Source: Xanthobacteraceae bacterium
GTDB taxonomy: Bacteria > Pseudomonadota > Alphaproteobacteria > Rhizobiales > Xanthobacteraceae
DNA length: 64,000 bases
NCBI GenBank assembly: GCA_035623195.1
Contig: DASPTX010000114.1
Location: 16,293 to 80,292, forward strand
Direction of reading: 5' to 3'
In this document: piece by piece, positions 1 to 64,000 of the stretch
Numbering within the stretch: position 1 is the stretch's first letter
Layout of the letters: the number at the start of each line of letters is the position of its first letter
Program-made: the position numbers and the translations under genes
Notes under the pieces: model-generated
Database searches by the model: none
The model's input: the letters and a program-made list of their open reading frames with translations, nothing else
What the model was told of the DNA's origin: nothing

Positions 1-868
1 CGAACGGGGCACCCTCGCCGAATTGGCTGTATTCGGTGAGCGGACCGTGCTTGAGACGTTGCTGGTCGCGCAGCTTGACGCGGCACAGGTTCAGCACGCC
101 GTCCTGCATGGCGGCGAGAACACGCTGACCGCGGCCGGTACGCATGCGCTGATAGAGCGCCGCGACGATGCCAAGCGCGAGATGCAGACCCGTGCCCGAA
201 TCGCCGATCTGCGCGCCGGTCACGAGCGGCGGCCCGTCGCGGAAACCGGTCGTCGAGGCGGCGCCGCCGGCGCATTGCGCGACGTTTTCATAGACCTTGC
301 AATCCTCATAGGGGCCGGGGCCGAAGCCCTTCACCGAAGCGACGATCATGCGCGGATTGAGCTTGTGGATGTGTTCCCAAGTCAGCCCCATGCGGTCGAG
401 CGCGCCGGGAGCGAAATTCTCCACCAGCACGTCGCATTGTTTAACCAGACGGTCGAGAATTTCCTTGCCCTTCGGATGCTTGGAATCGATCGTGATCGAG
501 CGCTTGCTGCCGTTGAGCATCGTGAAATAAAGGCTGTCGGCGCCCTTCACGTCGCGCAATTGGCCGCGCGTGATGTCGCCAGTTCCGGGCCGCTCCACCT
601 TGATCACGTCGGCGCCCATATAAGCGAGGAGTTGGGTGCAGGTCGGTCCCGACTGCACATGCGTGAAATCCAAAACCCTCACGCCGTCGAGCGCCCGGCC
701 CGCTTGACCGAACGGCTTCGACGACGGTCGCGGCAACGTCGCCGCTGGTTTGCCGGCCTTTAAATTGACGACCTTGCCGGACGACTTTCTCGCCGCAGCC
801 TTGTTCGCCGCTTTGGATTTCGCTTTCGCGGACTTTTTCGCCGCCTTCATCGCCGCTTTCTTGCGCAT
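1..868 (-). CDS. frc: formyl-CoA transferase (family III CoA-transferase); C-terminus lies beyond window start; carries a ~55-aa Lys/Ala-rich N-terminal extension
   Basis: Own minus-strand translation gives the Frc signature: ...[106 protein letters not shown]... It is absent from the ORF track because it runs off position 1. The only in-frame ATG is at 868, with GGAGAAAG 9 nt upstream, 32 nt after the oxc stop. Confidence 0.85.
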
Positions 869-900
869 TGCCACGGACTTTCTCCCAATTCCGATGACGT

Positions 901-2646
901 TCATCTATTTCTATGCACCACGCTTTGCGGATTGAGGTTGCCGATGCGGCCGCTCTCGGTGCCGGCGGCCGGGTCGATCACCGCGTTGATGAGTGTCGGC
1001 TTGCCGGAATCCATGGCGTTGTTGACGGCGCGGCTCAACTCGTCCGGCGTCGTCACATTGACGCCAACACCGCCGAAGGCCTCGATCATCTTGCCGTAGT
1101 GCGCATCTTTGACGAAGACGGTCGGGGCCGGATCGGGACCGCCGGTCGGATTGACGTTGGTCCCGCGATAAATACCGTTGTTGTTGAAGACGACGGTGCA
1201 GACCGGCAGGTTGTAACGGCAGATCGTCTCGACCTCCATGCCCGAGAAACCAAAGGCGCTGTCGCCTTCGACCGCCAGCACGGGTTTGCCGGTCTCGATG
1301 GCGGCGGCAATGGCAAAGCCCATGCCAACGCCCATGACGCCCCAGGTACCCACGTCGAGACGTTTGCGCGGCCGATACATATCGATGATGCCCCGCGCCA
1401 GATCGAGCGTATTGGCGCCCTCGTTGACGAGAATGGCATCGGGCCGCTCCTCGATGACGGTGCGCAGCGCACCGAGAGCGCTGTGAAAGTCCATCGGTGC
1501 TGAATTCTTCATCAGCCGCGGCGCCATCTTGGCGATGTTCTCTTCCTTCTTGGTTCTGACAGTGTTGATCCAGTCCGCCAGCGGCGCCGGCCACTTGCCG
1601 TCAATACCTTCGAGGAGCGCCGCGACGCAGGAGCCGATATCGCCGACCACCGGCGCGGCGATGGCGACATTGCTGTCCATCTCCTTGGGCTCGATGTCGA
1701 TCTGAATGAACGTTTTCGGCCCGCCTTCGCCCCAAGTCTTGCCCTTGCCGTGCGACAGCAGCCAGTTGAGCCGGGCGCCGATGAGCATGACGACGTCGGA
1801 ATCTTTCAAGACGGTCGAGCGCGCCGCGCCCGCGCATTGCGGATGCGTGTCGGGCAAGAGTCCCTTGGCCATGCTCATCGGCAAAAACGGAATGCCGGTC
1901 TTTTCGACCAAGGCCCGGATTGCGTCGTCGGCCTGAGCATAGGCCGCGCCCTTGCCGAGAATGATCAGCGGCCGCTTGGCGCTTTTTAGGACATCGAGCG
2001 CGCGCTTGACGGCGGCTGGAGCGGGAATCTGGGCCGGCGCGGGATCGACGACCTTGACGAGCGACTTGGCGCCGGCCTGCGCGTCCATCACTTGCGAGAA
2101 GAGTTTGGCGGGCAGATCGAGATAGACGCCGCCGGGACGGCCGGAAACCGCCGCGCGGATCGCGCGCGCCACGCCAATGCCGATATCGGCGGCATGCAGC
2201 ACGCGGAAGGCGGCCTTGCAAAGCGGTCTGGCGATGGCGAGCTGGTCCATCTCCTCATAGTCGCCTTGCTGCAAGTCGACGATCTGGCGCTCCGAGGAGC
2301 CGCTGATCAGGATCATCGGGAAGCAGTTTGTCGTGGCGTTGGCCAGCGCCGTGAGGCCGTTGAGAAACCCGGGAGCCGACACGGTGAGACAAACGCCGGG
2401 TTTTTTCGTCAAGAAGCCCGCAATCGCCGCCGCATTGCCGGCATTCTGCTCATGCCGGAACGAAATGACGCGGATGCCCGCAGCCTGCGCCATGCGGCCC
2501 AAATCCGTGATCGGGATGCCGGGCACGCCGTAGATCGTTTCGACGCCGTTGAGCTTGAGCGCATCGATGACGAGGTGAAAGCCGTCCGTTAGATCCTGCT
2601 CTGCCCTGGTGGTTTCGGGTTGCGCCTTCACTGCCGCTTCAGCCAT
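901..2646 (-). CDS. oxc: oxalyl-CoA decarboxylase (thiamine-diphosphate dependent)
   Basis: 581-aa ORF. N-terminal [31 protein letters not shown] and ThDP-binding [31 protein letters not shown]. Lies immediately upstream of frc on the same strand. Confidence 0.9.
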
Positions 2647-2688
2647 GGGGAAACTCCGTGCGTCTTAAGTCGTGATTCCTGAACATTC

Positions 2689-3495
2689 TCAGTCCAAATA
2701 GTCCGCGTATTGCGCGACATGCTCGGCAAGACCGAGCGCGTGATCACGCACCAATGTCTCTGCGCGAACGGTATCGCGCGCCTCGAGCGCTTCGATGATA
2801 TGCATGTGATCGCGGATCGAACGGTCGGCGCGGTCTTTTTCGCCGATCGTTTTTCTGCGGATCATCCGCATATGGGTGAACAGATTCTCGGCAAGCTCAA
2901 CGAGCACGGTGTTGCGGCTCAGCCGAATGATGGTCTGGTGGAATTCGATATTGATTTCCGAATATTCGTCGAGATGGGCGCGCACTTGCCCGTTCTCGAA
3001 CGTGGCGAACATTCGGCGAAGCGAAGCGATCTCCTCGTTCGTTGCGGTCGCGGTGATGAGCCGGGCCGCCATGCTTTCCAGCGCAGCCCAGGCGGCGATC
3101 AGATCGATCACCTCGCGCTTGGTCTTGCGCACCACATAGACGCCGCGGCGCGGCACCGAACGCACGAAGCCCTCGCGCTCGAGCTGCGCCATCGCTTCGC
3201 GCACCGGAGTGCGGCTGATGCCGAATTCTTCGGCGAGGCTACGCTCGTCGAGACGGATTTCGGCCGGGCTGCCATAGACATCCATGCCGATGATGACGGA
3301 TTTGAGCGCGGCATAAGCTTTGTTCTTAAAACTGAAAGTGGTGTCGATCGGCGCGAGGCGCGGTCGCGCGGCGGCATCGGGCGTCATCGCATCATTGGCC
3401 GGCCGGTCGCTCTTGGCGCTGCGCTGTCCGCCGGCCTTGTTACCTGCCTTGTTGCCGATCTTGGCGACCGAGAAACGATGCACACCGGAAGACAT
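2689..3495 (-). CDS. GntR-family transcriptional regulator (FadR/FCD subfamily)
   Basis: Winged-helix segment LAEEFGISRTPVREAMAQLEREGFVRSVPRRGVYV followed by an all-helical C-domain. The first ~45 aa are low-complexity (AGNKAGNKAGG). Alternative ATG at 3387. Confidence 0.85.
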   Translation of the reverse strand: MSSGVHRFSVAKIGNKAGNKAGGQRSAKSDRPANDAMTPDAAARPRLAPIDTTFSFKNKAYAALKSVIIGMDVYGSPAEIRLDERSLAEEFGISRTPVREAMAQLEREGFVRSVPRRGVYVVRKTKREVIDLIAAWAALESMAARLITATATNEEIASLRRMFATFENGQVRAHLDEYSEINIEFHQTIIRLSRNTVLVELAENLFTHMRMIRRKTIGEKDRADRSIRDHMHIIEALEARDTVRAETLVRDHALGLAEHVAQYADYLD

Positions 3496-3556
3496 TATAG
3501 AGACGCTCGTAGCGGAGGACGCTTCGCAACCCTGCGGGGACGCGGTCTAGTTATTT

Positions 3557-3637
3557 GATGAGGCATGATCTTTTTCGGAAAACCGGTTTCCAACCCGGAT
3601 CAAAGTCCGGGGCAGGCTTTTTCCGGATCATGCCCTA
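3557..3637. repeat. REP/mosaic palindromic element, long form (copy A)
   Basis: GATGAGGCATGATCTTTTTCGGAAAACCGGTTTCCAACCCGGATCAAAGTCCGGGGCAGGCTTTTTCCGGATCATGCCCTA. Terminal inverted arms GGCATGATC / GATCATGCC. Confidence 0.9.
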
Positions 3638-3676
3638 GGCCGCGTTTCGAGCGGTACCCATAGCGCACTATAATAC

Positions 3677-3685
3677 ATTATACCA
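3677..3685 (-). promoter_or_regulatory. extended -10 element TGGTATAAT pointing towards the gntR-oxc-frc side
   Basis: Part of the palindrome TATAATACATTATA (3669-3682), which gives a TATAAT on each strand. Confidence 0.3.
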
Positions 3686-3837
3686 GAGCGGAAAGGCCGC
3701 ATTTTCCGGCATTTTCCCGCCATTTCCGGCTGGCCATGAAGAAGGGCGCTGGGACACACGCCCACGCCCTAAAGATACCCGCCAGTTCCCCTGGAACGCA
3801 GTCGGTTCAAACCAAATCGATTCTGACTCTGGGCTTT

Positions 3838-3918
3838 TGATGGGGCATGATCTTTTCGGAAAACCAGTTTCCACCCCGGATCAAAATCCGGGGCAGGCTT
3901 TTTCCGGATCATGCCCTA
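3838..3918. repeat. REP element, long form (copy B)
   Basis: Near-identical to copy A, same orientation, ending 2 nt before the oxlT stop codon. Confidence 0.9.
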
Positions 3919-3920
3919 GA

Positions 3921-5189
3921 TCAGGACCGCTTCATGGCGCGTGCCCGCATCGGCTTGAGTACGAACAGCGCCAAGCCGACGACCACGAAGTTCATTAGCG
4001 CGGTGACGACGAACACCATGTGCCAACCGCCTGTCGACGATTTGATCAAGTTCGCGACCGGCACCAGGAAGGCCGATGTTCCCTTGGCGGTATACAGCAG
4101 GCTCAAATTCACCGTCGCGAATTGCGGACCGAATGTGTCGGTGCAAGTGGAGGGGAACAGGCTGAAAATTTCGCCCCAGGTGAGGAAGATCAGTGCGGCA
4201 AAGAGCACGAAGGCCCAGGGCGCCGTTCCCAGCGAACCCAAAAGCCAATAGGACAGCCCGCCGAGGCCGAACGCGATCGCCATGGTGAGTTCGCGTCCGA
4301 TCGAATCCGAAATCCAACCGAACAAAGGCCGCGCAGCGCCGTTGGCGAGATTGTCGATGATCAGCGCCGCGGTCAGCGTGGTCGCGCCCCAGAATACGAT
4401 TTCGTTGCCGACCTTGAAATCGGCTGCGATCGGCGCGATCTGTGCGGTCGCCATTAGTCCGCTTGCCGATACCATCACGAACATAATGTAGAGGAGCCAG
4501 AACACCGGCGAGGCGAGAACTTGCTGCGGCGAGAAGCTCTTGGCTGACTGCGCGACTTTGGGCGCGGGCGCCGCGGCCATCTCGCCCGGTTCCGGCCCGC
4601 GCAGCAACACGGCGAGCAAAAGGAGAATGCCGCCCTGCACGATGCCGAACCAGAAGAATGCGGTGTTGTAATCGAAATTGTCGATGACATAGCGGATCGG
4701 GATAATGGTAAGCGCGGCGCCCGCGCCATAGCCGGCCGCGGTCAAGCCGACCGCGAGACCGCGCCGGTCCGGGAACCATTTGACCGCCATGCCGACGCAG
4801 GTCGCGTAAACCGCGCCGCCGCCGACCCCGGAGATAACGGCGCCGAGATAGAGCATTTCAAGCGAGGTGGCATAGGCATTGACGACCCAGCCGAGCGCGA
4901 CGGCGATGCCGCCGAAACTCACCATGATTTTTGGTCCGCGTTGCGGGCCGAGAATATCGACGATCCAACCCTCGATCGGCGTGAGCCACGTTTCCAGAGC
5001 GATGAAAAGCGCAAACGCAAATTGGATCGAAGCGATCGACCAGCCATGCGCCTTGTTCATCGGATTGACGAACAGCGTCCAGCCATATTGCAGATTGGCG
5101 ATCATCACCATGCAGGTGACGCAGATCGCGAGATAGCCCCAGCGCGCCGAACGCGCTTCGGCGCGGGTGATCGTCGTTGCCACAGTCAT
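3921..5189 (-). CDS. oxlT: MFS transporter, oxalate/formate antiporter family
   Basis: 422 aa with 12 predicted TM segments. N-terminal RWGYLAICVTCMVMIANLQYGWTLFVNPM is typical of OxlT-type antiporters. Neighbours oxc/frc. Confidence 0.8.
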   Translation of the reverse strand: MTVATTITRAEARSARWGYLAICVTCMVMIANLQYGWTLFVNPMNKAHGWSIASIQFAFALFIALETWLTPIEGWIVDILGPQRGPKIMVSFGGIAVALGWVVNAYATSLEMLYLGAVISGVGGGAVYATCVGMAVKWFPDRRGLAVGLTAAGYGAGAALTIIPIRYVIDNFDYNTAFFWFGIVQGGILLLLAVLLRGPEPGEMAAAPAPKVAQSAKSFSPQQVLASPVFWLLYIMFVMVSASGLMATAQIAPIAADFKVGNEIVFWGATTLTAALIIDNLANGAARPLFGWISDSIGRELTMAIAFGLGGLSYWLLGSLGTAPWAFVLFAALIFLTWGEIFSLFPSTCTDTFGPQFATVNLSLLYTAKGTSAFLVPVANLIKSSTGGWHMVFVVTALMNFVVVGLALFVLKPMRARAMKRS

Positions 5190-5472
5190 GAGCGTTTCGT
5201 CCCCACGAGATTCTTATCGCGGTTATTTTTAGTTGCGGGCGGATTCGCCGCCAAGTTCAAAGTTTGTCATGGGAGTCTTGACGCACGCGCGTGGCTAAAC
5301 GCCGCAACCGTTAATAATGCGCAAACACGTTGAAGCCCGGTCCATTCCCGGTTGGTGCAATGCGAAATGAACCGGCCCGCGGAACAAGCCGCTCCACTCC
5401 CGAGGTGTTTGGTGCAGTGCCATAACCGGCGAAGGATGGCTCGCCCGTATAAGACATATATAATGTGTCGGG

Positions 5473-7134
5473 ATGCCCGAGCCGGGATCATGGCGCGCGA
5501 TGTACGAGGTTACGAACCAGCCTCCGCCGCTTGAGCCATACAACCTTCTGCAAACCGACCGTGTGCTGCGCGAAGCTTTGTTGCGCGAGCATGCCGGGTG
5601 GGCCGAGAGCGAACTGGCGGCACTCGGCAAGACCCTCGGTGAAACAGAAACTATCCGGCTCGGTTTCGACGCCAATAGAAATCCGCCGCTCCTTCGCGCG
5701 TTCGACCGTTACGGCCATCGCATCGACGAAGTCGAATTCCATCCGGCTTGGCATGCGCTGATGGCGATCGCCGTCGAAGCGGGCCTGCACGCGAACCCCT
5801 GGGCACAGCCGCGGCCCGGAGCGCATGTGGCGCGCGCCGCCGGGACCTACATGCTGGCGCAGGTCGAGAGCGGCGTGTACTGCCCCATCGCGATGACCTA
5901 TGGCGCGGTGCCCGCGTTGCGCCACGCTCCGGCACTGGCCGCCGAATGGCTGCCGCGCATCTTCGCGCGCCAATACGATCCGCGTTTCCGTCCGGCGCGG
6001 GAAAAAACCGGCGTTTTGATCGGGATGGCCATGACCGAAAATCAGGGCGGGTCGGATTTGCGGACCAACACGACGCACGCCGCGTTCGTCGGGGACGACG
6101 GACCGCGCCGGCTGTTCCGCTTGAGTGGACGCAAGTGGTTCATGTCGGCGCCGATGTGCGATGCTTTTTTGGTGCTGGCGCAGTCGCAAGGCGGCTTGAG
6201 CTGCTTTCTCGCGCCGCGCTGGACGCGCGACGGTAAACGCAACGCAATCTATATCGAACGTCTGAAGGACAAGCTCGGCAACCGCTCCAATGCGTCGAGC
6301 GAAGTTGAATTCGCCGACACAGAAGCTGAATTGATCGGCGAAGAAGGCCGCGGCATCCCGACGATCATCGAGATGAGCACCTATGCCAGGCTCGACTGCG
6401 CCATCGGCTCGTCGGGCCTGATGCGCCAAGCCGTGGCGCAGGCGATCCATCACGCTTCGTATCGCGTGGCATTCCAGAAAAAGCTGATCGACCAGAGCCT
6501 GATGACCAATGTGCTGGCCGATCTCGCATTGGAATCCGAAGCCGCCACGGTGCTGACGATGCGCTTGGCGCGCGCCTATGACGAAAACGACGGGGCCGCC
6601 CAGATTTGGCGGCGCGTTCTGACGCCCGCCGTAAAATTCTGGATCTGCAAGCGCGCGGTGCCGCTGGTGGCGGAAGCGTTGGAGGTGCTTGGCGGCAACG
6701 GCTATGTGGAGGAATGCGTGATGCCGCGCCTTTATCGCGAGACGCCGGTGAACTCGATCTGGGAAGGATCCGGCAACGTCATGTGTCTCGATGTGCTCCG
6801 CGCGATGGAGCGGACGCCGGGCGCGGCCGAACTCGTGTCGCGGGAACTCGCCGAGAGCGCGCGGGCCGACAAGCGCCTGCGGACCGCCGCCGCGCGTTTG
6901 GAGCGACGGTTGACAGCGCGCGAGCGCAACGATGAGTCGCAAGCGCGCGCCATCGTGCGCGATCTTGTCTTGGCCATGCAGGCGACGCTTCTGCTCCGGC
7001 ATGCGCCGGCGGCGATCGCCGACGCGTTCTGTGCATCGCGCTTGGGCGACGAACCGAGTGGCGCCTTCGGTCTGCTGCCGGCCGGCAGCGATCTTCGAGC
7101 GATCGTCGATCGCGCCGCGCCAAACCCACAGTAA
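5473..7134 (+). CDS. acyl-CoA dehydrogenase family protein, AidB-like
   Basis: 553 aa. N-terminal YEVTNQPPPLEPYNLLQTDRVLREAL resembles AidB. Central MTENQGGSDLRTNTT and C-terminal GGNGYVEE acyl-CoA dehydrogenase motifs. Alternative ATG at 5500. Confidence 0.8.
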   Translation: MPEPGSWRAMYEVTNQPPPLEPYNLLQTDRVLREALLREHAGWAESELAALGKTLGETETIRLGFDANRNPPLLRAFDRYGHRIDEVEFHPAWHALMAIAVEAGLHANPWAQPRPGAHVARAAGTYMLAQVESGVYCPIAMTYGAVPALRHAPALAAEWLPRIFARQYDPRFRPAREKTGVLIGMAMTENQGGSDLRTNTTHAAFVGDDGPRRLFRLSGRKWFMSAPMCDAFLVLAQSQGGLSCFLAPRWTRDGKRNAIYIERLKDKLGNRSNASSEVEFADTEAELIGEEGRGIPTIIEMSTYARLDCAIGSSGLMRQAVAQAIHHASYRVAFQKKLIDQSLMTNVLADLALESEAATVLTMRLARAYDENDGAAQIWRRVLTPAVKFWICKRAVPLVAEALEVLGGNGYVEECVMPRLYRETPVNSIWEGSGNVMCLDVLRAMERTPGAAELVSRELAESARADKRLRTAAARLERRLTARERNDESQARAIVRDLVLAMQATLLLRHAPAAIADAFCASRLGDEPSGAFGLLPAGSDLRAIVDRAAPNPQ

Positions 7135-7137
7135 CGG

Positions 7138-7163
7138 CGAGGCTTTTTCCGGATCATGCCCTA
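7138..7163. repeat. REP element, right half only (copy C)
   Basis: GCGAGGCTTTTTCCGGATCATGCCCTA between two convergent stops. Its last three bases are the TAG stop of ORF 7161-7442. Confidence 0.8.
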
Positions 7164-7442
7164 ATGCCTTGCCGCCGAGCCGGTCGCGTCTTCCTCGCGG
7201 AACTCGCCGTCGTACGCCATGATGTCGCGCATCAACTGCTCGATCATTTGCTGCCGGTTTGCCGCGGTCTGAGCGCTCGTGAACTCCGCCACCAACTTTG
7301 CGATCGCGCTAAGCACTTCATCGGTGTCGATCGTATCCGGTTCGCTTCCGGCCACGGGATTTTCAGCGAAAAAATCATCGACCAATTCGACCATCATGCA
7401 ATGCAGGCATGGGCGCTCGTTTGCTGCTTCGTCTTCGGGCAT
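7161..7442 (-). CDS. hypothetical acidic protein (93 aa)
   Basis: ORF with GAGAGGA Shine-Dalgarno 7 nt upstream of the ATG and GC-rich third positions. No family recognised. Its TAG stop lies inside a REP half-copy. Confidence 0.45.
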   Translation of the reverse strand: MPEDEAANERPCLHCMMVELVDDFFAENPVAGSEPDTIDTDEVLSAIAKLVAEFTSAQTAANRQQMIEQLMRDIMAYDGEFREEDATGSAARH

Positions 7443-7667
7443 GAACGCTATCCTCTCGGCCTCGGTGTAGTAGCATATTAGGTAATTACCAGACTTGGAA
7501 AATCGACACTGCGTTCGCCGGATCGGAGGGGAACGCGGAAGTTCGACCTGGCAGCGGAAGTCTTTTAAGACCTGGAGCGCGATCTTTTCAAACCGGGTCG
7601 ATCGCCACTCTAGGAGCGCCTACTCACCGGAACCGGCAAAGGCGAGTTGTTTGTCCAGTCGCCGGTC

Positions 7668-8015
7668 TTACGCCATGGTATCGAGGCGCGTCCGCGCATG
7701 CTGGCGCTCGGCGCGGTACTGGGCCAATCGGCGCAAGAGATCGCCGTATTTCGAGCCCGCGAGGCGCCGCGCCACGGAACCCAGCGCAGTGCCGAGGAAG
7801 TGCTGGAACAGTTCGTCCTCCAGCGAAACGATGGCCTCGACCGAACCCGGATTGCCCTGGCGGGCGCATCGGCCGAACAGCTGCCGATCGATGCGCGCGG
7901 AATCGTGGAATTCGGTCAAAATGACGTGCAGCCCGCCGGCTTCCACGACCTCGGGCCCAAGCTCCGCTGCCCCAATGCAGCTGGCGCGGCTGGTGCGACT
8001 CGCGCAACTTCGCAA
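7668..8015 (-). CDS. hypothetical protein, start uncertain (track start is TTG)
   Basis: Third-codon positions are strongly G/C on the minus frame, so this strand is the coding one. It lies 41 nt downstream of the ABC exporter stop. No family recognised. Confidence 0.35.
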
Positions 8016-8056
8016 CGCCGGCTCAGAAGAGCCAAATTCCGCGCCGTGATCTTCGC

Positions 8057-9847
8057 TTACGCGGCCTGTTGCGCCAGCCGATCCATTTCGCGTTGCACCA
8101 GTTGGCGATAGAGGCCGTCGCGACGCATGAGAAGGTCCGGCGGTCCGTCCTGAACGACCCGGCCGGCTTGCAGGACGACGATACGATCGAAATTGCGGAC
8201 GGTCGAAAGCCGGTGCGCAATGGCGATCACAGTGCGCCGGGCCATCAGCCGCGTCAGAGCCCGGCGGATGGCCTCCTCGGACTCGCTGTCGAGTGCGGAA
8301 GTCGCTTCATCGAGCAGCAGGAGCGGAGCATCTTTGAGGAACGCTCGAGCGACAGCGATGCGTTGACGCTGTCCGCCGGAGAGTCTGACGCCGCGCTCGC
8401 CGACGATCGTTCGCATGCCCTGCGGCAACCGCTCGATAAAGTCGCAGCGCGCCGCGATGGCGGCCTGCATCACTTCGTCGTCGGTCGCTTCGGGTCGCCC
8501 ATAGCGGATATTTTCCATCACCGAGCGATGGAACATCGAAATGTCCTGCGGTACGACGCCGATGGCGTCGCGTAAGCTCTCCTGGGTGACCCGCGCGATA
8601 TTTTGGCCGTCGAGCAGAATCTGCCCGGCCTGAATATCGTAGAAGCGCTGCAACAGCGCGAACAATGTCGACTTGCCGCCGCCGGAATGACCGACGAGTC
8701 CGACCCGCTCGCCGGGCATCAAATTCAGCGAGAAATTCTGGAATATTTGTTGACCGTCGGGATAAGTGAATTCGACACGGTCGAACTTGACGCTGGCGCC
8801 GCGTCGCACCAGCGGCTCGGCTTCGGGATGGTCGTTCAATTCATGCGGCACCAATAGCGTCGCCAAGGCCTCCGCCAAACGCGCAATATGCTGCGTTATG
8901 TCCACCAGCGCCACCGCGAGGTCGCGTGTCGCGTTGAGCACCGAGAGCGCGAGCGTGCAGGCAAGCACGACGTCGCCGGCCGTCGCTTCATCGCGCTGCC
9001 ACAGCATGATCGCCCAAGCGACCAGGCCGAGCGTCAGCACTACCGTCAAGACGGCATGAAAAATGCGGAGCTTTTCCAGATAAAAAAGACTTCGCCGCCG
9101 CGACTCCATTTCGCGATTGACCGTCGCGTCGAAACGGCGGCGCTCCCGCAGAAAACCGCCGAAAGCGCGCACCAGCGGCATATTGCCGATAACGTCGACC
9201 ATCTCGCCATCGACGGCCGCCGTGTTGCGGGCGAATTCGTGGTGCAGCGGTCGGCCGGCGGCGGCGAGGCGGAACATCACACAGACCATGATTCCCGCTA
9301 CGAGTGCGAGAGTGCCTGCCATGGGCAAACTGATCGTGAGCGCCAAGACGATCGCCGCGATCGTCGCCGCGCATGGCGGCAGGACGTTCCACATGAACAT
9401 ATTTTCGGCGGTGAATACGGCATTGGATGTCGCCGTCACCCGGCTCGTCAGCATGCCCGGCAGGCGCTCGGCGAAGTAACTCGGCGAGTGCCCCATTAAA
9501 TGGCTGAACAGATCGCGGCGCAAATCGCCGGTGACGCCGACGAAAGCGTAGTTGGCGATCCAGGAGGCGACGCGCCACAGCAGATTATCGGCGGCGATCA
9601 GCGAGCCGAGCAGCAAAAACGCCGCCCAGGCGGCGGCGCTGGTGCCGGCGGCAAGCGTATCGACCAGGAACTTTATGCCGTATTGCGTGCCGACCGAGCA
9701 TGCCACGGCCGCGAGCACCGCGCCGAGAATGACCGCGTGGGAAACTGGGCGCAAACGGACATAACGAAAAACAAAGCCGAGCGGAGAGGCGGCATAGCCC
9801 GTAAGTTCCGTCATGCGCTGTGCTATCTCCACCCGGGACGTTTGCAA
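8057..9847 (-). CDS. ABC transporter, fused permease/ATP-binding exporter (MsbA-like type)
   Basis: Six-TM N-domain. Walker [10 protein letters not shown], signature [14 protein letters not shown], Walker [13 protein letters not shown]. The track start is TTG; ATG at 9814 (MTELTGY...) is the likelier start. Confidence 0.9.
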
Positions 9848-9883
9848 GTCCGCGCCATCGGCGGCTCTTTCATCCCCACGCTC

Positions 9884-9908
9884 AACGAGCGCGGACCCGC
9901 CATGTTCC
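9884..9908 (-). promoter_or_regulatory. sigma-EcfG-type promoter motif GGAAC-N16-CGTT upstream of the ABC exporter
   Basis: Minus strand GGAACATGGCGGGTCCGCGCTCGTT. All nine consensus bases match. 36 nt upstream of the ORF start. Confidence 0.6.
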
Positions 9909-10134
9909 GCCGGCGTCGATGCACCGGCATCAACATTCGCCGCAATTTGTTACGGGCCGCCGACGCTGCAATGGTTTCGGGCTTTGTATGTCGTTGTTAA
10001 TGCAACCGGAGCGGCAAAAGTTCCCGAAAGCTGGAAAAATTAAGTTCCCTCCATAAATCGAAATATTTTGCGATTGCGACGTTGTCGGTAGTCGTTCGGG
10101 TGAGGACTCCATCGAACACGCAAAGGACTTTTAG

Positions 10135-11205
10135 ATGCATATTGCCCAAGTCGCGCCGTTGACAGAGGCCATCCCACCGAAGCTTTATGGCGGCACCGAA
10201 CGGGTCGTTTCCTGGCTGACGGAAGAGCTCATCTCGCTCGGGCACGAGGTCACCCTTTACGCCAGCGGCGACTCGGTGACATCGGCCCAGCTCGAAGCGG
10301 TATGGCCGCGCGCCTTGCGCCTCGAAGGCGCGGTACGCGATCCCAACGCGCTCCATATGGTAATGCTTGAGCGTGTCTATCGGTCCGCGTCGGATTTCGA
10401 TTTCCTGCACTTTCATCTCGACTATTACCCATTCTCGCTGTTTTCCCGGCAGCCGACGCCGTTCGTGACGACGCTGCACGGACGGCTCGACCTGCCTGAG
10501 CATCAGCCGGTCTTCGACACGTTTTCGTCGGTGCCGGTGGTGTCGATCTCGAACGCGCAGCGGCGGCCCTTGCCGCAAGCGCATTGGGTACGTACCGTCC
10601 ATCACGGCCTTCCCGAGCGGCTATTGCTACCGCAGCCGATCAAGCCGTCTTATTTTGGTTTTCTCGGCCGCATCGCGCCCGAAAAAGGCGTCGACCGCGC
10701 CATTCGCATTGCGCAGCATTGCGGCGCACCGCTCAAAATCGCCGCCAAGGTCGATAAAGTCGACGAAGAGTATTTTCACGAGCAGATCAAACCGATGCTC
10801 GCATCGAGCAATACGGAGTTCATCGGCGAGATCGGCGACAAGGACAAATCGGAATTTCTGAGCGGAGCGATCGCGCTCTTGGTACCGATCGATTGGCCCG
10901 AACCATTCGGCTTGGTGATGATCGAAGCGATGGCTTGCGGCACGCCGGTCATCGCCTTCAATCGGGGCTCAACGGCGGAAATCGTCGACGACGGGCTAAC
11001 CGGCTTCGTGGTGGAGGACATCAACGGCGCAACCGGCGCGGTCGACCGGCTCGGACATTTGTCGCGAGAAAAAATCCGCCGGCGCTTCGAACAACGCTTC
11101 ACCGCGCGGCGCATGGCGCAAGACTATTTGAACGCCTACCGCAGCCTCATGGATACGGCCGTCCCGCATTTGCGGCTGGTCGCGCAAAGAACTCCGGCGC
11201 TTTAG
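10135..11205 (+). CDS. glycosyltransferase family 4 (GT-B, group 1)
   Basis: 356 aa. N-terminal MHIAQVAPL...PPKLYGGTERVVSWL and C-terminal EPFGLVMIEAMACGTPVIAF (the EX7E region). Confidence 0.85.
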   Translation: MHIAQVAPLTEAIPPKLYGGTERVVSWLTEELISLGHEVTLYASGDSVTSAQLEAVWPRALRLEGAVRDPNALHMVMLERVYRSASDFDFLHFHLDYYPFSLFSRQPTPFVTTLHGRLDLPEHQPVFDTFSSVPVVSISNAQRRPLPQAHWVRTVHHGLPERLLLPQPIKPSYFGFLGRIAPEKGVDRAIRIAQHCGAPLKIAAKVDKVDEEYFHEQIKPMLASSNTEFIGEIGDKDKSEFLSGAIALLVPIDWPEPFGLVMIEAMACGTPVIAFNRGSTAEIVDDGLTGFVVEDINGATGAVDRLGHLSREKIRRRFEQRFTARRMAQDYLNAYRSLMDTAVPHLRLVAQRTPAL

Positions 11206-11244
11206 CAAGATAGCGCGCGGGCGGCGCCCTCGCCGATGCCAAGG

Positions 11245-12426
11245 CTAGGATTGCGCCTCGTCCGCCGGCTTTGTCTCCGGCATCAGGCGCCAGGCCAGCG
11301 TCAAGCCGACGACGGCGATTGCCGCCAGGCTGGCAAAGGCCGCCGAACTGCCGAAGCGGTCGGTCAGATAGCCCGCAAGCGTCGCGCTCAGCGATGCGCC
11401 GATCCCCGTTGCAGTGCCGAGAATGCCCTGACCGAGATTGAAGTGCCCGGTTCCGCGCGTGAGATCGGCCACCACCAGCGGGACCATGACCGCGAATACC
11501 GCCGCGGTCACGCCGTCGAGAAGCTGCACCGCAACGAGCGCGGATGGATAGGTCACCGTGGCAAACAAGAGCCCGCGGATTGGCAATGCGGCAAAACCGA
11601 TGAGAAGCAGAGGCCGCCGTCCCCAAATTTGCGCCCGCGCGCCGACCCAGGGCGATAAAGCCGCGACGACGAGCTGTGGCACGACGATGCAAGCGGCGAT
11701 GATAAGCGTCGCCCAGCGGGCAGACCTCATTGTGACGACGCTTCCCATCAGCGACAACATCGCCGAATTGGCGAGATGGAATAAGAGCAAACAGCCGGCG
11801 AAAATCAGAAGCGGCCGGTTCTGCATTAATGTGCCCGGGCGGGTCGCTGGGAATGTCGGCGGTTCGGCCGCGGCCCGACGCGGCGGCGCGCCATGGGCGC
11901 GCTCGGGATCGATTTCGTTTTCCGCGATGGCGCGAAGCGCAAATAGCGCCGGAACGAGCAATAACACAGTGACGATGAAGACCGCACGCGCCGAAAGCAG
12001 GTAGCCGCACGCCCCCATCGCGGCGGCGGCCAAGCCGTTGCCCACCGAGGCAAATCGCGCATTGCGGCCGAGTCGTTCGCCGATGGCGGCATGGCCGACG
12101 AGACCGAGGCTGATCGCGGCCATTGCCGGGCCGAGTACGCAGCTCGCAAGCGCGTGCAGAATCGATCCCGCCAGCACGACCGGAAAAATCGGCATCGCCG
12201 CGTAGGTCAGCGCGCTCGCGCAAATGGCGGCGACCGCGACGCCGGCAACGAAACGCTCCGAGCGCGCGGCATCGACGAAGGCGCCGCCGGGCATCTGTCC
12301 GATCAGCGAAACGAAACTCGTAACCGATAAGACAAGCCCGATATCGACCTGGGTCCACCGCTGCGCGGTGAGATACACCGAAACGAAGGGGCCAAAGCCC
12401 GTCTGCACATCGGCAACGAAGAACAC
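11245..12426 (-). CDS. MFS transporter
   Basis: 12-TM pattern. The reading frame stays open upstream of the GTG at 12426 and encodes ...RSLRGLDWFV, so the true N-terminus may lie upstream (see finding). Confidence 0.8.
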   Translation of the reverse strand: MFFVADVQTGFGPFVSVYLTAQRWTQVDIGLVLSVTSFVSLIGQMPGGAFVDAARSERFVAGVAVAAICASALTYAAMPIFPVVLAGSILHALASCVLGPAMAAISLGLVGHAAIGERLGRNARFASVGNGLAAAAMGACGYLLSARAVFIVTVLLLVPALFALRAIAENEIDPERAHGAPPRRAAAEPPTFPATRPGTLMQNRPLLIFAGCLLLFHLANSAMLSLMGSVVTMRSARWATLIIAACIVVPQLVVAALSPWVGARAQIWGRRPLLLIGFAALPIRGLLFATVTYPSALVAVQLLDGVTAAVFAVMVPLVVADLTRGTGHFNLGQGILGTATGIGASLSATLAGYLTDRFGSSAAFASLAAIAVVGLTLAWRLMPETKPADEAQS

Positions 12427-12633
12427 GAACCAGTCGAGCCCCCGAAGGCTCCGTGGCGAGGGCGCAAGCGGCGGCTCGCCGGCGCCCGGCGCCGGGATTT
12501 TTTGCGGCGCCGCCGCAGCCGGCGGTTCGAGCCGGTCGCGATCGCGGCGTAAGGGAGTTGCAGGCAGGATTGAGTCTCCAGCAATCGTCCAGAATTTATG
12601 TTCCGATGTGGCGCGATGATCGCAAATCGCGCG

Positions 12634-13134
12634 TCATTCGACCGGCAGTGGCTCGAGCTTGCCGAGCGCACCGAGAACGACGATGGGTTTGCCGTCCTGA
12701 TATTCGGGAGCCGCCTTGACCTGATCGCGGGTAAGATCGAGGGTGATTTTGGCGTTGGCTTGGCCCGGCGGCGGAAAGTGCAAAGCGTTCCATTCCACGG
12801 CGATCTTGCGGCTGCCAACACCGAGAAAGCCGCCGAAATCGATGATCGCGGCGCGCACGTGACCGCCGCGATCGACGATCACGTCGACGATCCGGCCCAT
12901 ATTCTCGTCGGCGGCGCTCAAAACCTCGCGGCCGAGAATGCCGCCGGCTTCGTGGCTATTGAGTACGGTGACCGACGCCGCTTCCTCGGCGCTCGCCGCC
13001 GGATGGTCGGCGGTCTGGCTCTGTTCCAGCGCCCGTCCCGGCCTTTGGGCTTCTTGCGAAAACGCAAGACCCAACGCCCCGGCAGCAGCGAGGCTCGCAA
13101 CCGCGGCCGTCTTTAACAGGCTCTTGCCGCGCAT
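12634..13134 (-). CDS. secreted PRC-barrel domain protein
   Basis: Start moved to the ATG at 13134 (GGAG 6 nt upstream). Signal peptide MRGKSLLKTAAVASLAAAGALGLAFS. PRC-barrel core LGREVLSAADENMGRIVDVIVDRGGHVRAAIIDFGGFLGVGSRKIAV. Confidence 0.75.
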   Translation of the reverse strand: MRGKSLLKTAAVASLAAAGALGLAFSQEAQRPGRALEQSQTADHPAASAEEAASVTVLNSHEAGGILGREVLSAADENMGRIVDVIVDRGGHVRAAIIDFGGFLGVGSRKIAVEWNALHFPPPGQANAKITLDLTRDQVKAAPEYQDGKPIVVLGALGKLEPLPVE

Positions 13135-13307
13135 GATGGCTCCGTTGGAACTCAGTCCACTAAGCCCTTGCCGGTGCGCTCGGTTCCAAACCGGCCTCGC
13201 CGGTGCCAGCCAATGTGACAACGGCCACGCCGTTCGCCGCGCGGTTCCACGATCGCGAAAGATTCCGGCAATGCCAACCCGGCACAGCCGCTGGGTCGCA
13301 ACGGCCC

Positions 13308-13332
13308 GGAACAATGTGCGTGGTGAATTGTT
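13308..13332 (+). promoter_or_regulatory. sigma-EcfG-type promoter motif GGAAC-N16-TGTT upstream of the Gly/Tyr-rich gene
   Basis: GGAACAATGTGCGTGGTGAATTGTT. 48 nt upstream of ATG 13381. Confidence 0.55.
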
Positions 13333-13380
13333 CCAGATGAGGCAGGGCTCCGTCGGGTGACAGTTCGTAGGAGGGAATCG

Positions 13381-13818
13381 ATGAAACTATTACGTACCTC
13401 GGCTTTAACGGCGGCGCTGATGACGGCGGCCGTTCCATCGCTGACAACTCCGGCTCACGCTTGGGGTTGGGGTTGGCGCGGTGCCGGGTGGGGTTGGGGC
13501 GGGGCGGCACTGGGGCTTGCAGCCGGCGCGGTCGTCGGCAGTGCAATCGCCTCGTCCTACTACGGCTATTACCCGGCTTACGGCTACGGCTATGGAACCG
13601 GTTACGGCTACCCGGCTTACGGCTATGGCTATGGGACCGGTTACACCTATCCGGGTTACGGCTATGGCTATGGGACCGGTTACACCTACCCGGCTTACGG
13701 CTATGGCTACGGGACCGGTTACACCTACCCGGCTTACAGATACGCCTATCACCCCTATATCCGCCGCCATCTCTATGCCGCCACCGCCGGTGTTCGGCAC
13801 TATCGTTATACGCACTAA
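13381..13818 (+). CDS. secreted Gly/Tyr-rich tandem-repeat protein
   Basis: ATG at 13381 with GGAGGGA 5 nt upstream. Signal peptide MKLLRTSALTAALMTAAVPSLTTPAHA, then a WGWGW segment and four 13-aa repeats P(A/G)YGYGYGTGY(G/T)Y. Confidence 0.7.
   Translation: MKLLRTSALTAALMTAAVPSLTTPAHAWGWGWRGAGWGWGGAALGLAAGAVVGSAIASSYYGYYPAYGYGYGTGYGYPAYGYGYGTGYTYPGYGYGYGTGYTYPAYGYGYGTGYTYPAYRYAYHPYIRRHLYAATAGVRHYRYTH
13573..13745 (+). repeat. in-frame 39-bp tandem repeat, ~4.4 copies, inside the Gly/Tyr-rich gene
   Basis: Units start at 13573, 13612, 13651, 13690 and 13729 (CCGGSTTACGGCTAYGGCTAYGGRACCGGTTACRSCTAY). Confidence 0.9.
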
Positions 13819-13892
13819 AAGGGATTCACCTTCTAAAGTGGACTGACTAAACCAGAAAACCAAAGCGCCGTTGTTGCCGTGAACTTTCGCGT

Positions 13893-13928
13893 ATAGCCAG
13901 CCCGCCTGTGGTGGGCTGGCTATTTTTT
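13893..13928 (+). terminator. rho-independent terminator after the Gly/Tyr-rich gene
   Basis: ATAGCCAGCCC-loop9-GGGCTGGCTAT followed by TTTTTT. Confidence 0.8.
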
Positions 13929-14009
13929 CAATGAGATTGAAGACGACACTCACACGAACGAGGGCATGGGAACGAACGGCGGGGTTCCGTTTAAGTAGTA
14001 AACACCAGG

Positions 14010-14104
14010 GCGCAATCGCTTCGAATTGAACCGAATGCGGCTCCATTTTTTCGATAGAGCATGATCTCTTCGAACCGGTCTCGACTTTTCCGGATCATGC
14101 CCTA
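14010..14104. repeat. REP element: GCAATCG..hairpin module plus CATGATC..GATCATG module (copy D)
   Basis: GCGCAATCGCTTCGAATTGAACCGAATGCGGC then GAGCATGATCTCTTCGAACCGGTCTCGACTTTTCCGGATCATGCCCTA. The terminal CTA is the TAG stop of the debranching-enzyme-like gene. Confidence 0.85.
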
Positions 14105-16318
14105 AGCAGAAAATACGATGGAAACGCGGATATTGCCGTTGATGCGGGGCGTATCGAGCGACACGGATTCGCCATGACGCGTCACGCGCAGATCGACGCT
14201 CGATGAAGACAGCCGTAGATCGCGCAGCACCACTTCGTCCAGGAACTCCGGCAGCCGCGGATTGCGCAAGCGGATTTCATGCGCGAACGGATCGAATTCG
14301 AGACCGAGCGAAGCCTCAAGCAAGGTGAAGGGCGTGGCGCTGGCCCAGGCTTGCGGCGAGCAGGCAACCGGATAAAGCGTCGGACCATGACCGCGCTGGC
14401 GCCGAAAGCCGCAGAACAGTTCGGGCAGCCGCCGCTGATCCATATAAGTCGTCGCGCCGAACAATCCGCCGAACACCGTTTCGACGGAACGCTTGGCTTC
14501 GTAGCGCGCCAGCCCGAGCGCGATCAACGCGTTATCGTGCGGCCAGACGGAGCCGTTGTGATAGGACATGGGATTAAAGCGCGCCTCGCCGTGCGCGACC
14601 GTGCGGATCCCCCATCCCGAGAAGAAGCGCGGCTCAAGCAATCCCTTGGCGACACGCGCGGCGCGGTCGGCGGTGGCGATCCCCGTGAATAGAACCTGGC
14701 CGGCATTCGACGTGCGCACCCGGCATGGCTCTTTCGCGCCGTCAAGCGCCAGCGCATAAGTTTCGATGTCTTCGCACCAGAATGCCGCCTCGAACCGCTC
14801 GGCCAGTCGCGTTGCTTCGGCGTCGAGCCTGTCCGCCGCTTCTTTGCGGCCGAGCCTGCGCGCGCAGCGCGCCGCCATCCGTTTGGCGGCGTAGACATAA
14901 CCTTGCACCTCGACCAGCGCGATTGCGCCCTCCGCGAGCCGTCCGTCGGCATGGAAGATCGCATCGTGCGAATCCTTCCAGCCCTGATTGACGAGGCCGC
15001 GTTCGGTCGCGCGCCGGTATTCGACGAAACCGTCGCCGTCCGGATCGCCCGGCCCGTCGATCCAGCCGAGCGACGCTTCGATCGCCGGCCACAGTTCCGC
15101 GATCGCCTCGCGGTCTCCGGTACGTTCGACATAGAGGCCGGCGAGCAGGACAAAGAGTGGGGTGGAGTCGACGCTGCCGTAATAGAGGCCGAACGGAACT
15201 TCCCGCAGCGCCGCCATCTCGCCGCCACGCATTTCATGAAGGATTTTGCCGGGCTGCGCATCGGCAAGCGGGTCGCTCGTCTTGGCCTGATAGACCGCCA
15301 AACGGCGCAACACGCCGCGCGCCACGTCCGGGCTCCACCACAGCATTTGCAGCGCGGTAATCAAGCCGTCGCGGCCGAACGTCGTCGAATACCAGGGAAT
15401 CCCGGCATAGGGATAACGGCCCTGCGGCGTATCCGTCATCAACATTTCAAGATCGGCCGCCGAGCGGCACAGGACCTCGTTGAACCGGGCATTCGAGGTT
15501 TGCACGGAGGTGCGCTCGCGGGTCGCGTCGCGCATTTCCCGGCGCGCCGCGATGAGGCCGCGTATGAACGGCGGCGGGGTGTCCGGACGATTGCAACTGG
15601 CCGCCAGAAAAAGCGGCGTTACGTCGCCGGGCTTAAGTTGCAGATCGTAGACGGCGGCGCCGGTCTTCAACCGATCCGGCGGCGGATCGAATTCGAGCGC
15701 CGTATGTCTCTCCTTGCCGTCCAATCCGCGGTAGGACAACAAGACGCGATCGTCGCCCTGGACCTTCGCGGTTGAGGCGCCGCGGCGTTCGCGATGCGCG
15801 CCGCGCACCTCGAACAAATCGGCGAAGTCGCTCTCGAATAAAATCGTCAGGCGCAGATCGATCGATTGATCGCTGTAATTGCGGATGCCAAGCCGCTGAT
15901 AGGCCGTGTCGCTCCAGATGAAGATAGTGCGAAGAATATGGACACGGTCCTTTTCCATCACGACGCGTTGGCCGTCGATAAGATCGGGATTGGTCAAATC
16001 GACGAAAAACGCCGTGTTGTCGTCGCGGAGATTGGCGCCGAGCAGAAGCGGCGGCCGGCCATTCAACAACAATTCGAGACGCGACAAGTGGCGCGTATCG
16101 TCGTGGAAGAGACCGGACGAGCCGACAAAAGAAGTGCCGATATCGCCGCGGATGTCGAGGACGACGAAAGTGTCGCCGTGTTTGAGCGCACGCGGCAGTT
16201 CGGCGGGCGGCGTCGCGGTGATGGCAAACGCCGCTTCCGGCGGCAAGTTTGGAGAAAATGCCGGCGCCGATCGTGCGCCGGACTGTCCGGTGATAGCGAT
16301 CTTGCTGATCTTTGGCAT
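14102..16318 (-). CDS. amylo-alpha-1,6-glucosidase / glycogen-debranching-enzyme-like glycosidase
   Basis: 738 aa. N-terminal debranching-enzyme-type domain plus a six-hairpin glycosidase C-domain (GIPWYSTTFGRDGLITA, YHNGSVWPHDNALIALGL). Confidence 0.85.
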   Translation of the reverse strand: MPKISKIAITGQSGARSAPAFSPNLPPEAAFAITATPPAELPRALKHGDTFVVLDIRGDIGTSFVGSSGLFHDDTRHLSRLELLLNGRPPLLLGANLRDDNTAFFVDLTNPDLIDGQRVVMEKDRVHILRTIFIWSDTAYQRLGIRNYSDQSIDLRLTILFESDFADLFEVRGAHRERRGASTAKVQGDDRVLLSYRGLDGKERHTALEFDPPPDRLKTGAAVYDLQLKPGDVTPLFLAASCNRPDTPPPFIRGLIAARREMRDATRERTSVQTSNARFNEVLCRSAADLEMLMTDTPQGRYPYAGIPWYSTTFGRDGLITALQMLWWSPDVARGVLRRLAVYQAKTSDPLADAQPGKILHEMRGGEMAALREVPFGLYYGSVDSTPLFVLLAGLYVERTGDREAIAELWPAIEASLGWIDGPGDPDGDGFVEYRRATERGLVNQGWKDSHDAIFHADGRLAEGAIALVEVQGYVYAAKRMAARCARRLGRKEAADRLDAEATRLAERFEAAFWCEDIETYALALDGAKEPCRVRTSNAGQVLFTGIATADRAARVAKGLLEPRFFSGWGIRTVAHGEARFNPMSYHNGSVWPHDNALIALGLARYEAKRSVETVFGGLFGATTYMDQRRLPELFCGFRRQRGHGPTLYPVACSPQAWASATPFTLLEASLGLEFDPFAHEIRLRNPRLPEFLDEVVLRDLRLSSSSVDLRVTRHGESVSLDTPRINGNIRVSIVFSA

Positions 16319-16345
16319 CGCGCGCGGCTGCTCGTGCCGAACCGA

Positions 16346-16370
16346 AACGTCTTGAGCGCGATATTGTTCC
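16346..16370 (-). promoter_or_regulatory. sigma-EcfG-type promoter motif GGAAC-N16-CGTT upstream of the debranching-enzyme-like gene
   Basis: Minus strand GGAACAATATCGCGCTCAAGACGTT. 27 nt upstream of ATG 16318. Confidence 0.65.
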
Positions 16371-16634
16371 CGCCAATCTTGTCCGCTCCAACGCCAAGCC
16401 GATACGCCATCATCCGATCAAAGAATCATCGGCTTGGTTGCTGCGGTGCAATTTGCGGCAGGCGTGGTTTTCGCGGTGCAAGATTGCCGAAAATTAATGC
16501 AGAACTTTCCATTCGCCGTCTGGAAACTCGGCAGGGGAGATAGCAGTTGAAACAGTTGAAACGCCGGTTTGAATTTGGACGAGCGCCCGGCCGAGGTTGA
16601 TGCCGCAGGCGCGAAGAAAACGTTAGGAAACGCC

Positions 16635-18317
16635 ATGAAGAGAACGATAGCAATTCTCGCGACAAGCCTTGCGGTAGGCGCGCTTTGCGTCACGATGGAT
16701 ATCCCGGCGATCGCGAAAGGCGGGCCTGGCGGCTTTCACGTCGGCGGTGGTGGCGGGTTTCATCCGGGCGGAGGCGGCTTTCATATGGGCGGCGGGGGCT
16801 TCCATGGTTTTGCCGCCCACGGTCCGATTCACATGGGTCACGGGCTGAGCGTCGGTCATGCGCTGAGTGCACACGGATTTTCCGGTCACGCTTTTCGCGC
16901 GCGTGGATTTGCGAGCCATGCTATCCGGGGTGGCCATTATTACGCCGGCCATAATCTCGCTCACAATCACGCAATCAACAATGCCGGTCATCTTGCCAAT
17001 CACGGCTTAGCGAACACCGAGCACAATGCGCTCGCCGCGCATAACGCGCTCAACCAATCCGCCCACACTCGGCTCGGCCACGAACAGTTCACGCATAATG
17101 AATTCGCGGCGCGGCATTTCCACGGGCTGAACAGCTTCAGCAAGACTGGCTTCAACCGCAATGCGTTCGGCGACAAGGAAGCCTGGAACCATTGGGGTGG
17201 CCGCTTCTGGGGTGCGGGATGGAACAATTGGGGCGGCGGTTGGGGCGGCTGGGCCGGACCGGTCTTCTGGCCGTTCCTGTTGGGCGACGTCCTGTCGTTC
17301 GTGTTGTGGCCGTATGATTATTACGACCCGTTCTGGGCCTACGGCCCCGGTTTTATCTTCGCCAGCATCTTCGCGCCTGGTCCTTACTTCGGGCTCGATT
17401 ACGGCTACGGACCCGACTATTACGGCCTCTACGGGCCCGACTATTACGGTTACGCCGGCGCGCCGAACATTTACTACAATAGCTACGGCGGCGGGTATGC
17501 CAGCCGCGCCCGCGGCCAGTCCGTCGCCAACGCTGCTGGGAACGCCGCGGCCAAGACCGACGAGGCCGATCGCGCGGCGCTCGCCGAGACCAATAGCGCG
17601 GCGCTGCAAAGCTGCACCGGCCTTGCGCCTGGCGTGACAAATCTGCCGATCGACCGGATCCAGCAGACCGTGCACCCCACAGCCGATCAACAAGCCGCTC
17701 TCGACGCGCTCAACGCGGCATCGTCAAAAGCAAGCGACGTCATCCAGGCGTCGTGCCCGACATCGGTTCCGCTCACGCCGGTCGGCCGCCTCGACGCCGC
17801 CGCAGATCGGCTGCAAGCGACCGTCAAAGCCATACAAATCATAAGCGCGCCGCTCGAGCGCTTCCACGGCTCGCTGAGCGATGAACAGAAGCGGCAGTTC
17901 AACGCAATGAACGGTTCCAGCGAGGGCGGCGGCCCCTCTGGCAATTCTGCCGCTGGCCTGGCGGCGCTCTGCACTCAGCAAATGGGAGGCTTCATCAATT
18001 TGCCGGTCGAGCGCATCGAGCAGGTCGTGCAGCCGACCGCGCAGCAGCAGGACGCCTTCGACAATCTCAAGAAGGCGACGCAAAACGCCTCCGACCGGCT
18101 GCAGTCTTCCTGTCCGACCGCAGTGCCGCAATCGCCGGTGGCGCGGCTCGACACGGTCGAAGCCCGGCTGACCGCAATGACCGACGCCATGAAATCGGTA
18201 CGCCCCGCGCTCGAAAGCTTCTATGCGTCGTTGAACGACGAGCAAAAGGCGAGGTTCAATATGATGGGGCCGCCGCGGGCCGCCTCGCAATCACAGTCGC
18301 AAGGCGACAGACAGTAA
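16635..18317 (+). CDS. secreted His/Gly-rich, aromatic-rich protein with duplicated LTXXQ (Spy/CpxP-like) C-terminal modules
   Basis: ATG at 16635. Signal peptide MKRTIAILATSLAVGALCVTMDIPAIA. GGFH repeats, a W/Y/G-rich middle, then two ~100-aa paralogous modules ending LSDEQKRQFNAM and LNDEQKARFNMM. Confidence 0.7.
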   Translation: MKRTIAILATSLAVGALCVTMDIPAIAKGGPGGFHVGGGGGFHPGGGGFHMGGGGFHGFAAHGPIHMGHGLSVGHALSAHGFSGHAFRARGFASHAIRGGHYYAGHNLAHNHAINNAGHLANHGLANTEHNALAAHNALNQSAHTRLGHEQFTHNEFAARHFHGLNSFSKTGFNRNAFGDKEAWNHWGGRFWGAGWNNWGGGWGGWAGPVFWPFLLGDVLSFVLWPYDYYDPFWAYGPGFIFASIFAPGPYFGLDYGYGPDYYGLYGPDYYGYAGAPNIYYNSYGGGYASRARGQSVANAAGNAAAKTDEADRAALAETNSAALQSCTGLAPGVTNLPIDRIQQTVHPTADQQAALDALNAASSKASDVIQASCPTSVPLTPVGRLDAAADRLQATVKAIQIISAPLERFHGSLSDEQKRQFNAMNGSSEGGGPSGNSAAGLAALCTQQMGGFINLPVERIEQVVQPTAQQQDAFDNLKKATQNASDRLQSSCPTAVPQSPVARLDTVEARLTAMTDAMKSVRPALESFYASLNDEQKARFNMMGPPRAASQSQSQGDRQ

Positions 18318-18323
18318 TAGCTC

Positions 18324-18359
18324 AAACGCCGGCGCTGGACGTGTCCGACGCCGGCGTTT
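18324..18359. terminator. hairpin between convergent genes (possible bidirectional terminator)
   Basis: AAACGCCGGCG-N14-CGCCGGCGTTT. An 11-bp stem flanked by A-run/T-run, between stops at 18317 and 18369. Confidence 0.6.
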
Positions 18360-18368
18360 CTCTCAAAT

Positions 18369-18815
18369 CTAACTACGCCGCTCGCCGCGCTCGCGGCGTT
18401 CACGCGCCCATTGCGCCGCGATGAAACCAACGAGCGCCAGCGGCACGATCCGCTGCCAGCCGACTTCGCGGCCGATTTGCATCGCGGTCGCGAGCGTTCT
18501 CGGGTCAAGGAGCCACGAGGGCGCATGCGCTTTAGCGGCACGCGCGAGGATAGCGCGTTCCTTGACCCTGCGGCGGATCACGAAGCCGACAATCGCGGCG
18601 AGGATTGCAAAACAAACAAAGATCCCCGCCATCACCAGGCCGGCGACGACGGCGCCATAGCGCAGGGACAACCAATCATAGCCGGCTATGCAGATGAAAG
18701 CGAATGCCGTGAGCAGGGCCAGGATCATGACCGCGATGGAAGCCATGACCGCGGCGCTCGCGCCGCTTTTGGCCTGAATCGATAAGATGATTTCCTGAGT
18801 TAAGCCTTTCAGCAT
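18369..18815 (-). CDS. small integral membrane protein (holin-like / YqjE-like), function unknown
   Basis: The track ORF starts inside a REP copy (MIRKSGSRFSEK...). First credible ATG is at 18815 (MLKGLTQEI...). Has 2-3 TM helices. Lies downstream of a DUF883 gene, as in yqjD-yqjE-type pairs. Confidence 0.55.
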   Translation of the reverse strand: MLKGLTQEIILSIQAKSGASAAVMASIAVMILALLTAFAFICIAGYDWLSLRYGAVVAGLVMAGIFVCFAILAAIVGFVIRRRVKERAILARAAKAHAPSWLLDPRTLATAMQIGREVGWQRIVPLALVGFIAAQWARERRERGERRS

Positions 18816-18840
18816 AGCCGAGCCCCACGTTCCAGAGCCC

Positions 18841-18960
18841 CTATTCGGTGAGGCATGATCTTTTTCGGAAAACCGGCTCCCACTTTTCCGGATCATGCCC
18901 TATTCGGTGAGGCATGATCCTTTCGGAAAACCGGTTCCCACTTTTCCGGATCATGCCCTA
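18841..18960. repeat. REP element, short form, two tandem copies (period ~59 bp)
   Basis: CTATTCGGTGAGGCATGATC..CGGAAAACCGG.TCCCACTTTTCCGGATCATGCC occurs twice head-to-tail between the DUF883 gene and the downstream membrane-protein gene. Confidence 0.9.
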
Positions 18961-18987
18961 ACAGCCGCCAATATCGCGCCGCCAACG

Positions 18988-19392
18988 CTAACGACGCCAC
19001 ATCGCGCCCAACAAAAACCCGATCCCGCCTACGATGGCGAGCGTCGTATAAGGGCGATTTTTAAGCGAATCGTCGATCGCGGCGACGAGACTGTCGGACA
19101 CTTCACGCATGGCGTCGGCCGCTTCCTGGCCTTTTTCCTGCGCATCGGACATGGCGCCATCGACGCTCGACTTGATTTGCGAGCTGGTGCGTTGCCAGGC
19201 GGCGGCGCCTCTATTGGCGAGAATGTCGCCAACTTGCGCGGCGAGCCGGCTGAAGTCGGCGCGAAGCGCTTGCAGATCGTCCTGAATGTCTTTCGACGCA
19301 GTGGCGGCGGCTTCCCTGATTTCGCGGGCGCCCTCACGCGCGTCTTTCGTCGTCTCACGAAGATTCTGCGAAACAGTCGAGGTCGAAGTCAT
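18988..19392 (-). CDS. DUF883 (ElaB/YqjD/YgaM) family membrane-anchored stress protein
   Basis: 134 aa. Helical hydrophilic body with a C-terminal anchor YTTLAIVGGIGFLLGAMWRR. Confidence 0.8.
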   Translation of the reverse strand: MTSTSTVSQNLRETTKDAREGAREIREAAATASKDIQDDLQALRADFSRLAAQVGDILANRGAAAWQRTSSQIKSSVDGAMSDAQEKGQEAADAMREVSDSLVAAIDDSLKNRPYTTLAIVGGIGFLLGAMWRR

Positions 19393-19461
19393 GGCTCTTA
19401 CTCCGAAGGTGTGGGGATGCCGGTTTGCTCGAATAAATTCCCAAAGCCCAAAAAGTTCCGA

Positions 19462-20562
19462 TCACTCGGGCAGCCGCACGTCGTCGATCGGGAATAGATG
19501 CTGAACGACAACGAGGAGAATAATCGACAACGGCGCGGCGAGGAAGGCCCCAAACGGCCCCCACATCCAGGTCCAGAAGGCGATCGCGAGAAATACCAAA
19601 AGCGGATTAAGCGTGAAGCGTCGGCCGACAATCATCGGCGTGATGAAATGTCCTTCCATGGCCGTCAGCGCAACGAAAGCGAGCGGCGCGACGACGGCTC
19701 GGCCGAGCGAGGCGAACGTGATGAGGCTGACGCCGAACAGTACAAGCACCATCAGCGCGGGGCCGATATAGGGCACGTAGTTCAACACTGCCGCAAGCAA
19801 CCCGAACATGATTGGATCGGGAAAGCCAAAGAACCAGGCTCCGAGCGCGACAATTGCTCCGACCGCGGCATTGACGATCGTGACGACGCTCAAATAGCCG
19901 GCAAGATTGTGCTCGACGTCGCGCATTATTTTGAGAAAGCGCAGCTTGGCATCGCGGCTGCCGAACATTGAGACAAGCTGACTGCGCAGCTCGATCTGAC
20001 CGACGAGAAAGAAGAACAAGGTGGCGAAAAACAGCAGCAATTCCCCCGCGGCCGGCGTAAGAAAGGCCACAACGGGCAGAACGTAATTGGCCGCGGGCGC
20101 GCTGACCTTCAGCGTCGTGTCGCCGCCGAACAATGTGTTCTCGAGCTCCTGGAGCGCCGCGAGCGGCTGATCGAAAACCGAAAGTTTTTGCTTGATCGAC
20201 GCGCCGATTTCGGGAGCGCGGCCGATCCATTCGCTTACCGGCCCCGCGAGGGTGGTTACCGCCAAGCTCACGCCGCCAACAGCGACGAGCAAAATCAGAA
20301 GGCCGGTAATCCAGGGCGAGATGCCGAAACGTTTGGCCGATTTGACCATCGGTGCCAGCGTCAGCGCAATCACCGCGGCGGCGAGGATCGGCAACAGGAT
20401 GGCGCGCCCGACATAAAGAAAGGCGCCGAACAGAATCAGAAAGATACCGATGGTTGCGGTCTGACCGGCCGATGTCCACATTTTCTGTACGCTGTCGACC
20501 GGCGACGGACCGCCGATCTCCAAAGCGTTGCGAAGTTCGCGACGTGCTAGAATATATTCCAT
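19462..20562 (-). CDS. AI-2E family transporter (PerM/UPF0118)
   Basis: The track ORF begins inside REP copy F. ATG at 20562 is preceded by GGGGAGG. Multi-TM, with the typical C-terminal GPFGAFLAAPL region. Confidence 0.85.
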   Translation of the reverse strand: MEYILARRELRNALEIGGPSPVDSVQKMWTSAGQTATIGIFLILFGAFLYVGRAILLPILAAAVIALTLAPMVKSAKRFGISPWITGLLILLVAVGGVSLAVTTLAGPVSEWIGRAPEIGASIKQKLSVFDQPLAALQELENTLFGGDTTLKVSAPAANYVLPVVAFLTPAAGELLLFFATLFFFLVGQIELRSQLVSMFGSRDAKLRFLKIMRDVEHNLAGYLSVVTIVNAAVGAIVALGAWFFGFPDPIMFGLLAAVLNYVPYIGPALMVLVLFGVSLITFASLGRAVVAPLAFVALTAMEGHFITPMIVGRRFTLNPLLVFLAIAFWTWMWGPFGAFLAAPLSIILLVVVQHLFPIDDVRLPE

Positions 20563-20633
20563 AAGGCCTCCCCGCAGGGCCAAAGCCGCTGGGTATCTTG
20601 CAATAAATGCCGGTTCGCATGGTTCGGTTCCTG

Positions 20634-20709
20634 GAGCATGATCCGAAAAAGCCTGCCTCGGACGCGATCCGGGTTGAAAACGATTTTGCGAAAAGATCAT
20701 GCCTCATCA
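20634..20709. repeat. REP element, long form, inverted orientation (copy F)
   Basis: GAGCATGATCCGAAAAAGCCTGCCTCGGACGCGATCCGGGTTGAAAACGATTTTGCGAAAAGATCATGCCTCATCA. Confidence 0.85.
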
Positions 20710-20867
20710 AAAACCGGGTAAATGCGGGCGGGGATTTTTTGCAGGCGCAAAGTGGACGGCCGCGACGGTTTCGGATGCTTCCCCGGCGGTCCCCGCCGCG
20801 GCCTATGGCCTCTGCCCTACCCCCAATCGCGCGCAAGGATTATGGACGCAAGAGATTGAAAGTATGA

Positions 20868-20892
20868 GGAACTTTCCGGATGGCGGGGCGTT
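20868..20892 (+). promoter_or_regulatory. sigma-EcfG-type promoter motif GGAAC-N16-CGTT at the hybrid kinase gene
   Basis: GGAACTTTCCGGATGGCGGGGCGTT. It ends 3 nt before ATG 20896, implying the ATG at 20917 is the start used. Confidence 0.55.
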
Positions 20893-20895
20893 GCG

Positions 20896-23800
20896 ATGGT
20901 GCCGGGGACGCGTGTGATGACTGGCCAAACATCCGACACCGCCGCAACGCGAGGGGGCCTTAAAGCCTTCATCGCGATCGAGCAAAGCGCACTCGATGCC
21001 ATTCCGACCGGGCTTTGTGTCTGCCGCGCCGACGGCAGCCTGGCCCGCTACAACCGGCGCGCCATCGACCTGTGGGGCCGGGCGCCACGACTCGGCGATC
21101 CGCACGAGACCTCCACCGGCAATTTCCGCCGCTATACGCCCGAAGGCGCGCCGCTTCACTTCGCGGCGGCGCCGGTCGCCGTCGCGCTGCGCAGCGGCGA
21201 GCCCGTGATAAGCGCGGAACTCATTATCGAACGGCCCGACGGTTCGCAGGTTCCGGTGCTGATGAATGTCGCGCCGCTTAAGAACGAGCAAGGCGGCGTC
21301 GACGGCGCCGTTTGTAGTTTTCAGGAACTGACGGAGCGCAAGCGCGCCGAAGAAGCGCTGCGCGCCAGCGAGGCGGAGCTGCAATCGGTCATCAATCGCA
21401 CGCCCTTCATGCTGGTGCGCTGTAGCCGCGATCTGCGCTACCGGTTTGTCAGCGAGGCTTACGCGCATCTTATCGGCCGCGGAAGAAACGAAGTCCTCGA
21501 CCAAACAATCGATAAAGTCATCGGCGCGCGCGGCCTCGACACGTTACGGCCGTATATCGATATCGTCTTGCGGGGCGAGCCCGTGGACTTCGAATGCGAG
21601 CTGGAGTTCCCCCATAGCGGACGACGCAATCTCGCCATCGCCTACCGGCCTGAACTGGACGCCGACGGCAATGTCGGAGGGTGGATCGCCTCGCTTCTCG
21701 ACGTCACCGATCAGCGCAGCGGCGAGCAGGCGCGCCGGCAACTTGCCAGCATCGTGGAATCCGCCGACGATCCGATCGTCAGCAAGGATCTCAACGGCAT
21801 CGTCGTCAGCTGGAATCCCGGCGCGCAGCATCTGTTCGGCTATACCGCCGAGGAGATGATCGGCAAGCCGATCACGTCGATCATTCCCGCTCATCTTAAG
21901 CGTGAGGAGCCGCGAATCCTGGAACGGATTCGGCGCGGCGAAAGGATCGAGCATTACGAGACCGTCCGGCGTTGCAAGGACGGCCGGCTGATCGACGTTT
22001 CCCTAACGATTTCTCCGATGCGCGACAAGCACGGCACGGTTGTCGGCGCTTCGAAGATCGCGCGCGATGTCACGGCGCGCAAACGCGCGGAAGCGCTGGT
22101 GCGGCGCCGCGCCGACGAGCAAGCGGCGCTTTACCGCTTCACCAATCGGCTCTATCGCGCGGAAACCGTCAAAGACGTCTACGAAGCGGGCTTGGATGCG
22201 ATCATGGGCGCAATGCACTGCAGTCGCGCTTCGATCTTACGCTGCGACCGCGACGGCGTGATGCGTTTTGTCGCCTGGCGCGGCTTGTCGGACGCTTATC
22301 GGCTCGCCACGACGGGACATTCGCCATGGACGCCAGGCGAGACGAATCCCCACCCCGTTTGCATGACCGATATCGACGGGGCCGAACTCGATCTGCGCAT
22401 CAAGGCGATCGTGAAACAGGAAGGCATCGGCGCTCTCGCCTTCATTCCGCTCATGGCCGAAGGCAGGGTCACGGGCAAGTTCATGGTTTATTACGATGCG
22501 TCCAGAAAGTTCGATCCGGAGGAGATAGAACTTGCGCTGACGCTGGCGCGCCAGCTTGGTTTCGCGCTCGAACGCATGCGAGCCGAGCAAGCGCGCCTGG
22601 ACATCCAAGCCGAACTGCGTTTGCTCAGCGAAAGACTCGAGGACGAGGTCGAGCGCCGGACGCTGGAGCGCGACCGCATCTGGAACGTATCGGAAGACCT
22701 GCTCGCCGTGTCCAATTTCGAAGGCTGTTTCCTGAGCATCAATCCGGCGTGGACGAGATTGCTGGGATGGACCGAGGACGCGATCAAGTCCATGCATGTG
22801 AGCGAACTACGCCATCCCGATGACGCACCGGCGGCGATGGCGGCACTCGGCCGGCTGGCGCACGGCGTGCCCACCGTGCGCATCGAGAACCGGTTTCGGC
22901 ACAAGGACGGATCGTGGCGCTGGCTGCAGTGGACCATGACCGAGAGCAAAGGACTGATCTACATTGCCGGACGGCACGTCACGGCGGAGAAGGAGGCGGC
23001 CGCCGCGCTCGAACGGGCGCAGCGGCGGACCGCGCATTTGCAGAAGATGGATGCGATCGGTCAATTGACCGGCGGCATCGCTCACGACTTCAACAATCTC
23101 CTGATGATCGTAAGCGGCCATACCCAGGGCCTGAAACAGCGTTTGCATGACGCAAAAGACATCCGCGCCTTGCAGGCCATCGAAATGGCGGCGGCGCGCG
23201 GCGAAAACCTGACGCGACAGCTGTTGTCGTTCTCGCGCACGCTGCCGCTTAGCCCCACCGTGATCAATCCCGCCGAGACGGTCCACGCCATTCGCGACGT
23301 CTTGGCCGGCTCGATGCATGTCAACATTAAATTCCAGATCAACGTTCCCGATTCGACATGGCCCATCCGTGTCGACAAGTCGGAGCTCGAACTGGCGCTG
23401 GTGAATCTCGCCGTCAATGCCCGCGACGCCATGCCCGAAGGCGGCCGCATCACCATTGCGGCGAACAATGTCCATCTTCGCCCCGGCGATCTGCCGGAGG
23501 ATATCGGCGGCGATTTCGTTGCGCTCAGCGTCGCCGACACCGGCAGCGGCATCGCGCCCGATCTCGTTTCCAGGGTGGTCGAGCCGTTCTTCACGACCAA
23601 GGCTCCCGATAAGGGCACCGGCCTCGGATTGTCGCAAGTTTACGGTTTTGCGCGGCGGTCGGACGGCACCGTATCGATCAACAGCGAAGTCGGCGCGGGA
23701 ACCAAAGTGACCATCTATCTGCCGCGCAGCCACGCCGCCACCCTTGCCGCTCCCTCGCCAAAGGACGACGCGGAATATGCCGCGGGCAGCCGGCAAACCA

Positions 23801-24171
23801 TCCTGGTCGTCGAAGACAATGCCGATGTCAGGAAAGCCACGGTCTCGCTGCTGGAGCAACTCGGCTACCGGACGACCGAAGTGGATACGGCAGCCGCGGC
23901 GCTCGACCTGCTCGCCTGCGGCATGGAAATTCATCTCGTGTTCAGCGACGTGGTGTTGCCCGGGCAGACCGACGGCCTGGCGCTGGCGCGAATGCTGGTC
24001 GCGCGCTATCCGCATATTCCGGTCGTGCTCACTACCGGATATGCCAAGGTGTTCGACAGCAATCCGGAATTTCCCGTCCTGCGCAAGCCGTATCAGATTT
24101 CAGCGCTGGGTCGTGTGATTCACGATGCGCTTGGTCAGGCACTGCCGAGCCGGCCTGTGCTGGCGAGGTGA
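20896..24171 (+). CDS. hybrid sensor histidine kinase (several PAS, GAF, HisKA, HATPase_c, receiver)
   Basis: H-box GGIAHDFNNLLMIV. N/G boxes NLAVNARDAM, DTGSGI, GTGLGLS. Receiver ILVVEDN...DVVLPG...KP. ATG at 20917 is the more likely start given the promoter motif at 20868-20892. Confidence 0.9.
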   Translation: MVPGTRVMTGQTSDTAATRGGLKAFIAIEQSALDAIPTGLCVCRADGSLARYNRRAIDLWGRAPRLGDPHETSTGNFRRYTPEGAPLHFAAAPVAVALRSGEPVISAELIIERPDGSQVPVLMNVAPLKNEQGGVDGAVCSFQELTERKRAEEALRASEAELQSVINRTPFMLVRCSRDLRYRFVSEAYAHLIGRGRNEVLDQTIDKVIGARGLDTLRPYIDIVLRGEPVDFECELEFPHSGRRNLAIAYRPELDADGNVGGWIASLLDVTDQRSGEQARRQLASIVESADDPIVSKDLNGIVVSWNPGAQHLFGYTAEEMIGKPITSIIPAHLKREEPRILERIRRGERIEHYETVRRCKDGRLIDVSLTISPMRDKHGTVVGASKIARDVTARKRAEALVRRRADEQAALYRFTNRLYRAETVKDVYEAGLDAIMGAMHCSRASILRCDRDGVMRFVAWRGLSDAYRLATTGHSPWTPGETNPHPVCMTDIDGAELDLRIKAIVKQEGIGALAFIPLMAEGRVTGKFMVYYDASRKFDPEEIELALTLARQLGFALERMRAEQARLDIQAELRLLSERLEDEVERRTLERDRIWNVSEDLLAVSNFEGCFLSINPAWTRLLGWTEDAIKSMHVSELRHPDDAPAAMAALGRLAHGVPTVRIENRFRHKDGSWRWLQWTMTESKGLIYIAGRHVTAEKEAAAALERAQRRTAHLQKMDAIGQLTGGIAHDFNNLLMIVSGHTQGLKQRLHDAKDIRALQAIEMAAARGENLTRQLLSFSRTLPLSPTVINPAETVHAIRDVLAGSMHVNIKFQINVPDSTWPIRVDKSELELALVNLAVNARDAMPEGGRITIAANNVHLRPGDLPEDIGGDFVALSVADTGSGIAPDLVSRVVEPFFTTKAPDKGTGLGLSQVYGFARRSDGTVSINSEVGAGTKVTIYLPRSHAATLAAPSPKDDAEYAAGSRQTILVVEDNADVRKATVSLLEQLGYRTTEVDTAAAALDLLACGMEIHLVFSDVVLPGQTDGLALARMLVARYPHIPVVLTTGYAKVFDSNPEFPVLRKPYQISALGRVIHDALGQALPSRPVLAR

Positions 24172-24434
24172 CCCCGATCGTTTCGGTCGGCTATCGCTCG
24201 TTCGTTCCAGTACGCAGATCGTGCGGAACCCGAGCGCGGAGCCGGAACAGGAACAAAGACGGGACCTGCGGCAGAAGTACCGTTTGCCGCCCCGATAAAA
24301 TGACTTAAATCCGAGGGGGACAAATAGGAAACATCGGGAACCGAGTTCCTTCCCGGACATTCTACTGTCGGGGGCGTGTTACCTTCCCCAGTCCGTTTCC
24401 CCAAGGCTCGGGCCGAATCGACGCGGAAATCGCC

Positions 24435-25193
24435 ATGACCGTTGCTGCATTGCCGCCAATTCCCGGTCTCGGGGATGTGGCCATTTTGCTCGACATCGAC
24501 GGAACGATCTTGGACATCGCTCCGGTGCCGCAAAATGTCGTGGTGCCGGAATCCTTGCGCGGCACGCTCGGCCGGCTGAGCGTATTGACCGACGGAGCGC
24601 TCGCATTTGTCAGCGGACGCTCGCTGGACGATGTCGATCGGCTGTTCGCGCCGCTGCGGCTTCCCGCAATAGCCAGTCACGGCGCGGAATTTCGCCTTAT
24701 ACCCGGAGACGAGAGCGATAGCGGCCCGACGCTCACGCTCGAGCCGCCCCTGAAGACAAAGCTCGACGCCGTCGCCGAACTCGGTCATGGAATCATCGTC
24801 GAGGACAAGGACTACGCGATTGCGCTGCACTACCGATTGGCGCCGGAAAAGGAAGCCGCCGTGCGGGAAGCGGTGGCCGCGATTTGCGCCGACCAGCCTT
24901 CGATCGAAGTCCTTCCCGGAAAATATGTGCTCGAAGTCAAGAAACAGGGCTTTAGCAAGGCCACGGGCGTACGCAGCCTGATGAAACATCCCCCGTTCGC
25001 GGGGCGCCGCCCTATTTTCATAGGCGACGACACGACCGACGAGTCCGTGTTCGCAATAATGCCAGAATTCGGCGGTTTTGCATTCTCGGTCGGCGCCGCC
25101 ACTGGCGTCGTCGACGGATATTTTGAGGGGCCTCCCGCCGTGCGCGACTGGCTTGCAACGATCGCCGGCGGTGAAGCTAACGCCATGCAATGA
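24435..25193 (+). CDS. otsB: trehalose-6-phosphate phosphatase (HAD-IIB)
   Basis: DIDGTILD motif I, FVSGRS motif II, GDDTTDE motif IV. Shares a locus with otsA. Confidence 0.85.
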   Translation: MTVAALPPIPGLGDVAILLDIDGTILDIAPVPQNVVVPESLRGTLGRLSVLTDGALAFVSGRSLDDVDRLFAPLRLPAIASHGAEFRLIPGDESDSGPTLTLEPPLKTKLDAVAELGHGIIVEDKDYAIALHYRLAPEKEAAVREAVAAICADQPSIEVLPGKYVLEVKKQGFSKATGVRSLMKHPPFAGRRPIFIGDDTTDESVFAIMPEFGGFAFSVGAATGVVDGYFEGPPAVRDWLATIAGGEANAMQ

Positions 25194-26977
25194 ACGATCA
25201 TGGACTTGATCTAGCGCTGATAGGCAATGGTCGTACCGCAGCACTGATCGATCCGCAGTCGCGCATCGTTTGGTGGTGTTTTCCCGGCTTCGACGGCGAC
25301 CCAATCTTTTGCCGGCTGCTGGCGGGCGGCGAAGAGAAGGGTTACTCCGACGTCGTGCTTGAAGACGAAGTCGATTTCCAGTCCGAATATTTGCGCAATA
25401 CAGCGGTCGTTTCCACGTTGCTGACCGATCGGCGCGGCGGAGTTGTTCGGATCACGGATTTCGCGCCGCGCTTTCGACAATACGGCCGCGTCTTCCGTCC
25501 GCCGCAACTGTTCCGAATCATCGAACCGATCGCGGGACTGCCGCGCATCACGATACGGGTGCGGCCCACCCACAATTACGGTCGGCCGTTTCGGCAGCAT
25601 TCGGTCGGCAGCAATCATATACGTTATATCAACGCCGATACGGTCATTCGGCTCACCAGCGACGCTCCGCTCTCGCTGATCGAGCAGGAAGCGCCGTTCG
25701 TTCTGACCCGCCCGATCCACCTCGTGATCGGGCCCGACGAGCCTTTCACCGGCGAAATCACCACCACGTGCCGCGAGTTCGCCGACCGCACGCGCGACTA
25801 TTGGATGGATTGGGTGCGCAGCCTGTCGATTTCATATGACTGGCAGGAGGCCATCATCCGCGCTGCGATCACGCTCAAGCTCAGCACGTTCGAGGAAACC
25901 GGCGGCGTGATCGCCGCGCACACCACGTCCATTCCCGAGGCGCCCGGCTCGGGCCGAACCTGGGACTACCGCTACTGTTGGCTGCGCGACGCCTATTTCG
26001 TCGTCAAAGCGCTCAACCGTGTCGGCGCGACGCAGACCATGGAGGACTTCATCACGTTCACGCTCGGCCTTGCCGCCAACCCTGACCAGGCGCTGCGGCC
26101 CGTGTACAGCGTCGTGCCGACAAATTCGCTCGAAGAGCGCACCGCGCCGGATCTGGAGGGCTATCGCGGCGACGGCCCGGTGCGTATCGGCAATGCCGCG
26201 TCGGGCCAAGTTCAGCACGACACCTATGGCAGCATCATTCTTGCCGCGATGCCGATGTTTTTCGATCGCCGCCTGCCGCGGCCCGGCGACGAAGGATTGT
26301 TTCAACTTCTGGAAACGCTCGGCGCGCGCGCCGCGAAGCTGGCGTTGGAGCCGGATTCTGGCATTTGGGAATATCGCGGCCGGCAGCGCGTCCACACGCA
26401 CTCCGTTGCGATGTGTTGGGCGGGCTGCCACCGGCTCGCCGCTATCGCGGCGAGGCTCGGCCTCGACGCGCGCGCGAAGTATTGGAACGCGGTCGCCGAT
26501 CCCATTCATACGGAACTTCTGGCGCGGGCGTGGAACGAGAAACGCGGCGCATTCACCGCGGCATTCGGCTCCGACGATCTCGACGCCAGCGTTCTGCTCC
26601 TGCCCGATCTCGGCATTATCGAGACCGACGATCCGCGATTCAGCAGCACCGTCGCCGCAATGGAGCGCGAGCTCGTGCGCGAGAAACACGTGATGCGCTA
26701 CACGAGCTCGGACGATTTCGGCATACCGATGACGGCATTTCTGATCTGCCGCTTCTGGCTGATCGACGCCTGGTGGTCGCTCGGGCGCCGCGACGACGCC
26801 AAGGAACTGTTCGAGGACGCCCTGCAGCATCGCAACAGGTATGGGCTACTCTCGGAAGATGTCGATCCCAAGTCGGGCGCCTTGTGCGGAAACTTCCCCC
26901 AGACCTATTCGATGGCGGGGCTGATCCTGACCGCGATGCGGCTGTCGCGAAGCTGGGAAGACCGCTACTGGCGCTGA
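25190..26977 (+). CDS. glycoside hydrolase family 15 (glucoamylase/trehalase-like)
   Basis: 595 aa. LIGNGRTAALID N-terminus; WDYRYCWLRDAYF and later acidic catalytic regions typical of GH15. Its start overlaps the otsB stop (ATGA). Confidence 0.85.
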   Translation: MNDHGLDLALIGNGRTAALIDPQSRIVWWCFPGFDGDPIFCRLLAGGEEKGYSDVVLEDEVDFQSEYLRNTAVVSTLLTDRRGGVVRITDFAPRFRQYGRVFRPPQLFRIIEPIAGLPRITIRVRPTHNYGRPFRQHSVGSNHIRYINADTVIRLTSDAPLSLIEQEAPFVLTRPIHLVIGPDEPFTGEITTTCREFADRTRDYWMDWVRSLSISYDWQEAIIRAAITLKLSTFEETGGVIAAHTTSIPEAPGSGRTWDYRYCWLRDAYFVVKALNRVGATQTMEDFITFTLGLAANPDQALRPVYSVVPTNSLEERTAPDLEGYRGDGPVRIGNAASGQVQHDTYGSIILAAMPMFFDRRLPRPGDEGLFQLLETLGARAAKLALEPDSGIWEYRGRQRVHTHSVAMCWAGCHRLAAIAARLGLDARAKYWNAVADPIHTELLARAWNEKRGAFTAAFGSDDLDASVLLLPDLGIIETDDPRFSSTVAAMERELVREKHVMRYTSSDDFGIPMTAFLICRFWLIDAWWSLGRRDDAKELFEDALQHRNRYGLLSEDVDPKSGALCGNFPQTYSMAGLILTAMRLSRSWEDRYWR

Positions 26978-26998
26978 TCGAGTTGGGCCTTCTGCGGA

Positions 26999-28822
26999 TC
27001 ATGTCCTGGCCTTCGTCACCTGCACCCGCGCGCGCTGATGAACGGGCTTGGCGTCTCGCGTCAGATTGAAAGCGCTGTTGACCAGCGCGACGTGAGTGAA
27101 GGCTTGGGGAAAATTGCCGATCATCCGCTTCGAGCCCGGATCGTATTCCTCACTGAGGAGACCAACGTCGTTGCACAGGCCGGCGAGCCCCGCGAACAGG
27201 CGCTCGGCCTCGCGCCGGCGATTCTGCAGCAAATAGGCATCGACCAGCCAGAAGCTGCAGGCGAGAAAAACTCCCTCTCCCGGCGGCAAGCCGTCCGGCG
27301 GATCTTCGGTATCGTAACGCCTGACGAATCCGTCGACGAGCAATTCGCGCTCGATCGCCGCGATGGTGCCGGCGATGCGCGGATCGCTGACGGGCAGAAA
27401 GCCGACGCTGGGCAGAAGCAACAGACTCGCATCGAGTTTCTTCGAACCATAGGACTGGACGAAACTGCCCTTCTCGGCGTCGAAGCCACGCGTGCAGACA
27501 TCGTTGTGAATCTGTTCGCGCATTTTGCACCACCGGTCGAGCGGCCCTTGCTGCCCGAATGCCTTGGCGTTCTTGATGACCCGATCGACGGCAACCCACG
27601 CCATGACCTTCGAATAGGTAAAATGCTGCCAATTGCCGCGAATTTCCCATATGCCGGCGTCGGGCTTCGTCCAGACGCGGTCCAGGTGCTCCATGAGAGC
27701 CAATTGGACGTTCCAGCCCAATTCGGTCGCGGTTAGGCCGCCGCGTCTTGCTTGGTAATCGGCGTCCATCACCTCGCCGAATATGTCGAGTTGCAATTGG
27801 CCATAGGCGGCGTTGCCGATTCGCACCGGTGCGGAGCCTTCGTAGCCAGGCAGCCAAGGCACGGTCCATTCATTCAGAAAACGCTCGCCGGCAATGCCGT
27901 ACATGATCTGAACCTGAGCGGGGCTGCCGGCAACCGCGCGCAACAGCCATTCCCGCCAGGCGAGCGCTTCCTCGTGGAAGCCGGCATGCATCAAAGCGAG
28001 CAAAGTCAGCGTGGCGTCGCGCAGCCAGCAATAGCGATAATCCCAGTTGCGCGTGCCGCCGATCTGTTCCGGCAAGGATGTTGTCGGCGCCGCAACGAGG
28101 CCGCCGGTCGGCCGGTAGGTCAGCGCCTTAAGCGTGATCAGCGAGCGAACGACAAGCTCGGACCACGGACCGGCGCTTCTGCATTGTGCCGCCCAGTCGG
28201 TCCAAAATCTCTCGGTATGTTCGAGCAATGCCTGCGGATCGAGCGCGGGCGGCGGCGGCTCGATCGACGACGAATAAGTCATCACAAACGGAACGGTGTC
28301 GCCGGCCTCGACGACGAAATCGCCGACCGTCGTCAAGTTCTCGCCGCGCAAATGCACCGGCGTGCGCAGCACGGTCATATCGGGTCCGGCGATGGCGCGA
28401 TGCGTGCCGTCTTCGAGACGCGTGACCCAAGGCACGATCAGCCCGAAGCCGAACCGCAATATAAGTTCGCAACGCATTGCCACGCGGCCGCGCTCGCCGA
28501 CGACGAGCCGCACGATGCTCGACGTTCCGTCGCGGCGCGGCATGAAGTCGATCAGCGTGACCGCCCCATCATCGGTCTCGAAGCTCGTTTCGAGGATCAG
28601 CGTGTTGGGGCGGTAACGGCGGCGCACGCAGACATTTTCACCGCACGGCGTTATCAGCCAGCGTCCGTTGTCGCGCGATCCCAACAGCGCGGCAAAACAC
28701 GCATGGGAGTCGAAGCGGGGCCAGCACAGCCAATCGATCGAACCGTCGCGGCCGACCAGGGCGGCGGTCTCGCGATCGCCGATGAGCGCATAGTCTTCGA
28801 TGCGGCCGCTCATCGCGCTCAC
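26999..28822 (-). CDS. glycoside hydrolase family 15, second paralogue
   Basis: 607 aa. YALIGDRETAALVGRDGSIDWLCWPRFDS and NWDYRYCWLRDATL. GTGA overlap with the upstream dehydrogenase stop. Confidence 0.85.
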   Translation of the reverse strand: MSAMSGRIEDYALIGDRETAALVGRDGSIDWLCWPRFDSHACFAALLGSRDNGRWLITPCGENVCVRRRYRPNTLILETSFETDDGAVTLIDFMPRRDGTSSIVRLVVGERGRVAMRCELILRFGFGLIVPWVTRLEDGTHRAIAGPDMTVLRTPVHLRGENLTTVGDFVVEAGDTVPFVMTYSSSIEPPPPALDPQALLEHTERFWTDWAAQCRSAGPWSELVVRSLITLKALTYRPTGGLVAAPTTSLPEQIGGTRNWDYRYCWLRDATLTLLALMHAGFHEEALAWREWLLRAVAGSPAQVQIMYGIAGERFLNEWTVPWLPGYEGSAPVRIGNAAYGQLQLDIFGEVMDADYQARRGGLTATELGWNVQLALMEHLDRVWTKPDAGIWEIRGNWQHFTYSKVMAWVAVDRVIKNAKAFGQQGPLDRWCKMREQIHNDVCTRGFDAEKGSFVQSYGSKKLDASLLLLPSVGFLPVSDPRIAGTIAAIERELLVDGFVRRYDTEDPPDGLPPGEGVFLACSFWLVDAYLLQNRRREAERLFAGLAGLCNDVGLLSEEYDPGSKRMIGNFPQAFTHVALVNSAFNLTRDAKPVHQRARVQVTKART

Positions 28823-29892
28823 AAGGTAAAATCGATGGCGACTTTTATATCGCCCTTTTTTTGGTGCAACGCCTCGCGCCAGTGTTCAAGCGGCACACGG
28901 CGGGTAATGAGCCTGCCGAGCCACGATGGTTTTGCCCGCCGCAGCGCTTCGGCCGCCGCCTCGAAATGCCGGCGATTGGCATTGATGCTCCCCAAAACGA
29001 GATCGTTGTCGCCAACGAGCGTTCGATCGATCGATCCGATGTCGAGCTTGCATTGATGTCCGGGCGCGGCAATGCCGACAAGACAGGCGATGCCTGCGGG
29101 CGCCGTGCGGCCGAGAACGCCGGCGATCAGCGCGGGCGCGCCCGTGCATTCCATCAAAATATCGGGCCTCAAATGCGTGGCCGTGTCGAGGTCGCCGCAA
29201 TGATAGGTCCCGCCGAGTTCACGCGCGAGACTTTCCTTCTCGCCGCCAGTGTCGCGGTCGAGAACGTGGACATCGAGACCGCGCTGGGCGCCCATCAGCG
29301 CCGCGAGCAGGCCGATCGGTCCGGCGCCGGTGACGAGCAAAGTACGCGGCTGCCAAGCCTTCGAGCGCCGGCCGACATAATCGGTGTGCTCCCAGGCCTT
29401 GGCCATGATGCTGGCGGGCTCCAACAAGACGCCGTGGATGCCCAAGATCGGATCGAGCTTGACCGTGAATTGCGGCTCGATGCGAAATCGCTCGGCGCCG
29501 TAGCCGTTGCGCGCCTTGATGCCGCGCTCGGTGTATTCGCCGTTGCGGCACATATCCCATTCGCCTACGGCGCACGCCGCGCACGGCACCGGGTCGGGAC
29601 GGCGCACGATGCCAACGACAAGATCGCCGGCGTCGAGGCCGCAATCCGCCGGCGCCTCTTCCACGCATCCGAGCGATTCGTGGCCGAGAATGAGCCGCTG
29701 CTGCCCGGGCGGGGGCGCGCCGTAATCTCCCGCGACGATTTCGCGGTCGGTGGCGCATATGCCGAGCGCCAAGCTGCGAACCAGTACGCTGCCGTCGGCC
29801 GCCGGCGGTTCCGGCACCTCGTCGACCCGCGCTGAGTTGGGCACGCCCGGTGCGACCGTCAGTGCGCGCACGCGTCTTCTCCGGCAATTCAT
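28819..29892 (-). CDS. zinc-type medium-chain dehydrogenase, glucose 1-dehydrogenase-like
   Basis: GICATDREIVAGDYG and GHESLG zinc-ligand motifs, Rossmann VTGAGPIGLL. From memory this resembles archaeal-type MDR glucose dehydrogenases. Alternative GTG start at 29871 with GGAGAAG upstream. Confidence 0.65.
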   Translation of the reverse strand: MNCRRRRVRALTVAPGVPNSARVDEVPEPPAADGSVLVRSLALGICATDREIVAGDYGAPPPGQQRLILGHESLGCVEEAPADCGLDAGDLVVGIVRRPDPVPCAACAVGEWDMCRNGEYTERGIKARNGYGAERFRIEPQFTVKLDPILGIHGVLLEPASIMAKAWEHTDYVGRRSKAWQPRTLLVTGAGPIGLLAALMGAQRGLDVHVLDRDTGGEKESLARELGGTYHCGDLDTATHLRPDILMECTGAPALIAGVLGRTAPAGIACLVGIAAPGHQCKLDIGSIDRTLVGDNDLVLGSINANRRHFEAAAEALRRAKPSWLGRLITRRVPLEHWREALHQKKGDIKVAIDFTL

Positions 29893-29935
29893 CGCAGCGT
29901 GCGCGACGCACGCCCGCTATCGCCCCGTTGAAATG

Positions 29936-29960
29936 AACAAAATCTACACGCGAAAGTTCC
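29936..29960 (-). promoter_or_regulatory. sigma-EcfG-type promoter motif GGAAC-N16-TGTT upstream of the glucose-dehydrogenase-like/GH15 pair
   Basis: Minus strand GGAACTTTCGCGTGTAGATTTTGTT. 43 nt upstream of ATG 29892. Confidence 0.55.
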
Positions 29961-30091
29961 GCTCCGGGAACTCGTCGATCGATGAAGACGCATCGCGCCT
30001 TCGCACTCGCGTCGATCAATCGACGTTCGACAATCGCGGCCATGGATTTTTTTAACAACCATGACGCGAGAGAGCGACGGTTGCCACTACC

Positions 30092-30116
30092 GGAACAAAA
30101 CTACTCGCCGCGCGTT
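30092..30116 (+). promoter_or_regulatory. sigma-EcfG-type promoter motif GGAAC-N16-CGTT upstream of otsA
   Basis: GGAACAAAACTACTCGCCGCGCGTT. 24 nt upstream of ATG 30141, with the GGAGGGA RBS in between. Confidence 0.7.
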
Positions 30117-30140
30117 AATCGCTCCGATGGAGGGATTCCT

Positions 30141-31595
30141 ATGAGTCTGGTGGTCGTCTCAAATCGGGTTGCGCCAACGCAGGCCAATGAGCCGATCCCG
30201 GGAGGTTTAGCCTCCGCGCTGCTGCCGGTCGTGAAAGAATCCGGCGCGATCTGGATCGGATCGAGCGGTCGATTGTGCGAAGACCCTGCCAAGGAATCTT
30301 TTGCGGAAATCGAATCGCTTGGCGCCGGAGCCATCGCGACCGTCGATTTCCCGGCGGCGCACTATTCCGGCTTCTACGAGGGTTTCTCGAACTCGGCTCT
30401 ATGGCCTGCATTGCACTCGCGGCCGGACCTCATCCGCGTCACCGACGACGATTATAAATCCTACCGGGCCGTCAACGCCTTCATGGCGCGCGCGCTCATC
30501 CGCTTTGCGCAGCCCGACACGATCTATTGGGTCCAGGATTATCATTTCTTGACGCTGGCCGCGGAGCTGCGGCGATCAGGGATCGTGCAGCCGATCGGCT
30601 TTTTCCTGCATACGCCCTGGAGCGACCGCGCGACCATGCTCGGCATGCCGCATCATCGCGAAATCGTTTCGGCGATGCTGGCCTATGATCTGATCGGCTT
30701 TCAGACCGACGACGACCGGAAAAATTTCGAGGAAGGCCTTAAGCACGATCTCGGACTTGCCGTGACCAACGGTTTTGTCACCTCCGCATACGGCCGCACG
30801 CGATTGGCGACCTTTCCGATCGGCATCGATCCGGACGATTTTGCCGCGCGGGCTCTCAAGGCCTCCAACCGGTCCGAAGTGTCTCGGTTGCGCGCGAGCC
30901 TGCGGGGCGCGAGGCTTGTGCTCGGGGTCGATCGCCTCGATTATTCCAAAGGCATCACCAACCGCATGCGCGCCTTCGATCGCGTGTTGGAAACCGAGCC
31001 GGGCTGGGCCCATCGGATTTGTCTTCTGCAGATCGCTGTGCCCTCGCGCGGCCGCATCGCGGCCTACGGCGAGTTCAAGCGAGAGCTCGCGACCTTGATC
31101 GGCGAAATCAACGCCCGGCATGCCGATATCGATTGGGTGCCGATCCGGTATCTGAATAAGGGCTTCGCCCAATCGACCTTGGCCGGATTCTATCGGCTGG
31201 CGCGCGTCGGCCTGGTGACGCCGCTCCACGACGGGATGAATCTCGTCGCCAAGGAATATGTCGCGGCGCAAAATCCCGCCGACCCCGGCGCGCTGATTCT
31301 GTCCCAGTTTGCCGGTGCCGCGAAGGAACTCGACACTGCGCTCCTGGTGAATCCGTACGACATCAACGACATCGCACGGAACATTTCGCGGGCCTTGGTC
31401 ATGTCAGGCGACGAACGCCGCGAGCGCTGGCAGACGATGATCGCAAGATTGAAGTCGCGGCCGATCCAGGCCTGGTTCTCCGATTTCGTGGTTGCGCTCA
31501 CGGAAGCCCGCCGTTCCGCGCCGCGTTCCACGGCGACGGTTCTCAGATTGCCGGTCCCGGACAATCGAGGCGGGCGAACCGCGATTTCACGCTGA
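30141..31595 (+). CDS. otsA: alpha,alpha-trehalose-phosphate synthase (GT20)
   Basis: ATG at 30141 with GGAGGGA 5 nt upstream. MSLVVVSNRV start, WVQDYHF, LVTPLHDGMNLVAKEY. Confidence 0.9.
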   Translation: MSLVVVSNRVAPTQANEPIPGGLASALLPVVKESGAIWIGSSGRLCEDPAKESFAEIESLGAGAIATVDFPAAHYSGFYEGFSNSALWPALHSRPDLIRVTDDDYKSYRAVNAFMARALIRFAQPDTIYWVQDYHFLTLAAELRRSGIVQPIGFFLHTPWSDRATMLGMPHHREIVSAMLAYDLIGFQTDDDRKNFEEGLKHDLGLAVTNGFVTSAYGRTRLATFPIGIDPDDFAARALKASNRSEVSRLRASLRGARLVLGVDRLDYSKGITNRMRAFDRVLETEPGWAHRICLLQIAVPSRGRIAAYGEFKRELATLIGEINARHADIDWVPIRYLNKGFAQSTLAGFYRLARVGLVTPLHDGMNLVAKEYVAAQNPADPGALILSQFAGAAKELDTALLVNPYDINDIARNISRALVMSGDERRERWQTMIARLKSRPIQAWFSDFVVALTEARRSAPRSTATVLRLPVPDNRGGRTAISR

Positions 31596-31650
31596 CGCCG
31601 CGATCGCGCCAGACTCATTTTCCGAACCTTCATCGGCTTGATCGAAACCA

Positions 31651-33069
31651 GTGCAGATCGTTGAAACGGATGTGCCGGCGCGGCTCGACCGTCTCCCTTG
31701 GGCCCGTTTTCATACGCTCGTCGTCATCGCCCTTGGCGTGACCTGGATCCTCGATGGGCTTGAAGTGACTTTGGCGGGTTCGCTCGCGGGCGCGTTCAAA
31801 CAAAGCCTGCATTTCAGCGATGCCGAGGTCGGCATGGCCGGCAGCTTTTACCTGACCGGGGCCGTTCTCGGCGCGATAATCTTCGGTTGGCTGACCGACC
31901 GGCTCGGCCGCAAGAAGCTCTTTTTCACGACGATCGCCGTCTATCTCGTCGCAACCGCGGCGACGGCCCTGTCATGGAGTGTGGCGACGTTTGCGCTATT
32001 TCGCTTCTTCACCGGCGCGGGAATTGGCGGCGAATACGCCGCGATCAACTCCGCGATTCAGGAACTGACGCCCGCCCGGGTACGCGGCTGGACGGATCTC
32101 ATCATCAACGGCAGTTTCTGGATGGGCGCGGCGATGGGCGCCGCCAGCGCGATTGTGTTGCTCAACCCGGCGATCATCAGCCCCGACATCGGCTGGCGCT
32201 TGGCGTTCTTGACCGGCGCCGTGCTCGCGCTCTTCATCTTTCTTATGCGTTTCTGGATTCCGGAGAGCCCGCGCTGGCTCATGACCCACGGCCGCGTCAA
32301 GGATGCCGAAGCGATCGTAGCCGACATCGACGAAGACCTGCGCCGGCGCGGTCACGTTCTGCCGCCGGCCAACTTGCCGCGCCTGCGGCTTCGCATGCGC
32401 GGCCACACCTCGCTCCTCGAAGTGGCGCGAATTCTGTTCCGAGAGCATCGCCAGCGTACCCTGGTCGGGCTCAGCCTGATGGCGGCGCAAGCGTTCTTTT
32501 ACAATGCGATCTTCTTCACCTACGCGCTCATCTTGACGGATTTTTACGGCGTCCCGCCGGATCGCGTCGGCTGGCATATCCTGCCTTTTGCCGCCGGCAA
32601 TTTTCTCGGGCCGGTCATGCTGGGCCGGTTGTTCGACACCGTCGGGCGAAAGCCGATGATCGTCTTCACCTATGCAACGTCCGGCGTGCTGCTTGCCGCC
32701 GTCGGCACCCTGTTTGCGCGCGATGCGCTGACTGCGACGTCGCAAACGATCGGCTGGACGGTGATCTTCTTTTTCGCCTCGTCGGCGGCGAGTTCGGCCT
32801 ACCTCACCGTGAGCGAGACATTTCCGCTCGAAATCCGCGCGCTTGCGATTGCGATATTCTACGCCATAGGCACCAGCATCGGCGGCATTATGGGCCCGTT
32901 TTTCTTCGGTGTATTGATCCAAAGCGGCTCGCGCGCGAGCGTATTTGTCGGCTATCTGTCCGGATCCGTACTTATGATTTTGGCGGCGTTGATCGCGAGC
33001 CGCTGGGCGGTTGCCGCCGAACGCAAACCGCTCGAAACGGTGGCCCCGCCCCTGGCGTCGGCCGATTGA
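31651..33069 (+). CDS. MFS transporter (sugar-porter / metabolite:H+ symporter-like)
   Basis: 472 aa, GTG start. LTDRLGRKK loop motif and FTGAGIGGEYAAINS. 12 TM. Confidence 0.8.
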   Translation: MQIVETDVPARLDRLPWARFHTLVVIALGVTWILDGLEVTLAGSLAGAFKQSLHFSDAEVGMAGSFYLTGAVLGAIIFGWLTDRLGRKKLFFTTIAVYLVATAATALSWSVATFALFRFFTGAGIGGEYAAINSAIQELTPARVRGWTDLIINGSFWMGAAMGAASAIVLLNPAIISPDIGWRLAFLTGAVLALFIFLMRFWIPESPRWLMTHGRVKDAEAIVADIDEDLRRRGHVLPPANLPRLRLRMRGHTSLLEVARILFREHRQRTLVGLSLMAAQAFFYNAIFFTYALILTDFYGVPPDRVGWHILPFAAGNFLGPVMLGRLFDTVGRKPMIVFTYATSGVLLAAVGTLFARDALTATSQTIGWTVIFFFASSAASSAYLTVSETFPLEIRALAIAIFYAIGTSIGGIMGPFFFGVLIQSGSRASVFVGYLSGSVLMILAALIASRWAVAAERKPLETVAPPLASAD

Positions 33070-33131
33070 CGTTTGGCTGGCCGGCCTCGACCGATCGCAA
33101 CCAAACCGCCGTTGCCGCCGGCATTAGCCAT

Positions 33132-33156
33132 GGAACTCCGGCCACTTTGGCTCGTT
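33132..33156 (+). promoter_or_regulatory. sigma-EcfG-type promoter motif GGAAC-N16-CGTT upstream of the tkt operon
   Basis: GGAACTCCGGCCACTTTGGCTCGTT. 46 nt upstream of ATG 33203. Confidence 0.65.
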
Positions 33157-33202
33157 TGTTTGGGAGGGAAGTTTTGTTCGTCCCGCCGGCGAGCGTTCCG
33201 TT

Positions 33203-35320
33203 ATGGCAAGCGAAGTTCCTTCCGCCTATCGCATTGCTTCCCAAACCGCGCGATCTTACCGACAAGACGATATAGACCTTTTGTGTATCGACACGATCCG
33301 CACTTTGGCGATCGACGCGGTGCAAAAGGCGCAATCGGGGCATGCCGGAGCCCCGATGGGAATGGCGCCGGTCGCCTACACATTGTGGCAGGATTTCCTC
33401 CGCTACGACCCGAGCGATCCGCGCTGGCCGAACCGTGACCGTTTCGTGCTTTCCGCCGGCCACGCCTCGATGCTGCTCTACGCGCTGTTGCATCTCGCCC
33501 GCGTGCGCCGCGTCGACGGATCGCGAATAACCGAAAAGCCCGCGGTCAGCCTCGACGACATCAAGAACTTCCGCCAGCTTGACAGCGTGACGCCGGGCCA
33601 TCCGGAATACGGCCGCACCACCGGCGTCGAAGCGACCACCGGCCCGCTCGGTCAAGGCTGCGGCGACAGCGTCGGCATGGCGATCGCATCGCGCTGGCTC
33701 GGTGCCCGCTACAACCGTCCGCAATTCACTTTATTCGACTTTGACGTCTATGCGATCTGCAGCGACGGCGATCTGATGGAAGGCGTGGCGAGCGAAGCTG
33801 CCTCGCTCGCCGGGCATCTCGGCCTTGGCAATCTGTGTTGGATTTACGACAGCAACACGGTCACCATCGAAGGTCATACCGATCTCGCTTTCAGCGAGGA
33901 CGTCGAAACCCGCTTCAGGGGCTACCGCTGGAACGTGCTACGCGTCCGCGACGCCAACGACACCGCGGCGCTCGCGGGCGCGCTGCAAACCTCCCGCCGC
34001 ACTGACAATCGTCCGACCCTGATCATCGTCGACAGCATCATCGGATACGGCGCGCCGCATAAAGAAAATACCGCGGCTGCGCACAGCGATCCACTCGGCG
34101 AGGAGGAAGTGCGGCTCACCAAGCGCTTCTATGGCTGGCCCGAAGATGTGCAATTTTTGGTTCCTGACGGCGTCTATAGCCGCTTCGATGAGGTCATCGG
34201 CAGGCGCGGGCGGCAGTTGCGGGAGAATTGGAGTAAAACCTTTGCTGCCTACGAGCGGGCCGAGCCGCAGGCCGCCGGCGAAATTGCGCAGCTTCTGGCC
34301 GGGGAGCTTCCGGCAAAATGGGACGCGGACTTGCCGGTCTTCGCCGCCGACGAGAAGGGCATGGCGACCCGCGATGCGTCCGGCAAGATCCTCAACGTCA
34401 TCGCCCGGCAAATTCCCTGGCTGATCGGCGGCGCGGCCGACCTTGCGCCTTCGACCAAAACCAAGTTCGATCATGCCGAGTCGATCGAGCCGTATAGTCC
34501 GGGCGGGCGCACGATGCATTTCGGCGTGCGCGAGCACGCGATGGGCGCAATCGTCAACGGGTTGGTGCTGTCGAAACTGCGAGCGTTCGGCGCGACCTTC
34601 CTGACTTTCAGTGATTATATGCGCCCCGCGATCCGGCTCGCGGCGCTGATGGAACTGCCGGTCTTTTACATTTTCACGCACGATTCGATCGGGCTCGGCG
34701 AGGACGGTCCGACGCATCAGCCGATCGAACAGCTCGTCGCGCTGCGCGCCATCCCGAACATGATCGTGTTGCGGCCCGCCGACGCCAATGAAGTGCGCGA
34801 GGCCTATAGAGTTATTTTCGGCTTGAAGAAGGAACCCGCCTGTCTCTTGCTCAGCCGCCAGAAGCTGCCGGTCTTCGATCGCAGCCGTTATGCCGCGGCT
34901 TCAGGCCTTGCGCGCGGCGCCTATGTCATGGCTGACGTTACGGCCGACGCCGACAACCCCGACGTCATCCTCATCGCCAGCGGCAGCGAGGTGCAGCTCT
35001 GCGTCACAGCCCATGAAAAGCTCAAGCGCCAAGGCATAGCGGCGCGCGTCGTCAGCATGCCGAGCTGGGAACTGTTCGAAAAACAAGACGAACGCTATCG
35101 CAACGAGGTTCTGCCGCCGAAAATTACGGCGCGCGTCGCCGTCGAACTCGGCGCCGTGATCGGCTGGGACCGCTACGCCGGCGCGCGCGGCACGATCTTG
35201 GGCATGCACAGTTTCGGCGCCTCGGCGCCCGCCGCAGATCTGATGCAGAAATTCGGTTTTACGACCGATAAGGTCATGACTGCCGCCGTGGCGCAGATTG
35301 CAAGAAACGGCCGAAACTAA
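33203..35320 (+). CDS. tkt: transketolase
   Basis: [18 protein letters not shown] ThDP motif, [22 protein letters not shown]. Confidence 0.95.
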
Positions 35321-35379
35321 TCGAGGTTTATCGCGCTCGCCAAAGCGAAACGATAACGCCGTTATTCGAGGAGTGCATT

Positions 35380-36378
35380 ATGCAGATCGGCGTGATCGGG
35401 CTTGGGCGCATGGGCGGCAATATCGCGCGCCGCCTGATCCGGAACGGACACGAGGTCGTCGCTTACGATCGCGACAGCAAGGCCGTCGCATCGCTTAAGG
35501 GCGACGGCGCGACCGGGGCCGGCGATGTCGCAACGCTGGCGCAACACTTGCGGCCGCCGCGCGCGGTGTGGGTCATGTTGCCGGCCGGCAAGATCACCGA
35601 AAACGCCATCGTCGCGCTTGGGAAAATCCTCGCACCCGGCGATGTCGTTCTCGACGGCGGCAACACTTTTTGGAAAGACGACATTCGCCGCGCCAAATTC
35701 CTCAACGAGCGCAAAATCCACCATATCGACGTCGGCACGAGTGGCGGCACCTGGGGGCTCGATCGCGGCTATTGCATGATGATCGGAGGCGCCAAGGAAA
35801 CCGTCGCTCGCCTTGATCCGATTTTTTGCGCGCTGGCGCCGGGAATCGGCAATCTGGCGCGAACGCCCGGCCGCGACGGCCGCGATCCGCGCGCCGAGCA
35901 TGGCTATATTCATGCCGGGCCGCATGGCGCCGGCCACTTCGTCAAGATGGTGCATAACGGCATCGAATACGGCTTGATGCAGGCCTTCGCCGAGGGTTTC
36001 GACATTTTGAAGAACGCCAACTCCGACAAATTGCCGGAAGACGAGCGTTTCGATTTCGATCTGACCGACATCGCCGAAGTCTGGCGCCGCGGCAGCGTTA
36101 TCAGCGCCTGGCTGCTCGATCTTACGGCAAGCGCGCTCACAGCCGACCCGAAGCTCGAGGGCTTCGAAGGCGTGGTCGAGGATTCCGGCGAAGGCCGCTG
36201 GACGATCATGGCCGCGATCGAAGAGGCGGTTCCCGCCGACGTGCTCTCGGCGGCGCTCTACACGCGCTTCCGCTCGCGCCGCGACCATACTTTCGCGGAG
36301 AAGATATTGTCGGCGATGCGCAAAGGCTTCGGTTCGCATGTCGAACCCAGAATCCATCGCAGCGCCGAACCGCCATGA
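35380..36378 (+). CDS. gnd: 6-phosphogluconate dehydrogenase, decarboxylating (short Gnd-like form)
   Basis: [19 protein letters not shown] Rossmann start, [16 protein letters not shown]. Confidence 0.85.
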
Positions 36379-37889
36379 CGGTAAAAACCGCGAAGGCGCG
36401 GCCGGCCGATCCGTGCTGCCTTATTATCTTCGGCGCGTCGGGCGATCTCACGCACCGGCTTTTGGTGCCGGCGCTCTACAATCTCGCTGTCGCCGGGCTC
36501 CTGCCGAAGGCCTTCGCCTTGATCGGCGTCTCCCGCAGCGCCTCCTCAAGCGAGGCGTTCCGTAAGAGCCTCGCCGAAAGCCTGGCGAAATTCACCGCGC
36601 GGCCGCTCGACGAGCGCGTGGTGAAGCATCTGCTCGCCTGCGTCGTCTATGTCCAAGGCGATCCCGACGACAACGAAACCTATAAAAAGATCGGCAAGGA
36701 ACTTGCGCGCATCGAGCATGAGCGCGGCACGCGGGGCAACCGCTTGTTCTATCTGGCGACGCCGCCTGCCGGCTTTGCGCCGATCGGATGTCATCTCGGG
36801 CGGTCGGGCCTGGCGTGCGAGGAAAACGGCGCCTGGCGGCGCGTCGTCATCGAGAAACCGTTCGGCACCGACCTTAATAGCGCGCAAGCGCTCAATCGGA
36901 AACTCCTCGGCATTCTCAAGGAGGATCAGATTTTCCGCATCGACCACTATCTCGGCAAGGAAACCGTCCAAAATATCCTGGTGCTGCGTTTCGCCAATGG
37001 ATTATTCGAGCCGATTTGGAATCGTCACCATATCGAGCACGTGCAGATTACGGTCGCGGAATCGCTGACGGTCGGGCAGCGCGGCATTTATTACGATTCC
37101 ACCGGCGCGCTGCGCGATATGGTGCCGAACCATCTGTTTCAGCTTTTATCGCTCATCGCCATGGAGCCGCCGTCCCGTTTTGCCGCCGACGCCGTGCGGG
37201 CCGAAAAGGCGCAGGTGCTCGACGCCATTCAATTGCAGAATCGCGACGAGGCGCTGCGCAATTCGGTGCGCGCGCAGTACGACGACGGCTACGTCGAAAA
37301 TCATGCCGTCGAGGCGTATCGCAAGACTAAGGACGTCAATCCGAACAGCACCACGGAGACCTATGTTGCCCTCAAGCTGATGATCGACAACTGGCGCTGG
37401 GCGCGCGTGCCGTTTTACTTGCGGACCGGAAAGGCGTTGCGCGCAAAGCAGACCGAAGTGGCGATCAAATTCAAGCAGGCGCCGATCGCCATGTTCCGCG
37501 ATACGCCGGTCGATCGGCTGTCGGAGAACTTTCTGGTCATCGGGATTCAGCCGGACGAAAGCATCGGGCTGGAATTCAACGCCAAAGTCCCCGGACCTTC
37601 GATCGTGATCGGAGGCGTCAGCATGACCTTCAATTACCGGGACTATTTCGATACGCCGCCAGCGACCGGCTACGAGACGCTGATCTACGATTGCATGACC
37701 GGCGATGCCATCCTCTATCCGCGCGCCGACGGCATCGAAGCCGCATGGCGCGTGGTGCAGCCATTCATCGATGCGTGGCGTGACTCGTCTGCGTGGAATC
37801 TTGCCACTTACCGCGCCGGCAGCGACGGCCCGGCGGAGGCCGATGAGCTTCTGGCCCGTGACGGGCGCCGCTGGCGGCCGATTGCGTGA
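36375..37889 (+). CDS. zwf: glucose-6-phosphate 1-dehydrogenase
   Basis: [18 protein letters not shown] and EKPFG motifs. ATGA overlap with gnd. Confidence 0.95.
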
Positions 37890-37898
37890 GTTCGCGAC

Positions 37899-38648
37899 AT
37901 GGGCGCCGAGATCGAACGCAAACTCATCGTGGTCGCGGATGCCTCGGCGCTTGCGGAAACCGCCGCGCAGCGGCTCGTCGATCGCATCGCCGCTCAGAAA
38001 CGCGCCGCGGTCTGCCTGACCGGCGGATCGAGTCCCGAAGGTCTTTATCGCCTGCTTGCGCAGGAGCCATGGCGCGCCATCGTACCGTGGGATCGCGTGC
38101 ACTGGTTCATGGGCGACGACCGCTTCGTGCCGCTGTCAAATCCTTTGAGCAATATGGGCATGGCGTGGCGGCTGTTTCTCGTTAGCGTGCCGGCGCCGCG
38201 ACAGAATATTCATCCGATCGCGACCGAAACAAAGAGCCCAGAGGACGCCGCGCGGCTTTATGAGGACGAGCTCAAACGCTTCTACGGCGCCGGCGCGCTC
38301 GATCCGGCGGTCCCGCTCTTCGATCTTGTGCTGATGGGTCTCGGCGGCGACGGCCACACCGCCTCGCTGTTTCCGCATTCCCCTGCGCTGGACGAAAAGG
38401 AGCGCTGGGTCGTGGGCGTGCCCGGAGCCGGCATGGAGCCTTTCGTGCCGCGCGTAACTTTGACTTTTCCGGCGCTCGCATCGACGCGTGAAATGCTGTT
38501 CCTCATCGAGAGCCGAGACAAACGCGAAATTCTTACGCGCGTGCTGGCGGGCGAAGCGCCGTTTAATAAAACGTTGCCGGCGCAGCGCGCTTATTCCAAC
38601 GGCGAACTGATCTGGCTCGTCGCCCGCGCCGCAGCGCCGGAGAATTAG
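37899..38648 (+). CDS. pgl: 6-phosphogluconolactonase
   Basis: LTGGSSP, LMGLGGDGHTASLFP. Confidence 0.9.
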   Translation: MGAEIERKLIVVADASALAETAAQRLVDRIAAQKRAAVCLTGGSSPEGLYRLLAQEPWRAIVPWDRVHWFMGDDRFVPLSNPLSNMGMAWRLFLVSVPAPRQNIHPIATETKSPEDAARLYEDELKRFYGAGALDPAVPLFDLVLMGLGGDGHTASLFPHSPALDEKERWVVGVPGAGMEPFVPRVTLTFPALASTREMLFLIESRDKREILTRVLAGEAPFNKTLPAQRAYSNGELIWLVARAAAPEN

Positions 38649-38649
38649 C

Positions 38650-39207
38650 ATGAGCTTGAGCGGGCAGGCGCAAGCACGACCGCGGCCGTCCGTGCTCGTG
38701 GTGATGGGCGTTTCCGGCTCCGGCAAAAGTACTATCGCGTCGATGCTCGCGCACCGTCTGCATTGGATTTACGAGGACGGCGACTGGTTCCATCCGCAAT
38801 CGAATATCGAGAAAATGCATCACGGCGAGCCGCTTAACGACGCGGATCGCTGGCCGTGGCTGCACGCCATCGCCGATTGGATCGACGACACGCGGCTTAG
38901 CGGCCGGCATGGCGTCGTCGCCTGTTCGGCGCTCAAGCGCGCCTATCGCAACATTCTGGTCGGCGACCGGCGGGATGTGGGCATCGTTTTCCTCAACGGC
39001 GACCGCGACCTGATCGCGCGCCGGATCGCCGCGCGCGCCGATCATTTCATGCCGCCGGCGCTCCTCGACAGCCAGTTCAAGGTATTGGAGGAGCCGAAGG
39101 CCGACGAACATCCCGTGGTTGCGTCCATTATTCCGCACCCACGCGAAATTGTCGAAACGATCGTTGCCGAACTCGGACTCGATCGCGTTGCCGCGCAGGC
39201 TCATTGA
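38650..39207 (+). CDS. gntK: gluconokinase
   Basis: P-loop VMGVSGSGKST, then FHPQSNIEKM..G.PLND.DRWPWL. Starts 1 nt after the pgl stop. Confidence 0.85.
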   Translation: MSLSGQAQARPRPSVLVVMGVSGSGKSTIASMLAHRLHWIYEDGDWFHPQSNIEKMHHGEPLNDADRWPWLHAIADWIDDTRLSGRHGVVACSALKRAYRNILVGDRRDVGIVFLNGDRDLIARRIAARADHFMPPALLDSQFKVLEEPKADEHPVVASIIPHPREIVETIVAELGLDRVAAQAH

Positions 39208-39472
39208 GCGCACGAGGCGATCGGCGGGAAATCAATAGTCATTGCACCAATGTGAGCAGCAGAGAAATTGGCGGTGGCCGCAGTTCGGCAGAGTCCGCAC
39301 TGTGAGAAAACAAACAGGAATTTTTCTCAAAACCGATTAGTTATCTCACTTTGTTATTTACTTCATCGTCACGGAAAATCTTTACAACGCGATATCGATT
39401 TTTCTCAACATGATTCGACGCGTTGCTGTGTTGCGTAATTTTTTGTGAAACCGGGACCGGCTGGGGGGAAAC

Positions 39473-40538
39473 ATGGAATTACGCGCAACAGCGAACGACG
39501 ATCGTGAAGATAATTTGATGCATACCGGTCCTTACCTTCAACGCGATCGTCGAAAAATACATCTCGATTTAAATAAAAGCCACTATCCGATTCCCGAGCG
39601 CGTCAAGGCCAAGATCACCTCGGCGCTCGATCGTCTTCATGAATATCCGGTAGGTTTAGAAGCGGAAGTCATTGAAGACGTCGCCAAGTTCTATCGGGTC
39701 GCTCCCGGGCAGGTGACGATCACCCACGGCTTCGATGAAGCGATCGATCGACTGATCCAATCGTTTCCCAACATGCGCTTTTCGATATTCGAGCCGACAT
39801 TCCTTGGATATGAGGCCCGACTGAAACTTAACCACGTGCACTACCAGGTGATCCGGCTCGACGAACGCTTCGAAATACCCCGAAGAGGCTCTCGGTTGCT
39901 TCGGGAGAGACGACTTCGTCATGCTGGCCAATCCCAACAATCCCACCGGAGCAGTGCTTAGCGAAAGAGTGTTGGATCGGCTGCAGAACCAGTGCGGCAA
40001 GCTTCTCATCGATGAGGCCTATATCGACTTTTCCGGCGAACGGACCCGTATCGATCGGATCGACGAGCGGACCTTCGTATTTAGATCCCTATCGAAGGCC
40101 TTCGCACTCGCGGGTCTGCGATTGGGATTGTTGTTCGGCGCCGAAACAAACATGGCGCCGATCAAGAATCGCCAATGGTTCTGCAACATCAGCGTCGTCG
40201 CACTCGAAGCCATTCGCGCCGTCTTACGCGATCCATATGTGAGCGATCACGCTGCGCGCATCGCGCAAGGCCGGGAAGACATTCAATCGGCAGCGGTGGA
40301 ACTTGGATTTGGCGTCGGTGAGGGCTTCAGCAATTTTGCCCTGATCCGACATTCCGACAGCCAAAACCTCATGCGGTTTCTCGACTCCCACGGCATCTGC
40401 GTCTTGGACACAACTGTCGTTGGCCTCGAGGAGCATGTGCGGATTTCGGTCGGAACCGCCGCCGAGAACGATGCTCTGATCAAAGCGTTGCGCCGTTACG
40501 TCTCCCAATTCGGCATCAGAAGCGGCCACGCTGCCTGA
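39473..40538 (+). pseudogene. class-II (HisC/CobD-like) aminotransferase disrupted by a +1 frameshift in a C4 run at 39878-39881
   Basis: ORFs 39473-39961 and 39921-40538 are the two halves of one enzyme. Deleting one C restores ...ERFEIPEEALGCFGRDDFVMLANPNNPTG... The PLP-lysine motif FRSLSKAFALAGLRLG is in the second half. Confidence 0.75.
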
Positions 40539-40688
40539 CCGGTTTCAGTCGTCCTCCTATCAGTCCGCGCGATGCAAGGCGCTTTCTCGGACCCGGCGGA
40601 ATCATGATGGTGCGGAATAACGCCACCGGCAAAAAGCCGTTGTGCACGCCCGGCCGGAACCGGGGCCATATCGAGAGCGCTCTCTGAC

Positions 40689-41527
40689 ATGTCTTGGCCG
40701 GCCTGGATCGGAATCGCCGTAGTGGCGGAAGCCACCGAGCAGCTCCTCAATCGCCTCTACCTGTCGAAAATATCGCAGTACTGGGAGTTTCTGCTCGGTT
40801 ACAGTTTCGCCGCGGTACTGATCTCACTCGTACTTTTGTCGGGCGACGCGCACTTCGCAAAAATGACGGGCGGCACATTCCTGCTGCTGCTCCTCTCGGG
40901 AGTGTTCTGGTTCTTCACCTACCTATTCAATGCCCGCGCGTACCAGCAGGTTGAGGTGAGCTTAACCAGTCTGCTCATGCAAATTCAGGTCGTGCTGGTT
41001 TTTTTTGGCGGCATCGTGCTTTTCGCCGAGCCGCTGACAATCGGCAAACTCTTTGGCACCGCCTTGATCGTCGGCGGAATCTCGCTCCGCGGCACATCCT
41101 TCGGCCGAGCATCGCCTCACGGATTAATGTTCAAACTGCTCGCCATCGTTGCCGGCGCGGCCGGCTTTCTCACCGACAAAAAGCTCACCGCGCTGACCGC
41201 GCCTGCAATGATTCAGTTGTGGAGCTATATCGTCCCGACCCTACTGATCGTTATTCTGCAGCCGAGCCGGATCGCTACGGCTTATCGCCTCGCTCGCGAC
41301 CTTAACTTTGCGAATCTGGGAGTCGGAGCGATCAACGCATTGGTCGCTTATGCGCTGTTGCACGCATTTGCCACGCGGACGTCTCGACCGTGTACCCGCT
41401 CTACCAAGTCTACACTCTTCTCACGATTCTTGCCGCCCACTTTCTGCTTAGAGAAGGCGGCGGTCTACGGACGAAGCTGCTTTCGGCCGGAGCGGCATTT
41501 TTAGGCGTCGTTTTCCTGTTCCGCTGA
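40689..41527 (+). pseudogene. EamA/DMT-family permease with a 1-nt deletion-type frameshift near 41376-41378
   Basis: After ...AYALLHAFAT the listed frame becomes non-membrane-like (RTSRPCTRSTKS). The adjacent frame reads DVSTVYPLYQVYTLLTILAAHFLLREGGGLRTKLLSAGAAFLGVVFLFR* ending at 41527, the expected last two TM helices. Confidence 0.65.
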
Positions 41528-41581
41528 TGGATTTTTTCCAGATGTCGGCCTAGCGGTCCTTTCAAGTCAAAGCAGCATCAC

Positions 41582-42529
41582 ATGCCTGCAATTCTGATTG
41601 CCATTCTCGATTCGAATCCGGACGCGTGGGGCGAAGAGTTTCGCACGCTTGCGCCCACGCGAGACTTTCGGCTCTGGCCCGATTGCGTCGGCGATCCGAC
41701 GGACATTGCCTACGCCTGCGTTTGGGAGCCGCCGCAAGGCTTGTTGGCAAAATTCACGAACCTAAAAGCGATATTGTCGCTTGGCGCCGGCGTCGACCAC
41801 ATCACGAGCGATACGTCGCTGCCGGACGTTCCGATCGTCAGGATGGTCGATCCCGACATGACCATGCGGATGACGGAGTACGTCGTGCTGCATGTGCTGA
41901 TCGCGCACCGCCGGCTGCGGCTCTACGACGCCCAGCAACGCCAGCGGCTATGGCGCAATCACGACGAACCCGCCGCGAACAAGGTTGCCGTAGGCGTGAT
42001 GGGGCTGGGTGTCCTCGGCCGGGACGCGGCCGATGTTTTGTCGCGGATCGGATTTAGGGTTGCAGGCTGGAGTCGTACCGCAACGCGCATTCCCGGCATT
42101 GAAACATTTCATGGCGATGGCGATCTCGACGCGTTTCTCGCTCGAACCGAAATTTTGGTGTCTCTGTTGCCTTGCACTGCGCGGACCGAAGGAATTCTCA
42201 ATCGCGCTCTATTTCGTAAGCTCAAGCGCGATGGCGCCCTCGGCGGAGCCGTTCTCATCAATGCCGGGAGGGGCAAGCTGCAAATCGATGCCGATATCGT
42301 CGACGCGCTTGATGAAGGCATCCTCAGTGCCGCAACGCTCGACGTCTTTGCGACCGAACCCCTCGCCGGCACAAGCCCATTGTGGGCGCATCCCAAAATC
42401 ACTGTCACGCCGCACAACGCGGCGCTTTCGGATGCGCGTTCGATGGCTCTAAATATGCTCAAACAAATCGAACGATTCGAACGCGGCCTTCCGTTTGAGA
42501 ACGTGGTCGACCGAGGCGCCGGATATTGA
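41582..42529 (+). CDS. D-isomer-specific 2-hydroxyacid dehydrogenase (glyoxylate/hydroxypyruvate reductase A-like)
   Basis: 315 aa. NAD-binding GVMGLGVLGRD; catalytic-domain INAGRGKL and TPHNAA. Confidence 0.85.
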   Translation: MPAILIAILDSNPDAWGEEFRTLAPTRDFRLWPDCVGDPTDIAYACVWEPPQGLLAKFTNLKAILSLGAGVDHITSDTSLPDVPIVRMVDPDMTMRMTEYVVLHVLIAHRRLRLYDAQQRQRLWRNHDEPAANKVAVGVMGLGVLGRDAADVLSRIGFRVAGWSRTATRIPGIETFHGDGDLDAFLARTEILVSLLPCTARTEGILNRALFRKLKRDGALGGAVLINAGRGKLQIDADIVDALDEGILSAATLDVFATEPLAGTSPLWAHPKITVTPHNAALSDARSMALNMLKQIERFERGLPFENVVDRGAGY

Positions 42530-42603
42530 TGGATGATCCGCAGCTATGCCTAATCCGAGGACGCGGGGCGATCGGCGGGATGCAACTCTAACGGCTCTTT
42601 CCG

Positions 42604-42612
42604 TGCTATAAT
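42604..42612 (+). promoter_or_regulatory. extended -10 element TGCTATAAT
   Basis: Perfect TGnTATAAT in a GC-rich genome. It ends 5 nt before ATG 42618 and there is no SD. Confidence 0.4.
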
Positions 42613-42617
42613 TCCAC

Positions 42618-42866
42618 ATGGACGACTTTCCGGTCATTCCGCCGTTAATCGTCAAGAGTACGCCGAAGCCGCGGCGGCTCACGACGCTTGGGGAGGCGCG
42701 CAACTATGTCGGCGAGGCGATGCGGCTCGGCCGGCCGGCGCCTTGGCGCGAAGTGTGGCATCGCCTCAAGACGGTAGCGAGCGAGGAGAACGCCATCGAG
42801 GCGATCGGCGATTTGCGTGAATTGCTCGCCGAAGAAGATTTACTGTTGCCGGACGCCGGGAAGTAG
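42618..42866 (+). CDS. hypothetical protein (82 aa), possibly translated from a leaderless mRNA
   Basis: ORF with no Shine-Dalgarno. A perfect extended -10 (TGCTATAAT, 42604-42612) ends 5 nt before the ATG. Confidence 0.45.
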   Translation: MDDFPVIPPLIVKSTPKPRRLTTLGEARNYVGEAMRLGRPAPWREVWHRLKTVASEENAIEAIGDLRELLAEEDLLLPDAGK

Positions 42867-42968
42867 CGCGATGCGAATGGCGTCATCGATCTCCGCCTGA
42901 TCCTGGAAGCCAAGGCCACGAGCCGATTCAGCTCGGTCTCTCGGTGACCAGTTCCATCGCTTGGGCGG

Positions 42969-43535
42969 CTACCGGGCAAATTCGGAATTCTCAAGGCTTT
43001 CACGCCAATGCCACCAAAACACGGCAACAATTCCCAAAATACCGGCCGCGATCAACACAAGGAGCAAGGCTGAATTTTCGATCCAAGCAATTGCCGGGAT
43101 GCCGAGCGCCATGATCAGGCCAAGAAGGCAGATCTGCCAGGACAGCACATGCACGCCGGCCGAAAACGTGCCAAGCGTCAGCAGTGTAAAGACCGCCAGT
43201 CCCGTTGCGCTTGACGAAAAAACCCTTTGAACGCTCGACAACAACAGCAAATTCATCACGACCAGGAACGCGAGCCAGTGCAGCGCCTGCGTTCCGATCA
43301 ATCTTAATCGCTCGGCGCGATCGTTTGCGGTGCGCCATCCGTAGGCAATGCAGACCAGCCCGATGATCGGCGCGAGAATTTCCCAATAACCGACGATCAG
43401 TTGCTTCGAGAAACTCGTATAGGCGACGCCAAGTATGGTCAGTATCAATACAAGACTGAATGGCAGCTCCCTGACCCAAAGGCTTGCGCGCCGTGACTCG
43501 TTCGATGGCGGGGCCTGCGGGACTGCGGTGTTCAT
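42969..43535 (-). CDS. integral membrane protein, unknown function
   Basis: 188 aa with 5-6 hydrophobic helices. Lies 43 nt downstream of an HdeD-family gene on the same strand. Confidence 0.6.
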   Translation of the reverse strand: MNTAVPQAPPSNESRRASLWVRELPFSLVLILTILGVAYTSFSKQLIVGYWEILAPIIGLVCIAYGWRTANDRAERLRLIGTQALHWLAFLVVMNLLLLSSVQRVFSSSATGLAVFTLLTLGTFSAGVHVLSWQICLLGLIMALGIPAIAWIENSALLLVLIAAGILGIVAVFWWHWRESLENSEFAR

Positions 43536-43578
43536 TGCGGCTGCATCGACAAGCGACTGAAAATTGCGCCGTCACCTC

Positions 43579-44196
43579 TTAGGTGACAGGTTGGCCAGCT
43601 GAACCGTGCTGGTGCCTCTCCAGTCGGGCCCGGAGCTTGAAAGCCAGCACAACGAGACACACGCCGAACACCAGCGCATAGGCGCCTAACCACCAGGTCA
43701 ACACCACCGCTCCGATCATCGGCGCCACGATCAGCAATGCGCCGTAGAGCACCGAGAGGATGCCGCCGAAAATCAGCCACCCGCGGCCGTCGATAAACTC
43801 TAGTCGATAGGCCGCCGTCAACTCAAATATGCCGGTGAGGATTGCCCAAAAGGCGATCAGAAACACGAAGGCCACCACGGTTATTCCGGGCCAGAACACG
43901 GCAATGGCGGCGGCGGCGATGCTCACGAGACCTTCCAGCACGAGATAGCCCCAGCGTTCACCCTCACGCGCTGCCCGGACCGCGCTGACAATTCCGAATA
44001 AACCGTCCACGAAGGCATAGACTGCAAACACGAGGACAAGCGACAGCATCGTGGCGCCAGGCAGAAAGAGGGCAACCAGACCAAACAAAATCCCGATGAC
44101 GCCCCGAAGACCGATCGCCCACCAGTTCCGAGCGAGTACGGCGATCATCGGTTCATATTCCGAGAACGCGGCACCGCGGAGAATTGGTTCAGCCAT
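43579..44196 (-). CDS. HdeD/DUF308 family membrane protein
   Basis: NWWAIGLRGVIGILFGLVALFLPG start and repeated GxxxxxGxxxL helices, typical of DUF308. Confidence 0.8.
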   Translation of the reverse strand: MAEPILRGAAFSEYEPMIAVLARNWWAIGLRGVIGILFGLVALFLPGATMLSLVLVFAVYAFVDGLFGIVSAVRAAREGERWGYLVLEGLVSIAAAAIAVFWPGITVVAFVFLIAFWAILTGIFELTAAYRLEFIDGRGWLIFGGILSVLYGALLIVAPMIGAVVLTWWLGAYALVFGVCLVVLAFKLRARLERHQHGSAGQPVT

Positions 44197-44271
44197 GACA
44201 CTCTCCTGCCTATTTGGACCATGACGGTATTCGGGCCCGGCGCCCCGTTTTCTTATGTTTTTCGTCGGTCT

Positions 44272-44829
44272 TCACATCGTGCGCAGTCCGAGGGCAAGCG
44301 CGATCCATGTCGCTCCATAGAAAATCAGATCGATGCCGACAAAGAGGCCGATCACCCAAAGTCCCGAGGCCGGCCATTGCGCCAGGACGAGCAAACCCAG
44401 GACAAATGTGAGCAGTCCATCCGCCGCCTGCCAACCCCAGCCGGGCAACGCGACCGCCACCGAACCGATCAGTTGAAATAGTCCGCCAACGAGAAAAAAC
44501 ATCGCCATGAAGATGGTCGCCACCTCTGCGCTGATGACCGGTCGCATCACGATCAAAAGCCCGACAATTCCGAAGAGAATTGCCGCCAACAGGTGTTGGA
44601 AGAAGCCCACCCAATGACCCACCATGACGGCTTGGGCGACCTCAAGGCCTGAGGCCAACACCAATAGCCAGCCGAAGAACAGCATCGAAACGACCGTCGC
44701 AGCGACGGAGCGAACAACGGCGGCGATACCCAAGATGAGCACGCCGATCCCGAACGCCAGAAACCATCCCCAGTAATGGACGATCTCGTGGGGGATCTCG
44801 ACCTGCACTTGGACATCGCCCAAGGTCAT
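44272..44829 (-). CDS. HdeD/DUF308 family membrane protein (paralogue)
   Basis: YWGWFLAFGIGVLILGIAAV and a six-helix DUF308 pattern. First gene of the apparent three-gene membrane operon. Confidence 0.8.
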   Translation of the reverse strand: MTLGDVQVQVEIPHEIVHYWGWFLAFGIGVLILGIAAVVRSVAATVVSMLFFGWLLVLASGLEVAQAVMVGHWVGFFQHLLAAILFGIVGLLIVMRPVISAEVATIFMAMFFLVGGLFQLIGSVAVALPGWGWQAADGLLTFVLGLLVLAQWPASGLWVIGLFVGIDLIFYGATWIALALGLRTM

Positions 44830-45265
44830 ATCCTACCTCCCGCTTATGGCGTCGATCCCGCGCCTAACGCTTTTCGCAAAATTGATCGGTACGTTTAATG
44901 ATGACGGTCTCTCCCAATGCGATAGTTGCGATTGAAAAACAGGCGTAAGTCCGCGCATTGATCCAAATCAACGACATTTAGACACTTTGATACCTGTCAA
45001 TTGGACAACCGCGCACCAACTTGCCGAAACACCAAATCCCGACCAACCAATGGGATTGTCACCTGCCTTATCATTTCACCGGCATTTAACCGCTCGTTGA
45101 GCCGGAGCAGATCATCAAAGAGCGAGCTGAAATCGCGCTCCGGTTCGCTCTTAATAATGTCCCACGCGATACCCTTCGCGAGAAAAGGCGTTCCCCGCAC
45201 ATCGATCTAGGTCAAATGTCGGCGGCGGGATCGTGCATTTCCGCGTACTTCGCGTTGTATTTTCG

Positions 45266-46198
45266 CTAAGAACCGTTTTGCGCTGGTGGCACGGCTCGCA
45301 CGGGCACGACAACGGCGAGTGCCCGGGCCCGCATTCTGTAGTGAAGCGGCGCATTCATGGTACTCGCTTCACCATCGGTGGATACATTGACCCGTACGGT
45401 TCCGGGCTCTACCCAAAGCTCCTCCGTTTCGAAGACGTTCAGTTCTTGCTCGGTTTCACGGCCCACGAGGACCTTCAGCGCCACGCTTGCGATGTTCGGG
45501 CGGCCATGGCTTGGCGCCGTGCACACCCACAGCCGGCCGGAATCAAGCCGAGGCCGCGTACCGATCTCCAAGCCCGACGTTCGGTATCGATTGTTGCCCA
45601 CGAATAGGAAAGGAGTCAGGTGTTCCAACGCCTCTTCCCGCTCCATGTGTGCCTTCATGCGCAGGCGAAAATAGCGCCGTACCAGGGACCTTAGAGCGAG
45701 TACGAACGCCACTCGCTTAACGTGCCCATGGCGTTCCTGTTCCTCACGCTGGCGCACGAAATGGGGATAGAAGCCCACGCCCGAATTGTTCACAAATATC
45801 CGGCCGTTGACCTCTCCCACGTCCACCTTGGTGACCTGGCCAGTGAAGAGATTGTGGACCGCAGCTTCAAGGTTCAGCGGAATGCCGGCGTCCTTGGCAA
45901 AATGGTTCAACGTTCCCATGGGAAGAACACCAAGCGCGGTGTCGGCGCCCGCGAGCGGGCCGGCAACGGCGTTGACCGTTCCGTCACCTCCCCCAGCCAC
46001 GATCGGCTGACGGCGCTCGCTTAAGGCGCGCGCGGCCAAGGACGAAACGTCATCGCCGCGCTTGGTCACGACGACCTGCGTTTCCACGCTGAACTCGCCT
46101 GAAATGCGCGCAATATGCGCAAGAGCCGCCTGCAAATGGATGGATTTACCGTTAAGGATGCAACTTGGCCTCAAGTTCGATAGCGGGCGCGATATCAT
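45266..46198 (-). CDS. diacylglycerol-kinase-family lipid kinase (YegS/BmrU-like)
   Basis: ILNGKS N-terminus, GGDGTVNAV, LGVLPMGTLNHFAKD. Confidence 0.85.
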   Translation of the reverse strand: MISRPLSNLRPSCILNGKSIHLQAALAHIARISGEFSVETQVVVTKRGDDVSSLAARALSERRQPIVAGGGDGTVNAVAGPLAGADTALGVLPMGTLNHFAKDAGIPLNLEAAVHNLFTGQVTKVDVGEVNGRIFVNNSGVGFYPHFVRQREEQERHGHVKRVAFVLALRSLVRRYFRLRMKAHMEREEALEHLTPFLFVGNNRYRTSGLEIGTRPRLDSGRLWVCTAPSHGRPNIASVALKVLVGRETEQELNVFETEELWVEPGTVRVNVSTDGEASTMNAPLHYRMRARALAVVVPVRAVPPAQNGS

Positions 46199-46243
46199 GA
46201 TTCATCAACAGCCAAACGAAACTCGCGAGGTTACGTCGAGTTG

Positions 46244-46951
46244 TTAAACAGGACTGGAGGTCTCGATTTGATCGCGACGCAGAAGCCAGGCCGTCAGCGC
46301 CCAGCAGCCTATCGCCCAAGCCGCGCCGATGCACCAACCTCCGAGAACATCCGTTGGATAGTGAACGCCGAGATATATGCGGCTCATGCCTATAAGCATC
46401 GTCAAAAACGCCGCCACCGCGATGAAGTAGAGACCGATTTTGAAGGAGGATTGGCTTCGCGCCAGAAGCGCCGCTATCGTCAGATAGGTAATGGCCGACA
46501 GCGAGGCATGGCCGCTTGGAAAACTTGAAGTGAAAACTCGCGTTGCCGGAGCCACGAAATCAGGGCGGGGACGAACGAACGCCAACTTGAGCAACTCGTT
46601 AAGCGCGATGCCGCCGGTCACAGCCACGAGCATCGACCAAGCTGCCGCATGCGCGCGAGCCAAAAACAAATAGCCTGAAACCGCAGAGGTTATTATCACT
46701 AATACTATGATGCTGCCGAGACTTGTTACGTCGCGAGCCGCCTCCTGAGCCCACGCTGGGCCGATCGGGGTGGTTGGGTTGGCTGGGTTACGGAAGGCTA
46801 GAATGATGTCACGATCGAACGCGGACAACTCTCCTTCGGCGACAACCTGAGCGATGGAACCGAACGCGAAAAGCAGGCACGCTACCGTCAAGACAGCTAC
46901 CAGCATGCCTTTTTGACTATCCTTCGCGGCGCGGTCTGGCTTGCGTGGCAC
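46244..46951 (-). CDS. PAP2-family phosphatase (membrane)
   Basis: PAP2 motifs KLAFVRPRP, FPSGHA, SRIYLGVHYPTDV. Confidence 0.85.
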   Translation of the reverse strand: MPRKPDRAAKDSQKGMLVAVLTVACLLFAFGSIAQVVAEGELSAFDRDIILAFRNPANPTTPIGPAWAQEAARDVTSLGSIIVLVIITSAVSGYLFLARAHAAAWSMLVAVTGGIALNELLKLAFVRPRPDFVAPATRVFTSSFPSGHASLSAITYLTIAALLARSQSSFKIGLYFIAVAAFLTMLIGMSRIYLGVHYPTDVLGGWCIGAAWAIGCWALTAWLLRRDQIETSSPV

Positions 46952-46999
46952 GTTCGCGAGTTGTCCCTTATCATCCGCACCGGATCTCCGGAGCGCGCC

Positions 47000-48268
47000 T
47001 CAATGAATGCGCTGGCTGCTGTCCTGCCGGCGGATTTCACTGACGATACGCTCTACTTCGGGCAGCGCATGCTTGTAAAATTTTTTCAGTCCGACGCAGA
47101 GATAATTGAGGCCGGGCTCGCCGTCCGGCGTCCGGATCAGTCGGTTCTTCGGACACTCGCCCCAACAATCCTTGAGATAGGCGCAGCCGCGGCAATAGCG
47201 CGTCAGCGTCTCGGATTTGGCGTAGCCGAATTTGACCTGGGCCGGGGAGAACACCATTTCGGCCAGCGACTTTTCCTGCAATGAACCGAGGCGATACTCG
47301 GGATAGACGTAGTGGTCGCACGCATAGACGCTGCCGTCATGCTCCAGCGCAACGCCTTTGCCGCAGAATTCATTGTAGATGCAGATTTGCGAAGGCAAGC
47401 CGAGATGCTGCGCCACCAGCGTCTCGAAGTGATTCACCAGGACCTTGCCCAAATCCTTGCGGCGCCATTCGTCGAACACAGAACAGAGGAAATATCCGTA
47501 TTCTTCGGGATCGACCGACCAGTCGGTGACGACGGAATTGGGATGGTTCGGCCGCGCCTCGGCGCTGCCGACGAGCGGCAGCCGCGCGGTGTCCCACCGC
47601 TGCGGCGCCGTGATTTCAAATCCCCTCGCCTGCACGATCGGGATGAACTGGATGTATTTGGCGTCAAGCTCTCGGCGCAAGAAACGATAAACGTCGAGCG
47701 GTCGCGAGGCGTTTAAACGATGTACGCAGGTCAGCGTGTTGAAGCGCACGCCGAATTTGCGCAATAGCTTTGCCGCCGCCATTACCTTATCGAAGGTCGG
47801 CGCGCCGCCTTTGTTGACTCGAAAGCCGTCATGTAGCTCGCGCGGGCCGTCGATGCTCAGGCCGACTAAGAAGCGATTCTCCTTCAGAAATACCGCCCAT
47901 TTTTCGTCCAGCAACACGCCGTTGGTCTGCAGGTCGTTTTCGATACGCTGGCCGGGCTTGCGATATTTCTTCTGTAGGGCAACGACGCGGCGGAAGAAAT
48001 CGAGGCCGCGCAAGGTCGGTTCGCCGCCTTGCCAGGAAAATACCACTTCGGGACCGGTCACGCCGCCGACATATTGCCGGATGAAAAGCTCAAGCGTCTC
48101 GTCGCTCATCTGGCCCGTGCCGGGCCCGTTGGGCAGCGTCTCCTTGCTCAAATAGAAGCAATATTTGCAATCGAGATTGCAGGTCGAGCCCGCGGGCTTG
48201 GCCATGACATGGAACCGCCCGCCCGGCGCCGACCGCAGCAGTGAGGGGGCCGTATATTTGTCAACCAT
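47000..48268 (-). CDS. radical SAM/SPASM maturase, anaerobic sulfatase-maturating enzyme-like
   Basis: CNLDCKYCFY radical-SAM cluster. C-terminal Cys-rich SPASM region (CDHYVY..., YCRGCAYLKDCWGECPKNR). Confidence 0.85.
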   Translation of the reverse strand: MVDKYTAPSLLRSAPGGRFHVMAKPAGSTCNLDCKYCFYLSKETLPNGPGTGQMSDETLELFIRQYVGGVTGPEVVFSWQGGEPTLRGLDFFRRVVALQKKYRKPGQRIENDLQTNGVLLDEKWAVFLKENRFLVGLSIDGPRELHDGFRVNKGGAPTFDKVMAAAKLLRKFGVRFNTLTCVHRLNASRPLDVYRFLRRELDAKYIQFIPIVQARGFEITAPQRWDTARLPLVGSAEARPNHPNSVVTDWSVDPEEYGYFLCSVFDEWRRKDLGKVLVNHFETLVAQHLGLPSQICIYNEFCGKGVALEHDGSVYACDHYVYPEYRLGSLQEKSLAEMVFSPAQVKFGYAKSETLTRYCRGCAYLKDCWGECPKNRLIRTPDGEPGLNYLCVGLKKFYKHALPEVERIVSEIRRQDSSQRIH

Positions 48269-49148
48269 CGATTGGGCTTACCAGTGCCGGGCACGAACGA
48301 TTTGACTTGGATCAAAGATCTCGGCGCCACACGGAAAAGACGAGGCGGAAGCCGTGATCAACGTTGGCTAATCGTTGTTTGTCATCGCGGTGAAATAAAA
48401 CTGCCGTCGGCAGCAAGTAAACCACTGTGACCGACGATACAGACATCGTTTCGACGGTGCATATGTTTTTGGTGGGGTGCCAAATGCTCCTGATCGAGAA
48501 TCCTGGAGGCCACCATGTCGTTGCTCCACAAAACGGACGTCTACCGAAGCCGGCACGAGAACGTAAGTCGTAAGCGTCGCGACTATGGCCTTGTTCTCGC
48601 GCTGCTTTGCGTTCAACGCCAGCTATCGGCTGCTGTCAAAGGATCTGGAGGAGCGTCGATTGGCTAGGCCAGCCGATGATCAAGACCTGCGAAGCGATTA
48701 ATTTCCGGCGATTACCCACGCATTAGGACAGTTGGCGACTCGATCGGGAGTGCGGGAAATGGGCCGACCGAGCCGCCAAGGCCGCGCGGCGGTGCCCCCG
48801 GTGCAAGGGACATGGCGAAGATCACCCTCGGTGACTTAACGAGGCGCTAAGAATTTCGGGCAGCTTTTCGACCATCGCGCGTTCGTTTGCGGGCGGCCGC
48901 TTACTGGTAAGCAGTGATCGCGTTACCGCCTTCGGCTTGAGCGGATGTGCCCCATTCGGGAGCCCTCAAAATTCGAGTTGGCCGCCAAACTAAAGACGGC
49001 GAAAGACGACGAGGCGCGAACGGGCTTTTCTGTTGTGATTTTACAACGGTCCAGAAAATTCGATTTCGTAATATCCCACTTTAAGACCCCCGCACGCTTT
49101 CGGTGGTAAACTGTTTTCAAGCAGTGGGGTGCGAAAGGGACGACGAGT

Positions 49149-49919
49149 ATGCGGAGATTGCTTTGTGCAGCCACGCTTGCGTGGACGACGCTGGGTATGA
49201 CCGGCATCGCAAATGCCGCCGACCTGGGACGGCCACCGCCCCCGCCGCCGCCAATTCCAGCCTACATACCATTCAGTTGGACGGGCTTCTACATCGGTGG
49301 CAATCTTGGCGCTGCGTGGACCCCAAGAGGCGACTTCACCGATAGCTTGGGTAATACCTTCTCCGGCGGTGTTTCACAAAGCACCGTGTTCACAGGTGGC
49401 GGCCAAATCGGCGCCAACTATCAGATTAACTACTGGCTTGTCGTCGGCGTCGAAGCGACTTTCGACTGGATGTCGGATCACAATAATAAAAGTGACGCCA
49501 TTGCCATTCCGCCAAATGGAGGGAATGTTTTCCAAGTCTCTGTTAACGACAGATGGATAACGACCGTGGCGGCGCGGGTCGGCGTTGTTGCGGCTGAGAA
49601 TGCGCTGTTTTATGCCAAGGGTGGCGCCGGCTGGGTCGGAGCCAACGATTTTACGCTCGCCAATGTGACCACCGGCGCCTCGATTAGCGGTTCGAATAGC
49701 AATAGCAACAGCGGCTGGCTGGTGGGAGCGGGTGTCGAATATGCTTTTGCGCCCAACTGGACGGCCAAAGTCGAATACGATTTCCTCGGTCTAACCAATA
49801 CGAGCTTTACGGTGCCGGCTGGTGTCGCGGGCTTCCCGAACGGTGACACTATAACCACCAGCAATCGTGACCTCCAAATGCTGACGGTCGGCTTCAACTA
49901 CCTGTTCAATTGGCGCTAG
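49149..49919 (+). CDS. outer-membrane beta-barrel protein (Omp25/RopB-like porin family)
   Basis: Signal peptide ...GIANA, FSWTGFYIGGNLG first strand, C-terminal LTVGFNYLFNWR ending in an aromatic-X motif. Confidence 0.85.
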   Translation: MRRLLCAATLAWTTLGMTGIANAADLGRPPPPPPPIPAYIPFSWTGFYIGGNLGAAWTPRGDFTDSLGNTFSGGVSQSTVFTGGGQIGANYQINYWLVVGVEATFDWMSDHNNKSDAIAIPPNGGNVFQVSVNDRWITTVAARVGVVAAENALFYAKGGAGWVGANDFTLANVTTGASISGSNSNSNSGWLVGAGVEYAFAPNWTAKVEYDFLGLTNTSFTVPAGVAGFPNGDTITTSNRDLQMLTVGFNYLFNWR

Positions 49920-49969
49920 AGCGCAAGCATTTCACACTAAGTAGATCGTGGCGCCAGATGTTTGACGGG

Positions 49970-50045
49970 GCGCGATCGTTTTCGCAAAGAGGGTTTCAAC
50001 CCGCGGATCGGGGTCCGGGTCGGGCCTTTTCCGGATCATGCGATG
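49970..50045. repeat. REP element, long form, degenerate left arm (copy G)
   Basis: ...GATCGTTTTCGCAAAGAGGGTTTCAACCCGCGGATCGGGGTCCGGGTCGGGCCTTTTCCGGATCATGCGATG, downstream of the porin gene. Confidence 0.7.
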
Positions 50046-50122
50046 CGGCAGCCCGACGCTTTATCCGCTACCATTCAGTCTTCGCTTTTTTGGCAGGACC
50101 AAGCACGGCAGACCGCGCTAAC

Positions 50123-50239
50123 TCAATACAAGAGCAGCATGATTGAATCGAAGATCAGCAAAACGGCCATCACTCCCGCAACGGCGAGCGCCAAGGCCTT
50201 CGTCGCTTCCTCGTAACCTTCAAGCCTCTCGATCTTCAT
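50123..50239 (-). CDS. candidate 38-aa tail-anchored peptide (below ORF-track cutoff)
   Basis: Own translation MKIERLEGYEEATKALALAVAGVMAVLLIFDSIMLLLY*. GGAAG 6 nt upstream. It sits immediately after the terminator-like hairpin, which argues against independent expression. Confidence 0.25.
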   Translation of the reverse strand: MKIERLEGYEEATKALALAVAGVMAVLLIFDSIMLLLY

Positions 50240-50250
50240 GGACGACTTCC

Positions 50251-50275
50251 AATAAAAAAACGGCAGCAGCCGTGA
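50251..50275 (-). terminator. terminator-like hairpin plus T-run between the two small hydrophobic ORFs
   Basis: Minus strand CACGGC-TGCT-GCCGTG followed by TTTTTTTATT. Confidence 0.4.
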
Positions 50276-50329
50276 CGCTATCGTTGCGCGTGATCAATAC
50301 GCACTGGCATTTCCCATTTCTTCGTTTGG

Positions 50330-50452
50330 CTAGAGCCGGTACGCCAACCAAACAACCGCTGCCAATACCGACCCCCAGCACACTGCTGTAAGTGCGATGA
50401 TCGGCACCGAAGCAGCAATTGTTCCGCCCTTGGCTGCCTTTCTTGCGCGCAT
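50330..50452 (-). CDS. candidate 40-aa single-TM peptide (below ORF-track cutoff)
   Basis: Own translation MRARKAAKGGTIAASVPIIALTAVCWGSVLAAVVWLAYRL*. AGGGG 9 nt upstream of the ATG. Followed by a hairpin plus T-run (50251-50275). Confidence 0.3.
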   Translation of the reverse strand: MRARKAAKGGTIAASVPIIALTAVCWGSVLAAVVWLAYRL

Positions 50453-50921
50453 TGAACTTGCCCCTACACAGTTACTAAATAGCCTGCAATCAGGCCGTGC
50501 TGGGCGGCCGCGCCCCCGACTGGCCGCCCAGCTTAGAAGCCTAAGAGGCAACAAACTCCCCAACCCCAACCCGAGTTGCGTACTGGGTCTGGGGTTCCTT
50601 TTTGTGGCTTCGGTTGCCTTAATCTCTATCGGAGCGAGATATTCATAAGGCGTGGTTTCCGGGTCACAGGCCACGCGCGACGGGCGCGGCGGATCGTCAC
50701 GAAATATTGCCGAACTCCGGCGGGTCGCGTCCGCGTTACGCGATGCGACACGTCGAAAAGTTCCAGATAAGCGAAAATATCGATATGCCGTGGGTTACGT
50801 CGCCTGCCTACGGCGCCCTAAAGGACGCAAGAAAAATCCGCCGATGGCAACGGCATGAGGTGGGTGAGGCTGATCCCGCTATTTTGGCGATGACAGCGCA
50901 ATGGCGGCGGCGATGGCTGAT

Positions 50922-51116
50922 TTAGACCTGATCCGGATGCAACGTCTCGTTGTTCCCGTCTTTAGGCGCTTGCTGCCGCGTCTGCTGTGAAATAATCGCC
51001 CGCGCCTCGGTATGATTGGCCGCCGTAACGACATTAACGCCGTTCGGCGTAAGCGTGACCGCCAAATGGGGGAAACCGGGTCTGGGCGGCTCGTAAATAG
51101 CTGATTTCACTTTCAT
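50922..51116 (-). CDS. hypothetical small protein (64 aa)
   Basis: ATG preceded by GGAG 9 nt upstream. No family recognised. Confidence 0.35.
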   Translation of the reverse strand: MKVKSAIYEPPRPGFPHLAVTLTPNGVNVVTAANHTEARAIISQQTRQQAPKDGNNETLHPDQV

Positions 51117-51308
51117 ATGACGCGACTCCGTCGTGTGCTTTTTTTCGCCCCGAAAGCATTATTTTCACACCGACACCACAACGGATATCAACTTATTATC
51201 GCCCTAGCATGCGGTCAAACCCCCTGACGCAAGCGATTGATTTCGCCAGCGCTGCACCAATTCTGGTTCCGGCCGATCGACGACACTATTTGCCGCGGCC
51301 GGCGCGAG

Positions 51309-51539
51309 ATGGCGCCGCCGACGATGCCGGCTGTCGACGTCGTCGAGAGCGAGAAGCATACGAAATCGCTGTCGACCTGCCCGGCATGGACGAGAAGAGC
51401 ATCGAAGTGAAAGTGGCCGGAGAGCGTCGACCCGGACAAGATCGAAGCAAGCTTCAAGAAGGGCGTGCTGACTGTGACACTGTCCAAAAAGCCCGAGGCT
51501 CAAGAGCCTGCGAAGAATATCGACGTCAAGGCTGCGTGA
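51309..51539 (+). pseudogene. Hsp20/alpha-crystallin small heat-shock gene relic (two frame changes plus internal deletion)
   Basis: Three frame segments read MPAVDVVESEK / AYEIAVDLPGMDEKSIEVKVAGE / SVDPDKIEASFKKGVLTVTLSKKPEAQEPAKNIDVKAA*. The central ~45 aa of the alpha-crystallin domain are missing. Confidence 0.7.
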
Positions 51540-51700
51540 GCGATCGCTTCATGCAAACGGCGCGTGCGCAAGCCAAGTCTGTTGCAGCGATCCGGCCCGC
51601 CGGTCGCAACTTGGCGTTACAGGCCCAACGTGACGGCGGCGGCGTTGCAGCGCCAGCGCGTTCCAGTCAGCGCGACAAGCCGGTGGCGCCTGGCGCAATA

Positions 51701-51752
51701 GAGCATGATCCGGGAAAACCGGTTTCCACTTTTCCGGGAAAAGATCATGCCC
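51701..51752. repeat. REP element, short form (copy H)
   Basis: GAGCATGATCCGGGAAAACCGGTTTCCACTTTTCCGGGAAAAGATCATGCCC. Confidence 0.85.
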
Positions 51753-51972
51753 GGTAAAAAGTCTGATAGTCGCCGCTTCCCTGCCCCCTGGTCCGTTGAA
51801 GAAACGTCCGCTTGCTTTGTCGTGACGGACAGCGGCGGGCAAAAAAGTGTGTAGCTCTAATTCGAAGAAGGACCCGGCGTGCGAGAATATATGCTATGAT
51901 TTTTTACAGGGGCACTTCCGAAAAACCCTCTGAAGTTGGACGTGCTCCTAACAACAGCCCGGGAGAACGTTC

Positions 51973-52494
51973 ATGTCTGAATTACTGGCACTGTCAGTCA
52001 GTGTCGCCATTCTTGGCGGCATTTGGGCCTTCATCGCGCTCGGCCCCTTGGCCGGCTACACACTTGTGTGGGTTGGCTTCATCGCTGCAGGCTGCTTCTT
52101 CGCTGCAGGCGGCGACACTAAAGCACTTACCAAAACCATCGTCGGCATGATCTATGGCGCCGTGATCGCTTGGATTGCGCTCTGGATAATCGCCAACGTT
52201 CCGATGCCGCAACTGGGTGTGGTGTGGCCAGCGATCATCGTCGGCATCACCGTCTTCTTTCTCGTTATCGTGGCGTCGGCTGATCTACTTTCTTGCGTCC
52301 CAGCCAACGTTTATGGCTATGCTGCTTTGGTCGGCTACACGTTGTCAGCGGGCGCGATGGGCGCGCTAACCGCCCCGAACAACTCCAATCCGCTTTTCCT
52401 CATTGTCGTCTCGGCCATATTGGGCGCCATACTCGGCTACCTCATGGGCCAATTGGCGGCTGCGCTTAAGACAAAAGCGGCGAGAGCGTCATAG
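51973..52494 (+). CDS. DUF1097-like inner membrane protein
   Basis: 173 aa, 5 TM. The N-terminal pattern LSVSVAILGGIWAFIALGPLAG resembles YcdZ/DUF1097 from memory. Confidence 0.6.
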   Translation: MSELLALSVSVAILGGIWAFIALGPLAGYTLVWVGFIAAGCFFAAGGDTKALTKTIVGMIYGAVIAWIALWIIANVPMPQLGVVWPAIIVGITVFFLVIVASADLLSCVPANVYGYAALVGYTLSAGAMGALTAPNNSNPLFLIVVSAILGAILGYLMGQLAAALKTKAARAS

Positions 52495-52521
52495 CGATCT
52501 AACACGAGGTGTGAATTGGAC

Positions 52522-52555
52522 TTGGCTCCGAGGATGCCTTGGAGCCAATTTCTCA
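52522..52555 (+). terminator. candidate terminator after the DUF1097 gene
   Basis: TTGGCTCC-loop11-GGAGCCAA followed by TTTCTC. Confidence 0.45.
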
Positions 52556-52612
52556 CTTCCGGTTACGGTCGTGAGCGGGTGTCGGTATGTTTAGCGCCCG
52601 CCTGTGGCGAAA

Positions 52613-52789
52613 CTACCCTCTGGCCTCCAATACCCTTCCGTTTTTTGGATTTACTAAATGTACGCGCCCACAAGCCGTGCAGGTGACAGGTTCATAATTT
52701 TCAGCAGGGCGTTCAGTTGGATCTTCCGCGATCCGGCCCTGCACCTTTAAGCCCGTATTCGGGCAGCGATAGATAAACGCGACGGCCAT
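52613..52789 (-). CDS. candidate 58-aa Cys-motif (zinc-ribbon-like) protein, below ORF-track cutoff
   Basis: Own translation MAVAFIYRCPNTGLKVQGRIAEDPTERPAENYEPVTCTACGRVHLVNPKNGRVLEARG*. The CPNTG...CTAC...H arrangement resembles small conserved alphaproteobacterial proteins (from memory only). Weak RBS. Confidence 0.4.
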   Translation of the reverse strand: MAVAFIYRCPNTGLKVQGRIAEDPTERPAENYEPVTCTACGRVHLVNPKNGRVLEARG

Positions 52790-52950
52790 AACTGCCCATT
52801 AAGGCAGAGCGTAAATTAAGGCTTTGATCTAACGCAATCTGCGCGACCCATTCGCGTAAGGCGGGACGACGTTCGGCGGCGAAGATGCTCAGCCGGGATT
52901 AAGCGCGCAGGATCGCGGCTGATTTTGCGAATCTGCGTGAGTTGTTGGCC

Positions 52951-52988
52951 AAAAGGAAAAGCCCCGGCGACGAGTAGGACCGAGGCTT
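52951..52988 (-). terminator. candidate terminator after flp
   Basis: Minus strand AAGCCTCGG...CCGGGGCTT (8 of 9 pairs) followed by TTCCTTTT. 23 nt after the flp stop. Confidence 0.45.
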
Positions 52989-53010
52989 AGGTGGGCGATT
53001 GGAGCCAATA

Positions 53011-53175
53011 TTACTTGATAGCGTTCGAAACAGCCGTGAACGTGGCGTTCAAGTTTGTGCCGGTGGTCTTCACGGCGGCGATAATCGCCACCGAAATGCC
53101 AGCCGCGATGAGGCCATATTCGATGGCGGTCGCGCCCGACTCATCGCGAACGAACCGCTTGATGATTGACTTCAC
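53011..53175 (-). CDS. flp: Flp-family type IVb pilin
   Basis: GTG at 53175 with GGGAG 6 nt upstream gives (M)KSIIKRFVRDESGATAIEYGLIAAGISVAIIAAVKTTGTNLNATFTAVSNAIK. The G/ATAIEYGLI processing motif is diagnostic. Confidence 0.75.
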   Translation of the reverse strand: MKSIIKRFVRDESGATAIEYGLIAAGISVAIIAAVKTTGTNLNATFTAVSNAIK

Positions 53176-53339
53176 TGACGTCTCCCTTTGTTGGTTATTC
53201 CAGCAATCGTGCGTAAAACACAACCATCTTTCGTTGGTTAATTCGACAAGACAAATACCAAACCGTTCAGAACGCGGATAACGATGCGTTTCTAGGAGCG
53301 GTAAAATGCGCAAGGTCAGTCTTAGATGATCACGATGTC

Positions 53340-53813
53340 GGGGCGCTGCCACGAGAGGACCAAGAAAATCGGCGCCGACAACGCGGAAGGTTTTGGCGTG
53401 CCCTCACAACGTGCGCAGCAGGAGTGCGAAGTGTTCCGCTCTCTGTACAACTTGTGTCGGCGTTAAAGGCTTGGAAGCTGCAATCGGGATATTCGAACGC
53501 GGAGGATTTAATCTTTCCCAATAGCTATGACGGCTACTCGGGCCACACGACAATCTGATTAAGCGGCAATTCCTTCCGCCCTTCGCCAGGGGCAAAATCA
53601 AAATGTTTTAATTGGCACGGTTTGCGCCACTTCGCCGTTTCAACTTGGATTGAAGCTGGCGCGTCGCCAAAGACGGTGCAGACATTCGCTGGTCACGCAT
53701 TGCTGCAAGTGACGATGGATCGCTACGGGCACTTGTTTCCGAGTGACGATCACAAGCGAACAATGGATCGCATCGCCACGACATTATTCACGAGAACGCC
53801 AAGCGAACATTGA
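53340..53813 (+). pseudogene. tyrosine recombinase (phage-type integrase) remnant, N-terminally truncated and frameshifted
   Basis: Frame segments SVPLSVQLVSALKAWKLQSGYSNAEDLIFPNSYDGYSGH, then NLIKRQFLPPFARGKIKMF, then WHGLRHFAVSTWIEAGASPKTVQTFAGHALLQVTMDRYGHLFP (catalytic R-H...Y region). It faces the 3' end of tRNA-fMet. Confidence 0.75.
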
Positions 53814-53962
53814 CCGCTGCCATGTGGCTTCCATGTGCCTTCCATGTGCCCACGATCGGCGGGCACGAGTTGGGATGAAGCGGACCAGCTTGAAGCCAAA
53901 AAGCGCCAGCCGCGGCTTTGCAATCGACGTTGCGCTAATCTATTGACGGCGCTAGGTGAATT

Positions 53963-54039
<77 letters not shown>

Positions 54040-54093
54040 CCAAACGCCCGATTTTATAGAGGATCATGTAGCAAGCCCCCCCTGCGAAGGGAA

Positions 54094-55059
54094 GTGCGGA
54101 CGGCACATATTTCGTCGTATTATGCTTCCATAACTGCCCGCGCTGTCATGCACGCACTCATAGAAGCAGGAATCGGCGCTAAACCCGCCTTGCAGCCCAA
54201 CACGGCCATCGGCCCGGCCGTGCGCGCGATCGCGGGCAATATCCTGGCCAAAGCCCGCGGCGCGCTGGCGGACCCCGAACGCACGGACGAGGCCGCGGTG
54301 CACGATTTCCGCCGCGCCACCAAGCAATGGCGTGCGCTGATGCGGCTATTGGCCCCGTTCGTCCCGGATGCGGATCGCTGGCGGCGCGAGGCGCGCGATC
54401 ATGCCCGTTCGCTCGCGCATGCGCGCGACGGTGCCGCCGCGCTCAACGCCTATGACGGGCTGATCGAAAAGGGGGTCCTGGTCCTATCCAAGCGCTCGAA
54501 CGCAACCGTGCGCGGCCGCATCGAAGCGTTACGCGCCAGCGAAGAACAGGCGGTGCTCACCCCGGCGCTGCGCGACGCCATTATTGCCTGGCTCGATACC
54601 GCGGCGGCCGCGATCGAATCGTGGCCGCTCGATCCGTTCGACTTCAGCGCGATCGCGGCGCAATTGGCCGCCGGCTATCGCGCGGCGCGGCGGCGCATTC
54701 CGGACGACTGGGCGGCGGCCGACGCCGCCGATTTGCACACGCTGCGTCAGCGCGTCGTCGATTTGCGCTATCAGATGGAATTGATCGAACCGCTTTGGCC
54801 GCGGTTCGGGCAAATGTGGATCGACGAAGCCGAGCGGCTGCGCGAACGCCTTGGCCGCTGCCAGGACCTAGAAGTGCTCAAGCGGCTGACCGCGCCGCAT
54901 CAGCCGCTGGCGCGCTGGCGTTCGCGCTTGACGCCGGCTTGCGCCGAACGTTCCACCGCGCTGGTGCAGCGCGCCGCTCGCATTGCGCATCGTCTATTTT
55001 CCGAACGGCCCAAAGCGTTCCGCCACAGGCTCGAATCGCTGTGGGAGCACGCGCGCTAG
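54094..55059 (+). CDS. CHAD domain-containing protein
   Basis: All-helical, with repeated conserved His/Arg motifs (VHDFRRATKQWRALMRLL, LHTLRQRVVDLRYQMEL) typical of CHAD. Alternative ATG at 54148. Confidence 0.75.
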   Translation: MRTAHISSYYASITARAVMHALIEAGIGAKPALQPNTAIGPAVRAIAGNILAKARGALADPERTDEAAVHDFRRATKQWRALMRLLAPFVPDADRWRREARDHARSLAHARDGAAALNAYDGLIEKGVLVLSKRSNATVRGRIEALRASEEQAVLTPALRDAIIAWLDTAAAAIESWPLDPFDFSAIAAQLAAGYRAARRRIPDDWAAADAADLHTLRQRVVDLRYQMELIEPLWPRFGQMWIDEAERLRERLGRCQDLEVLKRLTAPHQPLARWRSRLTPACAERSTALVQRAARIAHRLFSERPKAFRHRLESLWEHAR

Positions 55060-55091
55060 CGCGAATCGCGGATTGAAATCAGCATCAAATT

Positions 55092-55706
55092 ATGTTCGGC
55101 AAAACCGACCAGAAACGCAGCGAAGGCGAGGATACCGTGTTGCCGCGCGCCAGAGGCGGATTGATCGCGGCCATTGTCGGGGGATTTCTTTTATTCATGG
55201 CGGGAGGAGCGACCGCGCTCCTACTCGGCCCCGGAGATTGGAAATCGCGCCGCGACGGCGTCGTCAATCCGGATGCGTTCACCGACGGCATCGGCATCTA
55301 TCTGCTCAACGACGGCAAGTACAATCTGCTCGTTTGGAAGAAGAAGATCGTCGCCACGCCCGGCACGGCGCCCGACCCGAAGGATATCGCCGAAGCGTCG
55401 CGCGAAGCGATCGCCGTCGGTCCCGGGACGCGGTTCTTTACCTATAGCTTGGACGTCGCGACATGGCCTGTGGTTCCTCCCTACGAAATGGCGTTCTGCA
55501 TCGTTCGCGACGAAAAGACGATCGACGGCATTTATCCAATCCGGTTGAAGCTCCTCGATCGGGAGCACGGACCGATTTATGAAATGCTGTTGCCGCCGAT
55601 CGTCGAAAATCTCAAATCCGGCGCGCTGCCGCATTTATTCTGGGTGCTCAATTATCAGTATTCCTGCAATGACGGCTGGACGTTTCGGTTCGCGCGCGGC
55701 CGATGA
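55092..55706 (+). CDS. hypothetical N-terminally membrane-anchored protein
   Basis: 204 aa. Single TM LIAAIVGGFLLFMAGGATALLL followed by a soluble domain. No family recognised. Confidence 0.55.
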   Translation: MFGKTDQKRSEGEDTVLPRARGGLIAAIVGGFLLFMAGGATALLLGPGDWKSRRDGVVNPDAFTDGIGIYLLNDGKYNLLVWKKKIVATPGTAPDPKDIAEASREAIAVGPGTRFFTYSLDVATWPVVPPYEMAFCIVRDEKTIDGIYPIRLKLLDREHGPIYEMLLPPIVENLKSGALPHLFWVLNYQYSCNDGWTFRFARGR

Positions 55707-55733
55707 AGGCTAAGACATCGAAGCGTTCTCTGC

Positions 55734-56165
55734 TCATTCCCGGCTCGACGGCTCGGCCGCGGTCGGATGAACGGGAGGGTGGGCCGGCGGCGCCGGTTTC
55801 TTCGCAGGCGGCTCCGCTTGGCGGGCCGCTATTTTGGGTTCGGCCGCTTCCAGACAACTGATAGACCCGATCGTATTGGCGCCATATTGCACGGTGCCCG
55901 TCGCCGTTTTCGCGCTGTGCTCGACCGTGAACGGCAAATAAAGGTAGCAAACCATTCCGGTCTGCGGATCGCGCCAACGCTGGATCACGGTGTCTTGGAG
56001 CGGGCCGGCGAACATCTGCTCGAGCTGCATGCGCGGCAAGCGGTCCCATGTGACCGGTTGTTGCGCCGCCGGCTGCTGCGGGGGCTGTTGCTGCTGCGCC
56101 TGCAGCGGAGATCCGAGCAGCACGGCAAGCGCCGCCATTGCGATACTACGCCAACTGCCAGCCAC
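55734..56165 (-). CDS. hypothetical secreted protein with Gln/Pro-rich linker and Pro/Ala-rich tail
   Basis: Signal peptide MAGSWRSIAMAALAVLLGSPLQA, then QQQQPPQQPAAQQP. No family recognised. Confidence 0.55.
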   Translation of the reverse strand: MAGSWRSIAMAALAVLLGSPLQAQQQQPPQQPAAQQPVTWDRLPRMQLEQMFAGPLQDTVIQRWRDPQTGMVCYLYLPFTVEHSAKTATGTVQYGANTIGSISCLEAAEPKIAARQAEPPAKKPAPPAHPPVHPTAAEPSSRE

Positions 56166-56333
56166 GCCGAAACCTCACCCCGTCACACGATACAAGGAAT
56201 TGCTCGCCGCGCCCGAACGTCACGCCCGCTGCTCTTGGAATTCGCGGGCCTGCCGGGCAGCAAATCGGCGATCGAACAGGCCGCCGCATTCATCGAGAGC
56301 CGGAATTAGGGCCCGGAAACGGGACGGATGCGA

Positions 56334-56442
56334 GGCTAGAGCGCAATCCGATCGAGTCGATCCACTCTCCGCTCATTCCCGCGTAAGCGGAGGGGACGAG
56401 CGGATAGTGAACAGCCGATTCAATCTGAACGGATCATGCCCC
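56334..56442. repeat. degenerate mosaic REP (copy K)
   Basis: GGCTAGAGCGCAATCCGATCGAG... then ...CCGATTCAATCTGAACGGATCATGCCCC. The GGCATGATCC arm contains the livF TGA stop. Confidence 0.6.
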
Positions 56443-57162
56443 AGATCGCGCCCTCATTCCCAAATAAATCTGTTGAACGTTTTCGTCGCGCTCAAGCTGC
56501 GCCGCGGGACCTTCCAGCGCGATGCGGCCGGTTTGCAGCACATAGGCGTAATTCGCAAGGCTTAACGCCAGCGGAATCGACTGCTCGGCGAGCAACAGCG
56601 TCAGCCCCTGGTGATGCAGCTCTCCGAGCGTTTCGTAAAGCGCCTCGACGACGGCGGGCGCCAGGCCCAAGCTCGGTTCGTCGAGCATCAGCAATTGCGG
56701 TTCGCTCATCAGCGCGCGGCCGAGCGCCAGCATCTGGCGCTCGCCGCCCGACAGCGTTCCGGCCGATTGGCGGCGGCGCTCGGCGAGCCGCGGAAACAGC
56801 GCATAGACGCGTTCGAACAGTGCGTCGGTGCGGGTGCGATCGGCAAGCGCGGTGGCGCCGAGCCGCAAATTCTGCTCCACCGTCTGGCCGACGAAGAGCC
56901 GCCAGCCTTCCGGCGACAGCGCCAGCCCCTTGCTGACGATCGCGTAAGCCGGCTGTCCGGAAATGCGCTCGCCGCGCCAGTGAATTTGTCCGCCCGAGGC
57001 GCGCACTAGGCCGGCGATGGCGTTGAGCGTCGTCGTCTTGCCAGCGCCGTTGGAGCCAAGGAGCGCGACGACCTGCCCGCGCTCGACGCGAAGCGAAATA
57101 TCGGCGACGCCGACGAGATCGCCGTAGCGCACTTCGAGATGCTCGACGGTAAGCTCGGTCAT
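56434..57162 (-). CDS. livF: branched-chain amino acid ABC transporter ATP-binding protein
   Basis: ATG at 57162 (MTELTVEHLEVRYG). GSNGAGKTT, LSGGERQMLALGRAL, MLDEPSLGL. Its stop codon lies inside a REP arm. Confidence 0.85.
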   Translation of the reverse strand: MTELTVEHLEVRYGDLVGVADISLRVERGQVVALLGSNGAGKTTTLNAIAGLVRASGGQIHWRGERISGQPAYAIVSKGLALSPEGWRLFVGQTVEQNLRLGATALADRTRTDALFERVYALFPRLAERRRQSAGTLSGGERQMLALGRALMSEPQLLMLDEPSLGLAPAVVEALYETLGELHHQGLTLLLAEQSIPLALSLANYAYVLQTGRIALEGPAAQLERDENVQQIYLGMRARSGA

Positions 57163-57181
57163 TGTCGCAACAATCGGTTCC

Positions 57182-57943
57182 TCAACTTCGACCCCTGCCC
57201 GGATGACGATGACTGCGCCCGAGATAGGCTTCGATGACGGCGGGTTCGCGCACCACCGAATCCGGCGTGCCGCTGGCGATGACATGGCCCTGATTGAAGA
57301 CCAGAACGTGCTTGGTGAGAGTCATGATCACCTCCATGATATGTTCGACGATGACGATGCTGACGCCGCTCTCGTGGATGCGGCGTATGAGCGCAATCGC
57401 TTCCTGCAATTCCGCCGGCGTGAGACCGGCAAGCGACTCGTCGAGCAACAGCAGGCGCGGCTCGGTGGCGAGCGCGCGGGCGATCTCCAATCGCTTGCGG
57501 CCCGGCGTGCCGAGCGTACGCGCCGGCTGTTCGGCGCGCAGGCCCGTCAGTTCGACGACATGGCGGGCTCTGTCGCGGGCATCGTTGCGATGCGGATGGC
57601 GGAGGAAAGCGCCCACCATCACGTTGTCGAGGATCGACATATCCGCAAACGTCGTCGGCACCTGAAAGGTGCGCCCGATGCCGGCGCGCGCATGCGCTTC
57701 CGGCGAAGCGCGAGTGAGGTCTTCGCCGTTGAACACGATCCGCCCCGTATTCGGCATCATTTCGCCCGCGAGGCAGTTGAAGAAAGTCGATTTTCCCGCG
57801 CCGTTCGGTCCTATGAGGCCGATAACGTCGCCTTCGTCCACCGTCAAATCGGCGCCGGCCACGGCGCGGAATGCGCCGAAGCTCTTAGAAACGTTCTTTG
57901 CGTCGAGCAGCTTGGCGGTATCAGGCATAGAGGCCTCAGACAT
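57182..57943 (-). CDS. livG: branched-chain amino acid ABC transporter ATP-binding protein
   Basis: GPNGAGKST, then LLLLDESLAGL. Start taken at ATG 57943, overlapping the livM stop; the track start is 57979. Confidence 0.85.
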   Translation of the reverse strand: MSEASMPDTAKLLDAKNVSKSFGAFRAVAGADLTVDEGDVIGLIGPNGAGKSTFFNCLAGEMMPNTGRIVFNGEDLTRASPEAHARAGIGRTFQVPTTFADMSILDNVMVGAFLRHPHRNDARDRARHVVELTGLRAEQPARTLGTPGRKRLEIARALATEPRLLLLDESLAGLTPAELQEAIALIRRIHESGVSIVIVEHIMEVIMTLTKHVLVFNQGHVIASGTPDSVVREPAVIEAYLGRSHRHPGRGRS

Positions 57944-58937
57944 GGCGGCCCCAGACTTGGCGGCGATTGCGGAAAGCATTGCGCAGCACCGGCGCGAGAC
58001 GTTGCCACAATTCGAATAAGCCGCCCGGCTCGAACCGCGCGATCAAGACGATAATGCCGCCGTAGAGAATGTAAGTCAGTCCCGATCCGCCGCCGCCGAA
58101 CCACGTGTTGGTCGCGCTTTGCAACGGAATGAGGATGAGCGCGCCAATAAGCGGCCCGAACAGGGTTCCGGCGCCGCCGAGCGCGGCGACAATGACCATC
58201 TGCACGGAAATGAGAATGCCGAAGCCGCTGTCGGGATCGATAAAGCCGGTCTTGATGACGTAAAGCGAACCGGCGATCGAGGTGAACGCGGCCGAGAGCA
58301 CAAGTGCCTTCATCTTGGTCCGCCGCACCGGAACGCCGAGACTGCGCGCGGCGCGCTCGCTGGCCTTGATCGCGCGCAGATATAATCCGAAGCGCCGGCG
58401 TTCGATCACGCTCGTTACCGCCAGCAGAACCGCAAGCACGGCAAGGAACAAGTAGTAGTAAGGCAGCTCACCGCGGAAGGTGAGGTCCCACCAGCCCCGC
58501 GCGGTTGCCGGGCCCTGTAATCCGATCGCGGCGCCGACGAAATCCCAGGTGCCGGTGAAAATCCGGATCAGTTCGGCGACCGCAATGGTCGCCATGCTGA
58601 AATAGTGTCCGGTCAGCCGGAATGTCGGCAGGCCGACGACGAGCGCAAGCGCGATCGAGAGCGCGATGCCTGCGGGAATTCCGGCCATGGGAGGCCACCC
58701 CCATAGCGAGTAAAAAAGCAGCGGCGTGTAAGCGCCCAAGCCGAAGAACATGCTGTGGCCGACCGAGACCTGGCCGGCATAGCCGCCGACGATATTCCAG
58801 GCCGAGGCCGAAATCGCCGCGAGCAGAAACGTGACGCCGATATCGCGATAGAAGGCGCCGGTGAAGATCAGCGGATAAAGCAGCAGCGCCGCCGCGAGCA
58901 GAACGACCGGCAGGCGTGCGGGCAAGGATCGTTTCAC
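57936..58937 (-). CDS. livM: branched-chain amino acid ABC transporter permease
   Basis: Only the C-terminal 334 codons of track ORF 57936-59462 are LivM-like. GTG at 58937 forms a GTGA overlap with the livH stop. Confidence 0.8.
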   Translation of the reverse strand: MKRSLPARLPVVLLAAALLLYPLIFTGAFYRDIGVTFLLAAISASAWNIVGGYAGQVSVGHSMFFGLGAYTPLLFYSLWGWPPMAGIPAGIALSIALALVVGLPTFRLTGHYFSMATIAVAELIRIFTGTWDFVGAAIGLQGPATARGWWDLTFRGELPYYYLFLAVLAVLLAVTSVIERRRFGLYLRAIKASERAARSLGVPVRRTKMKALVLSAAFTSIAGSLYVIKTGFIDPDSGFGILISVQMVIVAALGGAGTLFGPLIGALILIPLQSATNTWFGGGGSGLTYILYGGIIVLIARFEPGGLFELWQRLAPVLRNAFRNRRQVWGRHV

Positions 58938-59797
58938 GCTTTGCCCATCAGGCCCTGCGGCCGAAACCACAACAGCGCGACGAAGAGCGCGTAGACGACA
59001 ATGTCCTTGTAGATCGCGCCGAGCCAGTAGGCGGAGATCGCCTGGATCAAGCCGATGATCAATCCGGCATAGAGCGAGCCGAGCACGCTGCCGAAGCCGC
59101 CGAGCGCGACGACGACGAAGGCGATGAGACCGAACGTCTCGCCGACCGACGGCGACCACGGATAGGCCGTCGCCATCAATGCCCCAGCGATCCCAGCGGC
59201 GCCGGCGGACAGCCCCCAAGCCAGCATCTGCATGCGATCGGGGCGAATTCCCATCAGCATTGCCGCGGCGCGATCCTCCGCAACTGCCAAAAGCTTGCTG
59301 CCGACGGTGGTGCGGGTCAGGAGGAGGTGCAACGCAAGCGTGAGCGCGATGGCGACGATGCCGGTGACGAGCTGCGCCGTCGGAAGAAACAGGCCGCCGA
59401 GCTTGATCGTGCCGGCGAGCGAGGTCTGCGGCAGGGTGACGAAATTGGCGGAAAAAATCCAAAACGCCGTGTAGCGCAGAAGAAGCGCGAGGCCGAACGT
59501 CGAGAGGATTTGCGCAAGCATCGGCCCGCGGATGACGTGGCGGACCAGCGCAAGATAAACGCCGACGCCCAGCACGAATAAAGCGAGCGCCGCCGCGATG
59601 CTAAACACCGGCGGGCCGCCGCCGAGCCAGACAACGACCAGAAAGGCGACATACATGCCCAGCATGACGAATTCGCCATGGGCGAAATTGATGAAATTCA
59701 TCATGCCCCAGATCAGCGTGAGACCCGAGGAAAACAGGGCATAGACGGCCCCGAGAAGGAGGCCCCCGACGATCACCTGCAGGTAGATCATGCACAC
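58934..59797 (-). CDS. livH: branched-chain amino acid ABC transporter permease
   Basis: 287 aa. IVGGLLLGAVYALFSSGLTLIWGMMNFINFAHGEF is the typical LivH N-terminus. Confidence 0.85.
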   Translation of the reverse strand: MCMIYLQVIVGGLLLGAVYALFSSGLTLIWGMMNFINFAHGEFVMLGMYVAFLVVVWLGGGPPVFSIAAALALFVLGVGVYLALVRHVIRGPMLAQILSTFGLALLLRYTAFWIFSANFVTLPQTSLAGTIKLGGLFLPTAQLVTGIVAIALTLALHLLLTRTTVGSKLLAVAEDRAAAMLMGIRPDRMQMLAWGLSAGAAGIAGALMATAYPWSPSVGETFGLIAFVVVALGGFGSVLGSLYAGLIIGLIQAISAYWLGAIYKDIVVYALFVALLWFRPQGLMGKA

Positions 59798-59867
59798 CGT
59801 CGTCCGGGCCGGTCGGCCATGGCTCGGTCAGATCATGACTCTGCCATTCCGTCGGCTCCGTTCAGAC

Positions 59868-60012
59868 TATGGCATGATCCGGAAAAGTGGAAACCGGTTT
59901 TCCGAGAAGATCATGCCTCATTAAATGCCTATGGCATGATCCGGAAAAGTGGAAACCGGTTTTCCGAGAAGATCATGCCTCATCGAATGCCTATGGCATG
60001 ATCCGGAAAAAG
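59868..60012. repeat. REP element, short form, 2.3 tandem copies (period 62 bp)
   Basis: TATGGCATGATCCGGAAAAGTGGAAACCGGTTTTCCGAGAAGATCATGCCTCAT..AATGCC starts at 59868, 59930 and 59992 (the last copy truncated). Confidence 0.9.
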
Positions 60013-60180
60013 TTTAAGCCTCAAGGCTTGCGGTAACTGCTACAGGTCGGTCCGTGGTCGTTGCGGTATTGCTGCCGCCACCAGAAGCAGCCGAATGGAA
60101 CGACCGCGGAAAACATCGCCTCTTGGTTAGACATTTCCTTGTGGGTGGCGTTGCACTCCCACACGCCGCACACGATGAGA

Positions 60181-60348
60181 CTAAAGGCGGAAATCATCAT
60201 TCCACCCGTAACCCAAGGCCCCGCACCTGAACCAGGAAGGCTGCATCTGGGGTGGCGGCGTCGGCCGTGGCGCCGGCGCAGCGCCGCACCAGCCGGGCGT
60301 CACCGCAGCCGTCGATAGAGCCGCCACGAGCAACAGAGTTCTTATCAT
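60181..60348 (-). CDS. small secreted Pro-rich protein (55 aa)
   Basis: ATG at 60348 preceded by GGGGGAGAAA. MIRTLLLVAALSTAAVTPGWCGAAPAPRPTPPPQMQPSWFRCGALGYGWNDDFRL has a signal-peptide-like start and two Cys. Confidence 0.4.
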   Translation of the reverse strand: MIRTLLLVAALSTAAVTPGWCGAAPAPRPTPPPQMQPSWFRCGALGYGWNDDFRL

Positions 60349-60607
60349 CGTCGATTTCTCCCCCACTCCCGGCGCGCTTCAAGCGGCACCGAGAAAAAAT
60401 CCTACGAAGCACGTAAACTTCGCACGACGATGACAATCCAAGATTTGTATGTTGGCAATCATAGTAGTGGCTTCGCACGAGCAAAATTCGAGAATTTTTT
60501 CAGGATGATATATTTGCAACAATCGGCGGCTCTTTCCGGTTGTATGGCCTTAAGATTACCCACGCGATCCGCTGTTTGACGCCGACTTATCCACCGCAGC
60601 CGAAAGC

Positions 60608-61480
60608 TCACGCCGAAGGTAGCGTCTCTTCCGGCGGCCGGCGCGCAAGCCCGTCGCCAACCTGTCGTAAAAGCATCCGCCGCCAGCCCTTGAGCGGCAA
60701 GAGATAGGCGTCGCGGAGCGACCGCACCGATACCCCGGCGACCCCTGTCGAGGGGCATTCGCTCCATCGCGGGGCGACCCCGGTGCCGAAGAGGATGTCC
60801 CAGACCGGAAACCAATTGACGAAATTCCGGTCGATATGTTCTGGCCTCAGCGAATGATGAACGCGATGGTAGTTCGGGCTCACCAGCAACCACCAAAACG
60901 GACCGAAGCCGAGATTGATATTGGCATGCGTGAAATAAAGCCACGCATAGGGAATAAGCGAAAGAATTGCGATCGTGACCGGCGGGACCTGAAACAGGAT
61001 CGCGGTCGGAACCGTGACGAAAACCGGCGCCAGAACGAATTCCAAGACATGATGGCGGGCCGCGGTCGTCACGTTCATGTGCTCGTCGCAATGATGCAGC
61101 ACGTGGAGCTGCCAGAGCACTTGACTGCCGTGCTCGGCGCGATGCTGCCAATATTGCAGAAAATCCCAAATCAACGTTCCGACGAACAGCGCGAAAAGGC
61201 TGCCGCCGATCCCTGCGAAGCCGAGCGCGCGCAGATCGATGAAGCCGAAGCCGACCTTTTGAATCCCATAGGCGGCGGCGAGCGATAAGAATGGCGCGAT
61301 CGTGCCCACCGCGAAGACATTCACAAAGGCGAAGCCGAGATCGAGCGCGTAATGGCTGCGCGGGATGCGTTGCGCCGGAAAGAAATATTCGGCCAGGCCG
61401 ACGAGGATGAACATCGTCAGCATCAGATCGAAATCGTCGCCGAGCACGATGTTCAGGAACCAGACTAGGAACGACTCCAT
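60608..61480 (-). CDS. fatty acid hydroxylase / sterol desaturase family membrane protein
   Basis: Histidine boxes HRAEH, HVLHH and HRVHH in a multi-TM protein. Confidence 0.85.
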   Translation of the reverse strand: MESFLVWFLNIVLGDDFDLMLTMFILVGLAEYFFPAQRIPRSHYALDLGFAFVNVFAVGTIAPFLSLAAAYGIQKVGFGFIDLRALGFAGIGGSLFALFVGTLIWDFLQYWQHRAEHGSQVLWQLHVLHHCDEHMNVTTAARHHVLEFVLAPVFVTVPTAILFQVPPVTIAILSLIPYAWLYFTHANINLGFGPFWWLLVSPNYHRVHHSLRPEHIDRNFVNWFPVWDILFGTGVAPRWSECPSTGVAGVSVRSLRDAYLLPLKGWRRMLLRQVGDGLARRPPEETLPSA

Positions 61481-61609
61481 CGCCGAATCCCCGTTTCACC
61501 CAATCCGGCGGGCGCGCCTCGTCGCAGCGCATGCCCGCGTTCATGCTAGCCCGATTTGTTCCGGCCTAGCAATCCGGCTTGTTCGGCCTCGTGCACACGC
61601 CGGCGCTGG

Positions 61610-61711
61610 GACATGATCCGGGAACGTGGAAACCGGTTTTCGGAAAAGATCATGCCTCATCAAATATCTAGAGCCGCAATCGATTCAGTTCGAAACGATT
61701 GCGGCTCTAGA
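61610..61711. repeat. REP element, short form, plus a perfect 16-bp-stem hairpin module (copy J)
   Basis: GACATGATCCGGGAACGTGGAAACCGGTTTTCGGAAAAGATCATGCCTCATCA, then TCTAGAGCCGCAATCG-N13-CGATTGCGGCTCTAGA (61667-61711). The TAG stop of the TPR-GT9 gene lies in the right arm. Confidence 0.85.
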
Positions 61712-63380
61712 ATGGGTGGGATTTCAGCGCATCGGCGACGCGAACGATGACCGTATCCCAATCGTTAAGCGAAGTTTGGCGGAACAACCGCGCCAACGGG
61801 TACCAAGGCGTTGTCTCGCCGCCGAGCGTCCAGCGCCAATCCGGAGCGAATGGCACGAGCACCCATAACGGCCGGCCGAGCGCGCCGGAAAGGTGCGCCG
61901 GCGCGGTATCGACGGTGATGACAAGATCGCACAATGAAAGCACGGCGGCGGTATCGCTGAAGTCTTCGAGCGCGCCGCCGAGATGCGTCAGCCGTGCCTC
62001 GCCGGCAAGCGCTGCGGCGTCGGCGTCGCGAATATCGCGCTGAATGCCGACGAAGCTTCCCGGCAGCGCAAACAGCGGGGCCAACGTGGCGAATGGGATC
62101 GACCGGCTGCGGTCGTTTTCGTGCGCCGGATTGCCCGACCAGGCGAGGGCGATGCGCGGCCGCGGCAGCGCTTCGATCCGCGCCGACCAATGCCGCACGC
62201 GCTCCGCATCGGCGGTCAGATAAGGAATCGGCGCCGGCACCGTTGCGAGTTCGGTTTTCATCGCCAGCGGCAGGCTGCCGAGCGGACAATGCGCGTCGAA
62301 CGGCGGCGGCGCTTCGCCGCGCGCCAGGATCCGCGCGGCGCCTTCGAGACCCGCGAGCAGCGATTTTAATTCCGGCTGCACTTCGAGCACGACCGTGGCG
62401 CCGCCTGCGGCAACAAGCGGCACATAGCGCGCGAACTGGATGGTATCGCCCAACCCTTGCTCGGCGTGCAGCAGCACGGTCTTGCGGTGCAGCGGATATT
62501 CGCCTCGCCACAGCGGCCGGCCGCGGCCTTTTTGCGGCGGCATGCCGGTGCGCCGCCAGCGCCATTCGTAATCCTGAAAGCCGCGGCGATATTCGCCGAG
62601 CGTGAGCAGCGCCAGCGCCCGATTGAAATGCGCATCCGCATGGTCCTTGCCGCGCGCCAGAACCTCGTCGTAGCTCGCGACCGCCTCGTCGAAGCGCCGC
62701 AGCTGCGAAAGCGCGCGGCCGCGATTGAGCCTGGCGCCGATATGGTCGCGCAGCACGGCAAGGACGCGATCGTTGGCGGCCACGGCGTCGGCATAGCGGC
62801 CGAGTTGAAGGAGAACGACGCCACGGTTGAAATGCGCGATCGGATGGTGCGGCAACAGCGCGAGCGCGGCGTCGAATTCAGCGAGCGCCAATTCGCTCGA
62901 TCCAAGCGCCGCCTGGGCCAATCCGCTATTGATGCGTGCCTCGATATGCTGCGGGGCGCGCGCCAGCACCGCTTGGAATTCGGCGAGCGCCTCGCGCGGC
63001 CGGTCCAAGCTCAAGAGCGCATTGGCGTGCTGATAGAGGATATCGGCGTCGTCGGGCGCGAGCGCGAGCGCCTTGTCGAAACATTCGAGCGCTTCCGGCG
63101 CGCGCTTGAGCGCGTAATGAGTCTGGCCGAGATTGCTCCAGGCCTGCGGCGCGCGCGGATCGGCCTTCACCGCCGCACCGAACAGCCGCTGCGCCTCGCC
63201 GAAATGTCCTTGACGCGCCTTGATCGAGCCGAGGAGATTGAGCGCGTCGAAATGGCCGGGCACGGATTTGAGCACGCGCGCGTAGATTTTCTCCGCCTCG
63301 TGCAGCCGTCCCTGCCGATGCAACGCCACCGCTTCGCCGAGCGCTTGGCCGGGATCGAACGGGCCGGACCTTGCCGTCAC
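61707..63380 (-). CDS. TPR-repeat protein fused to a GT9 (heptosyltransferase-like) glycosyltransferase domain
   Basis: The N-terminal ~270 aa are TPR units. The C-terminal half has QGLGDTIQFARY and VDTAPAHLSGALGRPLWVL, characteristic of the GT9 fold. Confidence 0.8.
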   Translation of the reverse strand: MTARSGPFDPGQALGEAVALHRQGRLHEAEKIYARVLKSVPGHFDALNLLGSIKARQGHFGEAQRLFGAAVKADPRAPQAWSNLGQTHYALKRAPEALECFDKALALAPDDADILYQHANALLSLDRPREALAEFQAVLARAPQHIEARINSGLAQAALGSSELALAEFDAALALLPHHPIAHFNRGVVLLQLGRYADAVAANDRVLAVLRDHIGARLNRGRALSQLRRFDEAVASYDEVLARGKDHADAHFNRALALLTLGEYRRGFQDYEWRWRRTGMPPQKGRGRPLWRGEYPLHRKTVLLHAEQGLGDTIQFARYVPLVAAGGATVVLEVQPELKSLLAGLEGAARILARGEAPPPFDAHCPLGSLPLAMKTELATVPAPIPYLTADAERVRHWSARIEALPRPRIALAWSGNPAHENDRSRSIPFATLAPLFALPGSFVGIQRDIRDADAAALAGEARLTHLGGALEDFSDTAAVLSLCDLVITVDTAPAHLSGALGRPLWVLVPFAPDWRWTLGGETTPWYPLARLFRQTSLNDWDTVIVRVADALKSHPF

Positions 63381-64000
63381 AGCCGGTTGATCCGCGCAAT
63401 ACGCCTGGTCACTTCGACCGGCGTGTCATTGTCCGACTTTGTCTTGAGCGCAAGCGCGGCGCGTGCCGCCGGCCGGTCGAGGCAGCGCATCAGCCAGGAC
63501 TTGAGATGCGGCCACGCCGACAGATCCATGTCGGCGGCTCGGCTGATCACCGCGGCGACGTTGAGATCGGCGACGGTGAATTCGGCGCCGAGCAAATAAG
63601 GATTCTTCGCGAGCGCCGTATCCAGCACCTTGAACGGCGGCGCGATCACCCCGAGCGCTTCGTCGCGCAGCTTGGCATCGCGCTCCGCCGGCGGCAGGCG
63701 CACCGCATGCAGCGACCAGATATTGACGCCGCGATCGACTTCGGCGATCGCCCAAAAGCTCCACTGCCAGGCCCTCGCCTCGGCTTCGACCGAGGCGGGA
63801 TAGAGCTTTCCAGGCGAATATTTCTTGGCGAGATAGAGTGTGATCGCGAGCGATTCCGACAGCACGAAATCGCCGTCGGCGATGACCGGCAGCCGCCCGT
63901 TGGGATTAAGCGCCAGGAATTCGGGCGCGCGCGCGCCGGCGTCGCCGATTTCGACCGGCAGATGCTCGTGGGCGAGCCCGAGCTCATGCGCCATCCACAG
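63377..64000 (-). CDS. glutathione S-transferase (N-terminus beyond window end)
   Basis: LALNPNGRLPVIADGDFVLSESLAITLYLAKKY thioredoxin-fold motif. The frame stays open to position 64000. Its stop overlaps the TPR-GT9 start. Confidence 0.85.
   Translation of the reverse strand: MWMAHELGLAHEHLPVEIGDAGARAPEFLALNPNGRLPVIADGDFVLSESLAITLYLAKKYSPGKLYPASVEAEARAWQWSFWAIAEVDRGVNIWSLHAVRLPPAERDAKLRDEALGVIAPPFKVLDTALAKNPYLLGAEFTVADLNVAAVISRAADMDLSAWPHLKSWLMRCLDRPAARAALALKTKSDNDTPVEVTRRIARINRL

Follow-up and report, generated by a model that had tools for sequence, protein, structure and literature searches.

Between 8.0 and 39.2 kb of the window (the whole 64,000-nt stretch of DNA that was analysed) lies a dense cluster of promoters that are very probably targets of a general-stress sigma factor of the EcfG type (ECF15); the host is an uncultured soil alphaproteobacterium, probably of the Hyphomicrobiales. 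Twelve accepted sites, in which a −35 GGAAC element and a −10 CGTT, TGTT, CATT or GCTT element (ATTT at the DUF883 gene) stand 16–17 nt apart, head ten transcription units comprising about 18 of 21 genes. These units encode an ABC exporter; a PRC-barrel protein; a Gly/Tyr-rich protein; a GDE/MGH-like glycosidase; an AI-2E family transporter together with a DUF883 protein and a small membrane protein; a hybrid kinase; OtsB with a GH15 protein; a glucose-dehydrogenase (GDH)-like protein with a second GH15 protein; OtsA with an OtsC-like protein; and the products of tkt, gnd, zwf, pgl, and gntK. We infer EcfG dependence of these promoters from their sequence, and the presence of an EcfG sigma factor in the host is assumed from its taxonomy, itself assigned from best hits at 62–70% amino acid identity for a few proteins; the cluster is regarded as genuine, yet as an unsurprising example of a familiar regulon.

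EcfG (ECF15; other names are SigT, RpoE2, and RpoE4) is controlled by the PhyR-NepR-EcfG system, in which phosphorylated PhyR titrates the anti-sigma factor NepR under stress, freeing EcfG. The EcfG consensus is GGAAC-N16-CGTT in R. etli (PMC3892343) and S. granuli (PMC7083833); TGTT, CATT, and GGTT are the commonest non-consensus −10 boxes of EcfG promoters in S. granuli and are active by in vitro transcription (PMC7083833). The promoters described here resemble those of the PhyR-NepR-EcfG system in their −35 GGAAC, −10 CGTT and 16-nt spacer, in tolerating TGTT and CATT, and in lying less than 100 nt from coding sequences; they differ in that neither the sigma factor nor any of its regulators is encoded on the contig. 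The whole 70.7-kb contig carries no phyR, nepR, or ecfG gene and is thus the site of a target cluster, not a regulatory hub; the first-pass annotation, which had called the region a regulon hub, was right about the density of target promoters, but no sigma, anti-sigma or PhyR gene accompanies them.

GGAAC-N16-CGTT occurs seven times in the whole window against 0.66 expected from 100 dinucleotide-preserving shuffles, and GGAAC-N16-TGTT three times against 0.25 expected; none of the 100 shuffles reached seven or three, respectively. When spacings of 8–26 nt were compared, enrichment was seen solely at N16 (seven CGTT matches, five of them intergenic; Poisson P ~5e-5), the other spacings giving 0–4 matches each with an intergenic mean of 0.39. 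A consensus of N16 or N17 had been proposed; the N16 form accounts for all seven matches, and GGAAC-N17-CGTT has no match anywhere in the window. Motif density, compared window-wide, is unequal between intergenic and coding DNA, eight of the ten N16 [C/T]GTT matches falling in the non-coding 15.7% of the window (binomial P = 1.2e-5); the bare pentamer GGAAC is itself somewhat enriched there (41 of 149 occurrences). The two exact CGTT matches within genes are compatible with chance (P = 0.11 for at least two). One, at 21230–21254 on the minus strand, is antisense within the kinase gene, and none of the 39 kinase orthologues compared has it at the corresponding place; it was rejected as a member of the system and judged a chance match. 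The other, at 45719–45743 on the minus strand, lies on the sense strand within a DAGK-family gene (45266–46198) and is probably also due to chance.

The sites of the first-pass annotation were all recovered: five GGAAC-N16-CGTT sites, at 9884–9908 and 16346–16370 on the minus strand and at 20868–20892, 30092–30116 and 33132–33156 on the plus strand; two GGAAC-N16-TGTT sites, at 13308–13332 (plus) and 29936–29960 (minus); and three weaker variants, at 19435–19459 (minus, ATTT), 24337–24361 (plus, CATT) and 13162–13187 (minus, N17, GCTT). The list was incomplete, lacking the two exact genic matches, a minus-strand match at 13310–13334, and the minus-strand sites at 20606–20631 and 9999–10024. 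Distances of 24–48 nt to start codons had also been given; several starts move, and with the revised starts the −10 element lies 24–73 nt from the start codon.

An exact match on the minus strand (9884–9908) precedes the gene for an MsbA-like ABC exporter (8057–9814). The true start of this gene is the ATG at 9814, in agreement with the contig gene call (585 aa), which places the −10 box of this promoter 69 nt upstream rather than 36. Both boxes are kept in the related contig L082, with a 21-nt indel downstream. A second candidate promoter of the exporter, GGAAC-N17-CATT at 9999–10024 (minus), lies farther upstream and gave the top score among sites outside the training set of a weight-matrix scan; its −35 and −10 elements are identical in L082 and its spacer has diverged, and at about 185 nt from the exporter start it is an exception to the 24–73 nt range. 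The PRC-domain gene at 12634–13134 is preceded by the variant TTGGAAC-N17-GCTTAG (13162–13187, minus), of which GGAAC and GCTTAG are kept in L082 (N17) and L084 (N16) while the spacer and upstream DNA have diverged. At 13308–13334 the palindrome GGAACAAT-N11-ATTGTTCC reads GGAAC-N16-TGTT on each strand and hence yields the additional minus-strand match: the plus reading (13308–13332) precedes the secreted Gly/Tyr-rich gene (13381–13818) by 48 nt, and the minus reading (13310–13334) is 176 nt away from the start of the PRC-barrel gene. The Gly/Tyr-rich gene has an AGGAGGG ribosome-binding site, and its product has a signal peptide and then GY repeats. L082 and L084, the contigs compared, have neither this gene nor its site.

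The gene for a GDE_N_bis/MGH1-like glycoside hydrolase (14102–16318) has an exact match at 16346–16370 (minus), of which GGAACAA.ATCG...ACGTT is kept in L082 and L084; farther upstream the DNA cannot be aligned, and the leaders differ in length by about 150 nt. Nearby, an LTXXQ gene has a conserved non-canonical GAAAC-N17-AGTTGA at 16523–16548. The AI-2E family transporter gene (19462–20562), whose true start at 20562 agrees with a 366-aa gene call, is preceded by GGAAC-N17-CATT at 20606–20631 (minus), also returned by the weight-matrix scan; GGAACCGAAC...GGCATTTAT is kept in six of six contigs and the rest of the intergenic region is unalignable. Downstream of it, the DUF883 gene (18988–19392, with a DUF883_C domain), which is followed by the small membrane-protein gene (18369–18815), has GGAAC-N16-ATTT at 19435–19459 (minus). 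Here GGAAC is invariant in six of six contigs and the −10 element is ATTT, ACTT, or GCTT, each without the G; this footprint discriminates poorly because the entire 70-nt spacer region is conserved, and the site is a weak candidate for an EcfG-type promoter.

The PAS-GAF-PAS hybrid histidine kinase gene (20917–24171) follows the exact match at 20868–20892 (plus), and its start at ATG 20917 is backed by a conserved ATG(A/C)GTGGT and a GGGGA ribosome-binding site. GGAAC-N16/17-NGTT with a variable spacer occupies the same position in 45 of 55 orthologous loci (53–86% amino acid identity), the other ten being without an intact motif; against retention of the coding antisense match in 0 of 39, the difference is highly significant (Fisher P = 2e-17). 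An extra conserved box, AAGGGATTGAAA, lies upstream of the kinase −35 element.

Four further promoters serve trehalose, glucose-oxidation and pentose-phosphate genes. The operon of otsB and a TreH-like GH15 gene (24435–26977) has the variant GGAAC-N16-CATT at 24337–24361 (plus), where GGGAACCGAGT...GAACATTCT is kept in four of four contigs, the diverged L127 included, and an extra conserved box, GATTAGATGACTTAAAT, is found upstream of otsB. The operon of the glucose-dehydrogenase-like gene and a second TreH-like GH15 gene (26999–29871/29892, the start being probably GTG 29871) has GGAAC-N16-TGTT at 29936–29960 (minus), kept in L082 and L083; orthologues carry GGAAC-N16-CGTT in Enhydrobacter (L029) and GGAAC-N16-GGTT in an alphaproteobacterial MAG (L002), and the four non-alphaproteobacterial orthologues examined have no motif. 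Upstream of otsA (30141–31595) and the gene for an OtsC-like MFS sugar transporter (31651–33069), the exact match at 30092–30116 (plus) retains GGAACAAA...CGCGTTAA in L082 and L083, the 250-nt intergenic region having otherwise mostly diverged; otsA of L002 is preceded by GGAAC-N16-AGTT. The exact match at 33132–33156 (plus) lies ahead of the tkt, gnd-like, zwf, pgl, gntK operon (33203–39207); GTGGAACTC.GGCC..TT.GGCTCGTTTGTTT is kept in L083 with diverged flanks, and the orientation of this promoter is informative because the site lies between two same-strand genes.

Same-lineage contigs retain both boxes, −35 and −10, at 11 of the 12 accepted sites and have diverged in the spacers and flanks, although these contigs are fairly close soil-metagenome relatives (about 75–90% amino acid identity) and part of the conservation may be too recent to show selection. 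In other alphaproteobacteria (L002, L003, L029, and L051), GDH, otsA, otsC, and GH15 orthologues have GGAAC-N16-NGTT, which was not found at the Gemmatimonadaceae, Burkholderiales, and actinobacterial orthologues examined. Exact motifs also precede CsbD and DUF892 genes in related contigs. The earlier reading of these sites as EcfG-type promoters is thereby upheld, since they agree with the published consensus in sequence, spacing, position and orientation, and their boxes are selectively conserved.

Three other explanations were weighed. That the matches have no function, arising by chance, as a by-product of composition, or through a reader's selection of intergenic DNA, might seem suggested by the two exact coding matches, one clearly non-conserved, and by the enrichment of bare GGAAC in non-coding DNA; however, the excess came from an unbiased search of the whole window, no shuffle equalled it, it is specific to spacing 16, and the boxes are selectively conserved across orthologous loci, so that this reading is essentially refuted and its probability is negligible. 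It is improbable that the sites are real promoters of another ECF sigma factor with a similar GGAAC/CGTT preference (e.g., an envelope-stress ECF) rather than of EcfG or its paralogues. Many ECF groups share an AAC −35 core, near-invariant for ECF sigma factors (PMC7083833), and a CGT-like −10; several of the proteins encoded downstream belong to the envelope or are secreted, the contig has no ecfG gene, and the non-canonical element of the neighbouring LTXXQ gene is conserved. Yet the full nine-base pattern with its strict N16 is the exact EcfG consensus, and the targets include hallmark genes of general rather than envelope stress, namely the cytoplasmic otsA and otsB here and CsbD and DUF892 on related contigs.

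Very unlikely, too, is the view that some sites are operators for dimeric transcription factors, above all 13308–13334 and perhaps the kinase and otsB sites. The former is a perfect 8+8 inverted repeat and the latter two have additional conserved boxes beside them; but any TGTT −10 followed by CC necessarily creates an inverted repeat (TGTTCC being the reverse complement of GGAACA), on the plus strand the site is correctly spaced from a gene whose ribosome-binding site is strong, the eleven remaining sites are non-palindromic, and the extra boxes are compatible with added regulation atop an ECF promoter.

If these are EcfG-type promoters, as we favor, stress would lead phosphorylated PhyR to titrate NepR, as in established PhyR-NepR-EcfG systems, and the freed EcfG would guide RNA polymerase to the cluster, with strong CGTT consensus sites and weaker TGTT, CATT, and GCTT sites; the genes for all three regulators would lie elsewhere in the genome. 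Several functions are predicted to be induced together: the making and import of trehalose, its conversion to glucose, the oxidation of glucose along with the oxidative pentose-phosphate route that yields NADPH, and a number of envelope proteins.

The site density is unusual, with about 12 sites and ten units in 31 kb against more than 100 genes in B. diazoefficiens, whose genome is multi-megabase. The EcfG regulon of that species is put at “more than a hundred genes” (PMC8092242). The downstream gene classes had been described as typical of EcfG regulons, and otsA, otsCB, PRC-barrel, glycosidase, and trehalose genes are indeed targets elsewhere. The S. melonis regulon includes PRC-barrel, glycosidase, and trehalose genes, and its motifs are enriched at distances of up to 100 bp from coding sequences (PMC6599016). 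Sphingomonas melonis Fr1 and Sphingopyxis granuli TFA share with the present cluster PRC-barrel, glycosidase, glycosyltransferase, trehalose, and small secreted protein genes (PMC6599016, PMC7083833) as well as a flexible −10 box; their regulons were defined by transcriptomics and in vitro transcription, whereas this cluster was defined by sequence and comparison. In B. diazoefficiens, otsA and the otsCB operon are EcfG-controlled (PMC8092242), and EcfG-type promoters likewise precede otsA, otsB, and the otsC-type MFS transporter gene here, a likeness from which stress-induced trehalose accumulation is the predicted function. Gene order differs, being otsA-otsC and otsB-GH15 here and otsC-otsB plus otsA in B. 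diazoefficiens (PMC8092242); unlike the latter, the present locus adds two TreH-like GH15 genes, a GDH-like gene, and tkt-gnd-zwf-pgl-gntK, each behind its own EcfG-type promoter.

Exact copies of the promoter motif of EcfG (ECF15), the alphaproteobacterial general-stress sigma factor whose promoters carry a −35 GGAAC and a −10 CGTT, are enriched in the window at a single spacing. A search of both strands of the entire window found GGAAC-N16-CGTT seven times [9884(−), 16346(−), 20868(+), 21230(−), 30092(+), 33132(+), and 45719(−)], against 0.66 matches expected from 100 dinucleotide-preserving shuffles, none of which reached seven; GGAAC-N16-TGTT was found three times [13308(+), 13310(−), and 29936(−)], against 0.25 expected, and GGAAC-N17-CGTT had no match on either strand. 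The five intergenic CGTT sites and two TGTT sites of the first-pass annotation, and its three weaker variants at 13162, 19435, and 24337 were all recovered; it had overlooked the two exact CGTT matches within genes (21230 and 45719) and the palindrome at 13308–13334, which matches on both strands, 13310–13334 being the partner of the 13308 site. Spacer length, varied from 8 to 26, served as an internal control: N16 alone is enriched, with seven CGTT matches of which five are intergenic, whereas each other spacing gives zero to four CGTT matches, with an intergenic mean of 0.39 (Poisson P = 5e-5 for the intergenic excess at N16). Non-coding DNA holds 8 of the 10 N16 [C/T]GTT matches in a window that is 84% coding (binomial P = 1.2e-5); the number of coding CGTT matches (n = 2) agrees with chance (P = 0.11).

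Twelve ECF-type sites, at 9884, 9999, 13162, 13308, 16346, 19435, 20606, 20868, 24337, 29936, 30092, and 33132, head ten transcription units, and conservation was seen wherever comparison was possible (13308 excepted; weak for 19435). Gene families, assigned with Pfam and NCBIfam, comprise an MsbA-like ABC exporter (8057–9814, −), followed in gene order by a GT1 glycosyltransferase and an MFS transporter; a PRC-barrel protein (12634–13134, −); a GDE_N_bis/MGH1-like hydrolase (GDE-like; 14102–16318, −); an LTXXQ protein, located between this hydrolase and a small membrane protein; the small membrane protein itself, a DUF883 protein, and an AI-2E transporter (all three −); a PAS-GAF-PAS hybrid histidine kinase (20917–24171, +); otsB with a TreH-like GH15 gene (GH15a; +); a second TreH-like GH15 gene (GH15b) with a glucose-dehydrogenase-like (GDH) gene (−); otsA with an MFS sugar transporter (+); and tkt, gnd-like, zwf, pgl, and gntK (+). 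A secreted Gly/Tyr-rich protein is encoded at 13381–13818(+). Overlapping stop and start codons suggest that otsB/GH15a, GDH/GH15b, and gnd/zwf are operons. Several gene starts were corrected. For tkt, the start at 33203 is preferred over that in the contig's gene call (33356; 654 aa), which would remove a conserved N-terminus, because 33203 is conserved in the related soil-metagenome contig L083.

The promoter of the hybrid kinase (20868) could be followed over the widest range of relatives. A metagenome scan with the kinase yielded 79 soil contigs (53–86% amino acid identity), and GGAAC-N16/17-NGTT stands at the same position in 45 of the 55 orthologous loci with upstream sequence; information content upstream of the gene is highest at GGAAC, the −10 GTT, and a GGGG ribosome-binding site, and the spacer is variable. 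This conserved layout decides between the two start codons that had been considered, in favor of ATG 20917 and against the annotated ATG 20896. The antisense coding match at 21230, used as a negative control, is retained by none of 39 orthologues (Fisher P = 2e-17 for the contrast with the kinase promoter). Most orthologues carry an additional box, AAGGGATTGAAA (AAG(G/A)GATTGAAA), located in the window at 20850–20862(+), 5–6 nt 5′ of the −35 element; no fitting sigma-70 −10 box was found at the proper distance from it, and the box may bind an activator or a repressor or act as an UP-like element. Both promoter and box are retained across soil alphaproteobacteria of a broad family. In five related contigs (L094, L097, L098, L099, and L132) the kinase promoter has decayed, with −35 GGAGG, GGAGT, or GGAGC or −10 ATGTC, and this pattern suggests that EcfG control was lost or weakened in particular lineages. 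Next to some kinase orthologues an EcfG motif precedes a small gene, whose identification as nepR-ecfG was considered and rejected, the gene being CsbD. Two conserved elements occupy the region 24270–24320(+), between the kinase and otsB: a hairpin, GGCAGAAGTGCC, that in relatives runs into TTTT and probably serves as the terminator of the kinase gene, and a block, GATTAGATGACTTAAAT, immediately 5′ of the otsB −35 box.

The other sites were footprinted against five or six contigs syntenic with the window (L082, L083, L084, L117, L127, and L160). Both boxes are retained at the GDE-like gene, where the upstream DNA is unalignable and the leader is 150 nt longer; at otsA, where the remainder of the 250-nt region is mostly diverged; at tkt, where the flanks have diverged; and at the ABC exporter, whose start shifts to ATG 9814, as in the contig's gene call. 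TGTT is retained in the syntenic contigs at the GDH-like gene, GGAAC-N16-CATT in four of four contigs at otsB, and TTGGAAC...GCTTAG, with a spacer of N16 or N17, at the PRC-barrel gene. At the DUF883 gene GGAAC is invariant and the −10 varies among ATTT, ACTT, and GCTT, but the spacer region is uniformly conserved, so this site provides weak evidence. Longest-ORF gene calling in related loci was discarded as evidence on intergenic or coding placement, because it misclassifies promoters as coding, and the coding match at 45719 had no orthologous locus for comparison. Because the known sites served as the training set of the weight matrix, its scores are circular for them; it was used only to nominate new sites, which were then judged by conservation. 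Two sites overlooked in the first-pass annotation were found, both GGAAC-N17-CATT: 20606–20631(−), 43 nt 5′ of the true AI-2E start (20562), is conserved in six of six contigs within otherwise unalignable DNA, and 9999–10024(−) is conserved in L082, its spacer having diverged. The DNA 5′ of the GT1 glycosyltransferase gene [10000–10135(+)] is near-identical in L082, far above neighboring intergenic DNA; it has no Rfam match and may contain a structured leader or densely packed regulatory elements. The Gly/Tyr-rich gene, its palindromic promoter, and a downstream hairpin (13969–13988) form a block of ~800 nt within 13188–14101 that is absent from the otherwise syntenic L082 and L084, a lineage-specific insertion or deletion of a promoter–gene cassette; because the gene is absent there, the 13308 site lies outside the footprinting.

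Published EcfG systems provide the standard for these sites. Experiments support GGAAC-N16-CGTT as the EcfG motif in R. etli (PMC3892343) and also in S. granuli, where the −35 is nearly invariant and the −10 flexible, its commonest alternatives TGTT, CATT, and GGTT being active in vitro but weaker than CGTT (PMC7083833). The boxes found here are CGTT at five intergenic sites, TGTT at two, CATT at three, and GCTT at one, with N16 or N17; the twelfth, at the DUF883 gene, has a −10 ATTT that falls outside the accepted variants. Motif enrichment in S. melonis is found within 100 bp of coding sequences, and regulon members include PRC-barrel, glycosidase, and trehalose genes and small secreted proteins (PMC6599016), all of them classes also present in the window. 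The proximity to start codons noted in the first-pass annotation holds for eleven sites, with the range from −10 box to start codon widened to 24–73 nt by the corrected starts; the exception is 9999–10024, a second, tandem site about 185 nt upstream. Across orthologous loci the boxes are kept while spacer and flanks drift, 13308 lying outside this comparison, and the downstream genes belong to classes of experimentally defined EcfG regulons. In B. diazoefficiens otsA and otsCB are under EcfG control, OtsC being an MFS trehalose transporter (PMC8092242), and otsA, otsB, and otsC-type genes lie downstream of EcfG-type promoters there as in the window. The tkt-zwf operon, the ABC exporter, and the AI-2E transporter were not found as targets in the published regulons compared, and a literature search for DUF883, transketolase, or glucose dehydrogenase among EcfG regulons gave nothing useful. 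From this comparison with published motifs and regulons the sites, the DUF883 −10 box excepted, are therefore assigned to EcfG-type promoters at the level of sequence, in support of the original interpretation.

EcfG has been reported as exclusive to Alphaproteobacteria (PMC3892343). For the GH15b, otsC, tkt, and GDH genes the nearest relatives come from alphaproteobacteria, including Astrobacterium (Nitrobacteraceae); among genomes, GH15b is closest to alphaproteobacteria at 69–70% amino acid identity, including Astrobacterium formosum. GGAAC-N16-CGTT precedes the GDH orthologue of Enhydrobacter, the exact motif precedes otsC of Astrobacterium, GH15 of Chelativorans, and CsbD and DUF892 genes in related contigs, and an alphaproteobacterial MAG has GDH with a GGTT −10 and otsA with an AGTT −10; the motif was not found at orthologues in Gemmatimonadaceae, Burkholderiales, or Actinobacteria. 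Searched with window positions 20–34 kb, a plasmid collection yielded nothing beyond short, distant matches, with no close annotated relative. Neither the window nor the other 6.7 kb of the 70.7-kb ENA metagenome contig from which it comes (ERZ27251323, k141_1453500) contains a gene for a sigma factor, an anti-sigma factor (NepR), or a PhyR-like protein; the proposed "regulon hub" is thus best understood as a densely packed island of targets, whose regulators would be encoded elsewhere.

Chance matching is excluded as an account of the sites by the motif statistics and the conservation of the boxes. Another ECF sigma factor of similar specificity could in principle read them, but the signature cytoplasmic stress genes downstream make this unlikely. 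For the palindrome at 13308–13334, and for it only, an operator is plausible, but the symmetry is a trivial result of TGTTCC being the reverse complement of GGAACA. The locus adds no new kind of regulatory system; its promoters are of the known EcfG type. Under EcfG control, stress-activated PhyR would release EcfG from NepR, and EcfG-RNA polymerase would then fire these candidate promoters, strongly at the CGTT sites (ABC exporter, GDE-like gene, kinase, otsA, and tkt operon) and more weakly at the TGTT, CATT, and GCTT sites. Judged from gene functions, trehalose synthesis and uptake, TreH-like hydrolysis, glucose oxidation, gluconate phosphorylation, the oxidative pentose-phosphate pathway, and envelope proteins would be co-induced.

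This arrangement points to joint induction of trehalose synthesis, trehalose turnover, and the oxidative pentose-phosphate route. A bolder and rather doubtful proposal is that the locus forms a 31-kb conserved "general-stress island," in which a complete trehalose cycle is wired, through individual EcfG-type promoters, to an NADPH-generating oxidative pentose-phosphate operon and to the hybrid PAS/GAF kinase, which could be an unrecognized feedback or output branch of general-stress signaling. Such an island would combine trehalose synthesis (OtsA/OtsB), uptake (OtsC-like transporter), and hydrolysis (two TreH-like GH15 enzymes) with glucose oxidation via glucose dehydrogenase and GntK. The locus is of interest for the unusual density of its promoters, for the way it couples trehalose turnover to the zwf operon, and for the hybrid kinase, whose widely conserved EcfG-type promoter makes it a candidate for study. 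For an uncultured lineage of soil alphaproteobacteria that is common in metagenomes from forest, peat, and tropical soils, it offers a well-supported, promoter-resolution prediction of general-stress targets.

Several other elements were observed. GAAAC-N17-AGTTGA at 16523–16548(+), about 85 nt 5′ of the LTXXQ (Spy/CpxP-like) gene (true start ATG 16635), is conserved in L082 and L084; it is ECF-like but departs from the canonical EcfG form, and a different ECF sigma factor, one for envelope stress, may recognize it. A dispersed palindromic repeat, CATGATCCGGAAAAGTGG[G/A]A[A/G]CCGGTTTTCCGA.A (period about 58–62 nt), forms a tandem pair at 18863–18958(−) and at 59873–59969(+) and looks like a REP/MITE-type element. 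One copy, inserted between the DUF883 gene and the gene that follows it, is absent from L082, L083, L084, and L160 and falsely lengthens the downstream ORF (true start ATG 18815); genomes of the Bradyrhizobium family commonly contain similar artefact ORFs ("IRKSG.RFSEK"). The Rfam scan of the whole window returned one tRNA only. The window has a GC content of about 62%, which falls from about 0.62 to 0.55–0.59 at 38000–54000, with a tRNA gene at 53966–54039(−); in this segment, which may have been acquired horizontally, no conserved EcfG-type site was found, the sole exact match being the coding one at 45719–45743. Within it a class I/II aminotransferase gene [39473–40538(+)] is broken into overlapping ORFs (39473–39961 and 39921–40538), which suggests a frameshift or pseudogene, and the contig's gene call retains only the 205-aa C-terminal part.

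What the first reader, a model, noticed from the sequence alone, without database searches (positions are those of the whole stretch)
24435..31595. otsB-GH15-otsA trehalose locus split by an inverted GH15 plus glucose-dehydrogenase pair, with back-to-back stress promoters
otsB (24435-25193) is translationally coupled to a GH15 hydrolase by an ATGA overlap at 25190-25193. This places a hydrolase in the same transcript as a trehalose-synthesis enzyme.

Between this pair and otsA lie a second, diverged GH15 (26999-28822) and an MDR glucose-1-dehydrogenase-like gene (28819-29892). Both are on the opposite strand and share a GTGA overlap. The 248-nt otsA/dehydrogenase intergenic region carries divergent EcfG-type motifs (29936-29960 and 30092-30116).

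GH15 is known to contain inverting trehalases as well as glucoamylases. Together with gntK, gnd and pgl downstream, the inferred route is: trehalose (or glycogen) to glucose, to gluconolactone/gluconate, to 6-phosphogluconate, to ribulose-5-P. That route bypasses hexokinase. It has not, to my knowledge, been described as a unit.
Basis: inference. Interest (0 to 1): 0.65.

Follow-up and report, generated by a model that had tools for sequence, protein, structure and literature searches.

The report
Stress-controlled trehalose make-and-break gene cluster
A soil bacterium keeps the genes that make the protective sugar trehalose next to two sugar-cutting enzymes and a glucose-oxidising enzyme, all behind stress-type promoters; the pairing of one cutter with the glucose oxidiser recurs in well over a hundred other genomes and I found no description of it.

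Summary
The genes are otsB, GH15a (ATGA overlap), inverted GH15b plus an archaeal-type zinc glucose 1-dehydrogenase (GDH), otsA, an OtsC-like MFS transporter, then tkt-gnd-zwf-pgl-gntK. Two corrections: the GDH start is more likely GTG 29871, and the GDH-side promoter motif is GGAAC-N16-TGTT, not CGTT.

1. The "split operon" idea fails. The window's OtsA belongs to a clade that normally sits divergent from GDH. It is only 36-44% identical to the OtsA of intact otsB-GH15-otsA operons. The locus is two modules placed side by side.
2. The conserved core is the GDH/GH15b pair. They are adjacent on one strand in 71 of 78 species-level genomes. In a second, more divergent sample they are adjacent in 50 of 65 loci, in both gene orders and in several phyla. 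One Bradyrhizobium plasmid has an SDR-type glucose dehydrogenase in GDH's place.
3. EcfG-type promoters before otsA, GDH and tkt are conserved in relatives.
4. Linkage to the pentose-phosphate genes is seen in only one close relative.

otsB-GH15-otsA operons and EcfG control of ots genes are already known. Trehalose as the GH15 substrate is inferred, not shown. I rate this a new variant of a known kind, of moderate interest.

The parts
24435..25193 (+). otsB, trehalose-6-phosphate phosphatase
   Evidence: PF02358 111 bits; TIGR00685 118 bits against a cut-off of 68. Its stop overlaps the GH15a start (ATGA).
25190..26977 (+). GH15a: the glycoside hydrolase family 15 type that is embedded in ots operons. 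Substrate unknown; trehalase-like.
   Evidence: PF00723 170 bits, TREH_N, NCBIfam archaeal TreH1 297 bits (below the 820 cut-off). 51% identical to the GH15 inside the Paracoccus otsB-GH15-otsA operon. Both catalytic Glu residues are kept. The model has pTM 0.83 and its best PDB match is glucoamylase 1LF6.
26999..28822 (-). GH15b: the GH15 type that is linked to a dehydrogenase. Probably a cytoplasmic trehalase or alpha-glucosidase that releases glucose.
   Evidence: PF00723 292 bits, TREH_N 64 bits, TreH1 392 bits (below cut-off). Lies directly downstream of GDH in 71 of 78 genomes. 58% identical to the Arthrobacter plasmid GH15 that follows a GDH. Alternative ATG start at 28813.
28819..29871 (-). 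Zinc-dependent MDR-type glucose 1-dehydrogenase (GDH).
   Evidence: Glu_dehyd_C 206 bits. PDB matches: 2B5W Haloferax GDH at E 3e-46, then Sulfolobus and Thermoplasma GDH, with Cys39, Thr41, His64, Glu65 and Glu151 kept. Start supported.
29936..29960 (-). EcfG-type promoter-like motif for GDH-GH15b: GGAACTTTCGCGTGTAGATTTTGTT
   Evidence: Read. The block GGAACTTT-N9-ATTTTGTTCA is invariant in L001 and L007. A GGAAC-N16/17-NGTT motif lies 37-144 nt upstream of GDH in 32 of 78 loci and in none of 8 non-alphaproteobacterial loci.
30092..30116 (+). EcfG-type promoter-like motif for otsA: GGAAC-N16-CGTT
   Evidence: A motif in the same position and orientation is present upstream of every clade-A1 otsA locus listed.
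30141..31595 (+). otsA, trehalose-6-phosphate synthase, clade A1
   Evidence: GT20 350 bits. TIGR02400 533 bits, just under its 565 cut-off. 62-90% identical to the otsA genes that sit divergent from GDH. Tree.
31651..33069 (+). MFS sugar transporter, OtsC-like; a probable trehalose transporter
   Evidence: Sugar_tr 155 bits. Orthologs at 66-70% identity head otsC-otsB-GH15a operons behind a perfect EcfG motif in 7 relatives. B. diazoefficiens OtsC is a trehalose-uptake MFS (PMC8092242).
33132..33156 (+). EcfG-type promoter-like motif before tkt
   Evidence: Nearly identical in L007 while the flanking sequence diverges.
33203..39207 (+). tkt (33203-35320), gnd (35380-36378), zwf (36375-37889), pgl (37899-38648), gntK (38650-39207): the pentose-phosphate and gluconate-kinase operon that could take up the gluconate
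   Evidence: Adjacent to otsA only here and in L007.

Best explanation
This is a trehalose synthesis-and-turnover locus under general-stress-response (sigma-EcfG-type) control. It is built from two modules that recur separately in related bacteria.

Module 1 is otsB-GH15a, plus OtsC, which here has moved to sit behind otsA. It is a relative of the widespread otsB-GH15-otsA operon.

Module 2 is otsA transcribed divergently from a two-gene operon, GDH-GH15b.

Proposed mechanism:
1. Under stress, OtsA and OtsB make trehalose from UDP-glucose and glucose-6-P.
2. GH15b, a cytoplasmic inverting GH15 hydrolase, releases glucose, most likely from trehalose.
3. GDH oxidises that glucose to gluconolactone and reduces NAD(P)+.
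4. Gluconate is phosphorylated by GntK, and 6-phosphogluconate enters Gnd and the pentose-phosphate pathway encoded just downstream.

The degradative branch therefore avoids re-making glucose-6-P, which is OtsA's substrate. It would also remove free reducing glucose.

What is shown: the gene families, the overlaps, the conserved promoter motifs, and the conserved GDH/GH15b pairing.

What is inferred: trehalose as the substrate, glucose as the GDH substrate in vivo, EcfG dependence, and the physiological purpose.
For: -
- GDH and GH15b are adjacent on the same strand in 71 of 78 species genomes, with a median gap of 18 nt.
- They are adjacent in 50 of 65 assessable metagenome loci seeded from an Arthrobacter plasmid GDH: 31 as GDH-then-GH15 and 19 as GH15-then-GDH.
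- The pair occurs in Pseudomonadota, in MAGs labelled Acidobacteriaceae, Bryobacteraceae, Vicinamibacterales and Gemmatimonadaceae, and in an Arthrobacter.
- On the Bradyrhizobium sp. 195 plasmid, a GH15b ortholog (63% identity) is followed by an SDR whose best hits are SDR-type glucose 1-dehydrogenase models. NF005559 scores 230 bits against a cut-off of 215.
- ots genes lie within 10 kb of GDH in 45 of the 80 species loci.
- Both GH15 proteins score far better against the archaeal GH15 trehalase models (392 and 297 bits) than against the oligosaccharide amylase model (64 bits). Both carry the TREH_N domain.
- The catalytic Glu residues of conserved regions 3 and 5 are invariant (residue assignment from PMC11327188).
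- EcfG-type motifs before otsA, GDH, tkt and otsC are conserved in relatives and absent from non-alphaproteobacterial loci.
- Precedent: in B. diazoefficiens, otsCB and otsA are sigma-EcfG controlled (PMC8092242).
- Precedent: Sulfolobus acidocaldarius has a GH15 trehalase numbered SA1250 and a trehalose-6-P synthase gene numbered saci_1249. I infer adjacency from the consecutive numbers across two papers; neither paper states it. That organism catabolises glucose by a modified branched Entner-Doudoroff pathway. That this pathway starts with a glucose dehydrogenase is my own knowledge.
Against: - No enzyme activity is known for any member of either GH15 orthogroup that I could link by sequence. 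Both proteins score below the NCBIfam trehalase equivalog cut-offs.
- The ots-embedded GH15 of C. necator showed no trehalase activity in E. coli lysates, with or without Mg2+ and phosphate.
- GH15b orthologs in Methylobacterium, Azospirillum, Ralstonia and Microvirga plasmids have no dehydrogenase neighbour.
- In 27 of the 80 species loci, GDH-GH15b has no ots gene within 10 kb.
- Pentose-phosphate and gntK linkage is seen in only one relative.
- No promoter motif was found upstream of otsB here.
- The GDH motif has TGTT rather than CGTT.
- No phyR or ecfG gene turned up among the window ORFs I annotated; the window was not fully annotated.
Confidence: 0.6

Rival explanations
1. GH15b, and perhaps GH15a, is a glucoamylase-type enzyme. 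It would act on glycogen, maltooligosaccharides, isomaltose or another alpha-glucoside rather than on trehalose. The GDH/GH15b pair would then be a general "alpha-glucan to gluconate" cassette, and it would sit near ots genes only because all are stress-regulated carbohydrate genes.
For: - GH15 includes glucoamylase, glucodextranase, isomaltose glucohydrolase and dextran dextrinase. The nearest solved structures are of those kinds.
- 27 of the 80 species loci, and all non-alphaproteobacterial loci, have GDH-GH15b without ots genes.
- A related GDH on an R. leguminosarum plasmid sits next to an alpha-amylase-family hydrolase and a glucosidase.
- Source annotations call these proteins glucan-1,4-alpha-glucosidase.
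Against: - Scores against the trehalase models are five to six times higher than against the oligosaccharide amylase model, and TREH_N is present.
- ots genes are close to the pair in 45 of the 80 species loci.
- C. necator has an ots-embedded GH15 but lacks the classical glycogen synthesis enzymes. That argues against glycogen as the substrate of the GH15a type.
Confidence: 0.25
2. GH15a is not a degradative trehalase. It would have a role inside the trehalose-6-P pathway, for example hydrolysing trehalose-6-P or a side product, or working physically with OtsB and OtsA. Only GH15b together with GDH would be catabolic.
For: - GH15a is the most conserved protein of the locus: 77-89% identical where OtsB is 47-69%.
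- It is always next to otsB or otsA: in 20 MAG loci and on the Paracoccus, Terrarubrum and Sulfitobacter plasmids.
- It is translationally coupled to otsB here and in Paracoccus.
- The C. necator homolog lacked trehalase activity, and its authors proposed another function.
- GH15a differs from GH15b by insertions and deletions near the active-site regions.
Against: - All GH15 catalytic motifs are intact, so it is a hydrolase of some alpha-glucoside.
- Co-expression of a trehalase with synthesis genes has precedents: E. coli TreF and yeast Nth1 (my own knowledge, not checked here).
- The negative C. necator assay was a lysate experiment reported as "data not shown".
Confidence: 0.3
3. The arrangement is an accident of genome rearrangement in one lineage, with no functional link between the inverted pair and the ots genes.
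For: Flanking genes differ between relatives. L001 has urease genes on one side and ABC and glycosyltransferase genes on the other. The distance between GH15b and GH15a ranges from 21 nt to about 5.6 kb.
Against: - The five genes stay together in L001, L002 and L008 despite different flanks.
- otsA is divergent from GDH in 32 species.
- The promoter motifs are conserved.
Confidence: 0.05

Closest known systems
Bradyrhizobium diazoefficiens otsC-otsB / otsA locus (bll0324-bll0322), controlled by sigma-EcfG (Ledermann et al. 2021, PMC8092242)
   Same: Same bacterial order. It has an OtsA, an OtsB and an MFS transporter (OtsC). otsA is transcribed separately from otsB. EcfG-type promoters are present. 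Relatives of the window keep the otsC-otsB order behind a perfect EcfG motif.
   Different: As described in the paper, the B. diazoefficiens locus has no GH15 and no glucose dehydrogenase. In the window, otsC lies behind otsA, GH15a follows otsB, and GDH-GH15b lies between the two ots units.
otsB-GH15-otsA operons of Cupriavidus necator, Herbaspirillum seropedicae and Paracoccus yeei plasmid pTT13-2
   Same: A GH15 gene lies immediately after otsB with an overlapping stop and start. GH15a is 51% identical to the Paracoccus protein.
   Different: In those operons otsA follows the GH15 directly and belongs to another OtsA clade. In the window that otsA is absent, and a clade-A1 otsA is transcribed from its own promoter about 3 kb away. 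A Sulfitobacter plasmid shows a comparable otsB-GH15 arrangement with a separate, divergent otsA.
Characterised GH15 trehalases: Mycolicibacterium smegmatis MsTre, Thermoplasma Tvn1315 and Ta0286, Sulfolobus SA1250 and Sa1816, Microvirga sp. MC18, Microbacterium MPTre15A
   Same: Two-domain GH15 architecture with a TREH_N-type N-terminal domain. Catalytic Glu residues in conserved regions 3 and 5. The best NCBIfam hits of both window proteins are the archaeal TreH1 and TreH2 models. Sulfolobus SA1250 and the trehalose-6-P synthase gene saci_1249 carry consecutive locus numbers (adjacency is my inference from the numbering).
   Different: The scores are far below the equivalog cut-offs. No activity data exist for either orthogroup.
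Archaeal MDR-type glucose 1-dehydrogenases (Haloferax mediterranei, Saccharolobus solfataricus, Thermoplasma), which are the first step of non-phosphorylative and branched Entner-Doudoroff pathways
   Same: Same Pfam family (Glu_dehyd_C). They are the best PDB matches. The zinc and catalytic residues are conserved.
   Different: This one is bacterial and about 35% identical. It is paired with a GH15 hydrolase. In the window it is followed in the pathway by gluconate kinase rather than by a gluconate dehydratase. Some relatives do carry MR_MLE-type or IlvD/Edd-type dehydratases nearby.

Membership tests
Glycoside hydrolase family 15 (both GH15a and GH15b) | Match to the GH15 catalytic-domain profile above the curated threshold | tested here: met
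   PF00723 scores 169.7 bits (GH15a) and 292.2 bits (GH15b) against a cut-off of 22.
Glycoside hydrolase family 15 (both GH15a and GH15b) | Two catalytic glutamates in conserved regions 3 and 5 | tested here: met
   The Glu of "GIWE" and the Glu of "LSE" are invariant in all 18 sequences of alignment A4. The residue assignment follows PMC11327188.
Glycoside hydrolase family 15 (both GH15a and GH15b) | N-terminal beta-sandwich plus an (alpha/alpha)6 barrel, as in bacterial GH15 enzymes | tested here: met
   Tested for GH15a only. The AlphaFold model has pTM 0.83. Strands span residues 9-182 and helices 190-586. The best PDB match is glucoamylase 1LF6 at TM 0.67. The catalytic loops have low confidence.
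GH15 alpha,alpha-trehalase (EC 3.2.1.28) | Score above the NCBIfam equivalog cut-off for TreH1 or TreH2 | tested here: not met
   TreH1 scores 392 bits (GH15b) and 297 bits (GH15a) against a cut-off of 820. TreH2 scores 334 and 230 bits against 1000. These models were built on archaeal enzymes.
GH15 alpha,alpha-trehalase (EC 3.2.1.28) | Trehalase-like N-terminal domain (PF19291) | tested here: met
   63.9 bits (GH15b) and 36.8 bits (GH15a) against a cut-off of 23.1.
GH15 alpha,alpha-trehalase (EC 3.2.1.28) | Hydrolysis of trehalose to glucose | not testable with these tools
   The only related datum is negative: the C. necator ots-embedded GH15 was inactive in lysates.
MDR-type glucose 1-dehydrogenase (EC 1.1.1.47) | Glu_dehyd_C and ADH_N domains, with nearest solved relatives being glucose dehydrogenases | tested here: met
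   PF16912 scores 205.8 bits against a cut-off of 34.9. The six best PDB sequences are all glucose dehydrogenases, with E-values from 3e-46 to 3e-26.
MDR-type glucose 1-dehydrogenase (EC 1.1.1.47) | Catalytic zinc ligands and the substrate threonine (Cys39, His64, Glu65, Glu151, Thr41) | tested here: met
   These residues align with the Haloferax and Sulfolobus GDH positions and are invariant in alignment A1. The roles of the residues are recalled from the structural literature and were not re-checked.
MDR-type glucose 1-dehydrogenase (EC 1.1.1.47) | Oxidation of D-glucose with NAD(P)+ | not testable with these tools
   Archaeal relatives are promiscuous for aldoses. The Asp at the end of beta-strand 2 (VHVLD) hints at NAD preference, but that is inference only.
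OtsA/OtsB trehalose-6-phosphate pathway | OtsA and OtsB equivalog models | tested here: inconclusive
   OtsB: TIGR00685 scores 118 bits against a cut-off of 68, so it is met. OtsA: TIGR02400 scores 533 bits against a cut-off of 565, just below, while GT20 Pfam scores 350 bits against 32.5.
Canonical otsB-GH15-otsA operon | otsA immediately downstream of the GH15 gene and belonging to the operon-type OtsA clade | tested here: not met
   GH15a is followed by a convergent GH15b. The window's OtsA is in clade A1. On the trimmed alignment it averages 38% identity to operon-type OtsA2 and 64% to clade A1.
Sigma-EcfG (general stress response) promoters | GGAAC-N16/17-CGTT at a suitable distance upstream of the gene | tested here: met
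   otsA and tkt have perfect motifs 25 and 47 nt before the ATG. GDH has GGAAC-N16-TGTT 65 nt before the GTG.
Sigma-EcfG (general stress response) promoters | Conservation of the motif in orthologous loci; absence outside Alphaproteobacteria | tested here: met
Sigma-EcfG (general stress response) promoters | Transcription depends on EcfG and PhyR in vivo | not testable with these tools
   No phyR, nepR or ecfG gene turned up among the window ORFs I annotated; the window was not fully annotated.

The most novel reading that the evidence does not exclude
The GDH/GH15b pair could be a widespread, undescribed "trehalose to gluconate" exit route that is made in advance under general-stress control. 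On rewetting or stress release, stored trehalose would then be converted straight into NAD(P)H and 6-phosphogluconate without passing through glucose-6-P. Separately, GH15a, the highly conserved hydrolase wedged into ots operons, might have an activity other than trehalase, such as editing trehalose-6-P or a by-product. That would answer the question raised for Cupriavidus of why a "glucoamylase" sits inside a trehalose synthesis operon.
Probability: 0.2. Interest if true: 0.7.

Novelty: new variant of a known kind. Interest (0 to 1): 0.45.

Why it matters
Trehalose protects soil and plant-associated bacteria against drying, salt and starvation. In Bradyrhizobium, its stress-controlled synthesis is needed for good symbiosis. 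How bacteria dispose of trehalose afterwards is much less clear, and so is the role of the many "GH15 glucoamylase" genes found in and near ots operons.

This locus and its relatives give a concrete, testable proposal: GH15b plus a glucose dehydrogenase feeding gluconate kinase. They separate two GH15 orthogroups that have been lumped together. They also show that the degradative genes carry the same stress promoter type as the synthetic ones.

The pair is abundant in soil Xanthobacteraceae, Pseudolabrys, Acidobacteria-related and Actinobacteria-related genomes, so it may matter for carbon turnover after rewetting. None of this overturns known biology.

Tried and rejected
- Split-operon model. 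Rejected on the OtsA clade analysis.
- Fusion proteins as evidence of coupling. The two OtsB-GH15a "fusions", P0332 and P0339, are frameshift or duplication artefacts. The GDH-GH15b fusion P0172 has a clean 7-residue linker but comes from a single contig, so I gave it little weight.
- A structured RNA leader or riboswitch in the GDH 5'UTR. Rfam found nothing. The fold is no better than shuffles, z = 0.33. RNAalifold found no consensus structure. Recurrent GGGGCG and TTGCGCAA-like boxes remain unexplained.
- An EcfG motif or conserved block upstream of otsB. None found.
- Intrinsic terminators between the convergent GH15 genes or elsewhere in the locus. Not enriched over shuffles.
- Direct comparison with the characterised bacterial GH15 trehalases (Microvirga UHN91757.1, M. 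smegmatis ABK72415.1, Microbacterium WP_259162165.1). Their sequences could not be fetched, PMC4495195 is not held, and no supplement is held for PMC11327188.
- Sequence search of both GH15 proteins against the PDB. No hit at E <= 0.001. A profile search found only distant GH15 structures, plus spurious PPR-repeat hits.
- Literature searches for a described GH15 plus glucose dehydrogenase unit, or for EcfG-regulated glucoamylase. Zero papers in the held library. The library does not include most subscription journals.

Full report
**What is in the sequence**

- otsB, 24435-25193.
- GH15a, 25190-26977. Its ATG overlaps the otsB stop as ATGA.
- GH15b, 26999-28822 on the opposite strand. It is 33% identical to GH15a.
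- A zinc-dependent MDR-family dehydrogenase, also on the opposite strand. Its stop overlaps a possible GTG start of GH15b as GTGA. An ATG nine bases further on is an alternative start.
- otsA, then an MFS sugar transporter, then tkt, a short-type gnd, zwf, pgl and a GntK-type gluconokinase.

The dehydrogenase carries the Glu_dehyd_C domain at 206 bits. Its six best matches among solved structures are all archaeal glucose 1-dehydrogenases (Haloferax, Sulfolobus, Thermoplasma). The Cys, His, Glu, Glu and Thr positions of the active site are aligned and conserved.

Two coordinates need correction.
- otsA starts at 30141, after a GGAGGGA ribosome-binding site.
- GDH most likely starts at GTG 29871, after GGAGAA. 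This matches the 350-residue protein in the public collection and the start used in relatives.

**The promoters**

The strict EcfG-type pattern GGAAC-N16/17-CGTT occurs seven times in the window against 1.37 expected. None of 100 shuffles reached seven. Five of the seven lie 25-50 nt upstream of a start codon in the right orientation:
- an ABC exporter;
- a GDE/MGH1-like hydrolase;
- a hybrid histidine kinase;
- otsA;
- tkt.

It is nevertheless real. The block GGAACTTT-N9-ATTTTGTTCA is invariant in the two closest related loci while the surrounding sequence diverges. More distant relatives carry GGAAC-N16/17-CGTT at the same place.

Across the 78 loci that could be assessed, 32 have such a motif 37-144 nt upstream of GDH. 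None of the eight loci from outside the Alphaproteobacteria has one. Every clade-A1 otsA locus listed has one. All seven otsC-otsB-GH15a operons have a perfect one about 200 nt before otsC. The tkt motif is almost identical in L007.

I found no motif and no conserved block upstream of otsB in the window.

**Comparative genomics, first sample**

I scanned one genome per species with a GDH alignment and kept the 80 best loci, with GDH identity of 60-84%. Most are Xanthobacteraceae and Pseudolabrys MAGs. The set also includes MAGs labelled Acidobacteriaceae, Bryobacteraceae, Vicinamibacterales and Gemmatimonadaceae, and one Variovorax.

Mapping the window's proteins onto these loci gave these counts:
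- A GH15b-type gene directly follows GDH on the same strand in 71 of 78 assessable loci. The median gap is 18 nt.
- An otsA 62-90% identical to the window's lies divergent from GDH in 32 loci.
- An otsB-GH15a pair lies within 10 kb in 20 loci.
- 27 loci have the GDH-GH15b pair and no ots gene.

In most relatives a 124-residue ASRT-family gene sits between otsA and GDH (37 loci). It is absent from the window. The MFS-tkt-zwf-pgl-gntK genes adjoin otsA only in L007, the closest relative, and gnd is missing there.

**The locus is not a split operon**

Where an intact otsB-GH15a-otsA operon exists (11 loci), its OtsA is only 36-44% identical to the window's OtsA, and no divergent otsA is present. 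Where the divergent otsA is present together with otsB-GH15a (9 loci, like the window), the operon-type otsA is missing.

A neighbour-joining tree puts the window's OtsA inside the "divergent from GDH" clade. It puts the operon-type OtsA with the OtsA of the Paracoccus and Terrarubrum plasmids.

So the window shows two modules side by side: [otsA <-> GDH-GH15b] and [otsB-GH15a]. A Sulfitobacter plasmid independently shows otsB-GH15a with a separate, divergent synthase gene.

**Two GH15 orthogroups**

GH15a is 46-51% identical to the GH15 genes beside or inside the ots operons of Paracoccus and Terrarubrum, and only 32-35% identical to GH15b-type proteins. A similar hit (47% by tblastn) lies on a Sulfitobacter plasmid.

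GH15b is 55-67% identical to GH15 genes of many cultured bacteria. These include the one that follows a GDH on an Arthrobacter plasmid and one on a Bradyrhizobium plasmid.

Both groups keep the GH15 signature regions and both catalytic glutamates. Both carry the trehalase-like N-terminal domain. Both score five to six times higher against the archaeal GH15 trehalase models than against the oligosaccharide amylase model, yet both stay far below the equivalog cut-offs.

A model of GH15a (pTM 0.83) has the bacterial two-domain GH15 architecture. Its best structural match is Clostridium glucoamylase. No close relative has a solved structure.

GH15a is the most conserved protein of the locus, at 77-89% identity where OtsB is 47-69%.

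**Comparative genomics, second sample**

To test the GDH/GH15b link away from the window's own lineage, I seeded a metagenome scan with the Arthrobacter plasmid GDH. Of 65 assessable loci, 50 have a GH15b-type gene adjacent on the same strand: 31 as GDH-then-GH15 and 19 as GH15-then-GDH. Retention of the pair in both orders argues for selection on the pairing.

On the Bradyrhizobium sp. 195 plasmid, the GH15b ortholog is followed by an SDR-family oxidoreductase instead. Its best hits are the SDR-type glucose 1-dehydrogenase models, and one of them is above its cut-off. That looks like replacement by an unrelated enzyme with the same function.

The dependence runs one way. GH15b orthologs in Methylobacterium, Azospirillum, Ralstonia and Microvirga stand alone.

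**How it most likely works**

All known GH15 activities release glucose from alpha-linked substrates by inversion, giving the beta-anomer (established family knowledge). I recall from the structural literature, without re-checking, that archaeal-type GDHs use the beta-pyranose form. A GH15 hydrolase next to a glucose dehydrogenase is therefore a natural two-step unit.

Three observations make trehalose the most likely substrate, but this is inference:
- ots genes lie near the pair in 45 of the 80 species loci;
- an OtsC-like transporter is present;
- the trehalase-like sequence features are present.

In the window the product can be carried on by GntK and Gnd, which are encoded behind another stress-type promoter.

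The energy balance equals the glucokinase/Zwf route. The plausible advantages are avoiding glucose-6-P, which is OtsA's substrate, and removing free reducing sugar. Both are speculation.

Making degradative and synthetic enzymes together is not paradoxical if the hydrolases are controlled at the protein level. The mycobacterial GH15 trehalase depends on Mg2+/Ca2+ and phosphate (as cited).

**What is already known**

- EcfG control of otsCB and otsA, and OtsC as a trehalose-uptake MFS, are established in B. diazoefficiens (PMC8092242).
- A GH15 gene inside the ots operon was called striking in C. necator. It showed no trehalase activity in lysates, and the authors suggested another function. 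The same gene association is mentioned for Herbaspirillum.
- In Sulfolobus acidocaldarius, the GH15 trehalase SA1250 and the trehalose-6-P synthase gene saci_1249 carry consecutive locus numbers, from which I infer adjacency. Glucose there is catabolised by a modified branched Entner-Doudoroff pathway.
- I found no paper in the held library that describes a GH15 plus glucose dehydrogenase gene pair. The library lacks most subscription journals.

**Verdict**

- The catabolic pairing and the stress promoters are real and conserved.
- The "split operon" history is not supported.
- The extension to the pentose-phosphate genes as one conserved unit is not supported.
- The substrate remains untested.

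This is a new variant of known systems. It contains one open question, the function of GH15a, and one undescribed but unsurprising conserved gene pair.

Noticed in passing
window 8057-16370: A second carbohydrate module carries EcfG-type motifs. It comprises an ABC exporter (8057-9847, minus strand; motif at 9884-9908), a GT4 glycosyltransferase (10135-11205), an MFS (11245-12426, minus strand), a PRC-barrel protein (12634-13314, minus strand) and a GDE_N_bis/MGH1-like hydrolase (14102-16318, minus strand; motif at 16346-16370). The same gene set lies directly next to otsA in L001 and L002, and GDE-like plus GT4 genes recur in 12 related loci. It may make and break another compatible solute.
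   Followed up: partly
window 20868-24171: A hybrid PAS/GAF histidine kinase with a receiver domain (20896-24171) has a perfect EcfG-type motif that ends 4 nt before its ATG. It lies directly upstream of otsB on the same strand. No terminator-like site was found in the 263-nt gap, so read-through into otsB-GH15a is possible.
   Followed up: partly
window 33132-39207: tkt-gnd-zwf-pgl-gntK lies behind a perfect EcfG-type motif that is conserved in L007. This implies stress control of the oxidative pentose-phosphate pathway and gluconate kinase. L007 has no gnd between tkt and zwf.
   Followed up: partly
L008-L063, between otsA and GDH (for example L025 9421-9795): A 124-residue ASRT-family protein (PF07100, 181 bits) is encoded between otsA and GDH in 37 related loci. 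It has its own GGAAC motif, set back to back with that of GDH. The gene is absent from the window, L001 and L007. Its function is unknown.
   Followed up: partly
window 29865-29913: The GDH 5' leader holds a palindrome, GCGTGCG-N3-CGCACGC (29897-29913), and a 9-nt perfect complement that covers the GTG start (29865-29873). Relatives show recurrent GGGGCG and TTGCGCAA-like boxes after the -10 element. The fold energy is no better than shuffles and there is no consensus structure.
   Followed up: yes
window 13308-13334: A 27-nt palindrome, GGAACAATGTGCGTGGTGAATTGTTCC, matches the relaxed EcfG pattern on both strands. It lies at the start of the PRC-barrel gene.
   Followed up: no
window 39300-54040: A stretch of lower G+C (0.55-0.59 against about 0.62) begins just after gntK and ends at a tRNA-Met gene (53963-54039, minus strand). 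It is a possible integrated island. It contains a radical SAM/SPASM gene (47000-48268). It also contains an aminotransferase split into two overlapping ORFs (39473-39961 and 39921-40538), which is either a frameshift or a pseudogene.
   Followed up: partly
L089 5986-8693 (Bradyrhizobium sp. 195 plasmid p195_1): A GH15b ortholog (63% identity) is followed by an SDR-family gene that matches SDR-type glucose 1-dehydrogenase models. An unrelated dehydrogenase occupies the position that GDH holds elsewhere.
   Followed up: yes
protein P0172 (ENA contig, 963 aa): A single predicted protein joins a GDH and a GH15b through a clean 7-residue linker. It could be a true fusion or a lost stop codon. In contrast, the OtsB-GH15a "fusions" P0332 and P0339 show frameshift and duplication artefacts.
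   Followed up: partly
L004-L006 7672-9878; L072 6869-8671: In some relatives an enolase-superfamily (MR_MLE) dehydratase and a TctC-type binding protein lie directly upstream of GDH on the same strand. An IlvD/Edd-family dehydratase occupies that position in L072. This hints at a non-phosphorylative gluconate route in those genomes, in place of GntK.
   Followed up: no
window 58001-60000: AT skew reaches 0.284 in this 2-kb bin, far above the rest of the window. The region encodes a branched-chain amino acid ABC permease on the minus strand.
   Followed up: no
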